From Promethearchaeota archaeon (GTDB lineage Archaea > Asgardarchaeota > Hermodarchaeia > Hermodarchaeales > Hermodarchaeaceae), in NCBI GenBank assembly GCA_048938295.1, contig JBHLMI010000010.1:30001-62000 (forward strand): a stretch of DNA of 32,000 bases, in the 5' to 3' direction. How positions within the stretch are numbered: position 1 is the first letter of the stretch; each line of letters begins with the position of its first letter. The position numbers and the translations under genes were made by a program. Shown piece by piece: positions 1 through 32,000 of the stretch. A model generated the notes under the pieces. The model worked only from the letters and a program-made list of their open reading frames with translations. It was not told the origin of the DNA and did not search any database.

Positions 1-405
1 TATGATACTAATCAGAATCCTTTCAAGATTGTCCCTTGGGATTCGCCTCATAGCGTCGCTGAAGGATTATGTGATCCTTTTCCCTGGGATGGTGATCTTG
101 CTCTTAAAGCAGTGCGAGATTCGAAAGGTTCTGCCATAGCGGTTGAAGATGACACGATTCTTCACGCACAAGAATTGCTCGCAAAGTATGAAGGGATTTT
201 TGCAGAGCCTTCTGGGGTTACTGGACTCGCAGGTCTACTTGTTCAACTTGAATCAGGTGTCCAGGATCCCTCAGAATGCATTCTAATTGAAGCAACCGGT
301 GGTGGATTAAAAGACCAAGATGTAGTCATTCAACGAATTGAAATACCACCAGTCATTGACCCGGATCTCAACGAGCTTCGTCGAGCGATGGGTCTTGAAG
401 TGTAG
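1..405 (+). CDS. Threonine synthase-like fold-type II PLP enzyme, 3' part (truncated by window edge)
   Basis: Frame is open from base 1 (YDTNQNPF...SVAEGL...ALKAVRDSKGSAIAVED...EGIFAEPSGVTGLAGL...TGGGLKD). This matches the ThrC C-terminal pattern (EGIFxEP, TGxGLK). Ends TAG at 403-405. Confidence 0.72.
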   Translation, partial: YDTNQNPFKIVPWDSPHSVAEGLCDPFPWDGDLALKAVRDSKGSAIAVEDDTILHAQELLAKYEGIFAEPSGVTGLAGLLVQLESGVQDPSECILIEATGGGLKDQDVVIQRIEIPPVIDPDLNELRRAMGLEV

Positions 406-476
406 AAAATGATGCAATAACGAAACACAGTTAAACGATTTTTGCCTGTGAAGCCTATTACAAGGAGCGAAATTGT

Positions 477-2303
477 GTGTGCGGCATATTCGCGATAACC
501 AGCAACAAACGCAACGATATCGGTGAAATCCTCGTTGAATGCGCCGAGAAACTCACTTATCGTGGTTATGACACTGTTGGCATCGCGACTGTAGCAAAGA
601 ATCGGATTCTCTTACGCAAAGACAAAGGCAAATTCGATGAAGTAGCAGAAAAGCTCCGGCTCAGTGAGATGCCAGGGTCAAAGGGAATCGCCCAACTCCG
701 ATGGGCAACCTTTGGTTCCCCCAGTAAACTGAACGCTCAGCCTCATTTGGACTGTGACGAGGATTTATGTGCTGCACACAATGGTAACATCCTAAACTTC
801 CTTCCCCTCCGAGAACAATACACCAAAGAAGGTCACATTGTTCGCAGCATGAACGATGGGGAGATTTGTGTACACGCTGTGGAACGATACTACGATCAGT
901 CAGGCGACCTGATTGATGCCATTCGAAAAGGTTGTAATGACCTAAAGGGTGATTACGCATTTGCGGTAATGCACCGGGATGACGATAAAGTCTATGCTGT
1001 GAAGATGGGATCGAGTCTTTTTGCTGGTATCGGTGATGGGGAAACCTGTGTAAGCAGTGATCTTCCAAGCATTTTGCCTATCACTCGCAAAATTGTGAAC
1101 ATCCATGACGGAGAGATGGTCGTCCTAGCCCCTGAAACCCTTGAAATTCGTAGTATCTCCGAAGGGACAATTATTGAAAGAAATCCATACACCTCTGATG
1201 CAGATATCCGTGTAGCTCAGAAGGGTGGTTATCCTCATTTCATGCTCAAGGAAATCCATGAACAAGTTAGTGCGACTCGGACTCTCTTCAGCGCCATCCG
1301 TGAACCCTACATCAGTCAATTCGTAGATACGCTCATCGAAGCAAGCCGCGTCTTTTTCATAGCTTGCGGTTCCAGCTACCATGCAGCAATTGTTGGAAGT
1401 TATTACTTCAATGATTTAACGAATATTGCCGTCATTCCAGTCATTGGAGGTCAATTCAATTCACTTTATGGCGAATCTATCGATCAAAAAGACGTTGTTG
1501 TCTGCGTCAGTCAAAGCGGGGAAACAAAGGATGTCATTGATGCAGTCCATCATTCACGGAAAAAGAACGCTAAAATCCTAAGCATAGTCAATGTGTTAGG
1601 GTCAACTCTAACTCATCTAAGTGATCTCTATCTGCCTTTAGGTTCAGGCTTTGAAATTAGCGTTCCTGCCACAAAAACCTACACCAGTCAAATCACCCTC
1701 TTTGACTTCTTAGCAATCCAAGCAGGACGCAAGAAAGGTGTGCTAAAAGAAAATCAAGCTGAATCCCTGTTAAATGCGTTGAAAACCCAACTTTCTCCTC
1801 TCATCGAAGAAACCATTTCAACAACGACTCTGAAGGCAAGATCGCTTGCTCCGTATCTGTCAAAGTTCTCCCACTTTTATGTGCTGGGACATGGCTTAAC
1901 ACATGGTGTGGCCTTAGAAGGTGCACTGAAAATCAAAGAGGTCTGCTACATCGTAGCAGATGGTATGTACTCCAGTGAATTCAAACACGGTCCGCTCAGC
2001 ATCGTCGAAGAAGGCTATCCCATCATTTTCACAATTGCGCCAGACGACGCCGAACATATAGTAAATCACTTAGCTGAAGTTGAATGTCGTGGCGCCCGAA
2101 TCATTGCCACCGGTGAAGACCATCCACTACTCCGGCGTTATGTAACTGAAGAAGATTTTCTAGCTGTTCCAAAATCAAGCCAAAACCTTAGTCCTATCCT
2201 TCAAGCCATCCCGCTTCAACTTCTAGCCTACCACCTAGCTACATACAAGAATATCGATCCTGATTACCCTCGGAATATTAGTAAAACCCTAACCGTACGA
2301 TGA
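477..2303 (+). CDS. glmS: Glutamine--fructose-6-phosphate aminotransferase (isomerizing)
   Basis: N-terminal MCGI (Ntn Cys1), YRGYD, RWAT, HNG, SQSGET, EGALKIKE, EFKHGP and C-tail PRNISKTLTV. GTG start with AGGAG RBS at 463-467. Confidence 0.93.
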   Translation: MCGIFAITSNKRNDIGEILVECAEKLTYRGYDTVGIATVAKNRILLRKDKGKFDEVAEKLRLSEMPGSKGIAQLRWATFGSPSKLNAQPHLDCDEDLCAAHNGNILNFLPLREQYTKEGHIVRSMNDGEICVHAVERYYDQSGDLIDAIRKGCNDLKGDYAFAVMHRDDDKVYAVKMGSSLFAGIGDGETCVSSDLPSILPITRKIVNIHDGEMVVLAPETLEIRSISEGTIIERNPYTSDADIRVAQKGGYPHFMLKEIHEQVSATRTLFSAIREPYISQFVDTLIEASRVFFIACGSSYHAAIVGSYYFNDLTNIAVIPVIGGQFNSLYGESIDQKDVVVCVSQSGETKDVIDAVHHSRKKNAKILSIVNVLGSTLTHLSDLYLPLGSGFEISVPATKTYTSQITLFDFLAIQAGRKKGVLKENQAESLLNALKTQLSPLIEETISTTTLKARSLAPYLSKFSHFYVLGHGLTHGVALEGALKIKEVCYIVADGMYSSEFKHGPLSIVEEGYPIIFTIAPDDAEHIVNHLAEVECRGARIIATGEDHPLLRRYVTEEDFLAVPKSSQNLSPILQAIPLQLLAYHLATYKNIDPDYPRNISKTLTVR

Positions 2304-2322
2304 TGAAGTAGACGCGATTTTT

Positions 2323-3093
2323 CTATCCTGTATACACATCTTGTAAATGCAAGAAATTCAGGGCATTGCTGGTTGTTGTAGCCGCTATCGTTTCAGGTGT
2401 TGTGCTCTTTATTTCCGCAATTTTAACAGCAGATTGGGGGAGATTTGCTGGCTCATTTGTTTGTTTCGGAACAGGAGACAAGTAGGGTGCATCAGTTTCT
2501 AGGAGCATATTTTCTAGCGGCATCTCTTTCGCAATATGTTGCATACGTTGGCGTGAAACAACGCTTGTGGGGACACTCATGAAGAATTTTGCTTCTACCG
2601 CCTGTCGAACATTTTGGGGATCATTAAAGCAATGTAACTGCACTTCAGACATCCGCTGCTCCAGTAAAATCTGTATCGCATCTTCCTCTGCCTCACGTGA
2701 GTGTACGACTAGCGGTAAACTAAGTTCTTCGGCGAGATGAATGAACTCCACAAACGCCGTCTTCTGATAATCCCGCTCTTTCGAGTCCTTCACCCAATAG
2801 TAATCTAATCCCACCTCTCCAATTGCTACTATCTCTCCAGCATAATCGCGGATGGTCTTGACTGTCCGGTTCACCATCTGTGGAGTCGCTCGTGGTGGAT
2901 GGAGACCAAAGGTGGGCCAAATGTATCCTGGAAATCGCTTTTTCAAATCCAATGCCTTTTGATAGAATTTTGGCTCAATAGCACTAACAACGACTCCAAT
3001 TACTCCTGCCTCCTTTGCCCGACGTACGATTTTGTCCGCTTTTTGGTAAAGTCGCGGCATCTCCAGGTGTGAATGGGTATCGAAAAGCTTCAC
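2323..3093 (-). CDS. tatD: TatD-family metal-dependent hydrolase/DNase
   Basis: DTHSHL, GLHP, AIGEVGLDY, VHSRE, HCF and LLETDAPYL motifs. Start moved to the GTG at 3093 (VKLFDTH); the ORF-track start at 3159 runs into the divergent promoter region. Confidence 0.9.
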   Translation of the reverse strand: MKLFDTHSHLEMPRLYQKADKIVRRAKEAGVIGVVVSAIEPKFYQKALDLKKRFPGYIWPTFGLHPPRATPQMVNRTVKTIRDYAGEIVAIGEVGLDYYWVKDSKERDYQKTAFVEFIHLAEELSLPLVVHSREAEEDAIQILLEQRMSEVQLHCFNDPQNVRQAVEAKFFMSVPTSVVSRQRMQHIAKEMPLENMLLETDAPYLSPVPKQTNEPANLPQSAVKIAEIKSTTPETIAATTTSNALNFLHLQDVYTG

Positions 3094-3185
3094 AATGGAA
3101 TCCCTTCTCGATAGCGTCTTCTCGAAAGCTTCAAAAGGTTTTGCCACCACCGCATCCACAGAAGTAGAACCCGAGGTTGTGGAAG

Positions 3186-4205
3186 ATGGATTTACGCGGC
3201 AGAGATATGATTACCATCCAAGAGTGGACGCGAGAAGAACTCGAAGCCGTTCTCGAATTTTCAAAAGAGCTGAAGAAGAAGACGAAGGCTGGAAAATCTC
3301 CTCACCTTTTGTCTGATAAGACCTTTTTTATGTTATTCTACAATACCAGCACGCGAACACGTGCGAGTTTTGAAGCCGCACTAACAGAACTTGGTGGGCA
3401 CGCTCAATTCCTTGAACCTGGTGCTATGCGTCTAGGTGAAGGTGAGAGTGTCAAAGACACTGCAAATACATTGGCTCGATACGGTCATGCCATCGGTATC
3501 CGTATCCTTGAAAAAGCAGTCGGCTATGTATATGGACGAGGAAACCAGGTATTACGTGAGTATGCCAAGTGGTCATCCATCCCTATCATCAATATGGCCG
3601 ATGACAAGTTTCATCCGTGCCAATCCCTTACTGACCTCATGACGGTACAGGAGAATTTTTCAAAAATTCAGGGCAAGAAATTCGTTTTCTCATGGGCATA
3701 TAGTCGCCATTCCCGTTCCTGGTGTAGTGTGCAGAGTGCAATACTGACCGCGACCCGGTTTGGAATGGATGTAACCCTTGCGCATCCTCCTGGCTTTGAA
3801 TTAGATCCCGAGGTTATGGACTGGTGCCATCAAAATGCCAATGAATCAAATGGTGGTTTTTCCATTACCAATGATATCAAGGAGGCCTATTCAGGGGCCC
3901 ATGTTGTCTATCCCCGATCATGGATGAGTGCCGAGTGCTCAGCGGTGGGCATTGATAAATGGGGTGAAGACCGCGAAGCCAAACTCCACGAGAAATATCG
4001 TGATTGGATCTGTAATTCTGAACTCATGGAACTGGCTAGCAAGGATGCAATCTATATGCATTGTCTCCCGGTCTTCCGAGGTGAAGAGGCGACAGATGAA
4101 GTCGTTGATAGCCCCCAAAGTGTCATCTTCGATCAAGCAGAGAACCGACTGCATCTACAGAAAGGACTGCTTTCACTCGTAATGAGTGATAAGAACCTGC
4201 TTTAA
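3186..4205 (+). CDS. Non-canonical transcarbamylase (AOTCase/YgeW-like clade), paralog 1
   Basis: Carbamoyl-phosphate motifs STRTR, HPCQ, HCLP and AENRLH. Acceptor region KKFVFSWAYS; no OTCase DxxxSMG. ATG 3186 with GAGGT RBS at 3173-3177. Confidence 0.9.
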   Translation: MDLRGRDMITIQEWTREELEAVLEFSKELKKKTKAGKSPHLLSDKTFFMLFYNTSTRTRASFEAALTELGGHAQFLEPGAMRLGEGESVKDTANTLARYGHAIGIRILEKAVGYVYGRGNQVLREYAKWSSIPIINMADDKFHPCQSLTDLMTVQENFSKIQGKKFVFSWAYSRHSRSWCSVQSAILTATRFGMDVTLAHPPGFELDPEVMDWCHQNANESNGGFSITNDIKEAYSGAHVVYPRSWMSAECSAVGIDKWGEDREAKLHEKYRDWICNSELMELASKDAIYMHCLPVFRGEEATDEVVDSPQSVIFDQAENRLHLQKGLLSLVMSDKNLL

Positions 4206-4214
4206 AAGCTTGAA

Positions 4215-5282
4215 TTATCGGGTTTTGGGTTCACCCATAATTGCCGCCATAATGGCCTTTTGCGCGTGAAGTCGATTTTCAGCTTCATCAAAGGCGATAC
4301 TCCAATTTCCATCGAGTACTTCATCAGCTACCTCGAATCCACGGTCGGCTGGTAAACAATGCATGTATTTGATATCCTTTGCACCAAGTTCCATCTTCTC
4401 AGGTGTAGTTATCCAATCTTTATTGGCGTCGAAAAGCTTCTGCGCCCCCTCCCAATCTTCTACAGGAGCTATAGGGGGAATATAATGCTTGCTTGTCCAG
4501 CATTTTGGATACACGTAATGTGCACCAGCAAAGGCTGCTTCCATGTCATTAGTGACCTCGAAGGAGCCGCCGTATTCTGCTACGTTCTTTTCACACATCT
4601 CAAGGATTTTGGGGTCGAGTTCGAAACCCTTCGGGTGTGCAAGGACAGTATCCATTCCCCATTTCGTTCCCATTAGAATTCCACTTTGGGGTACTGCAAG
4701 GGGTTTTTGCGTACTTGGGCTGTAAGCCCAACTCATAACGAACTTCTTGCCTTGAACTGTGCGTGAATGCTCTTGAATAGCCTGCATGTCGGCCATGGCT
4801 TGGCACGGATGGTAGACATCATCTTCCATGTTGATGATCGGAACCTCGGACCACTTGGCAAATTCTCGGAGGATGCGATGACCACGACCATAAATCCACT
4901 TTGCATGAGACCCGTATATGCGAATGGCGATCGCGTCACCCATACGGGCAAGCACTCGTGCCACATCCGAGATTCGCTCACTTGAATAGGCTTCTTCATC
5001 ATCTGGCAAAGCGGGACGATAGACATCCTGCGGTGAGAGGAAGTGGGCGTGGCCCCCCATTTGGGTCATACCCGCCTCAAAGGAGTTTCGCGTACGCAGG
5101 GATCGATTAAAGAATATCATGAACAGGGTTTGCCTGAGCAGATAGTCGTGTGGTTTTCGCGCTTTTTGAAGCTTTTTAATTTCAATTGCTGCGTCGATGA
5201 GCGTTTGCAGTTCTTCTTGGCTCCATTCTTGGATGGTCAACCAGTCACGACCATGATACTTTCCAACAATATCTGCACCCAT
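4215..5282 (-). CDS. Non-canonical transcarbamylase (YgeW/ArgF'-like), paralog 2
   Basis: SLRTR, HPCQ, HCLPAD and EAENRLH motifs. Loop SWAYSPSTQKPLAVPQS closely resembles E. coli YgeW TWAYSPSYGKPLSVPQG (recalled). GGTGA RBS. Confidence 0.9.
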   Translation of the reverse strand: MGADIVGKYHGRDWLTIQEWSQEELQTLIDAAIEIKKLQKARKPHDYLLRQTLFMIFFNRSLRTRNSFEAGMTQMGGHAHFLSPQDVYRPALPDDEEAYSSERISDVARVLARMGDAIAIRIYGSHAKWIYGRGHRILREFAKWSEVPIINMEDDVYHPCQAMADMQAIQEHSRTVQGKKFVMSWAYSPSTQKPLAVPQSGILMGTKWGMDTVLAHPKGFELDPKILEMCEKNVAEYGGSFEVTNDMEAAFAGAHYVYPKCWTSKHYIPPIAPVEDWEGAQKLFDANKDWITTPEKMELGAKDIKYMHCLPADRGFEVADEVLDGNWSIAFDEAENRLHAQKAIMAAIMGEPKTR

Positions 5283-5325
5283 TTCAGAGTCACCTTACTT
5301 AACTGCGAATAAAATCGAATGCCCT

Positions 5326-6717
5326 TTAATCTCTTTGCCATCGACTTTGAATCTGCACGCCTGCTCGTTCAAGCAGTTGTTGTCCTCGTTCTCTAGCATT
5401 TTCAATGACCTTCTCTTCATCCAAGGTCATGAGTTTCCCTTCATGCACCAAGATTTGCCCGTTCACAATAGTGGTATGAACATTGAAGCCATTGGCAGCA
5501 TAGATAATGTTACTGACAGGATTGTAGGTGGGTGCAAGGTTCAGTTGGGTGGTGTCAATAAGCACTAAATCTGCCTTCTTACCAACCTCGATGCTTCCAA
5601 TGTCCTTTTCTAGCCCAAGGGCTTTTGCGCCATTAATGGTCGCCATTTCCAGCACTGTTTCTGCAGGCATCGTCAAGGGTTTTAGGGTTCGGGCTTTGTG
5701 GATTATAGCTGCAAGAAACATTTCCCGAAACATATCATAGGCATTATTACTTGGTCCACCATCACAACCTAAACAGACGTTGATTCCCGCTTCTAGCATT
5801 TCAGGAATAAGGGCAATGCCCGACGCTAGCTTGGCATTACTTGCAGGACAATGGCACATATGAGTTCCCGTCTCAACGTAAATCGGAAACTCCTCCGGAG
5901 TAATCCATACCCCATGAACCAAAACAACATTCTTTCCCATCATCCCCACATCCCGCGCAAACTCAGCTGGGGATTGGTTGAATTGCGATTTAGTGTACTC
6001 AACGTCCTCTTTCACTTCACCAAGATGCATGGTAATACCCATGTGGCGTTGCCGGGCTAGCTCTGCAACTCGGCGATATAATTCAGGACTCACAGCACCG
6101 GGAGTCCGCGCTCCCCACCAAATGAAAACACGCCCATCAGCTGCTCCCTGCCATTTATTATGCATGGACAAGGTTTCTGCGATGCATTCCTCAGGATCTT
6201 CAATCATCCCTTCATACATTATGGCTTCTTCATCTGCGTAACCCGTCCAATCCATGAAGAGCTTTGACAAACACCCGCGAATTCCAGTTCGTTCGACGAC
6301 CTGAGCGATTCCGTTCATTCCGTACCGTTTATGGATCATGCTTTCAAGAAAACTCGTCGTGCCAGATTTGAGCATCTCAGCAATGCACAACTCGGCACTG
6401 ACTTTCCCATCTTCGGGTGTGAAGTTCCCTTGCAACACCCAAACATAGTCTCGAAGCCAGGGAATAAGATCAACATCGTCTGCAGTCCCACGAATCAGTG
6501 CCTGTGCCAGATGTACGTGACAGTCAATGAGGCCTGGAATGATAATTTTCGCTTTTCCTGAAATTCGTGTTTCAGCACTGTATTGCTGTTTGATTTCATG
6601 GGATTTTCCAACAGCAATGATACGCTGATCTTCTATAACTATGGCTCCATCAGTAAGAATCCGGCGTTGGGCGTCCATTGTGATAATGGTTGCTTCGTCA
6701 ATAATCAAATCCGCCAT
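5326..6717 (-). CDS. Amidohydrolase-superfamily deaminase (MtaD/DadD/AtzA-like), substrate uncertain
   Basis: PGLIDCHVH (HxH), HLGE (HxxE), VHGVW, HCPASNAKLASG, GCDG and GSIEVGKKADLV. ATG 6717 with GGTG RBS. Confidence 0.88.
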   Translation of the reverse strand: MADLIIDEATIITMDAQRRILTDGAIVIEDQRIIAVGKSHEIKQQYSAETRISGKAKIIIPGLIDCHVHLAQALIRGTADDVDLIPWLRDYVWVLQGNFTPEDGKVSAELCIAEMLKSGTTSFLESMIHKRYGMNGIAQVVERTGIRGCLSKLFMDWTGYADEEAIMYEGMIEDPEECIAETLSMHNKWQGAADGRVFIWWGARTPGAVSPELYRRVAELARQRHMGITMHLGEVKEDVEYTKSQFNQSPAEFARDVGMMGKNVVLVHGVWITPEEFPIYVETGTHMCHCPASNAKLASGIALIPEMLEAGINVCLGCDGGPSNNAYDMFREMFLAAIIHKARTLKPLTMPAETVLEMATINGAKALGLEKDIGSIEVGKKADLVLIDTTQLNLAPTYNPVSNIIYAANGFNVHTTIVNGQILVHEGKLMTLDEEKVIENARERGQQLLERAGVQIQSRWQRD

Positions 6718-6820
6718 CGGAATCAGCACCGCTTTAATCTTTGATTCTTCTTAAGGATTGGACTTTGCAGTTAATAAAGCCACCAGCAGGTTTTTGAATT
6801 TTGTAGAGAAAATTCGGGCT

Positions 6821-7108
6821 ATGCATGTTGTCGTACGGACAATTGGACCCTATACGGAACAATTCGGCTTTCAGCAACTTACCGTGCACTTCAAGGGACG
6901 GACCGTGCATGATCTTTTAAACCAGCTCTGCGAGGAACGGGGTACTAAATTCTGCAACACCGTCTTTACCGAAGAAGGCCAATTACGTCGCTATATCAAG
7001 GTTCTTATCAATGGTCGCGGGCTTCATGTTCTGGAGGGGCTAGATACACCACTGACAGATGGAGATGTTGTGGCCTTATTTCCACCTGTAGCAGGTGGCG
7101 CCTATTAA
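6821..7108 (+). CDS. MoaD/ThiS (SAMP-like) ubiquitin-fold sulfur carrier with C-terminal GG-AY extension
   Basis: VLINGR...L..LTDGDVVALFPPVAGG followed by AY-stop. Start set at ATG 6821. Confidence 0.85.
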   Translation: MHVVVRTIGPYTEQFGFQQLTVHFKGRTVHDLLNQLCEERGTKFCNTVFTEEGQLRRYIKVLINGRGLHVLEGLDTPLTDGDVVALFPPVAGGAY

Positions 7109-8436
7109 CTTTTGATACCAAGTTTTTCCCACAAGGTCGGCACGACGCCCTCAAGAGCCTTTTCAACAACTTCAGATTTTACCGACACAACCTGATGGTT
7201 TTCAACTACTTGCTTCCCGTTCACGAAAACATGCTCAACATTATTTGCAGTACAGCCATAGACGATATACCCGTATACTCCATCTGGCAAAATCGGGGTA
7301 ACCCGGGGATTGGGGTGTAGCATAACTAAATCCGCTAGTTTTCCAGGTTCAATGGATCCTAATCTGTCTCCAAGGCCATAGGCTTGGGCCCCATTGATAG
7401 TTGCCATCTCTATCACCTGTTGTGGAGTTGTAACACGTGTATCAAGGTGGTGTACTTTATGGATGAGATAGGCGGTGCGGATATTCTCGATGGTATCGAA
7501 GATGAACCCATCATTTCCTAGACACACTGGAATTCCCAGCTCGTACATCTCCTTCACGGGGCTGACTCCGACAGCATTGTTCATATTACTCATGGGATTA
7601 TGAGCGACCTTTGCCCCGCTAGCCTTGATTAGCTTCAATTCATCTTGGTTCACGTGTACGCAATGAGCAAGAACCACGTCGGGTCCGAGTACTCCTAGAT
7701 CGAAGAGCCGTTCGACGGTTCGTTTATCATACCGTTCGATATTGTGGTAGACGTCAATGAGCCCTTCACTTGTATGTATGGTAAGAGGTGCAGAGAGTCT
7801 GTCGGCTTGTTCTCGTGTTTTCTGTATTAACTCGTCACTAAGGGTAAAGGACGCGTGTAAACTGTACATTCCCCAAAGTAGGTCATTTGGAGTTTTTTGG
7901 AGTTTTTTGAGAAAGCGAATATTTTCCTTAAGTCCTCGTTCTCCTTCTTCTTTCGAGTTGCGTTCGGTTGCTTCAAATGCTAGAATTCCTCGCATTCCCG
8001 CTTGGGTGACGCCTTTGGCTATCGTATCTAGTACATTTTCAATGGAACCAGGCCCAGAATATGTGTCGGCAAAACAGGTCGTTCCGCCGCGAATAAACTC
8101 GTAACAGGACGCAAGGGCACTTGCGTAGGCGTCCTCATTGACGAATGCCGAATCCACCTTCCACCAAATTCGATCGAGAATCTGAAGAAAATCAGTTGTC
8201 GGTTTAATATCCAGTGGGGCGCCACGGAGCATGATACCGTATAAGTGGGTATGCCCACAAATGAATCCAGGCAGGACCATCCGACCTGTTCCATCAACCA
8301 CAAGGTCAGCTGATTCTTTAATTCTAGTATCAATTGCGGCAATCTTCGAACCATCGATAAGAAGATCTGAGTTCTTCAGAACTCGGCGTTGGGCGTCCAT
8401 TGTGACAATCATTGCGTTTTTAATTAATACACGCAT
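7105..8436 (-). CDS. ssnA: SsnA-family amidohydrolase
   Basis: PGFICGHTHLY, IWWKVDSA, AFEATERN, ENIRF, HASFTLSD, HTSE and SNMNNAVG match recalled E. coli SsnA motifs (LWWRLDRA, CFETTDRN, ENIRF, HAPFTVPD, SNMNNHVG). ATG 8436 with GGTG RBS; the stop overlaps the moaD stop (TTAA 7105-7108). Confidence 0.82.
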   Translation of the reverse strand: MRVLIKNAMIVTMDAQRRVLKNSDLLIDGSKIAAIDTRIKESADLVVDGTGRMVLPGFICGHTHLYGIMLRGAPLDIKPTTDFLQILDRIWWKVDSAFVNEDAYASALASCYEFIRGGTTCFADTYSGPGSIENVLDTIAKGVTQAGMRGILAFEATERNSKEEGERGLKENIRFLKKLQKTPNDLLWGMYSLHASFTLSDELIQKTREQADRLSAPLTIHTSEGLIDVYHNIERYDKRTVERLFDLGVLGPDVVLAHCVHVNQDELKLIKASGAKVAHNPMSNMNNAVGVSPVKEMYELGIPVCLGNDGFIFDTIENIRTAYLIHKVHHLDTRVTTPQQVIEMATINGAQAYGLGDRLGSIEPGKLADLVMLHPNPRVTPILPDGVYGYIVYGCTANNVEHVFVNGKQVVENHQVVSVKSEVVEKALEGVVPTLWEKLGIKS

Positions 8437-8483
8437 CAGAAATCGCACCACGCATGTTATTGTAGATGAATATGATAATCGAG

Positions 8484-8496
8484 TAATCCTTTAAGG
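8484..8496. promoter_or_regulatory. Candidate BRE/TATA core between divergent ssnA and Fe-S/AOR operon (near-palindromic CCTTTAAGG)
   Basis: AATCCTTTAAGG lies 35 nt before ATG 8531 and about 52 nt from the opposite-strand ATG 8436. Confidence 0.45.
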
Positions 8497-8530
8497 CTTC
8501 GATACACCTTTTTCCTGAGCGTGTATTCTC

Positions 8531-9037
8531 ATGGACAAATCAGCTCATAAGGTTCTCGTCGTTGACCCGGAAAAGTGTACAGGCTGTGGAATCTGTACCC
8601 TCGTTTGTTCTTTTCGTCATAACCAGGAATATAATCCCTCCAGGGCGCTTCTAACAGTTATCCGTAATGAAAAAAGCGGAATCAACATCCCAGTTATCTG
8701 TCAGCATTGCGAGACTCCCTTATGTATGGAAAGTTGCCCTGCTGATGCCATCTATCGCGACGCTGAAACCAATGCGGTTTGTATCAACCAAGAAAATTGT
8801 ATTGGTTGCCACCAATGCCTAATTGCCTGTCCGTTTGGTGGGATTCATATTGACGTATCTGATGGTCGCACCGTCAAATGTGATTTGTGTGAAGGGTATG
8901 CGATGTGTGCACAATTTTGCCCCAGAGAGGCTTTGTTGTATTTGGAACCGAGTGAATTGACTGATCGGCTTCGGCAAAAGGGTGTCAAGAAAGCCGCTGA
9001 ATATCTCCAGATTATAACAGGAGGCGCGAAAAAATGA
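8531..9037 (+). CDS. 4x[4Fe-4S] electron-transfer subunit (AOR partner, DmsB/HycB-like)
   Basis: Four Cys clusters (CTGCGICTLVC; CQHCETPLCMESC; CIGCHQCLIAC; CDLC...CAQFC). ATGA overlap with the AOR gene. Confidence 0.92.
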   Translation: MDKSAHKVLVVDPEKCTGCGICTLVCSFRHNQEYNPSRALLTVIRNEKSGINIPVICQHCETPLCMESCPADAIYRDAETNAVCINQENCIGCHQCLIACPFGGIHIDVSDGRTVKCDLCEGYAMCAQFCPREALLYLEPSELTDRLRQKGVKKAAEYLQIITGGAKK

Positions 9038-10971
9038 GTAAGGATAATGCTTACTATGGTTACGCTGGACGAATTGCAGAAGTTGATTTGACTGAATCCA
9101 AAGTCAAAATTACACCCATGGACCGTGATTTTGCCAGAAATTATCTCGGTGGAACCGGGTTTGCCTCGCGCATATTATGGGATCGTGTCAAGCCAGGTTC
9201 AGATCCACTTGATCCGCAGAATCCGATTATCTTTGGGGTGGGTCCGGTTACAGGTGCCTTTTTCTCTCCTTCAGGACGGTATATGGTTGCCTTCAAATCT
9301 CCCTTAACAGGAGTGTGGGGTGAAGCTCATTGTGGAGGGCATTGGGGACCTCAGCTCAAATATGCTGGATTTGACATGCTAATCATTCAAGGCAAAGCGC
9401 CTAAGCCAGTTTACCTTATGGCACACGACAAAACCGTGACCATCCATGATGCCACTCATCTGTGGACCCAAGACACTACTGAAACCACGGACCAAATCAA
9501 ACAGGAACATGGAGACAATGACATCGAGGTTGCCTCCATTGGAATAGCGGGTGAGAATCTGGTCCGATACGCGGCAATTATTGGCTCTTATTATCGAGCT
9601 GCCGGTCGTGCAGGGGGTGGAGCTGTGATGGGAAGCAAGAATCTCAAAGCCATTGCAGCGCGAGGTCTTGGAGGCGTACTGGTTGCCCAACATGGGAAGT
9701 TCCTCGCTGCAGCACGAAAAGCCTTTGAACAGACCACGACTGGAAAATGGGGAGAAATGAACGAAGAATCCCTCGGCAAGTACGGGACAACTAACCTTGT
9801 AAATGCAATTGGAGAGATTGGTCGACTCCCCACGAAGAATCATACAACCGGCATATTTCCAGAGGCAGATGCCATCGGACCAGAAATTATACGACAGAAG
9901 TATCGAACAAGCCGGGAAGCCTGCTTTGGGTGTGCGCTCCAGTGCAAATATACATCTCAAGTGAAATCAGGGCCTTACCAAGTGAAGACTGGAGGACCAG
10001 AGTATGAAACTCTCATGGCCTTTGGCAGCAATTGCCTTAACAGTAACGTGGAATCGATTCTGTATGCAAACCAGCTCTGCAATCGCTACGGTTTAGACAC
10101 AATAAGCACAGGCTGCACCATCGCCTTCTTAATGGAAGCAGCTGAACACAACCTCGTTACATCAAAAGATGCTGACGGACTCGACCTCTCATGGGGAAAC
10201 GATGAAACAATCATTGTACTCATTGAAAAAATTGCGCACCGCCAAGGCATAGGTAACCTACTCGCTGAAGGCTCCATGCGAGCTGCCCAAAAAATAGGAA
10301 AAGGTGCAGAACAGTTCGCGATTCATGTTAAAGGAATGGAAGCCTCGGGCCAAGATCCCCGACCTCAACAAAGTGTAGGCTTAACCTACGCCACCAATGT
10401 TCGTGGTGCTGATCACCTTCGAAGTCTAAGCTGCTATGAAGAACTCGGTTTCCCTGATGTCGCCATAGATCGATTCGGTGAGGAACACGCCTCCGAAGTG
10501 ATGGATCTACATAGCACCACCTACAAGGGCCACCTTATCAAAGACCAAGAAGACCTTTATGTGCTCGTTGATAGCGTAATTCTCTGTAAATACGGCTCTA
10601 TGTGGCCACCTATCTACTATTTCGATATCGTTGCGCAAATGCTTGCTCCCCTTACCGGCTTCCAAGAGTTTGGGGACATCAAGGAACTACGCAAAATCAC
10701 TGAACGAATCAGTAATCTTCGACGATGCTTCAATGTCCGGGAAGGCATAACTCGTAAGAACGAGCAACTCCATCCACGGTTTACAGAAGAACCGATGCCA
10801 GAAGGTCCAGCCAAAGGACAAGTCTGTGACCTCGAACCCATGCTCAATGAATACTATGAAGTCCGCAACTGGACAAAAGATGGTCTTCCAAAACGCTCCG
10901 AGCTAATCCGTTTAGGCCTAGACGATGTAGCCGATGAACTCGCAAAAATGGGTAAGTTGGTGGAAGAATAA
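9034..10971 (+). CDS. Tungsten-containing aldehyde:ferredoxin oxidoreductase-family protein (AOR-1)
   Basis: SPLTG, AGEN, GRAGGGAVMGSKNLKAI, CFGCALQC, GPEYET, GLDTIS, RGADH and distal Cys (DSVILC). 645 aa. Confidence 0.93.
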   Translation: MSKDNAYYGYAGRIAEVDLTESKVKITPMDRDFARNYLGGTGFASRILWDRVKPGSDPLDPQNPIIFGVGPVTGAFFSPSGRYMVAFKSPLTGVWGEAHCGGHWGPQLKYAGFDMLIIQGKAPKPVYLMAHDKTVTIHDATHLWTQDTTETTDQIKQEHGDNDIEVASIGIAGENLVRYAAIIGSYYRAAGRAGGGAVMGSKNLKAIAARGLGGVLVAQHGKFLAAARKAFEQTTTGKWGEMNEESLGKYGTTNLVNAIGEIGRLPTKNHTTGIFPEADAIGPEIIRQKYRTSREACFGCALQCKYTSQVKSGPYQVKTGGPEYETLMAFGSNCLNSNVESILYANQLCNRYGLDTISTGCTIAFLMEAAEHNLVTSKDADGLDLSWGNDETIIVLIEKIAHRQGIGNLLAEGSMRAAQKIGKGAEQFAIHVKGMEASGQDPRPQQSVGLTYATNVRGADHLRSLSCYEELGFPDVAIDRFGEEHASEVMDLHSTTYKGHLIKDQEDLYVLVDSVILCKYGSMWPPIYYFDIVAQMLAPLTGFQEFGDIKELRKITERISNLRRCFNVREGITRKNEQLHPRFTEEPMPEGPAKGQVCDLEPMLNEYYEVRNWTKDGLPKRSELIRLGLDDVADELAKMGKLVEE

Positions 10972-12155
10972 TGACAGTCAAATTAGATGTTGAAATTGCT
11001 GGTATTCCCCTCCGTAATCCCGTTCTAACCGCTGCAGGGCCAACGAGCCGAGATGCTGAAACCCTGTTAGAAGCAGCGCGTGGCGGAGTGGGAGGTTTGG
11101 TGGCTAAAACTATCAGCGTCAAACCTGCCAAAGTTCCCCGTCCGAATATGCAAACCCTTGACCGTGGTAAGAGTCAATGGCTTCTGGCAACAGCCATGCA
11201 ACACCATATTGTCCACTTGGAACGGATCAGTGTTCGAGGAGCATATGGATTACTTAACCATGAATTATGGAGCGATAAGCCCTACGAAAAGTGGCTCAAA
11301 CATGAATATCCGAAGGCAAAGGAAGCAGGTCTGTCTCTCATCGCATCCATGGGTTATACTCCCGAGGAACTAGCAAAACTCGCACCCTTAGTGGAGAAAG
11401 CGGGAGTTGATGGTATTGAGTTCAGCACCCATTACATCGAATCTGATCCTAAAGTCTTCAACGAAGTCGCGAAGACATTGAAAGAAGCTGTCGATATTCC
11501 CGTCTTTGCGAAAATGAGCCCCCATGTCAAAGACCTGACAGTCTTCGTGAAAGCAGTGGAAAAACATGTCGACGGATTTGTAGCTATCAATACTCTTGGG
11601 CCCTGCCTCCACATCGACATTGAAACGGGCAAACCACTCCTCGGTGGGCCAGGAGGTGTTGGATGGCTCTCAGGACCTGCCATCAAACCCCTGGCAGTTC
11701 GTTGTGTTGCTGATATTGCCCGTGGCACTTCAAAACCTGTCGTTGGTGTTGGAGGAGTTAGCACCGGTGCCGATGCCATTGAGTTCGTCATGTGCGGTGC
11801 ATCAGCTGTCCAAGTATGTACTGCTGCTATCCTCGAAGGTAACTCAGTGTATGGGCGTATCGCTACTGAAATGGCGAACTACCTCAAATCTCATGGGCAT
11901 GATTCGCCACTAGATGTCCGTGGCATCTCCCTCAAACACCTCCCCACTGATACCCTCCGCATCGAAAGTCTCCCACCAACTGTCGACGAAGAAGCCTGCT
12001 CGGGTTGTGGGCTATGCAACAAATCCTGTATCTACTCCGCCATTGCCGTCAACCCAGACACATCCAAAGCACAAGTGGATACAAATCTCTGTTATGGCTG
12101 CGGGGTCTGCGTCAGCATTTGTCCACACCGCGCACTATCCTTCCAGACTAATTAA
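10971..12155 (+). CDS. Dihydropyrimidine dehydrogenase PreA/DHODH-like FMN protein with C-terminal 2x[4Fe-4S]
   Basis: TAAGP, VAKT, LNHELWS, FAKMSP, AINT, LSGPAIKP, GVGGV and VQVCTA motifs. C-terminal CSGCGLCNKSC and CYGCGVCVSIC. TAATG overlap with AOR-1. Confidence 0.85.
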   Translation: MTVKLDVEIAGIPLRNPVLTAAGPTSRDAETLLEAARGGVGGLVAKTISVKPAKVPRPNMQTLDRGKSQWLLATAMQHHIVHLERISVRGAYGLLNHELWSDKPYEKWLKHEYPKAKEAGLSLIASMGYTPEELAKLAPLVEKAGVDGIEFSTHYIESDPKVFNEVAKTLKEAVDIPVFAKMSPHVKDLTVFVKAVEKHVDGFVAINTLGPCLHIDIETGKPLLGGPGGVGWLSGPAIKPLAVRCVADIARGTSKPVVGVGGVSTGADAIEFVMCGASAVQVCTAAILEGNSVYGRIATEMANYLKSHGHDSPLDVRGISLKHLPTDTLRIESLPPTVDEEACSGCGLCNKSCIYSAIAVNPDTSKAQVDTNLCYGCGVCVSICPHRALSFQTN

Positions 12156-12173
12156 TAGGATGAACTCAAATCC

Positions 12174-12461
12174 ATGACTAAAAAACCTCAAGTTACCGTT
12201 CGCATGTTCACAAGCCTCCGTGCCCTCACCGGAGTCAGAGAAATCCAACTAGAAGCCAAAGATGTCCAAGAAGTCATAGATATACTAGGTAACAAGTTTG
12301 GGAACAAATTTAACAAAATGGTCCTCGAAGCTGATGGATCACTCAAGTCCTACTTCCATGTTCTTGTCAATGGACGCCACGTCAGACTACAACAAGGATT
12401 AGCAACACCACTTACTGAAGGAGACGTTGTTGCAATTTTCCCGCCAATAGGTGGCGGGTAA
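12174..12461 (+). CDS. moaD: MoaD/ThiS (SAMP1-like) sulfur carrier
   Basis: VLVNGR...LTEGDVVAIFPPIGGG-stop, with a free C-terminal GG. Last gene of the AOR-1 operon. Confidence 0.88.
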   Translation: MTKKPQVTVRMFTSLRALTGVREIQLEAKDVQEVIDILGNKFGNKFNKMVLEADGSLKSYFHVLVNGRHVRLQQGLATPLTEGDVVAIFPPIGGG

Positions 12462-12477
12462 AAACAAGGATGGGGTT

Positions 12478-13251
12478 TTATCCCTTCTTTTTCGCTGCAC
12501 GCATGGCTTTAATGGTTTCAGCTAATTGCTTGCCTTTATCATCCAGGATTGTGCGTTCAATGATGGTTCCTTGGACGATGATGTCTGCTCCTGCAGCAGC
12601 TGCTGCAGCTGCTTGCTCGGGTGTATAAATGCCTCCACCAACTGCAAGGGGGATATCAATAGTGTGGGACACGAGATTAATCATAGGAATGGGGACTACA
12701 TTTTCCGCTCCAGAACCGGCTTCTAAGTAAACAAATTGGAAACCCATGTATTGGGCTGCGAGTGAATAGCTGACAGTGATTTCTGGTTTGTCTTTGGGAA
12801 GGAGCCTTGCATCTCCGATGAATCCTGCGGTGCCACCGGGTTCGACGATTAGGTAACCCATGGAGATGGGTTCTAGGTTGTAGCTTTTAATATGTCGGGC
12901 AGCCAAGGTTTGAGCCTCGATTATCCAATAGGTATTGCGTGAGTTTAGAAGGCTCATGAAGAAGACGGCGTCTGCAGAGCGTGAAAGCCCAGAGACATTA
13001 CCAGGGAATAGAATGACGGGGATGTCAACCTGTTTTTTTATTGCCTGGACAGATTCATCGATGACTCCGAATGCTGTTGACCCTCCAACCATGATGCCGT
13101 TGCTTCCTGCTTTTTCAGCGAGGCTTGCAATTTGCCCGGCTGTATCAGCAGATTGTTTGATGGGGTCAGGGTCGATGAGGGTAAGGTGTGCGATGTGTTC
13201 ATCTTTGATGACTTTGAGAATATGTTTCCATGTGGGACCTGGATTTGGCAT
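12478..13251 (-). CDS. Geranylgeranylglyceryl phosphate synthase (GGGPS, PcrB family)
   Basis: LIDPD, IMVGGS, LFPG, FMSLLNS, MGYLIVEPG, YLEAGSGA and VGGGI motifs. Confidence 0.95.
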   Translation of the reverse strand: MPNPGPTWKHILKVIKDEHIAHLTLIDPDPIKQSADTAGQIASLAEKAGSNGIMVGGSTAFGVIDESVQAIKKQVDIPVILFPGNVSGLSRSADAVFFMSLLNSRNTYWIIEAQTLAARHIKSYNLEPISMGYLIVEPGGTAGFIGDARLLPKDKPEITVSYSLAAQYMGFQFVYLEAGSGAENVVPIPMINLVSHTIDIPLAVGGGIYTPEQAAAAAAAGADIIVQGTIIERTILDDKGKQLAETIKAMRAAKKKG

Positions 13252-13298
13252 TTTTTTACCCCGGTTTCATGCATGCAGCTTACTTACTTTAAAGCTTG

Positions 13299-13976
13299 CT
13301 ACCGTTGAGCGAGTATCCTTGTTACTCCAGGCGAAACGTGTGCCGTGTTTTTGTCCCAGTCTACAACGACTAATTTCCGGAGTTCAAACCACCGTAGATA
13401 GTTTCGGACTTTGGATTCGGTGATGTGTAAGGTTTGAGCAAGGTCTGAAAAGCTCGTTTTCCCCGTTGCGCCGAAAGCTCGTAGGATGGGGCTCCATTCA
13501 TAAACAATGAGCATGGCCATGGCGGGGAGGAGTTTATCCAAGTTGTAATCAGTGGTGTTGCTAATTGGAATTACAGGAACGCCGACCATGAAACTCAAGT
13601 CATGGCGGATTCTTTCTGGTGTTCGAGCTGCACGAAGATCTTGTTTATTTGCGGCAACAATACAAGGAACATTAGGGAGGAGATCACTGATCTCTGTCCA
13701 AATATAGCGTGCTTCAGCATCTCCATCGGGTTTGCTCGCGTCGACAACAAAGAGGATTCCGTCAGCTCCCTCGGAAATAATTCGTCGTAACACCTTGAAT
13801 CGGGCTAGCCCAGGGGTTCCAAATAGCCGAATTGGTATTCCAAAGACTTCAGCGACACCGTGGTCAAGACCAACAGTTGTACCATTAGCTTGAATATTAA
13901 TTATGTTTCCCTTGGCTAGGTGCTGAATGAGTGTGCTTTTTCCTGAGAGGTGTGGACCTGTTACAAGCACTTTCAT
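13299..13976 (-). CDS. MglA/CvnD-type small GTPase fused to a C-terminal winged-helix domain
   Basis: G1 GPHLSGKST, G2 TTVGLD, G3 FGTPG, G4 NKQD. C-terminal SFSDLAQTLHITESKVRNYLRWFELRKLV has an HTH/wHTH pattern. Confidence 0.82.
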   Translation of the reverse strand: MKVLVTGPHLSGKSTLIQHLAKGNIINIQANGTTVGLDHGVAEVFGIPIRLFGTPGLARFKVLRRIISEGADGILFVVDASKPDGDAEARYIWTEISDLLPNVPCIVAANKQDLRAARTPERIRHDLSFMVGVPVIPISNTTDYNLDKLLPAMAMLIVYEWSPILRAFGATGKTSFSDLAQTLHITESKVRNYLRWFELRKLVVVDWDKNTAHVSPGVTRILAQR

Positions 13977-14057
13977 GTTATCAAAATCCTCTAGGTTCGT
14001 CTTTTGTAGAAGGAGGAGGGCATATACTAAGATAGCCCCGCGTATCTCATTCTGCAG

Positions 14058-14075
14058 AGGTTTGAATTTAAACCT
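14058..14075 (-). promoter_or_regulatory. Candidate TATA box (TTTAAA) within imperfect palindrome AGGTTTAAATTCAAACCT upstream of the GTPase gene
   Basis: Sequence seen directly; about 85-95 nt upstream of ATG 13976. Confidence 0.35.
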
Positions 14076-14102
14076 TGCTTATGAGAGGGGTTTTATGACC
14101 AG

Positions 14103-16025
14103 TTATTCGGGTAATTCTACACCTGCTTTTGTCAGGTCTATAATAACATCGTTCAAGCTTAATCGATGTAACGTTCGCTTAGTCGGAAGCCCATCTTCAA
14201 CTCGCCAGCCACGTACCTCGTAGTATTCGTCGAGCATTTGTTCCAGTTCAACGACTTGGCCCTTCGATGGTCCTTCTGGGGCAGGAGTCTTGGTTAGGCG
14301 GCTTGGGAGTGAATCATCTTTCCGGCGAATTCCTTCTCGGACATTGAAACCGCGATTGAGATTCACAATTCGTTCACCAATTGTTCGCAACTGTTTCTCG
14401 GTGATTGAGTGACCTACAGTAACGTCAAAGGCTTTGACAATGTCTTCATAAAAAAGAACTGGTGGAATCAATGTACCGTATTTGCAGACGCCCAATGATT
14501 CAACAACCGCACAGAAATCCTCGTTTTCTTTTACCATGATACCTTTATATTTGGGATCAAGGCGGTCGCCGATTTCTGGGAGATACTCAGTTCCATAACG
14601 GATTCCAATTTCCTCATCGAATCCCACTTCATCAAGAACAGGGAATGCATAAAGGTGGTCAGCCCCCCGTGCTGCAGTGGCGGTGGCCAGTCCCATGGAT
14701 TTTTGGGCTCGGGATTCCTGCCCTGCGATTTCTTGCTTCTTGCAGTGCATAACGAACTTCTCAGTCCCACGTCCAATGCGTTGGGCTGCTCGATAACTCC
14801 CCTCAGCTAAGATGTCGCCAAATCCTTCACGCTTAGCAATCATGTGGATGAGTGTGATGATGGACTCATGGTTGCCCCAGCTTAGATCTATCCCATCGGT
14901 GTCTTTTGCGGTGATGAGGCCTTCATCCCAGGCCTCCATCGCCCAGCTAATCGTTGCCCCTGTAGAGATAGTATCTAAACCGTACAAGTTGCTGAGGTGG
15001 TGGCCATAAAGGATTGATTCGAGATTATCGTTTCCACATCGGCTTCCCATAGCTGACTGGGTTTCGTACTCCGGAGCGCCACCACAATAGGCATAAGGTC
15101 CAGTTTTGACGCACGTATAGCGACCACACCGTTGCAGACAGGCAAAATCCGCTCGGGGTTTCACTAAATAGTTCTTTTTAATCGCTTCCCCGCTGATTTT
15201 CTGATATTCTGCGAATACTCCAGAGCGCATATTATAACTCGGTAGTCGCCCGATTTCTTGCATTAATTCTACTAGATTGGTCGTGCCATACATCGCCCGA
15301 CTGGCGGTAAATGGGCTTGCTAGCATTTTCTGGTGCAGTTCTTCTATCACTTCGAGGTAGCGATCTGGCTTGGCAATGGGAATATCCTGTCCACCTCGAA
15401 CCGCCACAGCCTTAAGGTGCTTGCTCCCTGCTACGGCTCCAATACCTGACCGTGCGGCAGCCCGGTCATAATCGTTTATAATGGCCGCAAACCGGACAAG
15501 GTTCTCTCCTGCTTGGCCAATGCAAGAGACACGAAGATCTCGGTCATTATGCATTTCTTTTATCATGTCTTCGGTTTCGGCGGTGTTGCGGCCCCATAGT
15601 TTCTTTGCATCGAGTAATCGAGCAGTTCCATTATCAATAAACAGATACCTCGGGGTCTCTGATCGACCTGTGACAGTAATAGTGTCATACCCTGCAAATT
15701 TCAGTTCCGGTCCCCAATGTCCGGCAGAATGGGCTTCACCAAAGATGCCTGTGAGTGGTGATTTCGCAGCAACCACATACCGAGAAGCTTGAGGCCACAG
15801 GGTTCCTGTGAAGGGTCCGGTTGCCCAAAGAAGAATGTTTTCTGGACTCAGTGGGTCTGTAGTGGGTCCTACCCGATCATACATGATTCGTGAAGCAAAT
15901 CCTTGGCCCCCAAGATACATGAGAGCAAATTCTTTGTCGATTGGAACCGGTTTACATGTTCCCTTTGTCATATCTACGTGTAGATGCTGTCCTGCATACC
16001 CACCGAGTTTCCCTTTCTTCACCAT
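14103..16025 (-). CDS. Tungsten-containing AOR-family oxidoreductase (AOR-2)
   Basis: SPLTG, AGENLV, GSKHLKAV, APEYET, GLDTIS, RGADH and ESLGVC. The Fe-S motif reads DFACLQRC. GAGGTG RBS overlaps the upstream stop. Confidence 0.92.
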   Translation of the reverse strand: MVKKGKLGGYAGQHLHVDMTKGTCKPVPIDKEFALMYLGGQGFASRIMYDRVGPTTDPLSPENILLWATGPFTGTLWPQASRYVVAAKSPLTGIFGEAHSAGHWGPELKFAGYDTITVTGRSETPRYLFIDNGTARLLDAKKLWGRNTAETEDMIKEMHNDRDLRVSCIGQAGENLVRFAAIINDYDRAAARSGIGAVAGSKHLKAVAVRGGQDIPIAKPDRYLEVIEELHQKMLASPFTASRAMYGTTNLVELMQEIGRLPSYNMRSGVFAEYQKISGEAIKKNYLVKPRADFACLQRCGRYTCVKTGPYAYCGGAPEYETQSAMGSRCGNDNLESILYGHHLSNLYGLDTISTGATISWAMEAWDEGLITAKDTDGIDLSWGNHESIITLIHMIAKREGFGDILAEGSYRAAQRIGRGTEKFVMHCKKQEIAGQESRAQKSMGLATATAARGADHLYAFPVLDEVGFDEEIGIRYGTEYLPEIGDRLDPKYKGIMVKENEDFCAVVESLGVCKYGTLIPPVLFYEDIVKAFDVTVGHSITEKQLRTIGERIVNLNRGFNVREGIRRKDDSLPSRLTKTPAPEGPSKGQVVELEQMLDEYYEVRGWRVEDGLPTKRTLHRLSLNDVIIDLTKAGVELPE

Positions 16026-16031
16026 TATAAT

Positions 16032-16523
16032 TCACCTCTTTTCTGATTCCTCTTCCACTCGAAGTTCGTCAAGGAGATTTCCACATTCGTGCTGAATCAC
16101 TTTCTGCTGCTTCAAAGCTGCCAATTGTTCATCGGTGAGAATCTGTAAGGTATCAACTGGGCAATATCTCGTGCAAAAGCCACATGCGATACATTTGATG
16201 GCTTTTTGCGTGTCGGGATGTAAGAAGATGGCTCCAAATGGGCATGCTTCGACACAAGCCCCACACCCACGGCATTTCTTCGAATCCACAATGACAATAC
16301 CTTTCCGGTTCTTCTGCAGGGCTTCTTCAGGACACGCTTCGATGCACCAAGCTTGATCGCAATTTCGACACGCTACAACAACATCAAGTCCTGGATTGAC
16401 TCGGCGTACCCGGTTCCGCGACTTCTTCGGATTGATGGTCTTTTCCCAATGTAAACTACATACTGCTTCACAAATCCGACAACCAACACACACGGTAGGG
16501 TCCGCATAGAGAAATTGTCGCAT
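16032..16523 (-). CDS. 4x[4Fe-4S] electron-transfer subunit (AOR-2 partner)
   Basis: CVGCRICEAVC, CRNCDQAWCIEAC, CRGCGACVEAC and CIACGFCTRYC. GAGGTG RBS. Confidence 0.92.
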   Translation of the reverse strand: MRQFLYADPTVCVGCRICEAVCSLHWEKTINPKKSRNRVRRVNPGLDVVVACRNCDQAWCIEACPEEALQKNRKGIVIVDSKKCRGCGACVEACPFGAIFLHPDTQKAIKCIACGFCTRYCPVDTLQILTDEQLAALKQQKVIQHECGNLLDELRVEEESEKR

Positions 16524-16655
16524 ACGTTAGCACCTCATCAATTTCATCCAAAATTAGACTTGATAGGGGTAAAACTTTGTTATCAATCTAGGAATAGATG
16601 AACTCCTTGAAATTTGGGCTATTCATAAAAGGACAGAGAGGTCGTAGAAGGTATC

Positions 16656-17945
16656 ATGGTCAATTTTGACCGGCGTCGTATCATCGCCTTTGATGTTGAC
16701 GGAACAGTAATTAACGGGTTCTGGCTCTCTCAAGTCGTAGCAAGGTTTGGTTTACTCAAAGCGTTTGTTTTTGGTGTGTTGGGTATTCTCTACGAAGCCC
16801 GTATCATGGAGATCGCGTCTTTTATGCGATACTCGTACCGTCTACTTCGCGGAGCTCCCAAGGACTGGCTTATTCGTATGACAGATCAGGTGTACTTGCA
16901 TCGGGGAGTGAAAGAGACTTTCAACATTCTCCGCGGCCAAGGTCACATTATCGTCCTTATGAGTTCCGGGATACCCGATTTCGCGGTGGGTCGGCTAGCT
17001 AAGAACCTGGGGGGTCATTTCGCTAGCGGTATTCGAGTAGAACTTGAAGACAATCGTCTTACAGGCCACATAGCTGCTCTAGATTGCCAGGGACAGAGTA
17101 AAGTTGATGCATTACAAAATATCATCGAGCTCCACAAACTTAACGACTGTGAAACCATCTGTATAGCTAACGATCGAAACAATGTTCCTCTGTTTGAATT
17201 CGTTGATCTTCCGGTTGGTTTTCGCCCAGATCAAGTTGCGCGTCGCCATGTTCGTGTGGTTGTAAAAACACCTGACTTACGTGCACTTCTACCATACCTT
17301 TCATTCCCTACAGTTCGGGTTCATGTTCCGCGACGGTTGGGACAAGAAATCTTGCGACAACTTCTTCATGCTAGTGCGGTTATCATCCCTTTATTTTGGC
17401 TGTGGGATGTTTCATGGCATTTCCCAATTTACCTATTGATTGGAAGCCTAACGCTTCTTTTCATCATTTCCGAAGTCCTTAGAAGCTTTGGGATACAAAT
17501 CCCAATCATTTCCAATGCAGTGATGGCTGCGGGACGCGAAGATGAGATTGACAGCTATATTCTCTCTCCTATCTACTTCGCTGCAGGTGTCACACTCCCC
17601 CTTCTCATCTTGGGCACCTTACTAAATCTGCCCTCCATCGCCGCTGCCAGTGTCATCGCATTCCTAATTGGCGATGCGTTTTCTACAATTGGCGGTATCT
17701 TATTTGGACGACACCACTATCCGTTCAATCCTAAGAAAACACTTGAAGGCACCATAATCGGATTTTCAATTGCCTTCTTTATCCTGTTGCTCATTGTATC
17801 TCCCCTTTCTGCATTACTCGTTGTGGTTATAGCGGCGATTATTGAACTGCTTCCTATTCGATTGGATGACAATCTCGCGGTTCCCCTTATTACCGCAACA
17901 ATCTTGATGGGCCTTCAAATATTCGGAATCTATTATTTCATCTAA
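16656..17945 (+). CDS. Fusion of a SerB-like HAD phosphatase domain and a CTP-dependent dolichol/phytol/DAG kinase-family membrane domain
   Basis: N-terminal FDVDGT, LMSSG and motif-III Lys (QSKV). C-terminal multi-TM domain with RQLLH, IGDAFSTIGG, KKTLEG and DDNL. Confidence 0.8.
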   Translation: MVNFDRRRIIAFDVDGTVINGFWLSQVVARFGLLKAFVFGVLGILYEARIMEIASFMRYSYRLLRGAPKDWLIRMTDQVYLHRGVKETFNILRGQGHIIVLMSSGIPDFAVGRLAKNLGGHFASGIRVELEDNRLTGHIAALDCQGQSKVDALQNIIELHKLNDCETICIANDRNNVPLFEFVDLPVGFRPDQVARRHVRVVVKTPDLRALLPYLSFPTVRVHVPRRLGQEILRQLLHASAVIIPLFWLWDVSWHFPIYLLIGSLTLLFIISEVLRSFGIQIPIISNAVMAAGREDEIDSYILSPIYFAAGVTLPLLILGTLLNLPSIAAASVIAFLIGDAFSTIGGILFGRHHYPFNPKKTLEGTIIGFSIAFFILLLIVSPLSALLVVVIAAIIELLPIRLDDNLAVPLITATILMGLQIFGIYYFI

Positions 17946-17966
17946 ACAACTGAGATCACAATCCCC

Positions 17967-17979
17967 CGACTTTATAAGT
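17967..17979 (+). promoter_or_regulatory. Candidate TATA box (TTTATAA) inside GACTT-TAT-AAGTC
   Basis: About 42 nt before ATG 18021. Confidence 0.45.
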
Positions 17980-18020
17980 CCGTTCCATCTCTTTCATGAT
18001 AGCTGATAGGACTGAGACCC

Positions 18021-18932
18021 ATGTCAAACCAACAATGCCCTGAATGTGGCCGACAACTAAAACCTAATGCCAAGTTCTGCTCCTACTGCGGGGTTTCCCT
18101 CGCTACACGAAAAAAAGCCGTTGAAAATATTCAGGCTCAACCCGCAAGTGCAGCCCCGGTTTCAGGCAACCAAATTCCACACGAATTAACAGAAATACCT
18201 CCTACAGTTGAATCTGCGTTAATTATGCGAGGAAAACTGGAAAGACTACGGTCCCAAAAAGCAGCCCTTGATGAAGAGCAAGAAACAGTGAATGTCAAGC
18301 AACTTGTCGGTGAACTTTCCGAAAAAGAAGCAAAAACTCAATCTGACAAATTTCAACAGCGCTTAGATCCAATAACAAAAGAAATTGAAGAACTAGAAAG
18401 CAAAGCTATCACTCCCTTAGAACAGCTTAAACAGGACAAGGAGGTCCAAGAAGGACGCCTTCAACGACTAGAAGAACTTCAGAAATCAGGAGAAGTTGAC
18501 ACCGCAATTTACCAACGGCTCTCCAGCGAGTACCGAGGGAAGCTCTCCGAAATCAATCAACAACTTGATAATGAAGTATCCCAAGCAAACCGTTGGCTAG
18601 CTCAACTAGAAGATCGCAAACAGCAATTAGAGTTTGATAAAGAGACCCTCCAAATTCGTGCACGTATTGATGAGGTTTCTAAACGCGATGTAAATAAACA
18701 GCTTAAAGGCATCGATGATGAAGTGAACAAACTTACCAGCATCATCGGGGGCCTCCGATCAATATTGGGCAGTGCTGTAGCTCCACCTAAAGCCTTTATA
18801 CCCAAACCTGCTGCCACTCCTAGTCAGAAACCATCTGGCAAAGCAGTTACTGAAACGTGTCCATACTGTCAAGCGAAAATTACGCCCGGTTCAAAGTGGT
18901 GCTATTCCTGTGGACGTTTACTTCAGGGTTAA
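18021..18932 (+). CDS. Zinc ribbon - long coiled coil (CdvA-like) - zinc ribbon protein
   Basis: CPECG-x6-FCSYCG at the N-terminus and CPYC-x8-WCYSCG at the C-terminus. Charged heptad-rich middle with RLQRLEELQKSGEVDTAIYQRLSSEY. Confidence 0.75.
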   Translation: MSNQQCPECGRQLKPNAKFCSYCGVSLATRKKAVENIQAQPASAAPVSGNQIPHELTEIPPTVESALIMRGKLERLRSQKAALDEEQETVNVKQLVGELSEKEAKTQSDKFQQRLDPITKEIEELESKAITPLEQLKQDKEVQEGRLQRLEELQKSGEVDTAIYQRLSSEYRGKLSEINQQLDNEVSQANRWLAQLEDRKQQLEFDKETLQIRARIDEVSKRDVNKQLKGIDDEVNKLTSIIGGLRSILGSAVAPPKAFIPKPAATPSQKPSGKAVTETCPYCQAKITPGSKWCYSCGRLLQG

Positions 18933-19444
18933 GGAAGCATAAACCGAACGGCTTCATATCCACCAACGCTGTCGCCTTTTCGCCCCCAAACAAAAAGAAA
19001 GGGATTACGGATCACATACTCCATGGGGGTTTCGACTTCAATAATTCGCGTGCCCACTGGGAACAGATACAGGACATCAATATCATATTCGGCCAGTTCT
19101 TCCTCAACGTCGCTGCTTAGTTCGTTTTTCCCATCCCGAGGGGTGCCTTGGAAATGAACAATCCACTGGAAATAAGCAATTTGAGGGCTTCCTCGCAACC
19201 CGATATCGACATGCAGGAGTTTTTGGTTAACACGTTTATCATTGATAAAGACTTTTTCCGCCGCAAGAAATTCTGTCATATTCGCTTGAATCATATTAAC
19301 CTCTTGTTGCAGAGCCTCTTGGTCTTTCAGAATCCTCTCGTACACCCCTTCAGGGTCATGATAATCATAAATAATAACCTGATATACTTCCAAAGCAGGA
19401 GAAATCGAGAAAACTGAGGAGGCGAATAAGGGCTGCACATTCAT
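18929..19444 (-). CDS. Hypothetical protein (resembles a conserved archaeal uncharacterised family)
   Basis: 171-aa ORF with GGAGTGA RBS, filling the gap and overlapping the neighbour's stop by 4 nt. Pattern NMxxFLxxExVxINxxxV...RG...G.N...EYD...FP...EV...GGYE. Confidence 0.7.
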   Translation of the reverse strand: MNVQPLFASSVFSISPALEVYQVIIYDYHDPEGVYERILKDQEALQQEVNMIQANMTEFLAAEKVFINDKRVNQKLLHVDIGLRGSPQIAYFQWIVHFQGTPRDGKNELSSDVEEELAEYDIDVLYLFPVGTRIIEVETPMEYVIRNPFLFVWGRKGDSVGGYEAVRFMLP

Positions 19445-19526
19445 ATGTAGGACTCTCCATCACTCCCTTTTTATTTAGTAACCTCAATTAAGACAATAAA
19501 CGCCTCAAGAGTTGGATGTGTACTGG

Positions 19527-20126
19527 ATGCTTCAAGGGATATTCATCGCAATTGAAGGTATCGATGGAAGTGGGACGACCACACATGCAAAACTACTATG
19601 TAACTGGCTTAGGAAACAAGCGCTAGAGGTGGTCCAAACCCATGAACCCACTGATGAAAGAATTGGTCGCCTTATTCGAGTAATATTACAGGACACCACG
19701 GTATCTCCTGCCATTGATGCACTGCTTTTTGCCGCAGATCGTATCGATAACACAATCAATAAAATCCAACCCGCCCTCGACCAAGGGAAAGTCGTAGTTA
19801 CAGACCGCTATGTTGAATCCTCTTATGCCTACCAGTGCTCCTCGGGACTTGACCGCGAATGGGTTCAGAATCTGAACCGATATGCTCTCACACCCACGCT
19901 TACTTTTCTACTCGACATTGCTCCTAAAATCGCTCTAGCTCGAAAGAGAAGACCAAAGCCAAAAGAAAAATTCGAACATGAAGCATTTCTAACAAAGGTG
20001 CGACAAATATTTCTTGAAAGGGCTCAAGAACAGGGATTCATCGTAATTAACGCAGAACGATCAATCAAAGAAGTTCAAGACCAACTCCAAAAACATGTCG
20101 AACCATTACTCACAAGCCTTAAGTAA
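19527..20126 (+). CDS. tmk: Thymidylate (dTMP) kinase
   Basis: FIAIEGIDGSG, THEP, LLFAADR, VTDRY, SSYAYQ, LDI and EKFE motifs. P-loop reads GSGTTT. Confidence 0.92.
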   Translation: MLQGIFIAIEGIDGSGTTTHAKLLCNWLRKQALEVVQTHEPTDERIGRLIRVILQDTTVSPAIDALLFAADRIDNTINKIQPALDQGKVVVTDRYVESSYAYQCSSGLDREWVQNLNRYALTPTLTFLLDIAPKIALARKRRPKPKEKFEHEAFLTKVRQIFLERAQEQGFIVINAERSIKEVQDQLQKHVEPLLTSLK

Positions 20127-20147
20127 CGCCATCCTACTTTTTACATC

Positions 20148-20219
20148 GGCGGCAATGAAGAGGAAACCTATAGTCACTGATTACAAGATGAAGTGAACGA
20201 CGGGCGGACTAGAGCCGCC
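20148..20219 (+). ncRNA. Box C/D guide sRNA, predicted to methylate 16S rRNA C1402 (E. coli numbering)
   Basis: Terminal stem GGCGGC (20148-53)/GCCGCC (20214-19). Box C ATGAAGA 20155-61, D' CTGA 20177-80, C' ATGAAGT 20188-94, variant D CT(A)GA 20209-13. The D guide contains GACGGGCGG (20199-207), complementary to the universal 16S CCGCCCGUC. Confidence 0.78.
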
Positions 20220-20274
20220 ACCTTTCTTCAGCACATATTAGAAACCAATTTGATGGTCAATAAAAATGGCTAAT

Positions 20275-20649
20275 CTATGATTGTAAAATGGATTCGATTT
20301 GGCTACTGTACCGTTTCATAACAAGGAAAATCATTCCTAAGTTTGCGCTTTTCTTTACCAAGGATGTGAGAATAGCATTTTCACCAGCGCCTTTCAAAAT
20401 AATATAGCCGTTTTCCGCTTCAACTGTTATCTGCATAAGCTTGCCACGGGGAATCTCTGTCAAAGCGCGTTCTGCAACGCCAAGAAGCGCGGCCGTCATA
20501 GCTGCCACTATAGCCTCATTAACGGTCTGTGGCATTGCCGCTACTATGGGCAAACCCTGTGCGGTAACAATTGCACTGGCTTCAATACCCGGTGTCGTAC
20601 TCTCCATTTGACGAAGGAGATCTTGAAGATTCTTCGCAGTAGCCGACAT
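20275..20649 (-). CDS. Roadblock/LC7 (MglB-like) domain protein
   Basis: 124 aa. GIEASAIVTAQGLPI, AAMTAALLGVAERAL and ITVEAENGYIIL follow the roadblock pattern. Confidence 0.9.
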   Translation of the reverse strand: MSATAKNLQDLLRQMESTTPGIEASAIVTAQGLPIVAAMPQTVNEAIVAAMTAALLGVAERALTEIPRGKLMQITVEAENGYIILKGAGENAILTSLVKKSANLGMIFLVMKRYSSQIESILQS

Positions 20650-20751
20650 AGTTTGGACCCCAACTCGCTATTTGTCTTAAAATAGCTAAAATTGTTCTGG
20701 TCAATGCGAACTTCGTGAAAAAGGCTTCAAAATCCGCCTCTTCGAGACCAT

Positions 20752-20763
20752 AAACCTTAAAGA
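20752..20763 (+). promoter_or_regulatory. Candidate BRE/TATA (AAACCTTAAAGA) for map
   Basis: About 45 nt upstream of ATG 20808; AGGTGG RBS at 20794-20799. Confidence 0.45.
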
Positions 20764-20807
20764 AACTCCCCTTTACTGACAAGCACCATTCTAAGGTGGC
20801 GAATATC

Positions 20808-21800
20808 ATGGTCAAAAAGAATGTTCCCGAAAAAGAACCGGAACCGGTTGAGGAACCAGAAAAAAAACCCCAGACTGTCAAAGAAGCTACTGAAGCCACG
20901 GAAGAAGAGGAAACACCAGAAGAGAAGTATCGTCGTGCCGGAAAGATAGCAAGTCAAGTCAGAGAAGAAATCCGCCCACAGGTTAAAGTCGGAGCCCTCG
21001 CACTTGATATCTGCGAAGCAGCAGAAGCACGCATAATTGAATTAGGGGGTGGCATCGGGTTCCCAACAAATTGTTCGATTAATGAAGTTGCCGCTCACTA
21101 TTCTAGCCCTGAAGAAGATAAGACCATGATTCAGGAAGGTGACGTGGTCAAAGTCGACATTGGCGTTCATATCGATGGCTACATCGCAGACACAGCTTTT
21201 ACTGTCAGTTTTGATCCCGAACTCAAAACCCTTGTCGAAGCCAGTCAAGAGTCCCTCAAAAAAGCTCTCCTCCTCATCCGACCGAAAACCAACAGTAAAG
21301 ACCTTGGTAAAATCATTGAAGATACTATTCGGGGTTACGGCTATCGACCGATTCGGGATCTGAGTGGTCATCAACTTGACGAATACGTCCTTCATGGGTC
21401 CAAAAGCTTGCCTAACATCGCTGTTCCCTATGGCTCTGTCCTCGAAGAAGGGGAAGCATACGCCCTAGAAACCTTTGCCACCACAGGAACCGGGAGTGTC
21501 CACGAAACTGGACAACATTATATCTACAGTCTAAACCCTGCCCGCATAGCAGTTCGGTCACAAGGAGCTAGAGATATCATCCGCCTTGTTGCTCGGGAAT
21601 TTAAAAGCCTGCCATTCAGTCGTCGCTATCTAACCAAACATGTCCCTAAACTCAGCCTAGCTCTAGGGCTCCGTGAACTCACAACCAAAAAGGTGCTTCG
21701 CCAATATAGCGTTCTCGCCGACTCGAAAGGCAGTCGAGTTGCCCAAACAGAGCACACCTTCCTCGTAAACAAAGATGGCATTGAAATCACTACCGAATAA
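20808..21800 (+). CDS. map: Type 2 methionine aminopeptidase with charged N-terminal extension
   Basis: FPTNCSINEVAAHY, KVDIGVHIDGYIADTA, SGH, ETF and QTEHT metal ligands, plus the type-2 helical insert. Confidence 0.95.
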   Translation: MVKKNVPEKEPEPVEEPEKKPQTVKEATEATEEEETPEEKYRRAGKIASQVREEIRPQVKVGALALDICEAAEARIIELGGGIGFPTNCSINEVAAHYSSPEEDKTMIQEGDVVKVDIGVHIDGYIADTAFTVSFDPELKTLVEASQESLKKALLLIRPKTNSKDLGKIIEDTIRGYGYRPIRDLSGHQLDEYVLHGSKSLPNIAVPYGSVLEEGEAYALETFATTGTGSVHETGQHYIYSLNPARIAVRSQGARDIIRLVAREFKSLPFSRRYLTKHVPKLSLALGLRELTTKKVLRQYSVLADSKGSRVAQTEHTFLVNKDGIEITTE

Positions 21801-21930
21801 TTTCACGAAATGAGATTTTCTAAGCTAAATTATCCAAATCGTGAAAACTTGTGAAAAAAACGGGTTTTAGTCGGGTACTACGAAGATATGTGCAAAGCTA
21901 TCATTAACATTATTATGTTTACACGTATGC

Positions 21931-21950
21931 TTGAAGAAAGCTTTAAAAGG
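21931..21950 (+). promoter_or_regulatory. Candidate BRE/TATA (GAAGAAAGCTTTAAAA) upstream of tfb
   Basis: Purine-rich BRE followed by TTTAAA. Confidence 0.45.
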
Positions 21951-22177
21951 CTGGAAGCCCGATGCCTACTGGCGAACCTTATAAAGGTTTCGCAACTCCA
22001 AGCGGGGAAAAATTCCACAAATCTACACAATGACAGCATCAATTTCCGTCGTAATCAGCGGATGATGGAAAAAGTTGCTGAATGCATTCGCCAATGGACT
22101 GGGACGATGCTCTTAGAGAACAAGCTCTCTCAACGCCCATGTCCCCTCTTCATCGGAGAAAGAAGGTCGAAAGAGTA

Positions 22178-23146
22178 ATGGTTGAAGAAGCTCCTTTTGT
22201 CGAAGAAAAACTTCGGGTCAGTCCGCCCACGGCCTCTCAGCAAGTAACTCGCTGCCCCGACTGCAGCGGACAAGAAGTCATCCGCGACACAACTCGCGGT
22301 GAAATCATTTGCCGGAATTGCGGACTTGTACTTGACGCCCATATGGTTGATCAAGGACCTGAATGGCGGGCTTTTACCTCGGAAGAGCATGACAAACGCA
22401 GCCGAGTGGGAAGCCCTATGACCTACACCGTACACGACAAAGGCTTAAGCACCATGATTGACTGGCGCAACCGTGACGCCTACGGGAAAAAACTGGCACC
22501 TAGCCGTCGAGCCCAAATCTATCGGCTCCGAAAATGGCAAATCCGAACCCGGGTTCATTCCAGCATTGATCGAAACCTTGCTTATGCCATGAGTGAACTA
22601 GATCGGTTAACCAGCCAGCTTGGCGTCCCGCGGCCAGTCAAAGAAGCGGCAGCTATCCTTTATCGTCGTGCAATCGAACACCACCTGATTCGGGGACGAA
22701 GTATTGAAGCAATGATTGCTTCATGCGTTTATGCAGCCTGTCGCCTCCGTCAGGTCCCACGAACCCTCGATGAAATTGCCCATCACAGTCGAATCAGCCG
22801 CAAGGAACTCGGTCGTTGTTATCGGCTCCTACTTCGCGAGCTTGAGGTGCGTATCCCAATCGCCTCACCCACGGATTTCATTCCACGCTTTGCCCAAGCG
22901 TTAGAACTTAGCGGAGATGTTCAGCACACCGCCGCCGAAATCGTCGACCAAGCCCGTTCCAAAGGCATCACAGCCGGTAAGGACCCAACAGGTCTTGCCG
23001 CGGCCAGTCTCTATATCGCCTCTATTCAAGAAGGTGAACGACGTACCCAACGTGAAATTGCTGAAGTAAGCCGAGTCACCGAAGTTACTGTTCGCAATCG
23101 CTACAAAGAACTTGTTCGTGAACTTGGCTTGAAAGTTGAGGTCTGA
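22178..23146 (+). CDS. tfb: Transcription initiation factor IIB (TFB)
   Basis: Zn ribbon CPDC...CRNCG, GPEWRAF B-reader, two cyclin repeats, GKDPTG and TEVTVRNRYKEL. Start uncertain (ATG 22178; the frame is open to ATG 22082). Confidence 0.96.
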   Translation: MVEEAPFVEEKLRVSPPTASQQVTRCPDCSGQEVIRDTTRGEIICRNCGLVLDAHMVDQGPEWRAFTSEEHDKRSRVGSPMTYTVHDKGLSTMIDWRNRDAYGKKLAPSRRAQIYRLRKWQIRTRVHSSIDRNLAYAMSELDRLTSQLGVPRPVKEAAAILYRRAIEHHLIRGRSIEAMIASCVYAACRLRQVPRTLDEIAHHSRISRKELGRCYRLLLRELEVRIPIASPTDFIPRFAQALELSGDVQHTAAEIVDQARSKGITAGKDPTGLAAASLYIASIQEGERRTQREIAEVSRVTEVTVRNRYKELVRELGLKVEV

Positions 23147-23166
23147 GTTTTCTGCTCAGATCCCAC

Positions 23167-23179
23167 TTTTCTCTTTTTT
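23167..23179 (+). terminator. T-rich archaeal terminator candidate after tfb
   Basis: TTTTCTCTTTTTT about 20 nt after the stop. Confidence 0.4.
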
Positions 23180-23368
23180 GTAACAAAGATTTCCTTTAGA
23201 ATGAAATTTCTTCACAAAACTATCTTGAATTCAAGCCTTAAACTGACTCCCTAGATGATTTTTGTCGCCGTTTTCTCCTATCGCCAAAAGGTAATTCAAC
23301 TAGAACCACACAATAGCCGATACTTAGTAGTTTACTATAAACAACTCCTATGGAGTGTAGGACGACTA

Positions 23369-25108
23369 ATGAAAGAAATGCTCTGGCACAAATACAAATG
23401 GCCCAAAGAGGTCAGAAAAAGTCTAAAGTACCCCGATGAACCCCTCTACACCATCCTTGACAAAGCCGCGAAAGAAAGCGGTGACCGACCATACACAGTC
23501 TATTCTGGCGTCTCTCACACCTTTTCCGAAGTGCTGGAAAGCGCTAATCGTATTGCGAACTTCCTCCACAGCAAAGGCATCAAGAAAGGTGACCGTGTCG
23601 CTGTCTTTTTGCCCAATGTCCCCCATTACCCACCTGTTTTCTTCGGTATACTCAAAGCAGGCGCCGCAGGTGTCACCTGCAATCCCCAATACAAGGCACC
23701 AGAACTACATCATCAACTCAAAGATTCTGGTGCTAAAGCAGTCTTCGTTTTAGACCACCCAATCTATGTCCCCCTCACCTATGATGCAATAACAGATACC
23801 GATTGTAAACATGTCATAGTTTGTAGCCTCAAACCATTCCTCCCCAAAGCTAAAGCGACGCTTGGGGGACTTCTCGGAAAAATACCCAAGAGCAAAGTTA
23901 TCAAAGAAGACATCACGACCTTCTACAAAGACATCATGGCTAACTATGAACCTAATCCCCCGAAAGTCACAATTAAACCCAAAGACGACCTCGCCCTCAT
24001 TCTCTACACCGGTGGCACCACAGGTGTTCCCAAGGGTGCTATGCTAACCCACTATAACCTCCATGCCAATGTAATGCAATACGACGAATGGGTCAAACTT
24101 GAACCCAAGGGAGGCGGTGAAGCCAAACCCCTCGATTGTGGTAACGAAGTCTATATTGGAGCCTTACCCTGGTACCACAGTTACGGCCTCACTCTCACAA
24201 TGATCGCCGCAGTGTATCATCAAAGTGCCTGTGTCTGCATACCAGACCCACGCGCTGGTAAACCTCCCCTCTCAGATCTACTCAAAGAAACGCAAGATAA
24301 CAAAGGTACCCTCCTCCACGCTGTTCCCACTCTCTATGCGGGTATGGCTTATCATCCAAACATCAGCAAATACGACCTCAGCAGCCTCAAAGCATGCGGT
24401 TCTGGTGCAGCACCTCTCCCTCCTGCCACTGCAAAAGCGTTTGAAGCCGCCTCCGGCGCCGTGCTCTTCGAAGGTTATGGTCTAACCGAAACATCGCCCC
24501 TTGCGAGCGCTGACCCCTCAAGATTAAGCACCCGCAAATTTGGATCCGTCGGTTTTCCCATACCCGACACCATAATCAAAATCGTCGACATCGAAACCGG
24601 TACAAAAGAAAAGAAAACTGGCGAAGACGGAGAAGTAGCCATCTCTGGTCCACAAGTCATGAAGGGATATTGGGAAAAACCTGAGGCCACAAAAGAAGTC
24701 ACGCGAACCATCGATGGTGAACGCTTCTTCCTCACCGGCGACATCGGACACTTCGACGAAGAAGGCTATCTTCATATCACCGATCGTAAAAAAGACATGA
24801 TCAACGTTTCAGGCTTCAAAGCATATCCTGCCGAGATAGAAGAGATTTTGACCGAGCATCCGAAAATTCAGATGGCTGCAGTGATAGGCATCCCGCGTGA
24901 AGATGATCCCACGAATGAGACAGTGAAAGCCTATGTTGTTTTAGCTCCGGGTGAAACAGCAACTACTGAAGAGATTATGGCTTGGGCAAAGGACAGGATG
25001 GCTGGATATAAGCGACCCAGGATTATCGAGTTTCGAGAATCATTGCCAACTTCTGCAGTGGGTAAGGTCCTTCGTCGAGTACTACGTGATCAAGAAATGA
25101 CTAAATAA
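23369..25108 (+). CDS. fadD: Long-chain fatty acid--CoA ligase (ANL adenylating enzyme)
   Basis: YTGGTTGVPKG, EGYGLTE, TGDIG, DRKKDMI and GKVLRR motifs. Start moved to ATG 23369. Confidence 0.9.
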   Translation: MKEMLWHKYKWPKEVRKSLKYPDEPLYTILDKAAKESGDRPYTVYSGVSHTFSEVLESANRIANFLHSKGIKKGDRVAVFLPNVPHYPPVFFGILKAGAAGVTCNPQYKAPELHHQLKDSGAKAVFVLDHPIYVPLTYDAITDTDCKHVIVCSLKPFLPKAKATLGGLLGKIPKSKVIKEDITTFYKDIMANYEPNPPKVTIKPKDDLALILYTGGTTGVPKGAMLTHYNLHANVMQYDEWVKLEPKGGGEAKPLDCGNEVYIGALPWYHSYGLTLTMIAAVYHQSACVCIPDPRAGKPPLSDLLKETQDNKGTLLHAVPTLYAGMAYHPNISKYDLSSLKACGSGAAPLPPATAKAFEAASGAVLFEGYGLTETSPLASADPSRLSTRKFGSVGFPIPDTIIKIVDIETGTKEKKTGEDGEVAISGPQVMKGYWEKPEATKEVTRTIDGERFFLTGDIGHFDEEGYLHITDRKKDMINVSGFKAYPAEIEEILTEHPKIQMAAVIGIPREDDPTNETVKAYVVLAPGETATTEEIMAWAKDRMAGYKRPRIIEFRESLPTSAVGKVLRRVLRDQEMTK

Positions 25109-25117
25109 TCTTAATGA

Positions 25118-25159
25118 GGAACTCTCCCTTCTATCGGGAGGGGTTCCCTTCCTCTTTTT
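25118..25159 (+). terminator. Hairpin plus pyrimidine/T tract after fadD
   Basis: GGAACTCTCCC-ttctatc-GGGAGGGGTTCC stem (one bulge, one G-U pair) followed by CTTCCTCTTTTT. Confidence 0.55.
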
Positions 25160-25500
25160 ATCATGCATGTCGTCGTTTTTTTCCCTTTGAAAGGATTTGC
25201 ATAATTTCTCCTAGTGCCCGATTTTCTTGGAGAAGTTAAGCCATAGTTTGCACAGGCCGATCGATGTGATGGAAGAAAGCGGACATACGGAATGATGCTT
25301 CAAGGTAAAAATGGTCCTTTGATAAATAGAAACAATATTGATACACGAGATTACTTCTCGCTCCTGTAGGTCTCACCTAGACTTGAAAATATGAAGTTTG
25401 AGCACGACCTGGAACAAAACCTGTGTCCATGGATATAGATCCTGAAACTTATGGCTGCTATTTATCTACTTGGTAGCGTTAAACCCCTACAGGATTTCCA

Positions 25501-26583
25501 CTAGTTAGAGTCATCTCTTAACCGAGATAGACGTTTTTCACCAATTTTGGTGTACAGCTCAAAGGCGTTCGCCGGCGGAGTAACTACGTTATCCTTGCGT
25601 TTTAATGACAGTGCTTCAGACGGACAGGTAGAGACGCACAATCCGCATCCAATGCAATACTCTAAGTCAATTTGTGCGACACCATTTTCCATAGAAATCG
25701 CATCCATTTGACAGCGGTCTAAACAGGTTTCACATCCCGTACAGCTGTCCATATCAACTTCGGCATAATAATTGCTGGCAACGAGAGACGCAGGGTTGGG
25801 CAGATTCTTCAGATTTGTCAAAATCCCACAGTGGCAGCCGCAACAATTGCAGATCACAAAACCTTTTTGATCATTGCTTGGACTGCAAACCAGACCCGCA
25901 TCGTGAGCCTCGTCCAAGATTTTGAGGGCCTCATCGACTGTAATTTCTCGTCCATATCCATTTTCAATGTAGTAGTACGCACCCGTGGAAAAGACCATAC
26001 ACACTTCTTCTGGTTTGTCACACTGCTCTCCTAACGCCTCCTTCTCACGCTTACAGATACAGGGGGCCACCGCTATTTTATTCTGTTTTTTAACGATTTC
26101 TCGGGCATCTTCATGTGGTAAGACGCTCATCGAAGGAGTCAGGCTCGCAGCAACTGGAATAACGCGAAGCTGAGGTGGATCAGCGGAAGCCACAAGTTCA
26201 TCTCGCAAAGCCTCTTCCATGTATTGCTCGAAATCTTCAGCCAATTCCTTGGTCATATTATTGACCTGATGTTCGTAGATACCAATGGCAAACCATTCTG
26301 CCCGATATTGGGTGACTCCTCCCTTGTGAGAACGGAAAATCAATCCTTTATCTGCCAACTGCTCCAACAACGGCTTGATTTCCTCCGGATCACGTTCGCG
26401 GCGTTGAGCAATTTGTTCAACTGTTTCAGGAATATAGGTCAAGTAAGTGGCCATTTCAGCCTCTTCTTCAGTGAAAAGGCGTTTGAGAATCCGAAGTTCA
26501 ACACCTGATTCCGTTTTGGGAAAACCCACTGGTAGGTTATTCAGATGTTCACGAAGGTGTTCATAAACAGTGTTACTATCCAT
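25501..26583 (-). CDS. Fe-S protein: N-terminal HTH-like region, Cys-rich middle domain and C-terminal 2x[4Fe-4S]
   Basis: CICKR..C..C..CNCCGCHC, then CTGCETCLDRC and CIGCGLCVSTC. ATG 26583 with GGTGAG RBS. Confidence 0.85.
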   Translation of the reverse strand: MDSNTVYEHLREHLNNLPVGFPKTESGVELRILKRLFTEEEAEMATYLTYIPETVEQIAQRRERDPEEIKPLLEQLADKGLIFRSHKGGVTQYRAEWFAIGIYEHQVNNMTKELAEDFEQYMEEALRDELVASADPPQLRVIPVAASLTPSMSVLPHEDAREIVKKQNKIAVAPCICKREKEALGEQCDKPEEVCMVFSTGAYYYIENGYGREITVDEALKILDEAHDAGLVCSPSNDQKGFVICNCCGCHCGILTNLKNLPNPASLVASNYYAEVDMDSCTGCETCLDRCQMDAISMENGVAQIDLEYCIGCGLCVSTCPSEALSLKRKDNVVTPPANAFELYTKIGEKRLSRLRDDSN

Positions 26584-26657
26584 GGTACTCACCAGGCTCT
26601 GGCTACATGCGCGGTTAGTCCTTGAATATCTTATGCTCTAAAGAAATTCTAACTGAA

Positions 26658-27245
26658 TCAAAGTTTATGACCGCAGTGACTGCAATGCTTTGAATGGGGT
26701 TCAATTACCGAACCACAGTTTTCACAATATGCCACGATTGCCTTACCAGGGATATATCCAGAGTCACGGGTTTTGGGCTTCCGTTTTGCAAGGATGTCCT
26801 GTTTTTCCAAAATGGTGGGGAAGTGCCAAAGGTATATCCCTGCCACGAGTGTCGCACCGAGAAGTCCCATGATGATATCACGGACGCCATTCCACCAGAA
26901 ATTCGAGTAGATTCCAACCCATGGAAAGAAGATGGACAGGAATTCTTCGAAAATCTCCCAAGCAAAGGCTGCTGCTAAAGTGTAGAGAATTGCTGGTAGA
27001 ATGATTAGAATAAAAGGCGGAACGATTGGGATGACTTTTTTCCAAGATCGGGATAGATTAAAGTTCAGAAGAAATGCGCAAATGGCGCTTCCGAAGAGAA
27101 AGTGGGGAACCATATCAAGATAAGAACCGGCGCTATATCCACCAGTGAGTTGAATTAGTATATGTGCCGTAATAGCCAGAACGAAGAGGGTAATAGTGAT
27201 GAAAATCCATAAGCGGTCTGTGCGAAACCAAGATCGCGATGTCAT
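26658..27245 (-). CDS. Four-TM membrane protein (DUF2238/VanZ-like H...WExxE...D pattern) with C-terminal zinc ribbon
   Basis: Hydrophobic helices with DMVPHF, WEIFEE and RDII; C-terminal CENCG...HCSHCG. Confidence 0.7.
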   Translation of the reverse strand: MTSRSWFRTDRLWIFITITLFVLAITAHILIQLTGGYSAGSYLDMVPHFLFGSAICAFLLNFNLSRSWKKVIPIVPPFILIILPAILYTLAAAFAWEIFEEFLSIFFPWVGIYSNFWWNGVRDIIMGLLGATLVAGIYLWHFPTILEKQDILAKRKPKTRDSGYIPGKAIVAYCENCGSVIEPHSKHCSHCGHKL

Positions 27246-27324
27246 TATCAGATGCCCTTGTCTAGGTCCACGTCTTAACCTCAAAAAGTTGTGGGGTCAA
27301 GATAAACTAGTCACACTCTTTGAG

Positions 27325-29085
27325 TTAGGGTGGAATTGGGATTTCTCCATCATAAAAGAAACTGTTCTTTTTGACATACTCTAAGTAGCGTTTAATCTCT
27401 GTCTGCTGCGTTTTGGGCGTCCACTCAAGAATTGTTCCCATTCGCTTGGCGGCTGAAGAAGCGATTTGCCCTTGGTACTCAGGACGAACGAGCCAGCAGA
27501 CTTCCATTCGCCGGCAAAGAACATCTTCCAAATGAAAGGGAGCCTCATGGTCCACAACATAGTCCACTTCTGCTGTTATCCAAGGCGCCACTTCAACTGG
27601 GTATTCAGGGACTTCAAGAAGCCGTTTGGTGAGTTCTGGGTGTTTCTGTATCTCTTGAAGAATTGTTAATCCTCCACGTCCATATTGTTGGTATAGGTGT
27701 TTGAGGATGAATGGATGCAACGTGGAACCTACGACCTCAGGGTGTGCTGCCCATTCCTTTTGTGTGAGGGTAATTTCATAAGCGATTTTGGTGAGGTTTC
27801 TTTTTCTAGAATATTTGGGTAAATTATGGGCTACTCGGTTCTTGCGAATATGATTCAGAAGTAAGTCTTCTGCCATTTTACGGAATATTGTGAGCTTTCC
27901 TCCAAGGAGGCTATACAACCCGTCTTCGCGCGTCAATACGGTGTGCTTTCGTGAGACATCGCTTTCTGCTTTACCAATTTCGGCTACTAATGGTCGGAGC
28001 CCTGCAAAGGAACCATGGATGTATTGATCATCGACCTTAGCATCCGGAAAAAGTACTCTGATGGTATTTCGTAGATAATCGGCATCCTCGCGGGTGCAAT
28101 AAACGTCTCCGGGGTCGCCTGAATAGTCGGTATCGGTTGTTCCAACCAGAACCCATTCATTTCGGCGAATAGCGAAGAAAAACCGGCGATCATCAATTGA
28201 ATTCACGGCAAAGGTATCATTGATGGGGAAATCTTTGCGGTGGTAGACTAAGTGAACGCCTTTGGTGGGACGCAGCACCCTCTCTTTGTTTTCACTCTCT
28301 AGTGCTAGAACATCATCTGCCCAAACACCTGTGGTGTTGATAATTACTTTTCCTCGAACATGAAAACTCGGTGCTTTTATTTTAGTAACATCCAAAGCTT
28401 CCACGCCATTCAATTGACCTGTGGAATTATGGATAAATCCTACAACTTGGATATAATTCAAGGCAAGCGCATTATTCGTCCATAGCGCTTCCTTGAGGGT
28501 TTCAATCACCAACCGGGCGTCATCGGTATTCGAATCATACCAGGTAATCGCTCCTTTAAGTCGAGAAGGCTCCAAAAGAGGTTCAAGCTCCTTAATTTTT
28601 TCCACATCTTTGATACCTTTTCCTCCCCGGTTATTTCTGAATCCGCCAAGAAAGTCGTACAAAAACGCGCCAAACCTAACGGTGCGATAGCTCCAGCTTC
28701 TCTGAAGCTCCCTGTTCCCTATTTTTCCCTCTGATAATATCGGGTAGAGAAATCGAGTGGGTCGCGTCAGATGAGGTACTCCTTTTTCTCTAAGCCAGTT
28801 CCTTTCATTGGTCGCTTCCCGTACGAGACCGAATTCTCGTTTCGCGATATACCGAAAGCCGCCATGGGCAAGCTTTGTGGATCGACTGGAAGTTCCAGAT
28901 GCGAAGTCATTCTGATCAAGTAAGGCTACTGTCAAACCTCGATGGGTGGCTTCTAGGGCGACCCCCGCACCAGTAATGCCACCACCGATGATAATGACAT
29001 CCCAGTTGGTATCTTTGAGTCGCTGAAGCTGTTGTTGACGGTTGACTTGAGAAAAATCAATGCGTTCAATTGGTGGCGCGTGCAT
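27325..29085 (-). CDS. glpD: FAD-dependent glycerol-3-phosphate dehydrogenase/oxidase (GlpD/GlpA family)
   Basis: IIGGGITGAG, DFASGTSSRSTKLAHGGFRY, DDARL, PTKGVH, GTTD, AGLRPL, GGKLT and EDVLCRR motifs. Confidence 0.9.
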   Translation of the reverse strand: MHAPPIERIDFSQVNRQQQLQRLKDTNWDVIIIGGGITGAGVALEATHRGLTVALLDQNDFASGTSSRSTKLAHGGFRYIAKREFGLVREATNERNWLREKGVPHLTRPTRFLYPILSEGKIGNRELQRSWSYRTVRFGAFLYDFLGGFRNNRGGKGIKDVEKIKELEPLLEPSRLKGAITWYDSNTDDARLVIETLKEALWTNNALALNYIQVVGFIHNSTGQLNGVEALDVTKIKAPSFHVRGKVIINTTGVWADDVLALESENKERVLRPTKGVHLVYHRKDFPINDTFAVNSIDDRRFFFAIRRNEWVLVGTTDTDYSGDPGDVYCTREDADYLRNTIRVLFPDAKVDDQYIHGSFAGLRPLVAEIGKAESDVSRKHTVLTREDGLYSLLGGKLTIFRKMAEDLLLNHIRKNRVAHNLPKYSRKRNLTKIAYEITLTQKEWAAHPEVVGSTLHPFILKHLYQQYGRGGLTILQEIQKHPELTKRLLEVPEYPVEVAPWITAEVDYVVDHEAPFHLEDVLCRRMEVCWLVRPEYQGQIASSAAKRMGTILEWTPKTQQTEIKRYLEYVKKNSFFYDGEIPIPP

Positions 29086-29261
29086 GAATACATTACCTCA
29101 AGGTGACAAAAGCTTCTCTCCTATTCAGCTTTACCCAGCAACAAAATCCAAGAAACTTGAGACGCAAATCCATTTTGAACACAATATTTTTAGTAACGCA
29201 GTGCGAGGAGGAACTTGAACCTGCTAGGACAGGTTGGGATAAACAAAGAGGTCCTAGGGCT

Positions 29262-30083
29262 TTGACCGTTCACAGCTTCTATGTCGTCGGATTACGCGAA
29301 GGTTTTCCACTTTATAGTCGAAAGTGGTCTCAATCCGATGTCGATAGTGCCCTGCTTTCCGGATTCTTAGCCAGCATGGAACACATGGCCCAACAAGTAG
29401 CTGCACAACACGTCAACGTCGTGAACATGAAAGACCGCCGGTTCTTCTTCCAAATCGACGAACAAAACGGATTACTCCTTGTCTTCATCACCGACGTCAG
29501 TGAAAGTTCCGCCCGTTTCCGTAAATACCTAGGTATCCTCAACAATAAATTCGTGAAAATGTTCAAAAAACAACTTGAAGAGCTCCACGAAGATGGTACC
29601 ACTGACACAAAACTCTTCAACAGCTTTGATGAATTCATCGATGACCTTGTTCTCACCTGGTGGATGGGGGAAGCCACCGTGTCTGCCGCCAAGGTAATGG
29701 ACGTGTTTGAAGTATTCACGCTCTTCTATAACACCATTATCCAACGGTTTTTCACAGATGTCACACGCCGAACCTATGGCAAGCAAATACAGCAACTCTT
29801 TGAAACGAAAATGGAGAAAATCCCGGCTCTTACAGGTATCAAAATCGACAAAACTGGTGTCCTCACCTACGAATCCATTGACCCCCAACAAGTCAAATAC
29901 ACACAATTTCGGAAGGTACTTTTCGACATCTTCCATGAGTTAATGGTGCTCACACGTAAAACCCTGCCCAAACAAACCTACTACTCCCTTGTCTTCGAAC
30001 ACATTAGCCCCCTCATCCGCACCGAACAAAGGCGGATGAAAACTTACTCTCTAACAGAAAAAATCGTGATGGAAATCCTATGA
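29262..30083 (+). CDS. Asgard-type longin-like domain protein with unknown helical C-terminal domain
   Basis: N-terminal pattern FYVV...GFPLYSR...DSALLSGFLASM...VVNMKDRRFFF...LLVFITD...L..KFV.MF typical of longin folds. TTG start at 29262 with GAGGT RBS (uncertain; frame open to 29103). Confidence 0.72.
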   Translation: MTVHSFYVVGLREGFPLYSRKWSQSDVDSALLSGFLASMEHMAQQVAAQHVNVVNMKDRRFFFQIDEQNGLLLVFITDVSESSARFRKYLGILNNKFVKMFKKQLEELHEDGTTDTKLFNSFDEFIDDLVLTWWMGEATVSAAKVMDVFEVFTLFYNTIIQRFFTDVTRRTYGKQIQQLFETKMEKIPALTGIKIDKTGVLTYESIDPQQVKYTQFRKVLFDIFHELMVLTRKTLPKQTYYSLVFEHISPLIRTEQRRMKTYSLTEKIVMEIL

Positions 30084-30634
30084 GTAACCCTACCGAAAGC
30101 ACCACCCACCCCATCGCCACAAAACGACCCTACACCCACATCGCCAAAGCCGTCGTCGTCGGCGACGCCGCTGTTGGAAAAACAAGTCTCCTCGTCCGCT
30201 ACGTCAAAGGCATCTTCAACCCCACTTATATTCTCACCATCGGTGTTGCTTTTCATGTCAAAGATATTGTCATCGGACAGAATGTTCTCAGGCTACAGGC
30301 ATGGGACACAGGGGGTCAGGAGCGGTTTGGCCCAATTCGTCAGCTCTATTATCGTGGAGCCAAGGGCGTTCTGTTAGTGTATGACCGGTCAAATTCTGAT
30401 TCCTTCAACCGAATTGATTATTGGTTGAATGAAGTGAAACGAGGTTGTGGGGATGTGCCTTTGGTTCTCATTGCGAACAAGTCAGACCTCGCTGAAAAAA
30501 TCGAATCCGAAGAAGGACGGAAAAAAGCAGAGGAGCACTCGATGGTGTTCGTTGAGACCAGTGCGAAGGACGATAAGAATGTTGATTTCGCGTTCTCGGA
30601 ATTGGCAAGGATAATACTGAATCAGAGTGCTTAG
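30080..30634 (+). CDS. Rab-like small GTPase
   Basis: GDAAVGKTS, TIGVAF, WDTGGQERF, YYRGA, LLVYD, NKSD and ETSAK. No C-terminal Cys. ATGA overlap with the longin gene. Confidence 0.93.
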   Translation: MSNPTESTTHPIATKRPYTHIAKAVVVGDAAVGKTSLLVRYVKGIFNPTYILTIGVAFHVKDIVIGQNVLRLQAWDTGGQERFGPIRQLYYRGAKGVLLVYDRSNSDSFNRIDYWLNEVKRGCGDVPLVLIANKSDLAEKIESEEGRKKAEEHSMVFVETSAKDDKNVDFAFSELARIILNQSA

Positions 30635-31266
30635 AGCTCTTGTTTTTTAAGTAAAGAGATTGTGGCGGCAAAAGCGCCCAGTTGTGCAGCTACTCGTGTT
30701 GACCCTGATCCGATAATGAGAACGTCACCAACTTGGATATTAAAGTGTTCAAGGACTTCTCTGAGCTCGTTTTTCGGGATACGATGTTCCTTTACCATAA
30801 CTAGGACTGCTGGATCTTTGTCTTGGATGAAGGTTGATGCCCCACTTGCGCCCGCTTGAAGGGCAGCATCTCGTTGTTCGATGCCGTCAGTAACATAGTT
30901 GGCGAGTTGGTGAAGGTGACAACCATAATTGTAAACATCTATTGTGTAGCTGCTTTCAGGTAATTCTTCGAATGCGATAAGCGTTTCTCTAAGCTTCTCA
31001 CAGTGTTGCTTGCCTTTCGTAGAAAGTTGATGGCCCTGTCGATTGATAGGTATAATGAGTCCCTGACTCCTGAGAAACCGGATGAGCGAACGAATACTGC
31101 CCCCACCCAATCCCAGATCTGAGCTGAGCTGGTATCGACCGATAGGAGTCGTGGTTTGGCAGAAGGTATAAAATGCTGCCAGAATGTGCCAGGGATGAAA
31201 TTGGGTAGGAGGCCCGTGTCGTGCATCAGTATTCAGGAGTTTAGTCAGTTCCATAAAGATAATCAT
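30631..31266 (-). CDS. DUF4443/PH0730-like protein: N-terminal wHTH plus GAD-like domain
   Basis: IGRYQLSSDLGLGGGSIRSLIRFL (HTH), then GIEQRDAALQAGASGA and GDVLIIGSG. Confidence 0.7.
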   Translation of the reverse strand: MIIFMELTKLLNTDARHGPPTQFHPWHILAAFYTFCQTTTPIGRYQLSSDLGLGGGSIRSLIRFLRSQGLIIPINRQGHQLSTKGKQHCEKLRETLIAFEELPESSYTIDVYNYGCHLHQLANYVTDGIEQRDAALQAGASGASTFIQDKDPAVLVMVKEHRIPKNELREVLEHFNIQVGDVLIIGSGSTRVAAQLGAFAATISLLKKQEL

Positions 31267-31904
31267 CCTCTCAGTGCTTCATAAGTGTTGGATTCTCTCC
31301 TTGATTCTGTTCCGTTTTTACCTTGGGGGAACTGGCTGAGTCGGAGGTGGTGGACCGCTATTGTTACTGGTTGACTGAGTAGACCGAATAGGACCGCGTT
31401 ACTTGCGATATGAATTATCATGAAGGGTAGCCCTGTCATGATCGTCACAATGAATGGTATGCCAAATGTAAAACTGTAGGTAAAGTCGGTTACTAGGTCA
31501 AAGAATAGCGTAAGGAGGACGCCAAACAGCGCTGGGATGAGAAGCCATCGGTTATCGGAATACTCTATCCGTTGTAAGGATTTTCCGAGAAAACCGCCTA
31601 CAATGCCAATGAATATGGTGCATCCAATTACAGATAATCCAATAGGTGGTAGGAATGCTCCCCAGGGATTCCACAGTTGGTAAATCAACATGGCAATAAA
31701 CCCGACGAAGGCACCGATGATTGGCCCAAAGAGGAATCCACTAAGAAATACCATCACTGAGGAGAGTTCGACGTTGGGGATTGCAGACAGAGCATAGTTG
31801 CCCCCAATGGCTAGCGCAGCAAATATTGCTATAAATGCGACTCGAATTGCGACCGTGCTCCTTGGATGTGTGGTTTCTCCTCCATTATCCTTCAAGCAAA
31901 TCAT
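31263..31904 (-). CDS. ECF transporter S component (CbrT-like, substrate uncertain)
   Basis: Multi-TM protein with AxxxA helix 1 (AIFAALA), IPNVEL, GxxxGxxxG and IHIASN. Confidence 0.8.
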   Translation of the reverse strand: MICLKDNGGETTHPRSTVAIRVAFIAIFAALAIGGNYALSAIPNVELSSVMVFLSGFLFGPIIGAFVGFIAMLIYQLWNPWGAFLPPIGLSVIGCTIFIGIVGGFLGKSLQRIEYSDNRWLLIPALFGVLLTLFFDLVTDFTYSFTFGIPFIVTIMTGLPFMIIHIASNAVLFGLLSQPVTIAVHHLRLSQFPQGKNGTESRRESNTYEALRG

Positions 31905-32000
31905 CCCTTTTTCGATCGAGCGCGCGATATGACGATTGCAAAGAAGACTATAATGAGGACGATTCCAAAGACTCCCACAAAGAGCATTATGCTCAGGCTA
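31901..32000 (-). CDS. 3' end of a protein with a C-terminal membrane anchor (truncated by window edge)
   Basis: Reads SLSIMLFVGVFGIVLIIVFFAIVISRARSKKG-stop; its TGA overlaps the ATG of the ECF gene. Confidence 0.7.
   Translation of the reverse strand, partial: SLSIMLFVGVFGIVLIIVFFAIVISRARSKKG

Follow-up and report, generated by a model that had tools for sequence, protein, structure and literature searches.

A candidate archaeal form of reductive purine catabolism that places AOR-family enzymes beside a UacX-type reductase

A gene cluster for reductive breakdown of uric acid and 2,8-dioxopurine by anaerobic bacteria was found in 2025 (PMC12507026; bioRxiv 10.1101/2025.04.24.650524). The E. 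coli cluster comprises xdhD-ygfM, ygfK, ssnA, hyuA, ygeW, yqeA, ygeY and ygeX, and a C. difficile variant carries UacX and UacY. In C. difficile YgfK is replaced by the PreA/PydA-like FMN/Fe-S protein UacX, and reduction of the ring could be detected only in a reaction coupled to SsnA (PMC12507026). Within the Asgard archaea, Heimdallarchaeaceae carries a canonical copy of the bacterial cluster. With respect to the AOR family, Tyr427 is listed as one of the residues that members oxidising aldehydes conserve (PMC13328260), and the Hermodarchaeota literature treats the AORs considered here as aldehyde oxidisers. No report of an AOR-family enzyme hydroxylating a heteroaromatic ring, and no paper describing the type of island presented below, was found in the literature searched.

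The window analyzed is a stretch of 32,000 nucleotides from a Hermodarchaeal genome. A preliminary description of it had listed two transcarbamylases, amidohydrolases, a PreA-like protein, two AORs with Fe-S partners and two MoaD proteins. All of these were confirmed in place using Pfam and NCBIfam; the start of TC1, given as 3186, was corrected to 3177, where the listed reading frame begins. The features are as follows.

1..405, + strand: 3' end of a ThrC-like PLP gene (whole gene contig C61:29143-30390, 420 aa)
3177..4205, + strand: TC1 carbamoyltransferase (OTCace_N and OTCace)
4215..5282, - strand: TC2 carbamoyltransferase (OTCace_N and OTCace)
5326..6729, - strand: deaminase-type (cog0402-like) amidohydrolase (Amidohydro_1)
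6758..7108, + strand: MoaD/SAMP1-like small sulfur carrier (ThiS family)
7105..8451, - strand: SsnA-like amidohydrolase (best NCBIfam model SsnA NF005540)
8531..9037, + strand: FeS1 polyferredoxin, WorS-like (Fer4 families)
9034..10971, + strand: AOR1, AOR-family enzyme (AFOR_N and AFOR_C)
10971..12155, + strand: PreA/DHODH-like, UacX-type FMN/2x[4Fe-4S] reductase (DHO_dh and Fer4, C-terminal 2x[4Fe-4S] domain)
12174..12461, + strand: MoaD-like protein (ThiS family), last gene of the FeS1-AOR1-reductase operon
12478..13251, - strand: GGGPS (Pfam/NCBIfam)
13299..13976, - strand: small GTPase (Pfam/NCBIfam)
14103..16025, - strand: AOR2, of a second cluster-specific AOR clade (Pfam/NCBIfam)
16032..16523, - strand: FeS2 polyferredoxin, partner of AOR2 (Fer4 families)

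FeS1 and AOR1 overlap by 4 nt and the AOR1 stop overlaps the reductase start by 1 nt, with the SsnA-like gene divergent from this operon. TC1 and TC2 are convergent and 9 nt apart. The set spans several transcription units and is interrupted in this genus by GGGPS and the GTPase.

We propose, with a probability of roughly 40%, that the stretch encodes a Hermod/Thor-archaeal form of reductive purine (2,8-dioxopurine-type) catabolism in which AORs take the role of XDH and DOPDH. The deaminase-type amidohydrolase would convert a nucleobase or nucleoside to an oxopurine. AOR1, AOR2 and a further member of their clade, encoded on contig C38, would perform ring hydroxylation and 6-dehydroxylation as XDH and DOPDH do in bacteria, every one of them having its own polyferredoxin. 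Electrons would pass via polyferredoxin to the UacX-type reductase translationally coupled to AOR1, which would dearomatise the ring. The SsnA-like amidohydrolase would then open one ring and a dihydropyrimidinase/HyuA-like enzyme encoded on another contig the second, after which the two carbamoyltransferases could phosphorolyse two ureido groups to carbamoyl phosphate. A carbamate kinase encoded elsewhere would use this to form ATP, and the ThrC-like PLP enzyme just upstream would free the C3 remnant. In this scheme the substrates, the part played by the AORs and the route of the electrons are inferred. The purine catabolic system of the preliminary description is retained as a gene set related to ssnA, ygeW and ygfK, while a tungsten/AOR role in purine breakdown stays a proposal.

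The class of the ring reductase was read from its active-site loop. Where DPD has its catalytic Cys loop, this protein has a segment shorter by 12 residues, and E-F-S-T-H-Y (nt 11418-11435) stands in place of the N-x-S-C-P of PydA/PreA; an assignment as dihydropyrimidine dehydrogenase was rejected on these grounds. In Thermosipho, Acidaminobacter and Heimdallarchaeaceae the reductases encoded within canonical SsnA/XDH clusters have this same E-x-S-x-H-Y loop, which identifies the protein, by motif, as UacX-type, the class adjoining SsnA in canonical bacterial urate clusters. A scan of prokaryotes using one genome per species gave 33 loci with a UacX-type reductase, and SsnA lay within 10 kb in 27 of them. 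Since the motif is shared with UacX-type reductases beside SsnA, the earlier claim that a PreA-like protein replaces YgfK holds as to the protein, but as a variant already published for C. difficile (PMC12507026) it is not new.

Reductive pyrimidine catabolism had been offered as the alternative. The reductase would then act on uracil or thymine and dihydropyrimidinase would open the ring, the transcarbamylases would phosphorolyse N-carbamoyl-beta-alanine and N-carbamoyl-beta-aminoisobutyrate, and the AORs would oxidise malonate and methylmalonate semialdehyde, returning electrons to the reductase. Oxidising a semialdehyde would be standard chemistry for an AOR and would bring the redox account into balance, and the genome holds both a dihydropyrimidinase/HyuA-like gene above its curated cut-off on another contig (TIGR02033, 501 bits versus 393) and genes for a class-III aminotransferase and an aldehyde dehydrogenase side by side. 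That aldehyde dehydrogenase, however, already has its aminotransferase partner, and the AOR clusters have no linked aminotransferase gene. The reductase lacks the PydA/PreA Cys loop and belongs to the SsnA-linked class, whereas in another Asgard family (f21) a true PydA-type gene with N-x-S-C-P has as its neighbours genes for dihydropyrimidinase, aldehyde dehydrogenase and a class-III aminotransferase. The pyrimidine route is weakened by these observations and we consider it very unlikely.

The XDH family (PF02738) had no match in the genome (91.6% complete), none in the 18 genomes of its own family and one weak match among 76 genomes of family f6; it was present in 27/29 f4 and 19/21 f21 genomes. 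A search of the rest of the genome, as the preliminary description had suggested, found no xdh or full ygfK. Among the 33 UacX-type loci, 20 contained XDH only, five AOR only and none both, a split confounded with phylogeny, all five AOR-type loci being archaeal and all 20 XDH-type loci bacterial; the exclusivity largely tracks the bacteria/archaea divide. XDH abuts the reductase in bacteria, and FeS1-AOR1 abuts it here. Three genomes whose loci have neither enzyme carry XDH or AOR1-3-like genes elsewhere, and both enzyme types are present in G004 and in a Hadesarchaea genome.

The genome encodes nine AORs. Those linked to the cluster share 42-48% identity with each other and 30-38% with the six other paralogues, and by sequence they form a distinct superclade; the AOR1 clade falls into one cluster at 50% identity, its next relatives being 44-46% identical. 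Thr243, Glu313 and His448 are retained in AOR1 and AOR2. The Tyr427 position, which is Tyr, Trp or His in generic AORs, is Gln throughout the linked clades (Gln440 of AOR1, nt 10351-10353; Gln436 of AOR2, nt 14718-14720), and in AOR2 the first [4Fe-4S] Cys ligand is replaced by Asp293 (nt 15147-15149). Use of tungsten rather than molybdenum is presumed from the family. FeS1 has invariant Cys positions in a 14-sequence alignment (A2), a pattern which suggests four [4Fe-4S] clusters. In f6 and G029 the reductase is accompanied by linked AOR2 orthologues, 63-64% identical; there the FeS2-AOR2 pairing is also conserved and the MoaD-like gene (12174..12461) is kept downstream of the reductase. The other carrier gene (6758..7108) scored 64.7 bits with SAMP1 NF041918 (cut-off 60) and 63.1 with moaD_arch (cut-off 49.5), and is conserved in the genus and in G025. 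The order FeS-AOR-ThiS is also a generic AOR arrangement.

The AORs may hydroxylate or dehydroxylate the ring, or may oxidise an aldehyde and feed the electrons to the reductase. The latter would leave the purine-type pathway in place with ordinary aldehyde oxidisers supplying very low-potential electrons through polyferredoxin, from an aldehyde derived for example from amino-acid or ribose breakdown. The AORs would replace PreT or the FAD domain and drive an otherwise unfavourable ring reduction, and entry to the pathway would need no hydroxylase or would begin from another substrate. Such an arrangement would fit the nearest structures, which are proven aldehyde oxidoreductases (9mqx, 1AOR and 8C0Z for AOR1 and AOR2; for AOR1, 9mqx at 444 bits and 1AOR at 424 bits), the retained Glu313 and His448, and the view taken in the Hermodarchaeota literature. 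It would also fit the translational coupling of the reductase to AOR1, the Pyr_redox_2 subunit that related metagenome AORs carry in the same position (as in AorABC), and the detection of ring reduction solely under SsnA coupling (PMC12507026). One AOR would suffice for this purpose, however, whereas two or three clades, each with a polyferredoxin, are kept with the cluster and share the Gln that sets them apart from generic AORs; no aldehyde is produced in the known pathway, and formation of 2,8-dioxopurine without XDH would be left unexplained. We judge electron input alone to be rather unlikely. The earlier proposal that W-AORs replace xanthine dehydrogenase is borne out as to position beside the reductase and the absence of XDH, with action on the purine ring a proposal. 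For the purine reading, an AOR subgroup in the position of a molybdenum enzyme points to a candidate new job for the family.

The hydrolytic and downstream enzymes resemble those of the purine pathway at some distance. The SsnA-like protein scored 372 bits with NF005540 (cut-off 444), about equal to the canonical Heimdall SsnA (367 bits), and has 29% identity to E. coli SsnA; it forms its own clade next to that of E. coli SsnA, one member of which abuts XDH, and was not sister to E. coli SsnA in a small tree. Its orthologues occur in genus g1, f5, f6 (63/76), f14, f17 and f21. The deaminase-type amidohydrolase was best matched by the 5'-deoxyadenosine deaminase model (423 bits, cut-off 522), groups with E. 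coli GuaD in the tree, and accompanies the AOR-reductase cluster in linked loci of f6, G025 and G029. As the genome's only candidate MTA/5'-deoxyadenosine deaminase, it may be housekeeping.

TC1 scored 285.7 bits and TC2 292.6 bits against the cut-off of 288 for NF003384, TC2 thus falling just over the N-acetylornithine carbamoyltransferase threshold. YgeW models gave 159-172 bits for TC1 and 147-172 across the pair (cut-offs 453-500). By HMM both are nearer N-acetylornithine/ornithine carbamoyltransferases than YgeW; in the tree they join a clade (support 99/98) with E. coli YgeW and the canonical-cluster carbamoyltransferases, apart from the genome's own OTCs. They had been called YgeW-like, which stands on tree position and fails on curated cut-offs. 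The pair is conserved in f6 and f21, and TC2 orthologues of 55-67% identity occur in g1, f5, f17, f6 (69/76) and f21 (16/21). TC1, a paralogue of TC2, may phosphorolyse one ureido group. Two transcarbamylases without an M20 peptidase were present at six loci and two with M20 at none, while 15 loci had M20 and at most one transcarbamylase.

HyuA, YgeY, DpaL and carbamate kinase had been described as absent from the window; a terminal PLP candidate nevertheless lies partly inside it (1-405), and the wider genome yielded the HyuA-like gene and carbamate kinases, one 52% identical to YqeA. The ThrC-like PLP gene, whose first 858 nt precede the window, lies 2.8 kb upstream of TC1 and is a candidate for the YgeX position. 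It shares 48-49% identity with PLP genes beside SsnA (f21) and beside AOR and TC2 (G025), and 33% with that of the canonical Heimdallarchaeaceae cluster; 13/33 UacX-type loci carry a ThrC-like homologue and 3/33 a YgeX-like one. Since it exceeds the threonine synthase cut-off (NF006050, 354 bits versus 303), it too may be housekeeping.

The same enzyme families could serve to break down some different N-heterocycle that is neither urate nor 2,8-dioxopurine; pterins, hydantoin-type compounds and modified purines or nucleosides would be examples. In favour of this, the characterised enzymes fall outside the SsnA-like, TC1/TC2 and AOR clades alike, clusters of f6 additionally encode a PfkB kinase, an M24 peptidase and a protein resembling ATC hydrolase, and Bmp-type nucleoside-binding proteins adjoin related clusters. 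The reading seems improbable, as almost every enzyme of the purine pathway has its counterpart in the gene set and the reductase motif is common to clusters with XDH, YgeY and HyuA.

Linkage in other genomes, which the preliminary description had proposed to examine, was found: at least four further Asgard families, and archaeal phyla besides, have parts of the set together. FeS1-AOR1-reductase, MoaD, FeS2-AOR2 and the deaminase-type amidohydrolase were linked in 18 of 20 non-genus loci. G029 has SsnA, the amidohydrolase, the reductase and three AOR modules all on one strand, and G004 a more distant paralogous set, Bmp-SsnA-reductase-AOR, likewise on one strand. On metagenome contigs, AOR adjoins reductase and hydantoinase, or AOR and amidohydrolase adjoin an ABC transporter of nucleoside type. 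The alternative is that housekeeping genes lie together here by chance: generic AORs that detoxify aldehydes, along with the proteins for their maturation, arginine-related transcarbamylases and a deaminase for MTA/5'-deoxyadenosine. A genome with nine AORs and five transcarbamylases, the several transcription units with GGGPS and GTPase between them, the TC2 score, and the dispersal of parts in f6, where the genes for SsnA and TC are found on different contigs among unrelated neighbours, for example penicillin amidase and a peptide ABC transporter, would all agree with this. Recurrence of AOR-reductase-amidohydrolase linkage in several Asgard families, Bathyarchaeia, unrelated metagenome contigs and the G004 set, and the largely coincident phyletic patterns of reductase, SsnA-like protein and TC2, leave it only a slim prospect; the co-location is more than chance.

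Compared with PydAc (PMC7332683) and E. coli PreA, the reductase has the same FMN-binding DHO_dh fold and C-terminal 2x[4Fe-4S] domain and likewise no FAD/NAD(P)H domain, Fe-S carriers delivering the electrons. Unlike them it is without the catalytic Cys loop and its gene has SsnA and AOR, not PydB/PydC, as linked partners; it has one ferredoxin domain, where PydAc has two. TC1 and TC2 share with the knotted carbamoyltransferases (YgeW; AOTCase, PDB 3KZC) the OTCase fold and the S-x-R-T-R, H-P-x-Q and H-C-L-P motifs, their best PDB matches being AOTCase and P. furiosus OTCase, but the ornithine-binding D-x-x-x-S-M-G loop is altered. They share the tree clade of YgeW and differ from it in HMM scores far under cut-off and in forming a conserved gene pair. 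Like Aromatoleum aromaticum AorABC and the Class II WORs (WorL and WorS; PMC13328260), the AOR modules combine an AOR subunit, a predicted four-cluster polyferredoxin and a neighbouring MoaD-like gene, with Thr243, Glu313 and His448 retained and aldehyde oxidoreductases as closest solved structures. They differ in the clade-wide Gln for Tyr427, the AOR2 Asp for the first cluster-binding Cys and the consistent linkage to cyclic-amide hydrolases, and the UacX-type reductase occupies the third-subunit position held in AorABC by an FAD/NAD subunit.

The bacterial purine cluster is matched by a UacX-type FMN/Fe-S reductase without FAD domain adjoining an SsnA-like amidohydrolase, by carbamoyltransferase and carbamate kinase for ATP, and by a hydantoinase-type amidohydrolase and a PLP enzyme. 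In contrast to that cluster, the genome has two or three AOR and polyferredoxin modules instead of the XDH family, two carbamoyltransferases without a YgeY-type M20 peptidase, and a ThrC-like PLP enzyme rather than YgeX; the SsnA-like protein and carbamoyltransferases fall in separate clades under curated cut-offs, and the genes are scattered over several transcription units and contigs. New here are a lineage without XDH in the assemblies searched, AOR modules abutting the reductase, the Gln-for-Tyr427 clade, the ThrC-like PLP, HyuA-like and carbamate kinase genes located in the wider genome, and twin transcarbamylases where the YgeY peptidase is missing.

All of the genes named in the preliminary description were present in the window by ORF listing and by Pfam and NCBIfam scans, as was the interruption by GGGPS and GTPase genes which it had noted; these two genes lie between the operon and the second AOR module. 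The features discussed here are the following.

1-405: 3' end of a ThrC-like PLP gene (420 aa; entire gene at C61:29143-30390, on the same contig), NCBIfam threonine synthase
3177-4205, plus strand: carbamoyltransferase TC1
4215-5282, minus strand: carbamoyltransferase TC2
5326-6729, minus strand: deaminase-type amidohydrolase
7105-8451, minus strand: SsnA-like amidohydrolase
8531-9037, plus strand: Fe-S protein FeS1
9034-10971, plus strand: AOR1
10971-12155, plus strand: PreA/DHODH-like reductase, putatively of UacX type
12174-12461, plus strand: MoaD2
12478-13976: GGGPS, then a small GTPase extended at its C-terminus, both lying between the FeS1-AOR1 and FeS2-AOR2 modules
14103-16025, minus strand: AOR2
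16032-16523, minus strand: Fe-S protein FeS2
20796-21800: M24 peptidase
C38:69510-71937, on another contig of the same genome: third FeS and AOR module with its own polyferredoxin (AOR3 gene at C38:69994-71934)

FeS1, AOR1, the reductase and MoaD2 formed a tight operon, with overlaps of 4 nt and 1 nt followed by a gap of 18 nt, and the SsnA-like gene diverged from this operon with 80 bp in between. TC2 and the deaminase-type amidohydrolase were read in the same direction with 43 nt between them, and TC1 and TC2 were convergent and separated by 9 nt. Placement of GGGPS and the GTPase between the AOR modules was conserved within the genus only. The neighbouring Ras-family GTPase, longin-like protein and TFIIB fit an Asgard archaeon. 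The window corresponds to C61:30001-62000 in an assembly that measures 2.52 Mb and is 91.6% complete.

The reductive urate pathway was solved by two 2025 studies (PMC12507026; bioRxiv 10.1101/2025.04.24.650524). In this pathway urate is dehydroxylated to 2,8-dioxopurine by XdhD/DOPDH, ring reduction by YgfK is coupled to ring opening by SsnA, and the second ring is opened by HyuA; the two ureido groups are then removed by YgeW, with the carbamate kinase YqeA, and by YgeY, and pyruvate is obtained from the YgeX step (both studies). The ring reductase of C. difficile is UacX, a PydA-like FMN/Fe-S protein without an FAD domain (PMC12507026). The proposal that a PreA-like protein replaces YgfK in the window therefore describes a variant already published rather than a new one.

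The window reductase combines a DHO_dh domain with 2x[4Fe-4S] and has no FAD domain. It scored 191 bits with the PreA model NF006183, for which the cut-off is 335, and in alignment with pig DPD the catalytic Cys loop (N-x-S-C-P) was absent, its place being taken by E-F-S-T-H-Y within a segment 12 residues shorter. This motif was conserved in 16 orthologues, with S152, H154 and Y155 invariant. No GltD-like gene adjoined the reductase, whose neighbours are FeS1 and AOR1, and neither a PreT or FAD/NAD(P)H partner nor a second ferredoxin domain was found for it; GltD-like genes adjoined other AOR paralogues of this genome, on contigs C8 and C33. The motif E-[VI]-S-T-H-Y was present in all reductases compared from canonical clusters (Acidaminobacter, Thermosipho and Heimdallarchaeaceae), a comparison that drew on proteins of the UacX type from similarly built clusters in place of C. 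difficile UacX itself. The Acidaminobacter and Thermosipho neighbourhoods are textbook uricolytic clusters, the former carrying XdhC, MocA, XDH, Fer2, FAD, M20, OTCase-type, two amidohydrolase, reductase, PLP enzyme, FAD, Fer2 and XDH genes and the latter M20, OTCase-type, two amidohydrolase and reductase genes. Both belong to the bacteria whose reductases are closely related, at 55-60% identity, to the Heimdallarchaeaceae homologue.

When an alignment of UacX-type proteins was used to scan prokaryotes, each species being represented by one genome, 80 loci were returned, 33 of which were of the full-length E-x-S-x-H-Y type, while 47 held an ordinary N-x-S-C-P PyrD beside pyrB/pyrC-like genes. 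SsnA was encoded within 10 kb in 27 of the 33, mostly directly upstream. Loop and SsnA linkage together place the window reductase in the SsnA-coupled class, and we assign it by its sequence to the UacX type and not to the dihydropyrimidine dehydrogenases. The E-x-S-x-H-Y loop offers a simple sequence marker to separate UacX-type purine-ring reductases from PyrD, PreA and PydA, all of which are currently annotated alike. Reductive pyrimidine catabolism, the alternative raised in the preliminary description, was seriously weighed and was lowered by this loop and by the existence of a true Pyd-type cluster in another Asgard family, f21, whose PreA-like gene has the classical L-E-L-N-V-S-C-P-H loop.

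At that f21 locus (L113, genome G119) a PydA-type reductase, dihydropyrimidinase, aldehyde dehydrogenase and class-III aminotransferase make up the classical reductive pyrimidine set. An SsnA-like gene is its immediate neighbour and TC2 lies close by, so that purine- and pyrimidine-type modules are adjacent. The genome under study has a class-III aminotransferase and aldehyde dehydrogenase pair at a contig end (C38:105452-108094), which may act on beta-alanine or GABA; identities to the corresponding f21 genes are 35% and 46%.

Conservation of the linkage was surveyed by searching for the reductase in 301 genomes of the phylum and retrieving 20-kb neighbourhoods. Reductase orthologues (51-62% identity) were found in 14/14 genomes of the genus, in nearly all genomes of the Thorarchaeota-labelled family f6, and in three further genomes (G029, G025 and G004); the nearest public relative, at 90% identity, is labelled Candidatus Hermodarchaeota. 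At 18 of the 20 loci outside the genus FeS1-AOR1 immediately preceded the reductase or stood no more than a few kb away. The linkage of AOR, reductase and amidohydrolase recurs beyond the genus. In f6 the order was deaminase-type amidohydrolase, PAS kinase, FeS1, AOR1, reductase and M24 peptidase, continuing with PfkB kinase, MoaD, an allantoinase/hydantoinase-type amidohydrolase, FeS2 and AOR2. G029 carried SsnA, amidohydrolase, reductase and three FeS/AOR modules on a single strand, and G004 a more distant paralogous set, likewise on one strand, of a Bmp-type binding protein, SsnA (35% identity), reductase (37%) and AOR (41%). Among the nearest AOR relatives outside the clade, contigs were found with AOR, reductase, FeS, AOR and a hydantoinase-like gene, with FeS, AOR and amidohydrolase adjoining a Bmp/nucleoside-type ABC transporter, and with AORs flanked by deaminase-type amidohydrolases; other near relatives stood in generic gene contexts. 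The TC2 and SsnA-like families were distributed much as the reductase (the genus, f5, f6 and f17, with f21 in addition). In f6 both genes lay on other contigs beside unrelated genes, which indicates that the single compact arrangement is particular to the genus.

In the Thorarchaeota clusters the AOR-reductase island also contained, or was flanked by, genes for an M24 peptidase, a PfkB-family kinase and an ATC-hydrolase-like protein (L049:11564-13691 and 18546-19112).

Canonical versions were observed in Heimdallarchaeaceae. Here XdhA-like, FAD/2Fe-2S, ThrC-like PLP, reductase, SsnA and HyuA proteins were encoded together with a carbamoyltransferase, YgeY (60% identical to E. coli YgeY), XdhD-like and MocA proteins; the complete canonical XDH/SsnA/HyuA/YgeY/TC/reductase cluster was recorded at loci L096/L097 (genomes G026 and G074). 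In trees the SsnA of this family was sister to E. coli SsnA with support of 100/100. Its carbamoyltransferase was nearly identical in the tree to that of Acidaminobacter, which suggests transfer from Clostridia; together with the YgeY identity this looks like a recent acquisition by Asgard archaea from bacteria. Family f21 had TC1 with carbamate kinase, TC2, a ThrC-like PLP gene that adjoined SsnA, and XDH genes elsewhere.

The SsnA-like protein of the window had SsnA as its best model (372 bits, cut-off 444), was 29% identical to E. coli SsnA, and fell in a separate clade beside that of the E. coli protein, one member of which adjoins XDH. The label of YgeW-like transcarbamylases given to TC1 and TC2 holds only in part. 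Both grouped with canonical-cluster carbamoyltransferases and with YgeW of E. coli, with support of 99/98 and apart from the genome's own OTCs, but they scored far below the YgeW cut-offs (TIGR03316, 159 and 147 bits against 500; NF005538, 172 and 151 bits against 453). AOTCase, SOTCase and PTCase, for which the tree held no references, may likewise belong to the clade with YgeW; the N-acetylornithine carbamoyltransferase model NF003384 (cut-off 288) gave 292.6 bits for TC2 and 285.7 for TC1, and the best structures were AOTCase and P. furiosus OTCase. A role in the arginine pathway was considered for the pair and judged less likely, other OTC/ATCase genes being present on contigs C57, C49 and C32 and the context being catabolic. 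In f21 the surroundings consist of SsnA, carbamate kinase and a PLP enzyme, with no arg genes.

Loci with two carbamoyltransferases numbered six without an M20 peptidase and none with one, and the 15 M20 loci had at most one carbamoyltransferase. This pattern fits a second carbamoyltransferase taking over the ureido group of YgeY, by which a second carbamoyl phosphate would be gained. On the complete chromosome of Thermogladius sp. 4427co (Desulfurococcales; L123) two TC genes, carbamate kinase, SsnA and a UacX-type reductase occur together, and this organism could serve as an experimental model for the twin-transcarbamylase variant.

For the remaining steps, the genome searches proposed in the preliminary description gave mixed results. 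A HyuA-like/dihydropyrimidinase gene was found on a 2.6-kb contig (C27:702-2381; TIGR02033, 501 bits against 393; 37.5% identical to E. coli HyuA), and two carbamate kinases were found unlinked to the window. The one on C8, whose identity to YqeA is 52%, has a PLP gene of the serine/threonine-dehydratase type as its neighbour; the other belongs to an arginine deiminase operon on C49 (L077:5603-11308) of amino-acid permease, OTC, arginine deiminase, short PLP protein and carbamate kinase. E. coli YgeY gave partial matches only (22-28% identity), and YgeX (DpaL) had no tblastn match in this genome at 1e-5. Their places might be taken by the additional transcarbamylase and by the ThrC-like PLP protein. 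Homologues of the ThrC-like gene lie beside SsnA in f21 and beside AOR and TC2 in G025, and in the Heimdall and Acidaminobacter clusters they stand where YgeX would be; a ThrC-like gene was present in 13/33 UacX-type loci and YgeX in 3/33. The ThrC-like enzyme may stand in for diaminopropionate ammonia-lyase as a non-orthologous substitute. It passes the curated threonine synthase cut-off, however, so that a housekeeping role is possible; a second PLP gene on C13 is 24% identical to it.

With respect to the molybdenum enzyme, no match to the XDH Mo-binding domain (PF02738) was found in the 91.6% complete genome, nor any tblastn match to E. coli XdhA, XdhD or nucleobase transporters. The domain was present in 27/29 Heimdallarchaeaceae, 19/21 f21 and 9/11 f13 genomes, as against 0/18 within the own family, 0/1 in f17 and 1/76 in f6, the last a weak fragment. 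Among the 33 UacX-type loci 20 had XDH without AOR, five had AOR and polyferredoxin without XDH, none had both and eight had neither. Three of the "neither" genomes were checked: Thermogladius had three XDH genes elsewhere, Clostridium UBA701 three XDH genes, and a Hadesarchaea bin three AOR1-3-like genes and one XDH. Where bacteria have SsnA, reductase and XDH in order, the window has SsnA and then, divergently, FeS1, AOR1 and reductase. This pattern is the one expected for displacement in place, although it is confounded with phylogeny, since AOR-type loci were all archaeal, XDH-type loci all bacterial, and kin are not independent. The claim that a tungsten AOR replaces XDH is supported in part, as to the XDH not found in the assembly and the position of the AORs, the part played by the AORs themselves being conjectural.

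The genome encodes nine AOR paralogues. AOR1, AOR2 and AOR3 were 42-48% identical to one another and 30-38% to the remaining paralogues, and each had orthologues (53-64% identity) in clusters of G029, f6 and G025; the orthologues of AOR3 are those embedded in the G029 and G025 clusters. The AOR1 clade formed one 50%-identity cluster among 1.8 billion proteins, the next matches being at 44-46%. In a separate homologue search the best 120 matches to AOR1 were all at least 53% identical, those with names being Thorarchaeota or Promethearchaeota. Domain scores for AOR1 and AOR2 were 423 and 431 bits (AFOR_C) and 262 and 247 bits (AFOR_N). Judged by their nearest structures (9mqx, 444 bits; 1AOR, 424-430 bits; 8C0Z), both are most similar to true aldehyde oxidoreductases, and a paper on Hermodarchaeota reads the AORs as generic aldehyde oxidisers. 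The main rival explanation, in which the AORs oxidise aldehydes and hand the electrons to the reductase, would accord with this similarity, and both proteins retain Thr243, Glu313 and His448 (PfAOR numbering). Together with Tyr427 these residues vary very little, especially in aldehyde-oxidising members (PMC13328260), yet all members of the three linked clades have Gln in place of Tyr427. Bathyarchaeia, G004 and two metagenome contigs also had Gln427, in AORs that stand beside reductase or amidohydrolase genes, while the other own paralogues and AORs of generic context had Tyr, Trp or His. We regard the electron-donor explanation as rather unlikely, somewhat behind that of ring chemistry by the AORs. 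Two further changes were seen: Cys447 is Asp, which is not unique to the linked clade, and residue 293 of AOR2 (nt 15147-15149) is Asp at the position of the first [4Fe-4S] ligand, Cys288 in PfAOR, a change common to AOR2 and its f6 orthologue, the G029 orthologue retaining Cys.

Taken together, the system is probably one of purine-type reductive ring catabolism with integrated AOR modules (about 0.7), as the preliminary description had proposed, the ring chemistry which it gave to the AORs being the conjectural part. That the AORs are the missing hydroxylase and dehydroxylase of the pathway is a tentative reading, somewhat short of an even chance. It is favoured because the lineage has no other pterin enzyme for the step, because two to three specialised clades are kept with the cluster where bacteria use two XDH-family enzymes (XDH and DOPDH), because the AORs occupy the XDH position, and because one of the active-site residues described as conserved in aldehyde oxidisers is changed in them. 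Dehydroxylation of the lactam carbon at position 6 is the aza-analogue of acid-to-aldehyde reduction, and XDH-family enzymes act on both aldehydes and heterocycles. In the full scheme, which we consider rather doubtful as a whole, the Gln427 superclade of AOR1, AOR2 and AOR3 would be tungsten purine hydroxylases and dehydroxylases, the counterpart of the selenium-molybdenum XDH and DOPDH; polyferredoxins would wire them to the UacX-type reductase, hypoxanthine or xanthine would be converted to dihydro-2,8-dioxopurine in an internally redox-balanced complex, and the twin carbamoyltransferases would harvest both ureido groups as ATP.

A physiological role is known in five of the 92 clades of the tungsten oxidoreductase family, and the 2026 classification makes no mention of a purine, pyrimidine, amidohydrolase or dihydroorotate context (PMC13328260); no paper joining tungsten or AORs with dioxopurine or yanthine was found. 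One clade of the family gains a concrete and testable candidate role in purine catabolism. Were the AORs to act on the ring, the family would gain a new type of reaction, and a molybdenum/selenium enzyme would have been displaced by one that uses tungsten. The results also suggest fermentation of purines for ATP by Asgard and other sediment archaea, possibly with carbamoyl phosphate from both ureido groups, which bears on nucleic-acid turnover in anoxic sediments. Compared with the reductive urate/2,8-dioxopurine clusters, this genome (91.6% complete) is without an XDH-family molybdenum enzyme of the XdhD/DOPDH type, and compared with aldehyde-oxidising AOR/WOR members the linked clades have Gln at the conserved Tyr427 but have kept the Thr, Glu and His that accompany it.

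Follow-up and report, generated by a model that had tools for sequence, protein, structure and literature searches.

A four-gene operon of an Asgard archaeon (Hermodarchaeales) pairs a tungsten AOR module with a ring reductase that has no NAD(P)H-binding partner, and this pairing is conserved across archaeal phyla, in an apparent anaerobic purine-breakdown island. PreT-less, ferredoxin-driven homologues of dihydropyrimidine dehydrogenase (DPD) are already known (PydAc, UacX); what is new is the conserved link of a PreT-less ring reductase to a tungsten module of the WorSL/AorAB type, with the PreA-like gene in the slot of aorC.

Operon structure and encoded proteins

The operon comprises four + strand genes at 8531-12461 of the window (the whole 32,000-nt stretch analysed):

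8531..9037, + strand: ORF1 (168 aa), WorS/AorA-type iron-sulfur subunit, 4 x [4Fe-4S]
9034..10971, + strand: ORF2 (645 aa), AOR-1, catalytic subunit of the tungsten AOR family
10971..12155, + strand: ORF3 (394 aa), PreA-like, DPD/DHOD-like reductase with FMN + 2 x [4Fe-4S]
12174..12461, + strand: ORF4 (95 aa), MoaD/SAMP-like small protein, last gene of the operon

ORF coordinates and sequence agree with the operon and the translational coupling described in the earlier note: the stop codon of the Fe-S subunit gene overlaps the AOR-1 start in ATGA (9034-9037), AOR-1 and the PreA-like gene overlap in TAATG (10969-10973), and the MoaD-like gene is preceded by an 18-nt spacer. The absence of PreT from the window, also reported there, is borne out, as the window holds no GltD/PreT gene.

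ORF1 contains Fer4_11-type dicluster domains (Pfam) and 16 Cys that are invariant among 45 orthologues, thus accounting for four [4Fe-4S] clusters; its closest solved relatives are AorA (8c0z_C, 127 bits) and WorS (9mqx_E, 123 bits). AOR-1 (Pfam AFOR_N, 3e-78; AFOR_C, 1.5e-126) is closest to WorL of A. mobile (9mqx_D, 444 bits), followed by P. furiosus AOR (1aor, 424) and AorB (8c0z, 382), and keeps the catalytic Glu and His, the pterin motifs and four cluster Cys. Phylogenetically, the PreA-linked AORs form one supported group with three sub-clades, outside which the six other AOR paralogues of the genome are placed; AOR-1 belongs to clade A, whose members show no variation in the catalytic Glu/His or in any cluster ligand.

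In ORF3, a DHO_dh domain (Pfam, 1e-33) is followed by a C-terminal 2x[4Fe-4S] domain with eight invariant Cys, and the predicted structure (pLDDT 74) matches pig DPD chains best, with DHODB next. The TIM-barrel FMN domain, conserved FMN lysines, Asn/Thr substrate contacts and C-terminal clusters are shared with E. coli PreT-PreA and mammalian DPD, whereas the window system has no PreT partner and the Hermod, Bathy and Thermoprotei forms of the PreA-like protein have an insertion of ~30 aa after strand 2. Judged from its sequence, ORF3 is not a true PreA or PreA orthologue, because the catalytic-Cys loop (N-x-S-C-P) is deleted, with S-x-H-Y instead, and the score of its top NCBIfam match, the PreA equivalog model, is below cut-off (191 versus 335 bits; 27% identity to E. 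coli PreA). ORF4 has a MoaD/SAMP-type ThiS fold (TIGR01687 moaD_arch, 75 bits; cut-off 49.5) and a GG terminus (...PPIGGG).

Conservation of the linkage

The earlier note had suggested a survey for aor-preA adjacency without preT, and such adjacency does recur. Of 80 archaeal loci seeded on the PreA-like gene, from Asgard lineages, Thermoproteota and Hadarchaeota, 63 include an AOR gene, 58 have one no more than 3 kb from the PreA-like gene, 36 have one immediately upstream of it in the same orientation, and one includes a GltD-like gene. Conversely, each of the 30 best AOR-1 relatives from 301 Asgard genomes has a PreA-like gene ~4 kb or less downstream on the same strand (30/30). PreA-like orthologues were identified in 85 of these 301 genomes, all in families f1, f5, f6, f14 and f17; AOR-1 matches with at least 53% identity come from f1, f6, f14 and f17.

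Rearranged loci still keep the genes linked: in Baldr-type loci, AOR and FeS genes are divergent from SsnA-Amh2-PreA-FeS-MoaD-AOR, and in Thor loci ~2 kb of unrelated genes are inserted between AOR and the PreA-like gene. Start/stop overlaps are retained across several phyla, and in many loci a single PreA-like gene is surrounded by two or three different AOR/FeS pairs. In basal lineages (Hadarchaeota, Desulfurococcaceae) the PreA-like gene is immediately adjoined by an SsnA-like gene, and neither AOR nor FeS genes lie in the vicinity, so the reductase is not dependent on an AOR. Mapped on the PreA tree, the linkage has one origin and one or two losses (3 changes), so these many loci are not independent events.

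Genes flanking the operon

On both sides of the operon the window carries further genes, several of them with likely roles in nucleobase breakdown:

3177..4205, + strand: second carbamoyltransferase (OTCace_N + OTCace), tail to tail with the first
4215..5282, - strand: carbamoyltransferase, YgeW-like/N-acetylornithine carbamoyltransferase-like (OTCace_N + OTCace; NF003384, 292.6 bits, cut-off 288)
5326..6729, - strand: deaminase-type amidohydrolase (GuaD/8-oxoguanine deaminase/5'-deoxyadenosine deaminase-like; NCBIfam matches all under cut-off)
6758..7108, + strand: second ThiS/MoaD-like ORF (ThiS, Pfam 9.5e-14), ending ...GGAY
7105..8451, - strand: SsnA-like amidohydrolase, divergent from the operon (NCBIfam SsnA, 372 bits, cut-off 444)
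14103..16025, - strand: AOR-2 (AFOR_N + AFOR_C), clade C of the PreA-linked AOR subfamily in the tree
16032..16523, - strand: second WorS-type iron-sulfur subunit (Fer4 families), AOR-2 partner

The SsnA-like protein (30% identity) and the deaminase-type amidohydrolase are the genome's top matches to E. coli SsnA and GuaD, respectively; SsnA-like genes occur in 31 of the 80 loci with the window query (30 with E. coli SsnA) and the GuaD-like family in 31. The carbamoyltransferases encoded at 4215..5282 and 3177..4205 (32% and 34% identity to E. coli YgeW, the latter the top match) are the genome's best YgeW pair. The second ThiS/MoaD-like ORF, which probably starts at an internal ATG, keeps its position in Hermod-type loci. 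AOR-2 is 48% identical to AOR-1, with the first cluster Cys changed to Asp, and its partner subunit is kept alongside the clade C AOR in related loci. HyuA-like genes are found in 38/80 loci, and some loci also have genes for carbamate kinase and a PnrA/Bmp transporter.

The SsnA-, GuaD-, YgeW- and HyuA-like neighbours look like markers of the reductive purine (2,8-dioxopurine) pathway in an archaeal form. Heterocycle reduction, as proposed in the earlier note, is thus upheld to the extent that the neighbours point to heterocycle (nucleobase) degradation. Compared with the E. coli cluster xdhD-ygfM-ygfK-ssnA-hyuA-ygeW-ygeX-ygeY-yqeA, the operon is likewise flanked by SsnA-like, GuaD-like and two YgeW-like genes, and HyuA-like and carbamate kinase genes are present in related loci and elsewhere in the host genome. 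However, the reductase is not YgfK-like (BLAST of YgfK against the host genome matches only its GltD part), there are additional AOR/FeS pairs, the SsnA-like protein does not reach the cut-off of its family, and YgeX and YgeY have no clear counterpart in the host genome.

Proposed function and alternatives

AorABC of Aromatoleum aromaticum (type N WOR; PDB 8c0z) and WorABCSL of Acetomicrobium mobile (PDB 9mqx) are the nearest solved relatives of the window AOR and FeS subunits, AorAB and WorSL both being wire-forming; the Fe-S wire of their small subunits docks a flavin 'plug' (PMC12318220). The window operon shares the aorA-aorB-aorC-aorD/E order (4x[4Fe-4S] small subunit, tungsten AOR, third redox subunit, MoaD-like protein); the PreA-like gene stands where aorC would be, and the MoaD-like gene takes the place of aorD/aorE (PMC6365974). 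The third module is the FAD/NAD(P) subunit AorC or the bifurcating BfuABC in the bacterial enzymes, but a DPD/DHOD-like protein with FMN and 2x[4Fe-4S] in the window. Reports of WOR types N and BF come from Bacteria alone (PMC12318220), whereas the system predicted here is archaeal.

Gene anatomy, cofactor-binding motifs, conserved linkage and pathway context lead us to favour, tentatively, an AorABC-like three-subunit tungsten enzyme in which the DPD/DHOD-like protein would replace the usual FAD/NAD(P) output subunit AorC, with tungsten-fed ring reduction in an archaeal nucleobase pathway. A substrate, presumably an aldehyde because the Glu/His site is canonical, would be oxidised at the tungsten site, and electrons would pass through the [4Fe-4S] cluster of the AOR and the four clusters of the small subunit to the two clusters and FMN of the reductase. 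With no NAD(P)H module, the FMN subunit would receive low-potential electrons via iron-sulfur clusters and catalyse the ring-reducing (dearomatising) step of a reductive pathway whose substrates are most likely purines. It would act immediately ahead of the SsnA-like ring hydrolase, the place that YgfK/UacX take relative to SsnA in bacteria; the MoaD-like protein may act in tungsten-cofactor maturation. Counting against this reading are the two or three AOR/FeS pairs per PreA-like gene, unexplained by a simple 'one donor' model, the AOR/PreA split in Thor, the AOR-less basal lineages and the single origin of the linkage; moreover, we know of no aldehyde in the bacterial reductive purine pathway.

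The premise of the earlier note that DPD needs PreT is outdated, since PydAc, a PreT-less homologue, runs on free ferredoxin, with one ferredoxin domain encoded by a separate ORF in a variant (PMC7332683), and UacX is ferredoxin-driven and PreT-less, needing coupling to SsnA (PMC12507026). With these precedents, NAD(P)H independence of the PreA-like reductase is plausible, tempered by two GltD-family genes elsewhere in the genome, on contigs C33 and C8, the only ones with matches in a whole-genome search for Fer4_20 (PF14691). The C33 protein (476 aa; 32% identity to E. coli PreT) is NfnB-like (526 bits to 4ylf_B) and its gene adjoins another AOR and MgtE genes; the C8 protein is an 836-aa fusion with NuoG-like Fe-S domains, encoded beside BcrAD/HgdB-type genes. 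As both genes sit in other contexts, a partner acting in trans is unlikely, and it is very improbable that ORF3 is a normal NAD(P)H-dependent dihydropyrimidine dehydrogenase subunit with one of these proteins as its PreT, given also the 1/80 frequency of GltD-like genes near the PreA-like gene, the low PreA model score and the missing Cys loop. An ordinary aldehyde:ferredoxin oxidoreductase and a ferredoxin-dependent reductase resembling PydAc/UacX could instead be joined by free ferredoxin, with a shared role in one fermentation as the sole reason for co-transcription. Such an arrangement would fit the use of free ferredoxin by PydAc, the persistence of the PreA-like/SsnA-like pair in AOR-less lineages, the intervening genes in Thor loci and the nine AOR paralogues of the genome, which would make reduced ferredoxin from aldehydes a general currency; in addition, the search of relatives revealed no AOR-PreA or FeS-PreA fusions, the only longer proteins being GltD-DHOD fusions (32-35% identity). 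We nevertheless consider it unlikely, as a specific AOR clade always accompanies the PreA-like gene (30/30 in the reverse search, with the same phyletic pattern), the overlaps persist in several phyla, the PreA-like gene occupies the slot of a bound subunit (AorC), and docking of a third 'plug' module is an established property of WorS/AorA-type subunits (PMC12318220).

Rather doubtful, yet deserving more weight, is the idea that the island AORs are not electron donors but tungsten stand-ins for the molybdenum hydroxylases XdhD/DOPDH, acting on the purine ring (e.g. dehydroxylating urate to 2,8-dioxopurine, or hydroxylating other purines) to yield a product that the PreA-like reductase dearomatises; the Fe-S subunit may then be a common electron entry or exchange point for both sites. 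An XDH-family enzyme is required directly before the YgfK/UacX step in the bacterial pathway (PMC12507026), while the XDH-family domain (PF02738) was not found in the host genome (91.6% complete) or in ~27 other island-bearing Asgard genomes. XDH-family genes are present in 6/8 genomes with an AOR-less island, in one case (L093) as a trio inside the island. Up to three distinct AOR clades per island, often adjoining cyclic amidohydrolases, and a clade-specific Asp preceding the catalytic His in 96/96 island AORs point the same way. However, the XDH/AOR complementarity is partial and confounded by phylogeny (eight AOR-linked Thermoproteota genomes also carry XDH-family genes), the XDH absences are weakened by MAG incompleteness, and AOR-1 has its nearest relatives among AORs that oxidise a broad range of aldehydes, with the same Glu/His site. 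To our knowledge, (de)hydroxylation of N-heterocycles is without precedent in the AOR family.

Relation to PydAc and UacX

Compared by description only, the PreA-like protein resembles PydAc (Clostridium chromiireducens) and UacX (C. difficile yanthine reductase) in being a DPD-family FMN/Fe-S protein without the FAD/NADPH (PreT) part; both take electrons from low-potential Fe-S donors. UacX acts together with SsnA, and its gene lies near that of SsnA, just as the SsnA-like gene lies beside the operon in the window. The window protein differs in having only one ferredoxin domain, in the replaced Cys loop and low identity to PreA given above, and in the linkage of its gene to a tungsten AOR module.

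Operon organization

Four orfs on the plus strand make up the operon, and the anatomy described in the earlier note, including ATGA and TAATG overlaps, was borne out by orf coordinates, domain matches and the sequence at both junctions.

Features of the operon
8531–9037, +, FeS subunit (168 aa): WorS/AorA-type 4×[4Fe-4S] protein; four Cys motifs, 16/16 Cys invariant in 45 orthologues
9034–10971, +, AOR-1 (645 aa): AOR-family protein; AFOR_N (PF02730) 3.2e-78, AFOR_C (PF01314) 1.5e-126
10971–12155, +, PreA-like protein (394 aa): DHO_dh barrel plus C-terminal ferredoxin domain with 8 invariant Cys
12174–12461, +, MoaD/SAMP-type protein: C-terminal GG; TIGR01687, 75 bits against a cut-off of 49.5

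The ATGA overlap joins the FeS subunit gene to that for AOR-1, the TAATG overlap is also present in the operon, and the FeS subunit, AOR-1 and PreA-like protein together comprise 1207 residues. As in AorABC (type N), the gene for a 4×[4Fe-4S] subunit with 16 invariant Cys lies directly upstream of the AOR gene, with an ATGA overlap, and a MoaD-like maturation gene closes the operon. Gene order matches aorA-aorB-aorC-aorD/E (PMC6365974), with the PreA-like gene at the place of the bound flavin subunit AorC. However, AorC is an FAD-containing, NAD(P)-reducing protein, while the product in its slot here has DHO_dh and Fer4 domains and no Pyr_redox or FAD-binding domain. The best PDB match of the FeS subunit is AorA (8c0z_C) and its closest relatives are AorA and WorS, both wire-forming polyferredoxins (PMC12318220).

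AOR-1, AOR-2 and related enzymes

AFOR_N and AFOR_C span the full length of AOR-1, which also aligns over its full length with 1aor and 9mqx_D; its nearest solved relatives are A. mobile WorL (9mqx), P. furiosus AOR (1aor) and AorB (8c0z). Alignment with 1aor revealed retention of catalytic Glu313/His448 (P. furiosus numbering; E325 and the His of RGADH in AOR-1), the [4Fe-4S] ligands (C297/C300/C304 and the Cys of a DSVILC motif) and the pterin-binding motifs D-x-x-G-L-D/C (with YGLDTIS seen). By sequence, the active site is of the canonical aldehyde type and AOR-1 is a predicted tungsten enzyme.

In a tree of 108 AORs, those linked to PreA-like genes form a single supported group with three sub-clades: clade A, the upstream type, which includes AOR-1 and in which all of these Glu/His, cluster Cys and pterin motifs are invariant; clade B, the downstream type; and clade C. 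Six other AOR paralogues of this genome, which carries nine, fall outside the group. Clade C includes AOR-2 (14103–16025, minus strand), part of a second FeS/AOR pair in the window (16523–14103, minus strand). In AOR-2 and in 30/31 clade C members the first Cys ligand of the [4Fe-4S] cluster is replaced by Asp (D293-x2-C-x3-C), which suggests an Asp-ligated or 3Fe cluster. RGADH of AOR-1 begins with Arg at 457, placing Asp at 460 and His at 461. An Asp immediately ahead of the catalytic His is found in 96/96 AORs of the three clades, where P. furiosus AOR has Cys447 and the residue varies among the six other paralogues of the genome; it is possibly a signature of the subfamily's substrate.

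The PreA-like reductase

The PreA-like protein combines an FMN TIM barrel with a C-terminal 2×[4Fe-4S] domain (8 Cys invariant) and retains the FMN lysines and Asn/Asn/Thr substrate contacts (K46, K181, N96, N207, T208). Its identity to PreA of E. coli is only 27%, and at 191 bits it falls short of the 335-bit cut-off of the PreA equivalog model (NF006183). The N-x-S-C-P loop, and with it the catalytic Cys, has been lost; in its place the family shows E-[FYC]-S-x-H-Y, of which S-x-H-Y is invariant. The best match of a structure model (pLDDT 74) is pig DPD, followed by DHODB. On these grounds the protein is no PreA orthologue but a member of a separate archaeal branch of the DPD/DHOD superfamily that lacks the Cys. 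A true PyrD-PyrC-PyrK cluster is present separately in the genome. A BLAST search of the genome with E. coli YgfK matched only GltD-like proteins and missed the PreA-like protein, so YgfK and this reductase are not close relatives.

Unlike PreA, the PreA-like protein has no adjacent gene for PreT (GltD-like). In domain content and neighbourhood it resembles PydAc and UacX (FMN and a ferredoxin domain, no FAD/NADPH domains within or adjoining; definition from PMC7332683). PydAc, a DPD homologue that has no FAD/NADPH domains, uses ferredoxin to reduce uracil, and a variant has one ferredoxin domain on a separate orf (PMC7332683). In the reductive uric acid pathway, 2,8-dioxopurine is dearomatised by YgfK or PreT-less UacX, a step that works only if coupled to the hydrolase SsnA, and the genes co-localise (PMC12507026). 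Likeness to UacX (Q181U4) extends to this co-location: in the window the SsnA-like gene points away from the operon, and in Hadarchaeota and Desulfurococcaceae such a gene directly adjoins the PreA-like gene.

GltD-family genes

The claim that the window lacks PreT was upheld: a whole-genome search for the PreT/GltD signature (PF14691) gave matches on two other contigs (C33 and C8) and none on the window's contig. The accompanying premise, that such a reductase depends on PreT, is outdated: PydAc and UacX are PreT-less, and PydAc uses ferredoxin (PMC7332683, PMC12507026). Two GltD-family genes do exist elsewhere in the genome, but in no lineage is either of them linked to the PreA-like gene. 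The gene on C33 encodes an NfnB-like protein (526 bits to 4ylf_B) and comes after a different AOR; the gene on C8 encodes an 836-aa protein that includes fused NuoG-like Fe-S domains, and BcrAD/HgdB-type genes adjoin it. Across 80 related loci (below), a GltD-like gene was found in one, at the locus edge beside a PyrK-like gene. That the PreA-like enzyme is NAD(P)H-dependent, with PreT encoded in trans, is thus highly improbable. On C33, a third AOR paralogue (L006:5622-8998, minus strand) is directly followed by the NfnB-like protein, with no NfnA gene adjoining, and this AOR may have an NAD(P)-linked output subunit.

Conservation of the AOR-PreA linkage

When 185,579 species genomes were scanned with a profile as the seed, 80 archaeal loci were recovered, from Hermod-, Thor-, Baldr- and Heimdallarchaeota, Bathyarchaeia, Nitrososphaeria, Korarchaeia-type Thermoproteota, Geothermarchaeota, Hadarchaeota and Desulfurococcaceae. 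The adjacency of aor and preA without preT, for which the earlier note proposed a survey, recurs: an AOR gene is present anywhere in 63/80 loci, within 3 kb of the PreA-like gene in 58, and directly upstream on the same strand in 36, against a chance expectation of a few percent (given about nine AORs per 2.5 Mb). The linkage survives rearrangement. Gene order is FeS-AOR-PreA-FeS-(MoaD)-AOR in Nitrososphaeria, Korarchaeia-type and Geothermarchaeota loci; in Baldrarchaeota a divergent AOR/FeS pair adjoins SsnA-Amh2-PreA-FeS-MoaD-AOR (Amh2, amidohydrolase), and in Thorarchaeota ~2 kb of unrelated genes (zf-PARP, DUF234) are inserted. In the reverse test, all 30 of the best AOR-1 relatives among 301 Asgard genomes have a PreA-like gene at most ~4 kb downstream. 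PreA-like orthologues occur in 85 of these genomes, from five families only, and AOR-1 matches of at least 53% identity were found in four of the five. The AOR-less Hadarchaeota and Desulfurococcaceae branch first on the PreA tree and three changes explain the linkage, so the loci are not independent events; this is a single old, well-kept association rather than many.

The surrounding gene island

Several genes beside the operon have best genome matches to purine-pathway proteins of E. coli.

Features of the adjoining island
7105–8451, divergent from operon, SsnA-like amidohydrolase: best genome match to E. coli SsnA
6758–7108, +, second ThiS/MoaD-like orf: between the two amidohydrolase genes
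5326–6729, divergent side, deaminase-type amidohydrolase: best genome match to E. coli GuaD
4215–5282 and 3177–4205, tail to tail, two carbamoyltransferases: best genome matches to E. coli YgeW

The SsnA-like protein (30% identical to SsnA of E. coli) scores highest against the SsnA family, yet below the cut-offs (TIGR03314, 372 vs 444; NF005540, 351 vs 455.5). The ThiS/MoaD-like orf at 6758–7108 ends in ...GGAY, and exposure of Gly-Gly would need C-terminal processing. The carbamoyltransferases are 34% (3177–4205) and 32% (4215–5282) identical to YgeW and one exceeds the N-acetylornithine carbamoyltransferase cut-off by 4 bits; the two may phosphorolyse two ureido groups in turn.

In the bacterial pathway, SsnA is followed by HyuA, YgeW/YqeA, YgeY and YgeX (PMC12507026). 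Elsewhere in this genome are a HyuA-like gene (contig C27; 37.5%) and carbamate kinases (C8 and C49), that on C49 being left out of the pathway count as part of an arginine deiminase cluster. YgeX and YgeY queries gave weak genome matches only, and no XDH-family dehydroxylase (XdhD/DOPDH; PF02738) was found in the 91.6%-complete genome. Across the 80 loci, SsnA-like genes were counted in 30–31, HyuA-like in 38, GuaD-like in 31, YgeW-like in 16 and carbamate kinase in 5 to 7, depending on the query. From this content the island most likely encodes a reductive nucleobase pathway; judging by neighbouring genes, its substrates are probably purines, with a pyrimidine possible.

Some loci carry further genes. 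In L028:76-4894 and seven related Korarchaeia-type, Nitrososphaeria and Bathyarchaeia loci, an ABC transporter whose binding protein is of Bmp/PnrA type (purine nucleoside receptor family) lies just upstream of FeS-AOR-PreA; among the 80 loci, a PnrA/Bmp-type transporter was noted for one lineage. One Desulfurococcaceae locus (L093:12351-16185), which lacks an AOR, is the sole case of the 80 in which the island includes an XDH-type trio (YgfM-, Fe-S- and Mo-subunit-like). PALP and M20 genes are additionally present in a Desulfurococcaceae locus. In two Thorarchaeota loci (L046:13653-19734 and L051:17858-19331), a HyuA-like amidohydrolase gene is directly ahead of a clade C FeS-AOR pair, which is followed by MvhD/FlpD-ferredoxin genes and a hydrogenase-small-subunit-like gene.

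Proposed electron path and alternative explanations

In AorABC and WorABCSL, a flavin module docks onto an Fe-S wire made up of the small subunits. Because of this, and because gene order matches that of AorABC, a single complex, as the earlier note proposed, here of WorSL type with an FMN reductase, is the best single explanation, held tentatively and at somewhat less than an even chance. Ring reduction would be uphill with NAD(P)H; in such a complex, the low-potential electrons for it would come from the tungsten site. A complex prediction for the FeS subunit and PreA-like protein scored 0.00, below the mark, but was run without controls and counts neither for nor against binding. A Rosetta-stone search for PreA-like proteins fused to AOR or FeS recovered only distant GltD-DHOD fusions (32–35% identity), such an absence being weak evidence. 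That the genes are co-transcribed but their products form no complex, free ferredoxin being the carrier, appears unlikely.

The main rival, which we regard as rather doubtful, is that the AOR clades of the island stand in for missing XDH-type purine (de)hydroxylases. It is better suited to the presence of several AOR clades per island, and an XDH-family gene was found in no Asgard genome with the island but in 6/8 AOR-less genomes, a suggestive pattern. As proof of substitution this was rejected, as both kinds of gene occur together in eight AOR-linked genomes of Thermoproteota and the distribution tracks phylogeny; moreover, the AOR active site is of the canonical aldehyde type and such a role is without precedent. 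A more elaborate scheme, which seems improbable, would make the island a purine-dearomatising machine that is self-contained and balanced in electrons: as many as three different tungsten AOR/FeS pairs (clades A, B and C) would act as purine hydroxylases/dehydroxylases in place of molybdenum XDH, wired via polyferredoxin subunits to one FMN ‘plug’ (PreA-like), with electrons from hydroxylation spent on dehydroxylation and ring reduction and no use of NAD(P)H or free ferredoxin. If true, the AOR family would gain a chemistry new to it, and the assembly would be a WOR nanowire of a new kind.

There is precedent both for DPD homologues that lack PreT and are fed by Fe-S clusters and for multi-subunit WORs. 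No description of a conserved WorSL operon of archaea whose FMN subunit is DPD/DHOD-like, set in a purine-type island, was found in the literature searched, and searches for AOR together with DPD or DHOD, or for archaeal SsnA, gave nothing relevant. If the operon encodes one enzyme, multi-subunit tungsten oxidoreductases would have a fourth architectural type, and Archaea their first with a flavin output module. It would directly couple an oxidation at very low potential to nucleobase dearomatisation, which is thermodynamically hard. Complex or not, the conserved island suggests purine fermentation by Asgard, Bathyarchaeia, Nitrososphaeria-related and Korarchaeia-related sediment archaea, by a route that would be kin to the gut-bacterial pathway of 2025 and built from tungsten enzymes, with ATP via carbamoyl phosphate. 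A well-defined AOR subfamily and the Cys-less DPD/DHOD branch thereby gain a testable function; for most of the 92 WOR clades no role is known (PMC12318220).

Genomic background

The source genome is a 2.5-Mb MAG, and near-identical relatives of proteins encoded in the window are labelled Hermodarchaeota and Hodarchaeota. Asgard-type genes in the window include those for small GTPases, TFIIB and GGGP synthase. The Ras/Arf-type small GTPases (13299–13976 and 30080–30634) and a Roadblock/LC7 gene (20275–20649) are typical of Asgard archaea and unconnected with the operon.

What the first reader, a model, noticed from the sequence alone, without database searches (positions are those of the whole stretch)
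20148..20219. Unannotated box C/D sRNA with a variant D box, guiding 16S Cm1402
Seen: 6-bp terminal stem, 3-nt bulge and tandem GA pairs (K-turn). The internal D'/C' K-loop is reinforced by TCACT/AGTGA pairing. The D guide GAACGACGGGCGG is antisense to decoding-site h44 (CCGCCCGUC...). Taking box D as CU(A)GA from 20209, the fifth nucleotide upstream (G20204) pairs with C1402. Known: C1402 is 2'-O-methylated across domains (RsmI in bacteria; snR70/SNORD43 in yeast/human). Inference: an Asgard guide RNA for a site also snoRNA-guided in eukaryotes, probably processed from the tmk transcript (21 nt after its stop). The bulged-A D box is unusual. I could not assign a target to the D' guide (GGAAACCTATAGTCA).
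Basis: partly seen in the sequence, partly recalled or inferred. Interest (0 to 1): 0.66.

Follow-up and report, generated by a model that had tools for sequence, protein, structure and literature searches.

The report
Asgard guide RNA, five-base D box
This is a real gene for a small guide RNA in an Asgard archaeon that most likely directs sugar methylation of the decoding-site base C1402 of 16S rRNA; it is an ordinary kind of archaeal RNA whose one oddity is an extra base in its anchoring box, fixed across a whole genus.

Summary
Confirmed. Window 20148-20219 is a box C/D guide RNA gene of a Hermodarchaeia archaeon. It has 18 distinct homologs, all behind tmk. Ten guide bases pair perfectly with the organism's own 16S 1399-1408, at spacer positions 2-11. 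Syntenic orthologs in the sister genus, Odinarchaeum and Jordarchaeales have a normal CUGA/CCGA box after the same guide, which puts the methyl on C1402. One lineage shows a guide/rRNA compensatory change. The five-base box C-Y-A-GA is an A insertion seen only in this genus (12 of 14 genomes). An A-U/G-C swap supports the bulged register, though probably as a single event. Two corrections: the RNA probably has its own TATA promoter overlapping the tmk stop, and the D' arm looks like a structural spacer, not a guide. C1402 guides are already published for Sulfolobus and Methanopyrus, five-base D' boxes for yeast, and the scan found this family before in other genomes. Expression and methylation are not shown. 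New variant of a known kind.

The parts
20109..20116 (+). BRE-like element of the inferred sRNA promoter, inside the last codons of tmk
   Evidence: CTC/CTG plus a purine-rich run at a fixed distance in 20 homologs; function inferred from archaeal promoter consensus
20119..20125 (+). TATA-like box TTAAGTA overlapping the tmk Leu-Lys-stop codons; inferred sRNA promoter
   Evidence: Invariant in 20/20 homologs at 21-23 nt from the stem while the amino acid varies (L/F/V); AAG in 20/20 against AAA 153: AAG 69 in window genes; kept in the sister genus without adjacent tmk
20148..20153 (+). 5' strand of the 6-bp terminal stem (C helix of the K-turn)
   Evidence: 100% paired in 18 homologs but never varies there; other stem sequences in other Asgard families
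20155..20161 (+). Box C (AUGAAGA; AUGAGGA in other members of the genus)
20162..20176 (+). D' spacer: 12 free nt plus 3 nt paired into the C'/D' stem; probably not a guide
   Evidence: Not conserved; best rRNA/tRNA match no better than shuffles, 38 of 40 as good
20177..20180 (+). Box D' (CUGA)
   Evidence: CUGA in 17 of 18 homologs, CGGA in one with a matching change in C'
20188..20194 (+). Box C' (AUGAAGU); with 20195-20196 it forms the extended K-loop stem with 20174-20178
   Evidence: 4 of 5 stem pairs change on both sides
20198..20207 (+). D guide, spacer positions 11 to 2; pairs with 16S 1408-1399; G20204 opposite C1402
   Evidence: 10 Watson-Crick pairs with the own 16S; guide A / rRNA U1400 compensation in family f3
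20209..20213 (+). Five-base box D, C-U-[A]-G-A; A20211 is the inserted base
   Evidence: Orthologs have CUGA/CCGA at the same place; the C-Y-A-GA form with this guide is in 12/14 genomes of this genus; A-U 9 / G-C 9 at 3b-3n
20214..20219 (+). 3' strand of the terminal stem
20220..20229 (+). Pyrimidine-rich tail, possible archaeal terminator
   Evidence: T/C-rich in most homologs; function inferred, weak
19512..20126 (+). tmk (thymidylate kinase), upstream neighbour
   Evidence: PF02223, E 4e-52
20275..20649 (-). Roadblock/LC7 gene, convergent downstream neighbour
   Evidence: PF03259; same arrangement in the sister genus, Odinarchaeum and Jordarchaeales

Best explanation
A roughly 72-nt single-guide box C/D sRNA. 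It is transcribed from its own BRE/TATA promoter buried in the end of tmk (inferred). It folds into a terminal K-turn and an internal K-loop, binds L7Ae, Nop5 and fibrillarin (genes present; binding inferred), and pairs spacer positions 2-11 with 16S 1399-1408 (pairing shown in sequence). The inserted A20211 is looped out between the sheared G-A pairs and stem II, so that U20210 pairs with A20159 and C20209 with G20160. The count then starts at C20209 and fibrillarin 2'-O-methylates C1402 (inferred). The longer spacers (15 and 14 nt) come back to the usual 12 free nt each because of extra pairs in the C'/D' stem. The D' arm is a scaffold only.
For: Own 16S target, 10 bp. The duplex falls exactly on positions 2-11 with 1 and 12 unpaired, as in solved archaeal RNPs (PMC9670817). 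Syntenic orthologs have a normal D box and N+5 = C1402. A canonical-box pattern hits 100 of 400 Asgard genomes against about 18 for the reversed control, but 0 of 14 relatives in this genus and not the own genome, so the variant is the only C1402 guide found there. The bulged register pairs 18/18 at both stem II positions with A-U 9 / G-C 9; the unbulged one is 50% paired. In this RNA C20209 is the only C available for stem II. In yeast the 5' C of the D box sets the ruler, and a CUUGA insertion did not move the target (PMC5389607). Guide A faces rRNA U1400 in family f3. Fibrillarin, Nop5 and L7Ae are present, RsmI (TIGR00096) was not found in a 91.6% complete genome, and the Nop5 C-terminal domain matches solved archaeal Nop5 closely.
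Against: No transcript ends, no L7Ae binding and no methylation data. The A-U/G-C swap may be a single event (2 changes, one origin not ruled out), and kin are not independent. One genus member (G011) has an extra A before the box, which would move N+5 to G1401; its 16S was not assembled. The yeast evidence concerns C'/D' motifs and Nop56, not an archaeal terminal K-turn. One low-depth RNA contig of a relative runs from tmk into the sRNA, which fits read-through or DNA carry-over.
Confidence: 0.8

Rival explanations
1. Box D is the unbulged four-base UAGA/CAGA, alone or alternating with the five-base form, so the RNA methylates G1401 instead of, or as well as, C1402 (two registers, as in yeast U18/snR13/snR48).
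For: Half of the homologs read CCAGA, where CAGA gives G-A and G-C in stem II, an acceptable K-turn. Overlapping four- and five-base D' boxes give two adjacent methylations in yeast (PMC5389607). G011 points to G1401 in the bulged count.
Against: In this RNA the unbulged register gives A-A, G-U, A-C in stem II and removes the 5' C of box D. The duplex would move to positions 3-12, and to 4-12 in L045 and L051. All canonical orthologs aim at C1402, the site conserved across domains (PMC11542601).
Confidence: 0.1
2. The insertion weakens or stops catalysis. The RNA still binds the base of helix 44 as a folding chaperone or blocker but does not methylate.
For: Bind-but-not-methylate guides at this region are described in Pyrobaculum (sR25:C1368 mismatch, PMC6009581). 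Jordarchaeales orthologs carry an A-C mismatch at position 7. The spacing slips in G011.
Against: Position 5 is a G opposite C1402 in 17 of 18 homologs. Stem II stays Watson-Crick through a compensatory change. No other C1402 guide and no RsmI were found.
Confidence: 0.07
3. The stretch is not an independent RNA but a tmk 3' element: a terminator-like hairpin (GGCGG/CCGCC, 20203-20219, then a T-run) or an L7Ae-bound mRNA K-turn.
For: A terminator-like hairpin is called here, and its energy is near that of the terminal stem (-7.7 against -8.9 kcal/mol). One RNA contig bridges tmk and the element.
Against: Orthologs keep the boxes and guide but not the hairpin's 3' arm. The element persists without tmk upstream or with tmk divergent. 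The guide co-varies with rRNA.
Confidence: 0.03

Closest known systems
Sulfolobus acidocaldarius Sac-sR122 and Methanopyrus kandleri MKAsR114 (Dennis et al. 2015, PMC4644070, additional file 1)
   Same: Box C/D sRNAs with a GAUGGGCGG guide whose fifth base before the box faces C1402 (my count on the sequences); similar size and four-box layout.
   Different: There the C1402 guide sits before D' with a four-base box (UUGA, CCGA). Here it sits before the terminal D box, which has five bases. Common descent was not tested; any guide for this site must look alike.
Asgard orthologs with a normal D box (sister genus, Odinarchaeum yellowstonii, Jordarchaeales, Baldrarchaeia) and non-syntenic same-target guides in Heimdallarchaeum endolithica and other families
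   Same: Same D guide and target; tmk and/or roadblock-peptidase neighbourhood in the first group.
   Different: CUGA/CCGA box, usually a 12-nt D spacer, and shorter or different terminal stems. None matched Rfam above cut-off; I found no paper describing them.
Yeast snR13, U18, snR48 and the hU24 CUUGA mutant (van Nues and Watkins 2017, PMC5389607)
   Same: Extended (five- or six-base) D' boxes in which the 5' C sets the methylation register.
   Different: Eukaryotic internal C'/D' motifs that give two adjacent methyls. Here it is an archaeal terminal box with the extra base between U/C and GA, and a single site is predicted.
Eukaryotic guides for the same site (Arabidopsis U43, human Cm1703, yeast Cm1639; the names SNORD43 and snR70 are from memory)
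   Same: Target is the equivalent of E. coli C1402 (PMC11542601).
   Different: No sequence homology outside the guide was shown; no Rfam hit to any of them.
Bacterial RsmI
   Same: Makes the same 2'-O-methyl on C1402 (PMC11551388).
   Different: Stand-alone protein; not found in this genome.

Membership tests
Archaeal box C/D methylation guide sRNA | Box C (RUGAUGA-like) near the 5' end and box C' inside | tested here: met
   AUGAAGA and AUGAAGU; UGA and the following G are invariant in 18 homologs
Archaeal box C/D methylation guide sRNA | Box D' (CUGA-like) | tested here: met
   CUGA 20177-20180; 17 of 18 homologs
Archaeal box C/D methylation guide sRNA | Terminal box D as the literal four-base CUGA | tested here: not met
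   C-U-A-GA or C-C-A-GA in all 18 homologs; canonical in orthologs outside the genus. For this reason it is filed as a variant, not as a plain member.
Archaeal box C/D methylation guide sRNA | K-turn-forming C/D motif: terminal stem, 3-nt bulge, tandem G-A pairs, stem II with the box D C paired to the box C G | tested here: met
   Met in sequence if A20211 is looped out: 18/18 paired with a two-sided change. The fold itself is not shown.
Archaeal box C/D methylation guide sRNA | Guide of 9-12 nt complementary to the organism's own rRNA with a Watson-Crick pair at N+5 | tested here: met
   10 bp with own 16S 1399-1408, G20204-C1402
Archaeal box C/D methylation guide sRNA | Compact size (60-70 nt) and spacers of about 12 nt | tested here: met
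   72 nt; 12 free nt in each spacer once the C'/D' stem is formed (PMC9670817)
Archaeal box C/D methylation guide sRNA | Host encodes L7Ae, Nop5 and fibrillarin | tested here: met
Archaeal box C/D methylation guide sRNA | Expressed as a discrete small RNA | tested here: inconclusive
   One contig of depth 2.9 from a relative (27 differences in 193 nt) in one metatranscriptome; contigs cannot show ends or strand
Archaeal box C/D methylation guide sRNA | Binds L7Ae/Nop5/fibrillarin and directs 2'-O-methylation | not testable with these tools
   Needs reconstitution or modification mapping
Double-guide archaeal sRNA | Second (D') guide with a conserved target | tested here: not met
   D' spacer varies and scores at chance level against the assembled rRNA and tRNAs; the 5' half of 16S, part of 23S, 5S and some tRNAs could not be scanned
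Existing Rfam sR or SNORD family | Score above the gathering cut-off | tested here: not met
   Best 14-20 bits against cut-offs of 36-50
SNORD43/U43/snR70 orthologs | Homology beyond the target-dictated guide | not tested
   No Rfam hit appeared; no dedicated alignment was made

The most novel reading that the evidence does not exclude
The five-base terminal box lets one archaeal guide use two registers and methylate both C1402 and G1401 of the decoding site (or lets genus members such as G011 shift between them), which would be the archaeal counterpart of the yeast two-site snoRNAs.
Probability: 0.1. Interest if true: 0.6.

Novelty: new variant of a known kind. Interest (0 to 1): 0.36.

Why it matters
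It adds an uncatalogued guide-RNA family that aims at the cross-domain decoding-site mark Cm1402 in several Asgard classes. It also offers a natural experiment: a genus-wide A insertion in the terminal D box, with unmodified orthologs in the sister genus as control. One reconstitution would test whether the archaeal enzyme measures from the 5' C of box D, as shown for yeast D' boxes. Pattern searches that demand CUGA miss this RNA. It does not change the picture of how C/D guides work or of eukaryote origins.

Tried and rejected
Rfam searches of the window and of eight ortholog loci: nothing above cut-off. MFE folding is uninformative for K-turn RNAs (z -0.5). A second, 12-bp match of the D guide to the tip of helix 44 in the own 16S scored above 40 shuffles but is absent from G014, which has the identical guide, and from G006 and G016; rejected as chance. 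D' arm targets: none above chance. An alternative box CGGA at 20205-20208 was rejected because it is CGUA or CGAA in L045, L051 and G011 and leaves the stem out of register. The loose pattern was noise. My first architecture script had a matching fault and was redone. The internal helix given to model R1 was misregistered by one column on each side; the model was used only to find homologs, and pair counts were redone. A relaxed genome scan found no other convincing C/D RNA, although the scan's notes list others, so that scan is insensitive and I cannot say which D boxes the other guides of this genome use. The RNA run held one weak contig. The sigma-70 promoter scan does not apply to archaea. 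Paper searches found no description of Asgard C/D guides and no K-turn with a single base inserted between 2n and 3n in the review read; the library is incomplete.

Full report
Observation. The 72 bases lie in the 148-base gap between tmk (PF02223) and a convergent roadblock gene (PF03259). The layout is: stem GGCGGC, bulge AAU, box C AUGAAGA, 15-nt spacer, box D' CUGA, 7-nt loop, box C' AUGAAGU, 14-nt spacer, C-U-A-GA, stem GCCGCC. Rfam has no family for it. A scan for this four-box-plus-stem layout returns only this locus in the genome and nothing in five shuffles.

Organism. The closest tmk relatives in named genomes include Candidatus Hermodarchaeum yapensis and other Hermodarchaeia MAGs, so the Asgard assignment holds. 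The genome encodes fibrillarin and Nop5 side by side, and L7Ae. The bacterial C1402 enzyme RsmI was not found; the genome is 91.6% complete.

Target. The 3' half of the own 16S is on contig C48. Bases 20198-20207 form 10 contiguous Watson-Crick pairs with 1399-1408 (E. coli numbering). Counting from C20209, these are spacer positions 2-11; positions 1 and 12 mismatch, and G20204 (position 5) faces C1402. Solved archaeal RNPs pair exactly positions 2-11 and leave 1 and 12 free (PMC9670817). C1402 is ribose-methylated in E. coli, Pyrococcus abyssi (Cm1369), yeast, human and plants (PMC11542601).

Conservation near by. Eleven same-genus genomes matched by DNA search and a twelfth through its tmk locus. 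With metagenomic contigs there are 18 distinct sequences, all directly behind tmk. Boxes, stem and guide are nearly invariant, and the D' spacer, the loop and the flanks are not. The C'/D' stem shows two-sided changes at 4 of 5 pairs. In this RNA that stem takes up 3 nt of the D' spacer and 2 nt of the D spacer and leaves 12 free nt in each, the usual archaeal length.

The variant D box. All 18 have a five-base C-Y-A-GA. Two registers are possible. With the A looped out, both stem II pairs form in 18 of 18 sequences, and the first pair is A-U in nine and G-C in nine. Without a bulge (box YAGA, target G1401) only half of the cells pair. The swap may be a single event on the tree, so alone it is modest support. 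The orthologs are stronger evidence. A covariance model found them in the sister genus and three further families, next to tmk and/or the roadblock and peptidase genes; gene names identify Odinarchaeum yellowstonii and Jordarchaeales. All have CUGA or CCGA right after the same guide, with position 5 on C1402. A pattern for C' box, guide and normal D box hits 100 of 400 Asgard genomes, against about 18 for the reversed control. Most of the 30 loci inspected, including Heimdallarchaeum endolithica and a Baldrarchaeia genome, have an upstream C box; four are chance matches. That pattern hits none of the 14 same-genus genomes or the own genome, whereas the five-base form hits 12 of 14 and the own genome; its scattered hits elsewhere have mixed guide sequences and were not inspected. 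So the A is a derived insertion, and the variant is the only C1402 guide found in the genus. In yeast the 5' C of a D' box sets the register, and inserting a base after it did not move the target (PMC5389607). That paper also shows that overlapping four- and five-base boxes can give two adjacent methyls, which is why the G1401 rival is kept.

Guide-target covariation. In family f3 both guides have A at position 3, and the one assembled 16S has U1400 in place of C1400. This is one case, but it is what a guide acting on 16S predicts and a tmk terminator does not. Two irregular cases remain: Jordarchaeales guides have an A opposite C1404, and G011 has one extra A before its box, which would shift N+5 to G1401.

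Transcription. Here the evidence favours an own promoter. TTAAGTA sits 21-23 nt before the stem in 20 of 20 homologs. The codon it overlaps changes between Leu, Phe and Val, and the Lys codon is always AAG although AAA is preferred 153 to 69 in the window's genes. A BRE-like run precedes it. The same box is kept in the sister genus, where tmk is not adjacent, and in Odinarchaeum tmk is divergent. Several of the genome's tRNA genes have similar TTTAAA/TTAAA boxes upstream. Read-through from tmk is not excluded: one low-depth RNA contig of a relative spans both, but it may be DNA.

D' arm. It differs among close relatives, its 3' bases are tied up in the stem, and its best match to the assembled rRNA and tRNA is no better than shuffles. 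The 5' half of the 16S and parts of the other RNAs are missing from the assembly, so a target is not excluded, but the lack of conservation argues for a scaffold.

Comparison. It works like a standard archaeal C/D methylation guide. Published archaeal guides for the same site are Sac-sR122 and MKAsR114, which use the D' arm (PMC4644070; lead from the scan's notes, checked here). It departs from the family definition in one tested feature, the four-base D box, and is therefore filed as a variant. Homology to eukaryotic U43-type snoRNAs is not shown. The scan had noted this family in other genomes before.

Verdict. Real and well supported. Shown: sequence, conservation, synteny, complementarity, covariation, machinery genes. 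Inferred: promoter use, K-turn fold with a looped-out A, methylation of C1402. Interest is modest, resting on the genus-wide box insertion and its ready-made controls.

Noticed in passing
L001:1168-1200 (own 16S, contig C48); also L171, L172, L173: A 33-nt bulge-helix-bulge-shaped intron sits between C1397 and A1398, one base before the guide's duplex. An insert at the same site is present in all four Hermodarchaeia 16S genes recovered and absent from Odinarchaeum, Jordarchaeales and family f3. The guide's target lies wholly in the 3' exon.
   Followed up: partly
L001:125-745 and L001:1329-1420: The own 16S also has an insert of about 620 nt near position 978 and short inserts in helix 45; G014 has similar ones, G006 one, G016 none.
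   Followed up: no
L001:1203-1316: Helix 44 is 14-21 nt longer in Hermodarchaeia than in Odinarchaeum and Jordarchaeales, an extension at the tip of the helix.
   Followed up: partly
L166:1602-1603 (G031, family f3): 16S has U at the nearly universal C1400, matched by an A in the guide; many guides in families f11, f16, f19 and f22 also have this A, and their 16S was not checked.
   Followed up: partly
L035:2138-2208 (G011): Homolog with three A before the five-base box; N+5 lands on G1401. Its 16S was not found.
   Followed up: partly
L155:1501-1563, L158:1501-1564, L174 (Jordarchaeales, Baldrarchaeia): Guides carry a conserved A opposite C1404, a mismatch two bases from the target.
   Followed up: partly
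L147-L150 (sister genus): tmk is missing from this locus and was not found at E 1e-30 in the four genomes, yet the CTTAAGTAA that ends tmk in this genus is still there as the sRNA's upstream box.
   Followed up: partly
families f9 (2 of 135 genomes), f21 (1 of 22), f27 (0 of 12), f18 (0 of 6): Several large Asgard families have almost no match to the C1402 guide pattern; they may have lost it or use another form. Not found with this query only.
   Followed up: no
L177-L188, L191, L192 (Heimdallarchaeum family): These C1402 guides share a conserved D' spacer core (ACAACGGTC), unlike the variable D' arm here, so they are probably double guides.
   Followed up: no
L133 (own 23S 3' part, contig C20), about 850-1515 bases from the contig end: The 23S gene has an insert of about 660 nt with an open frame in domain V.
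   Followed up: no
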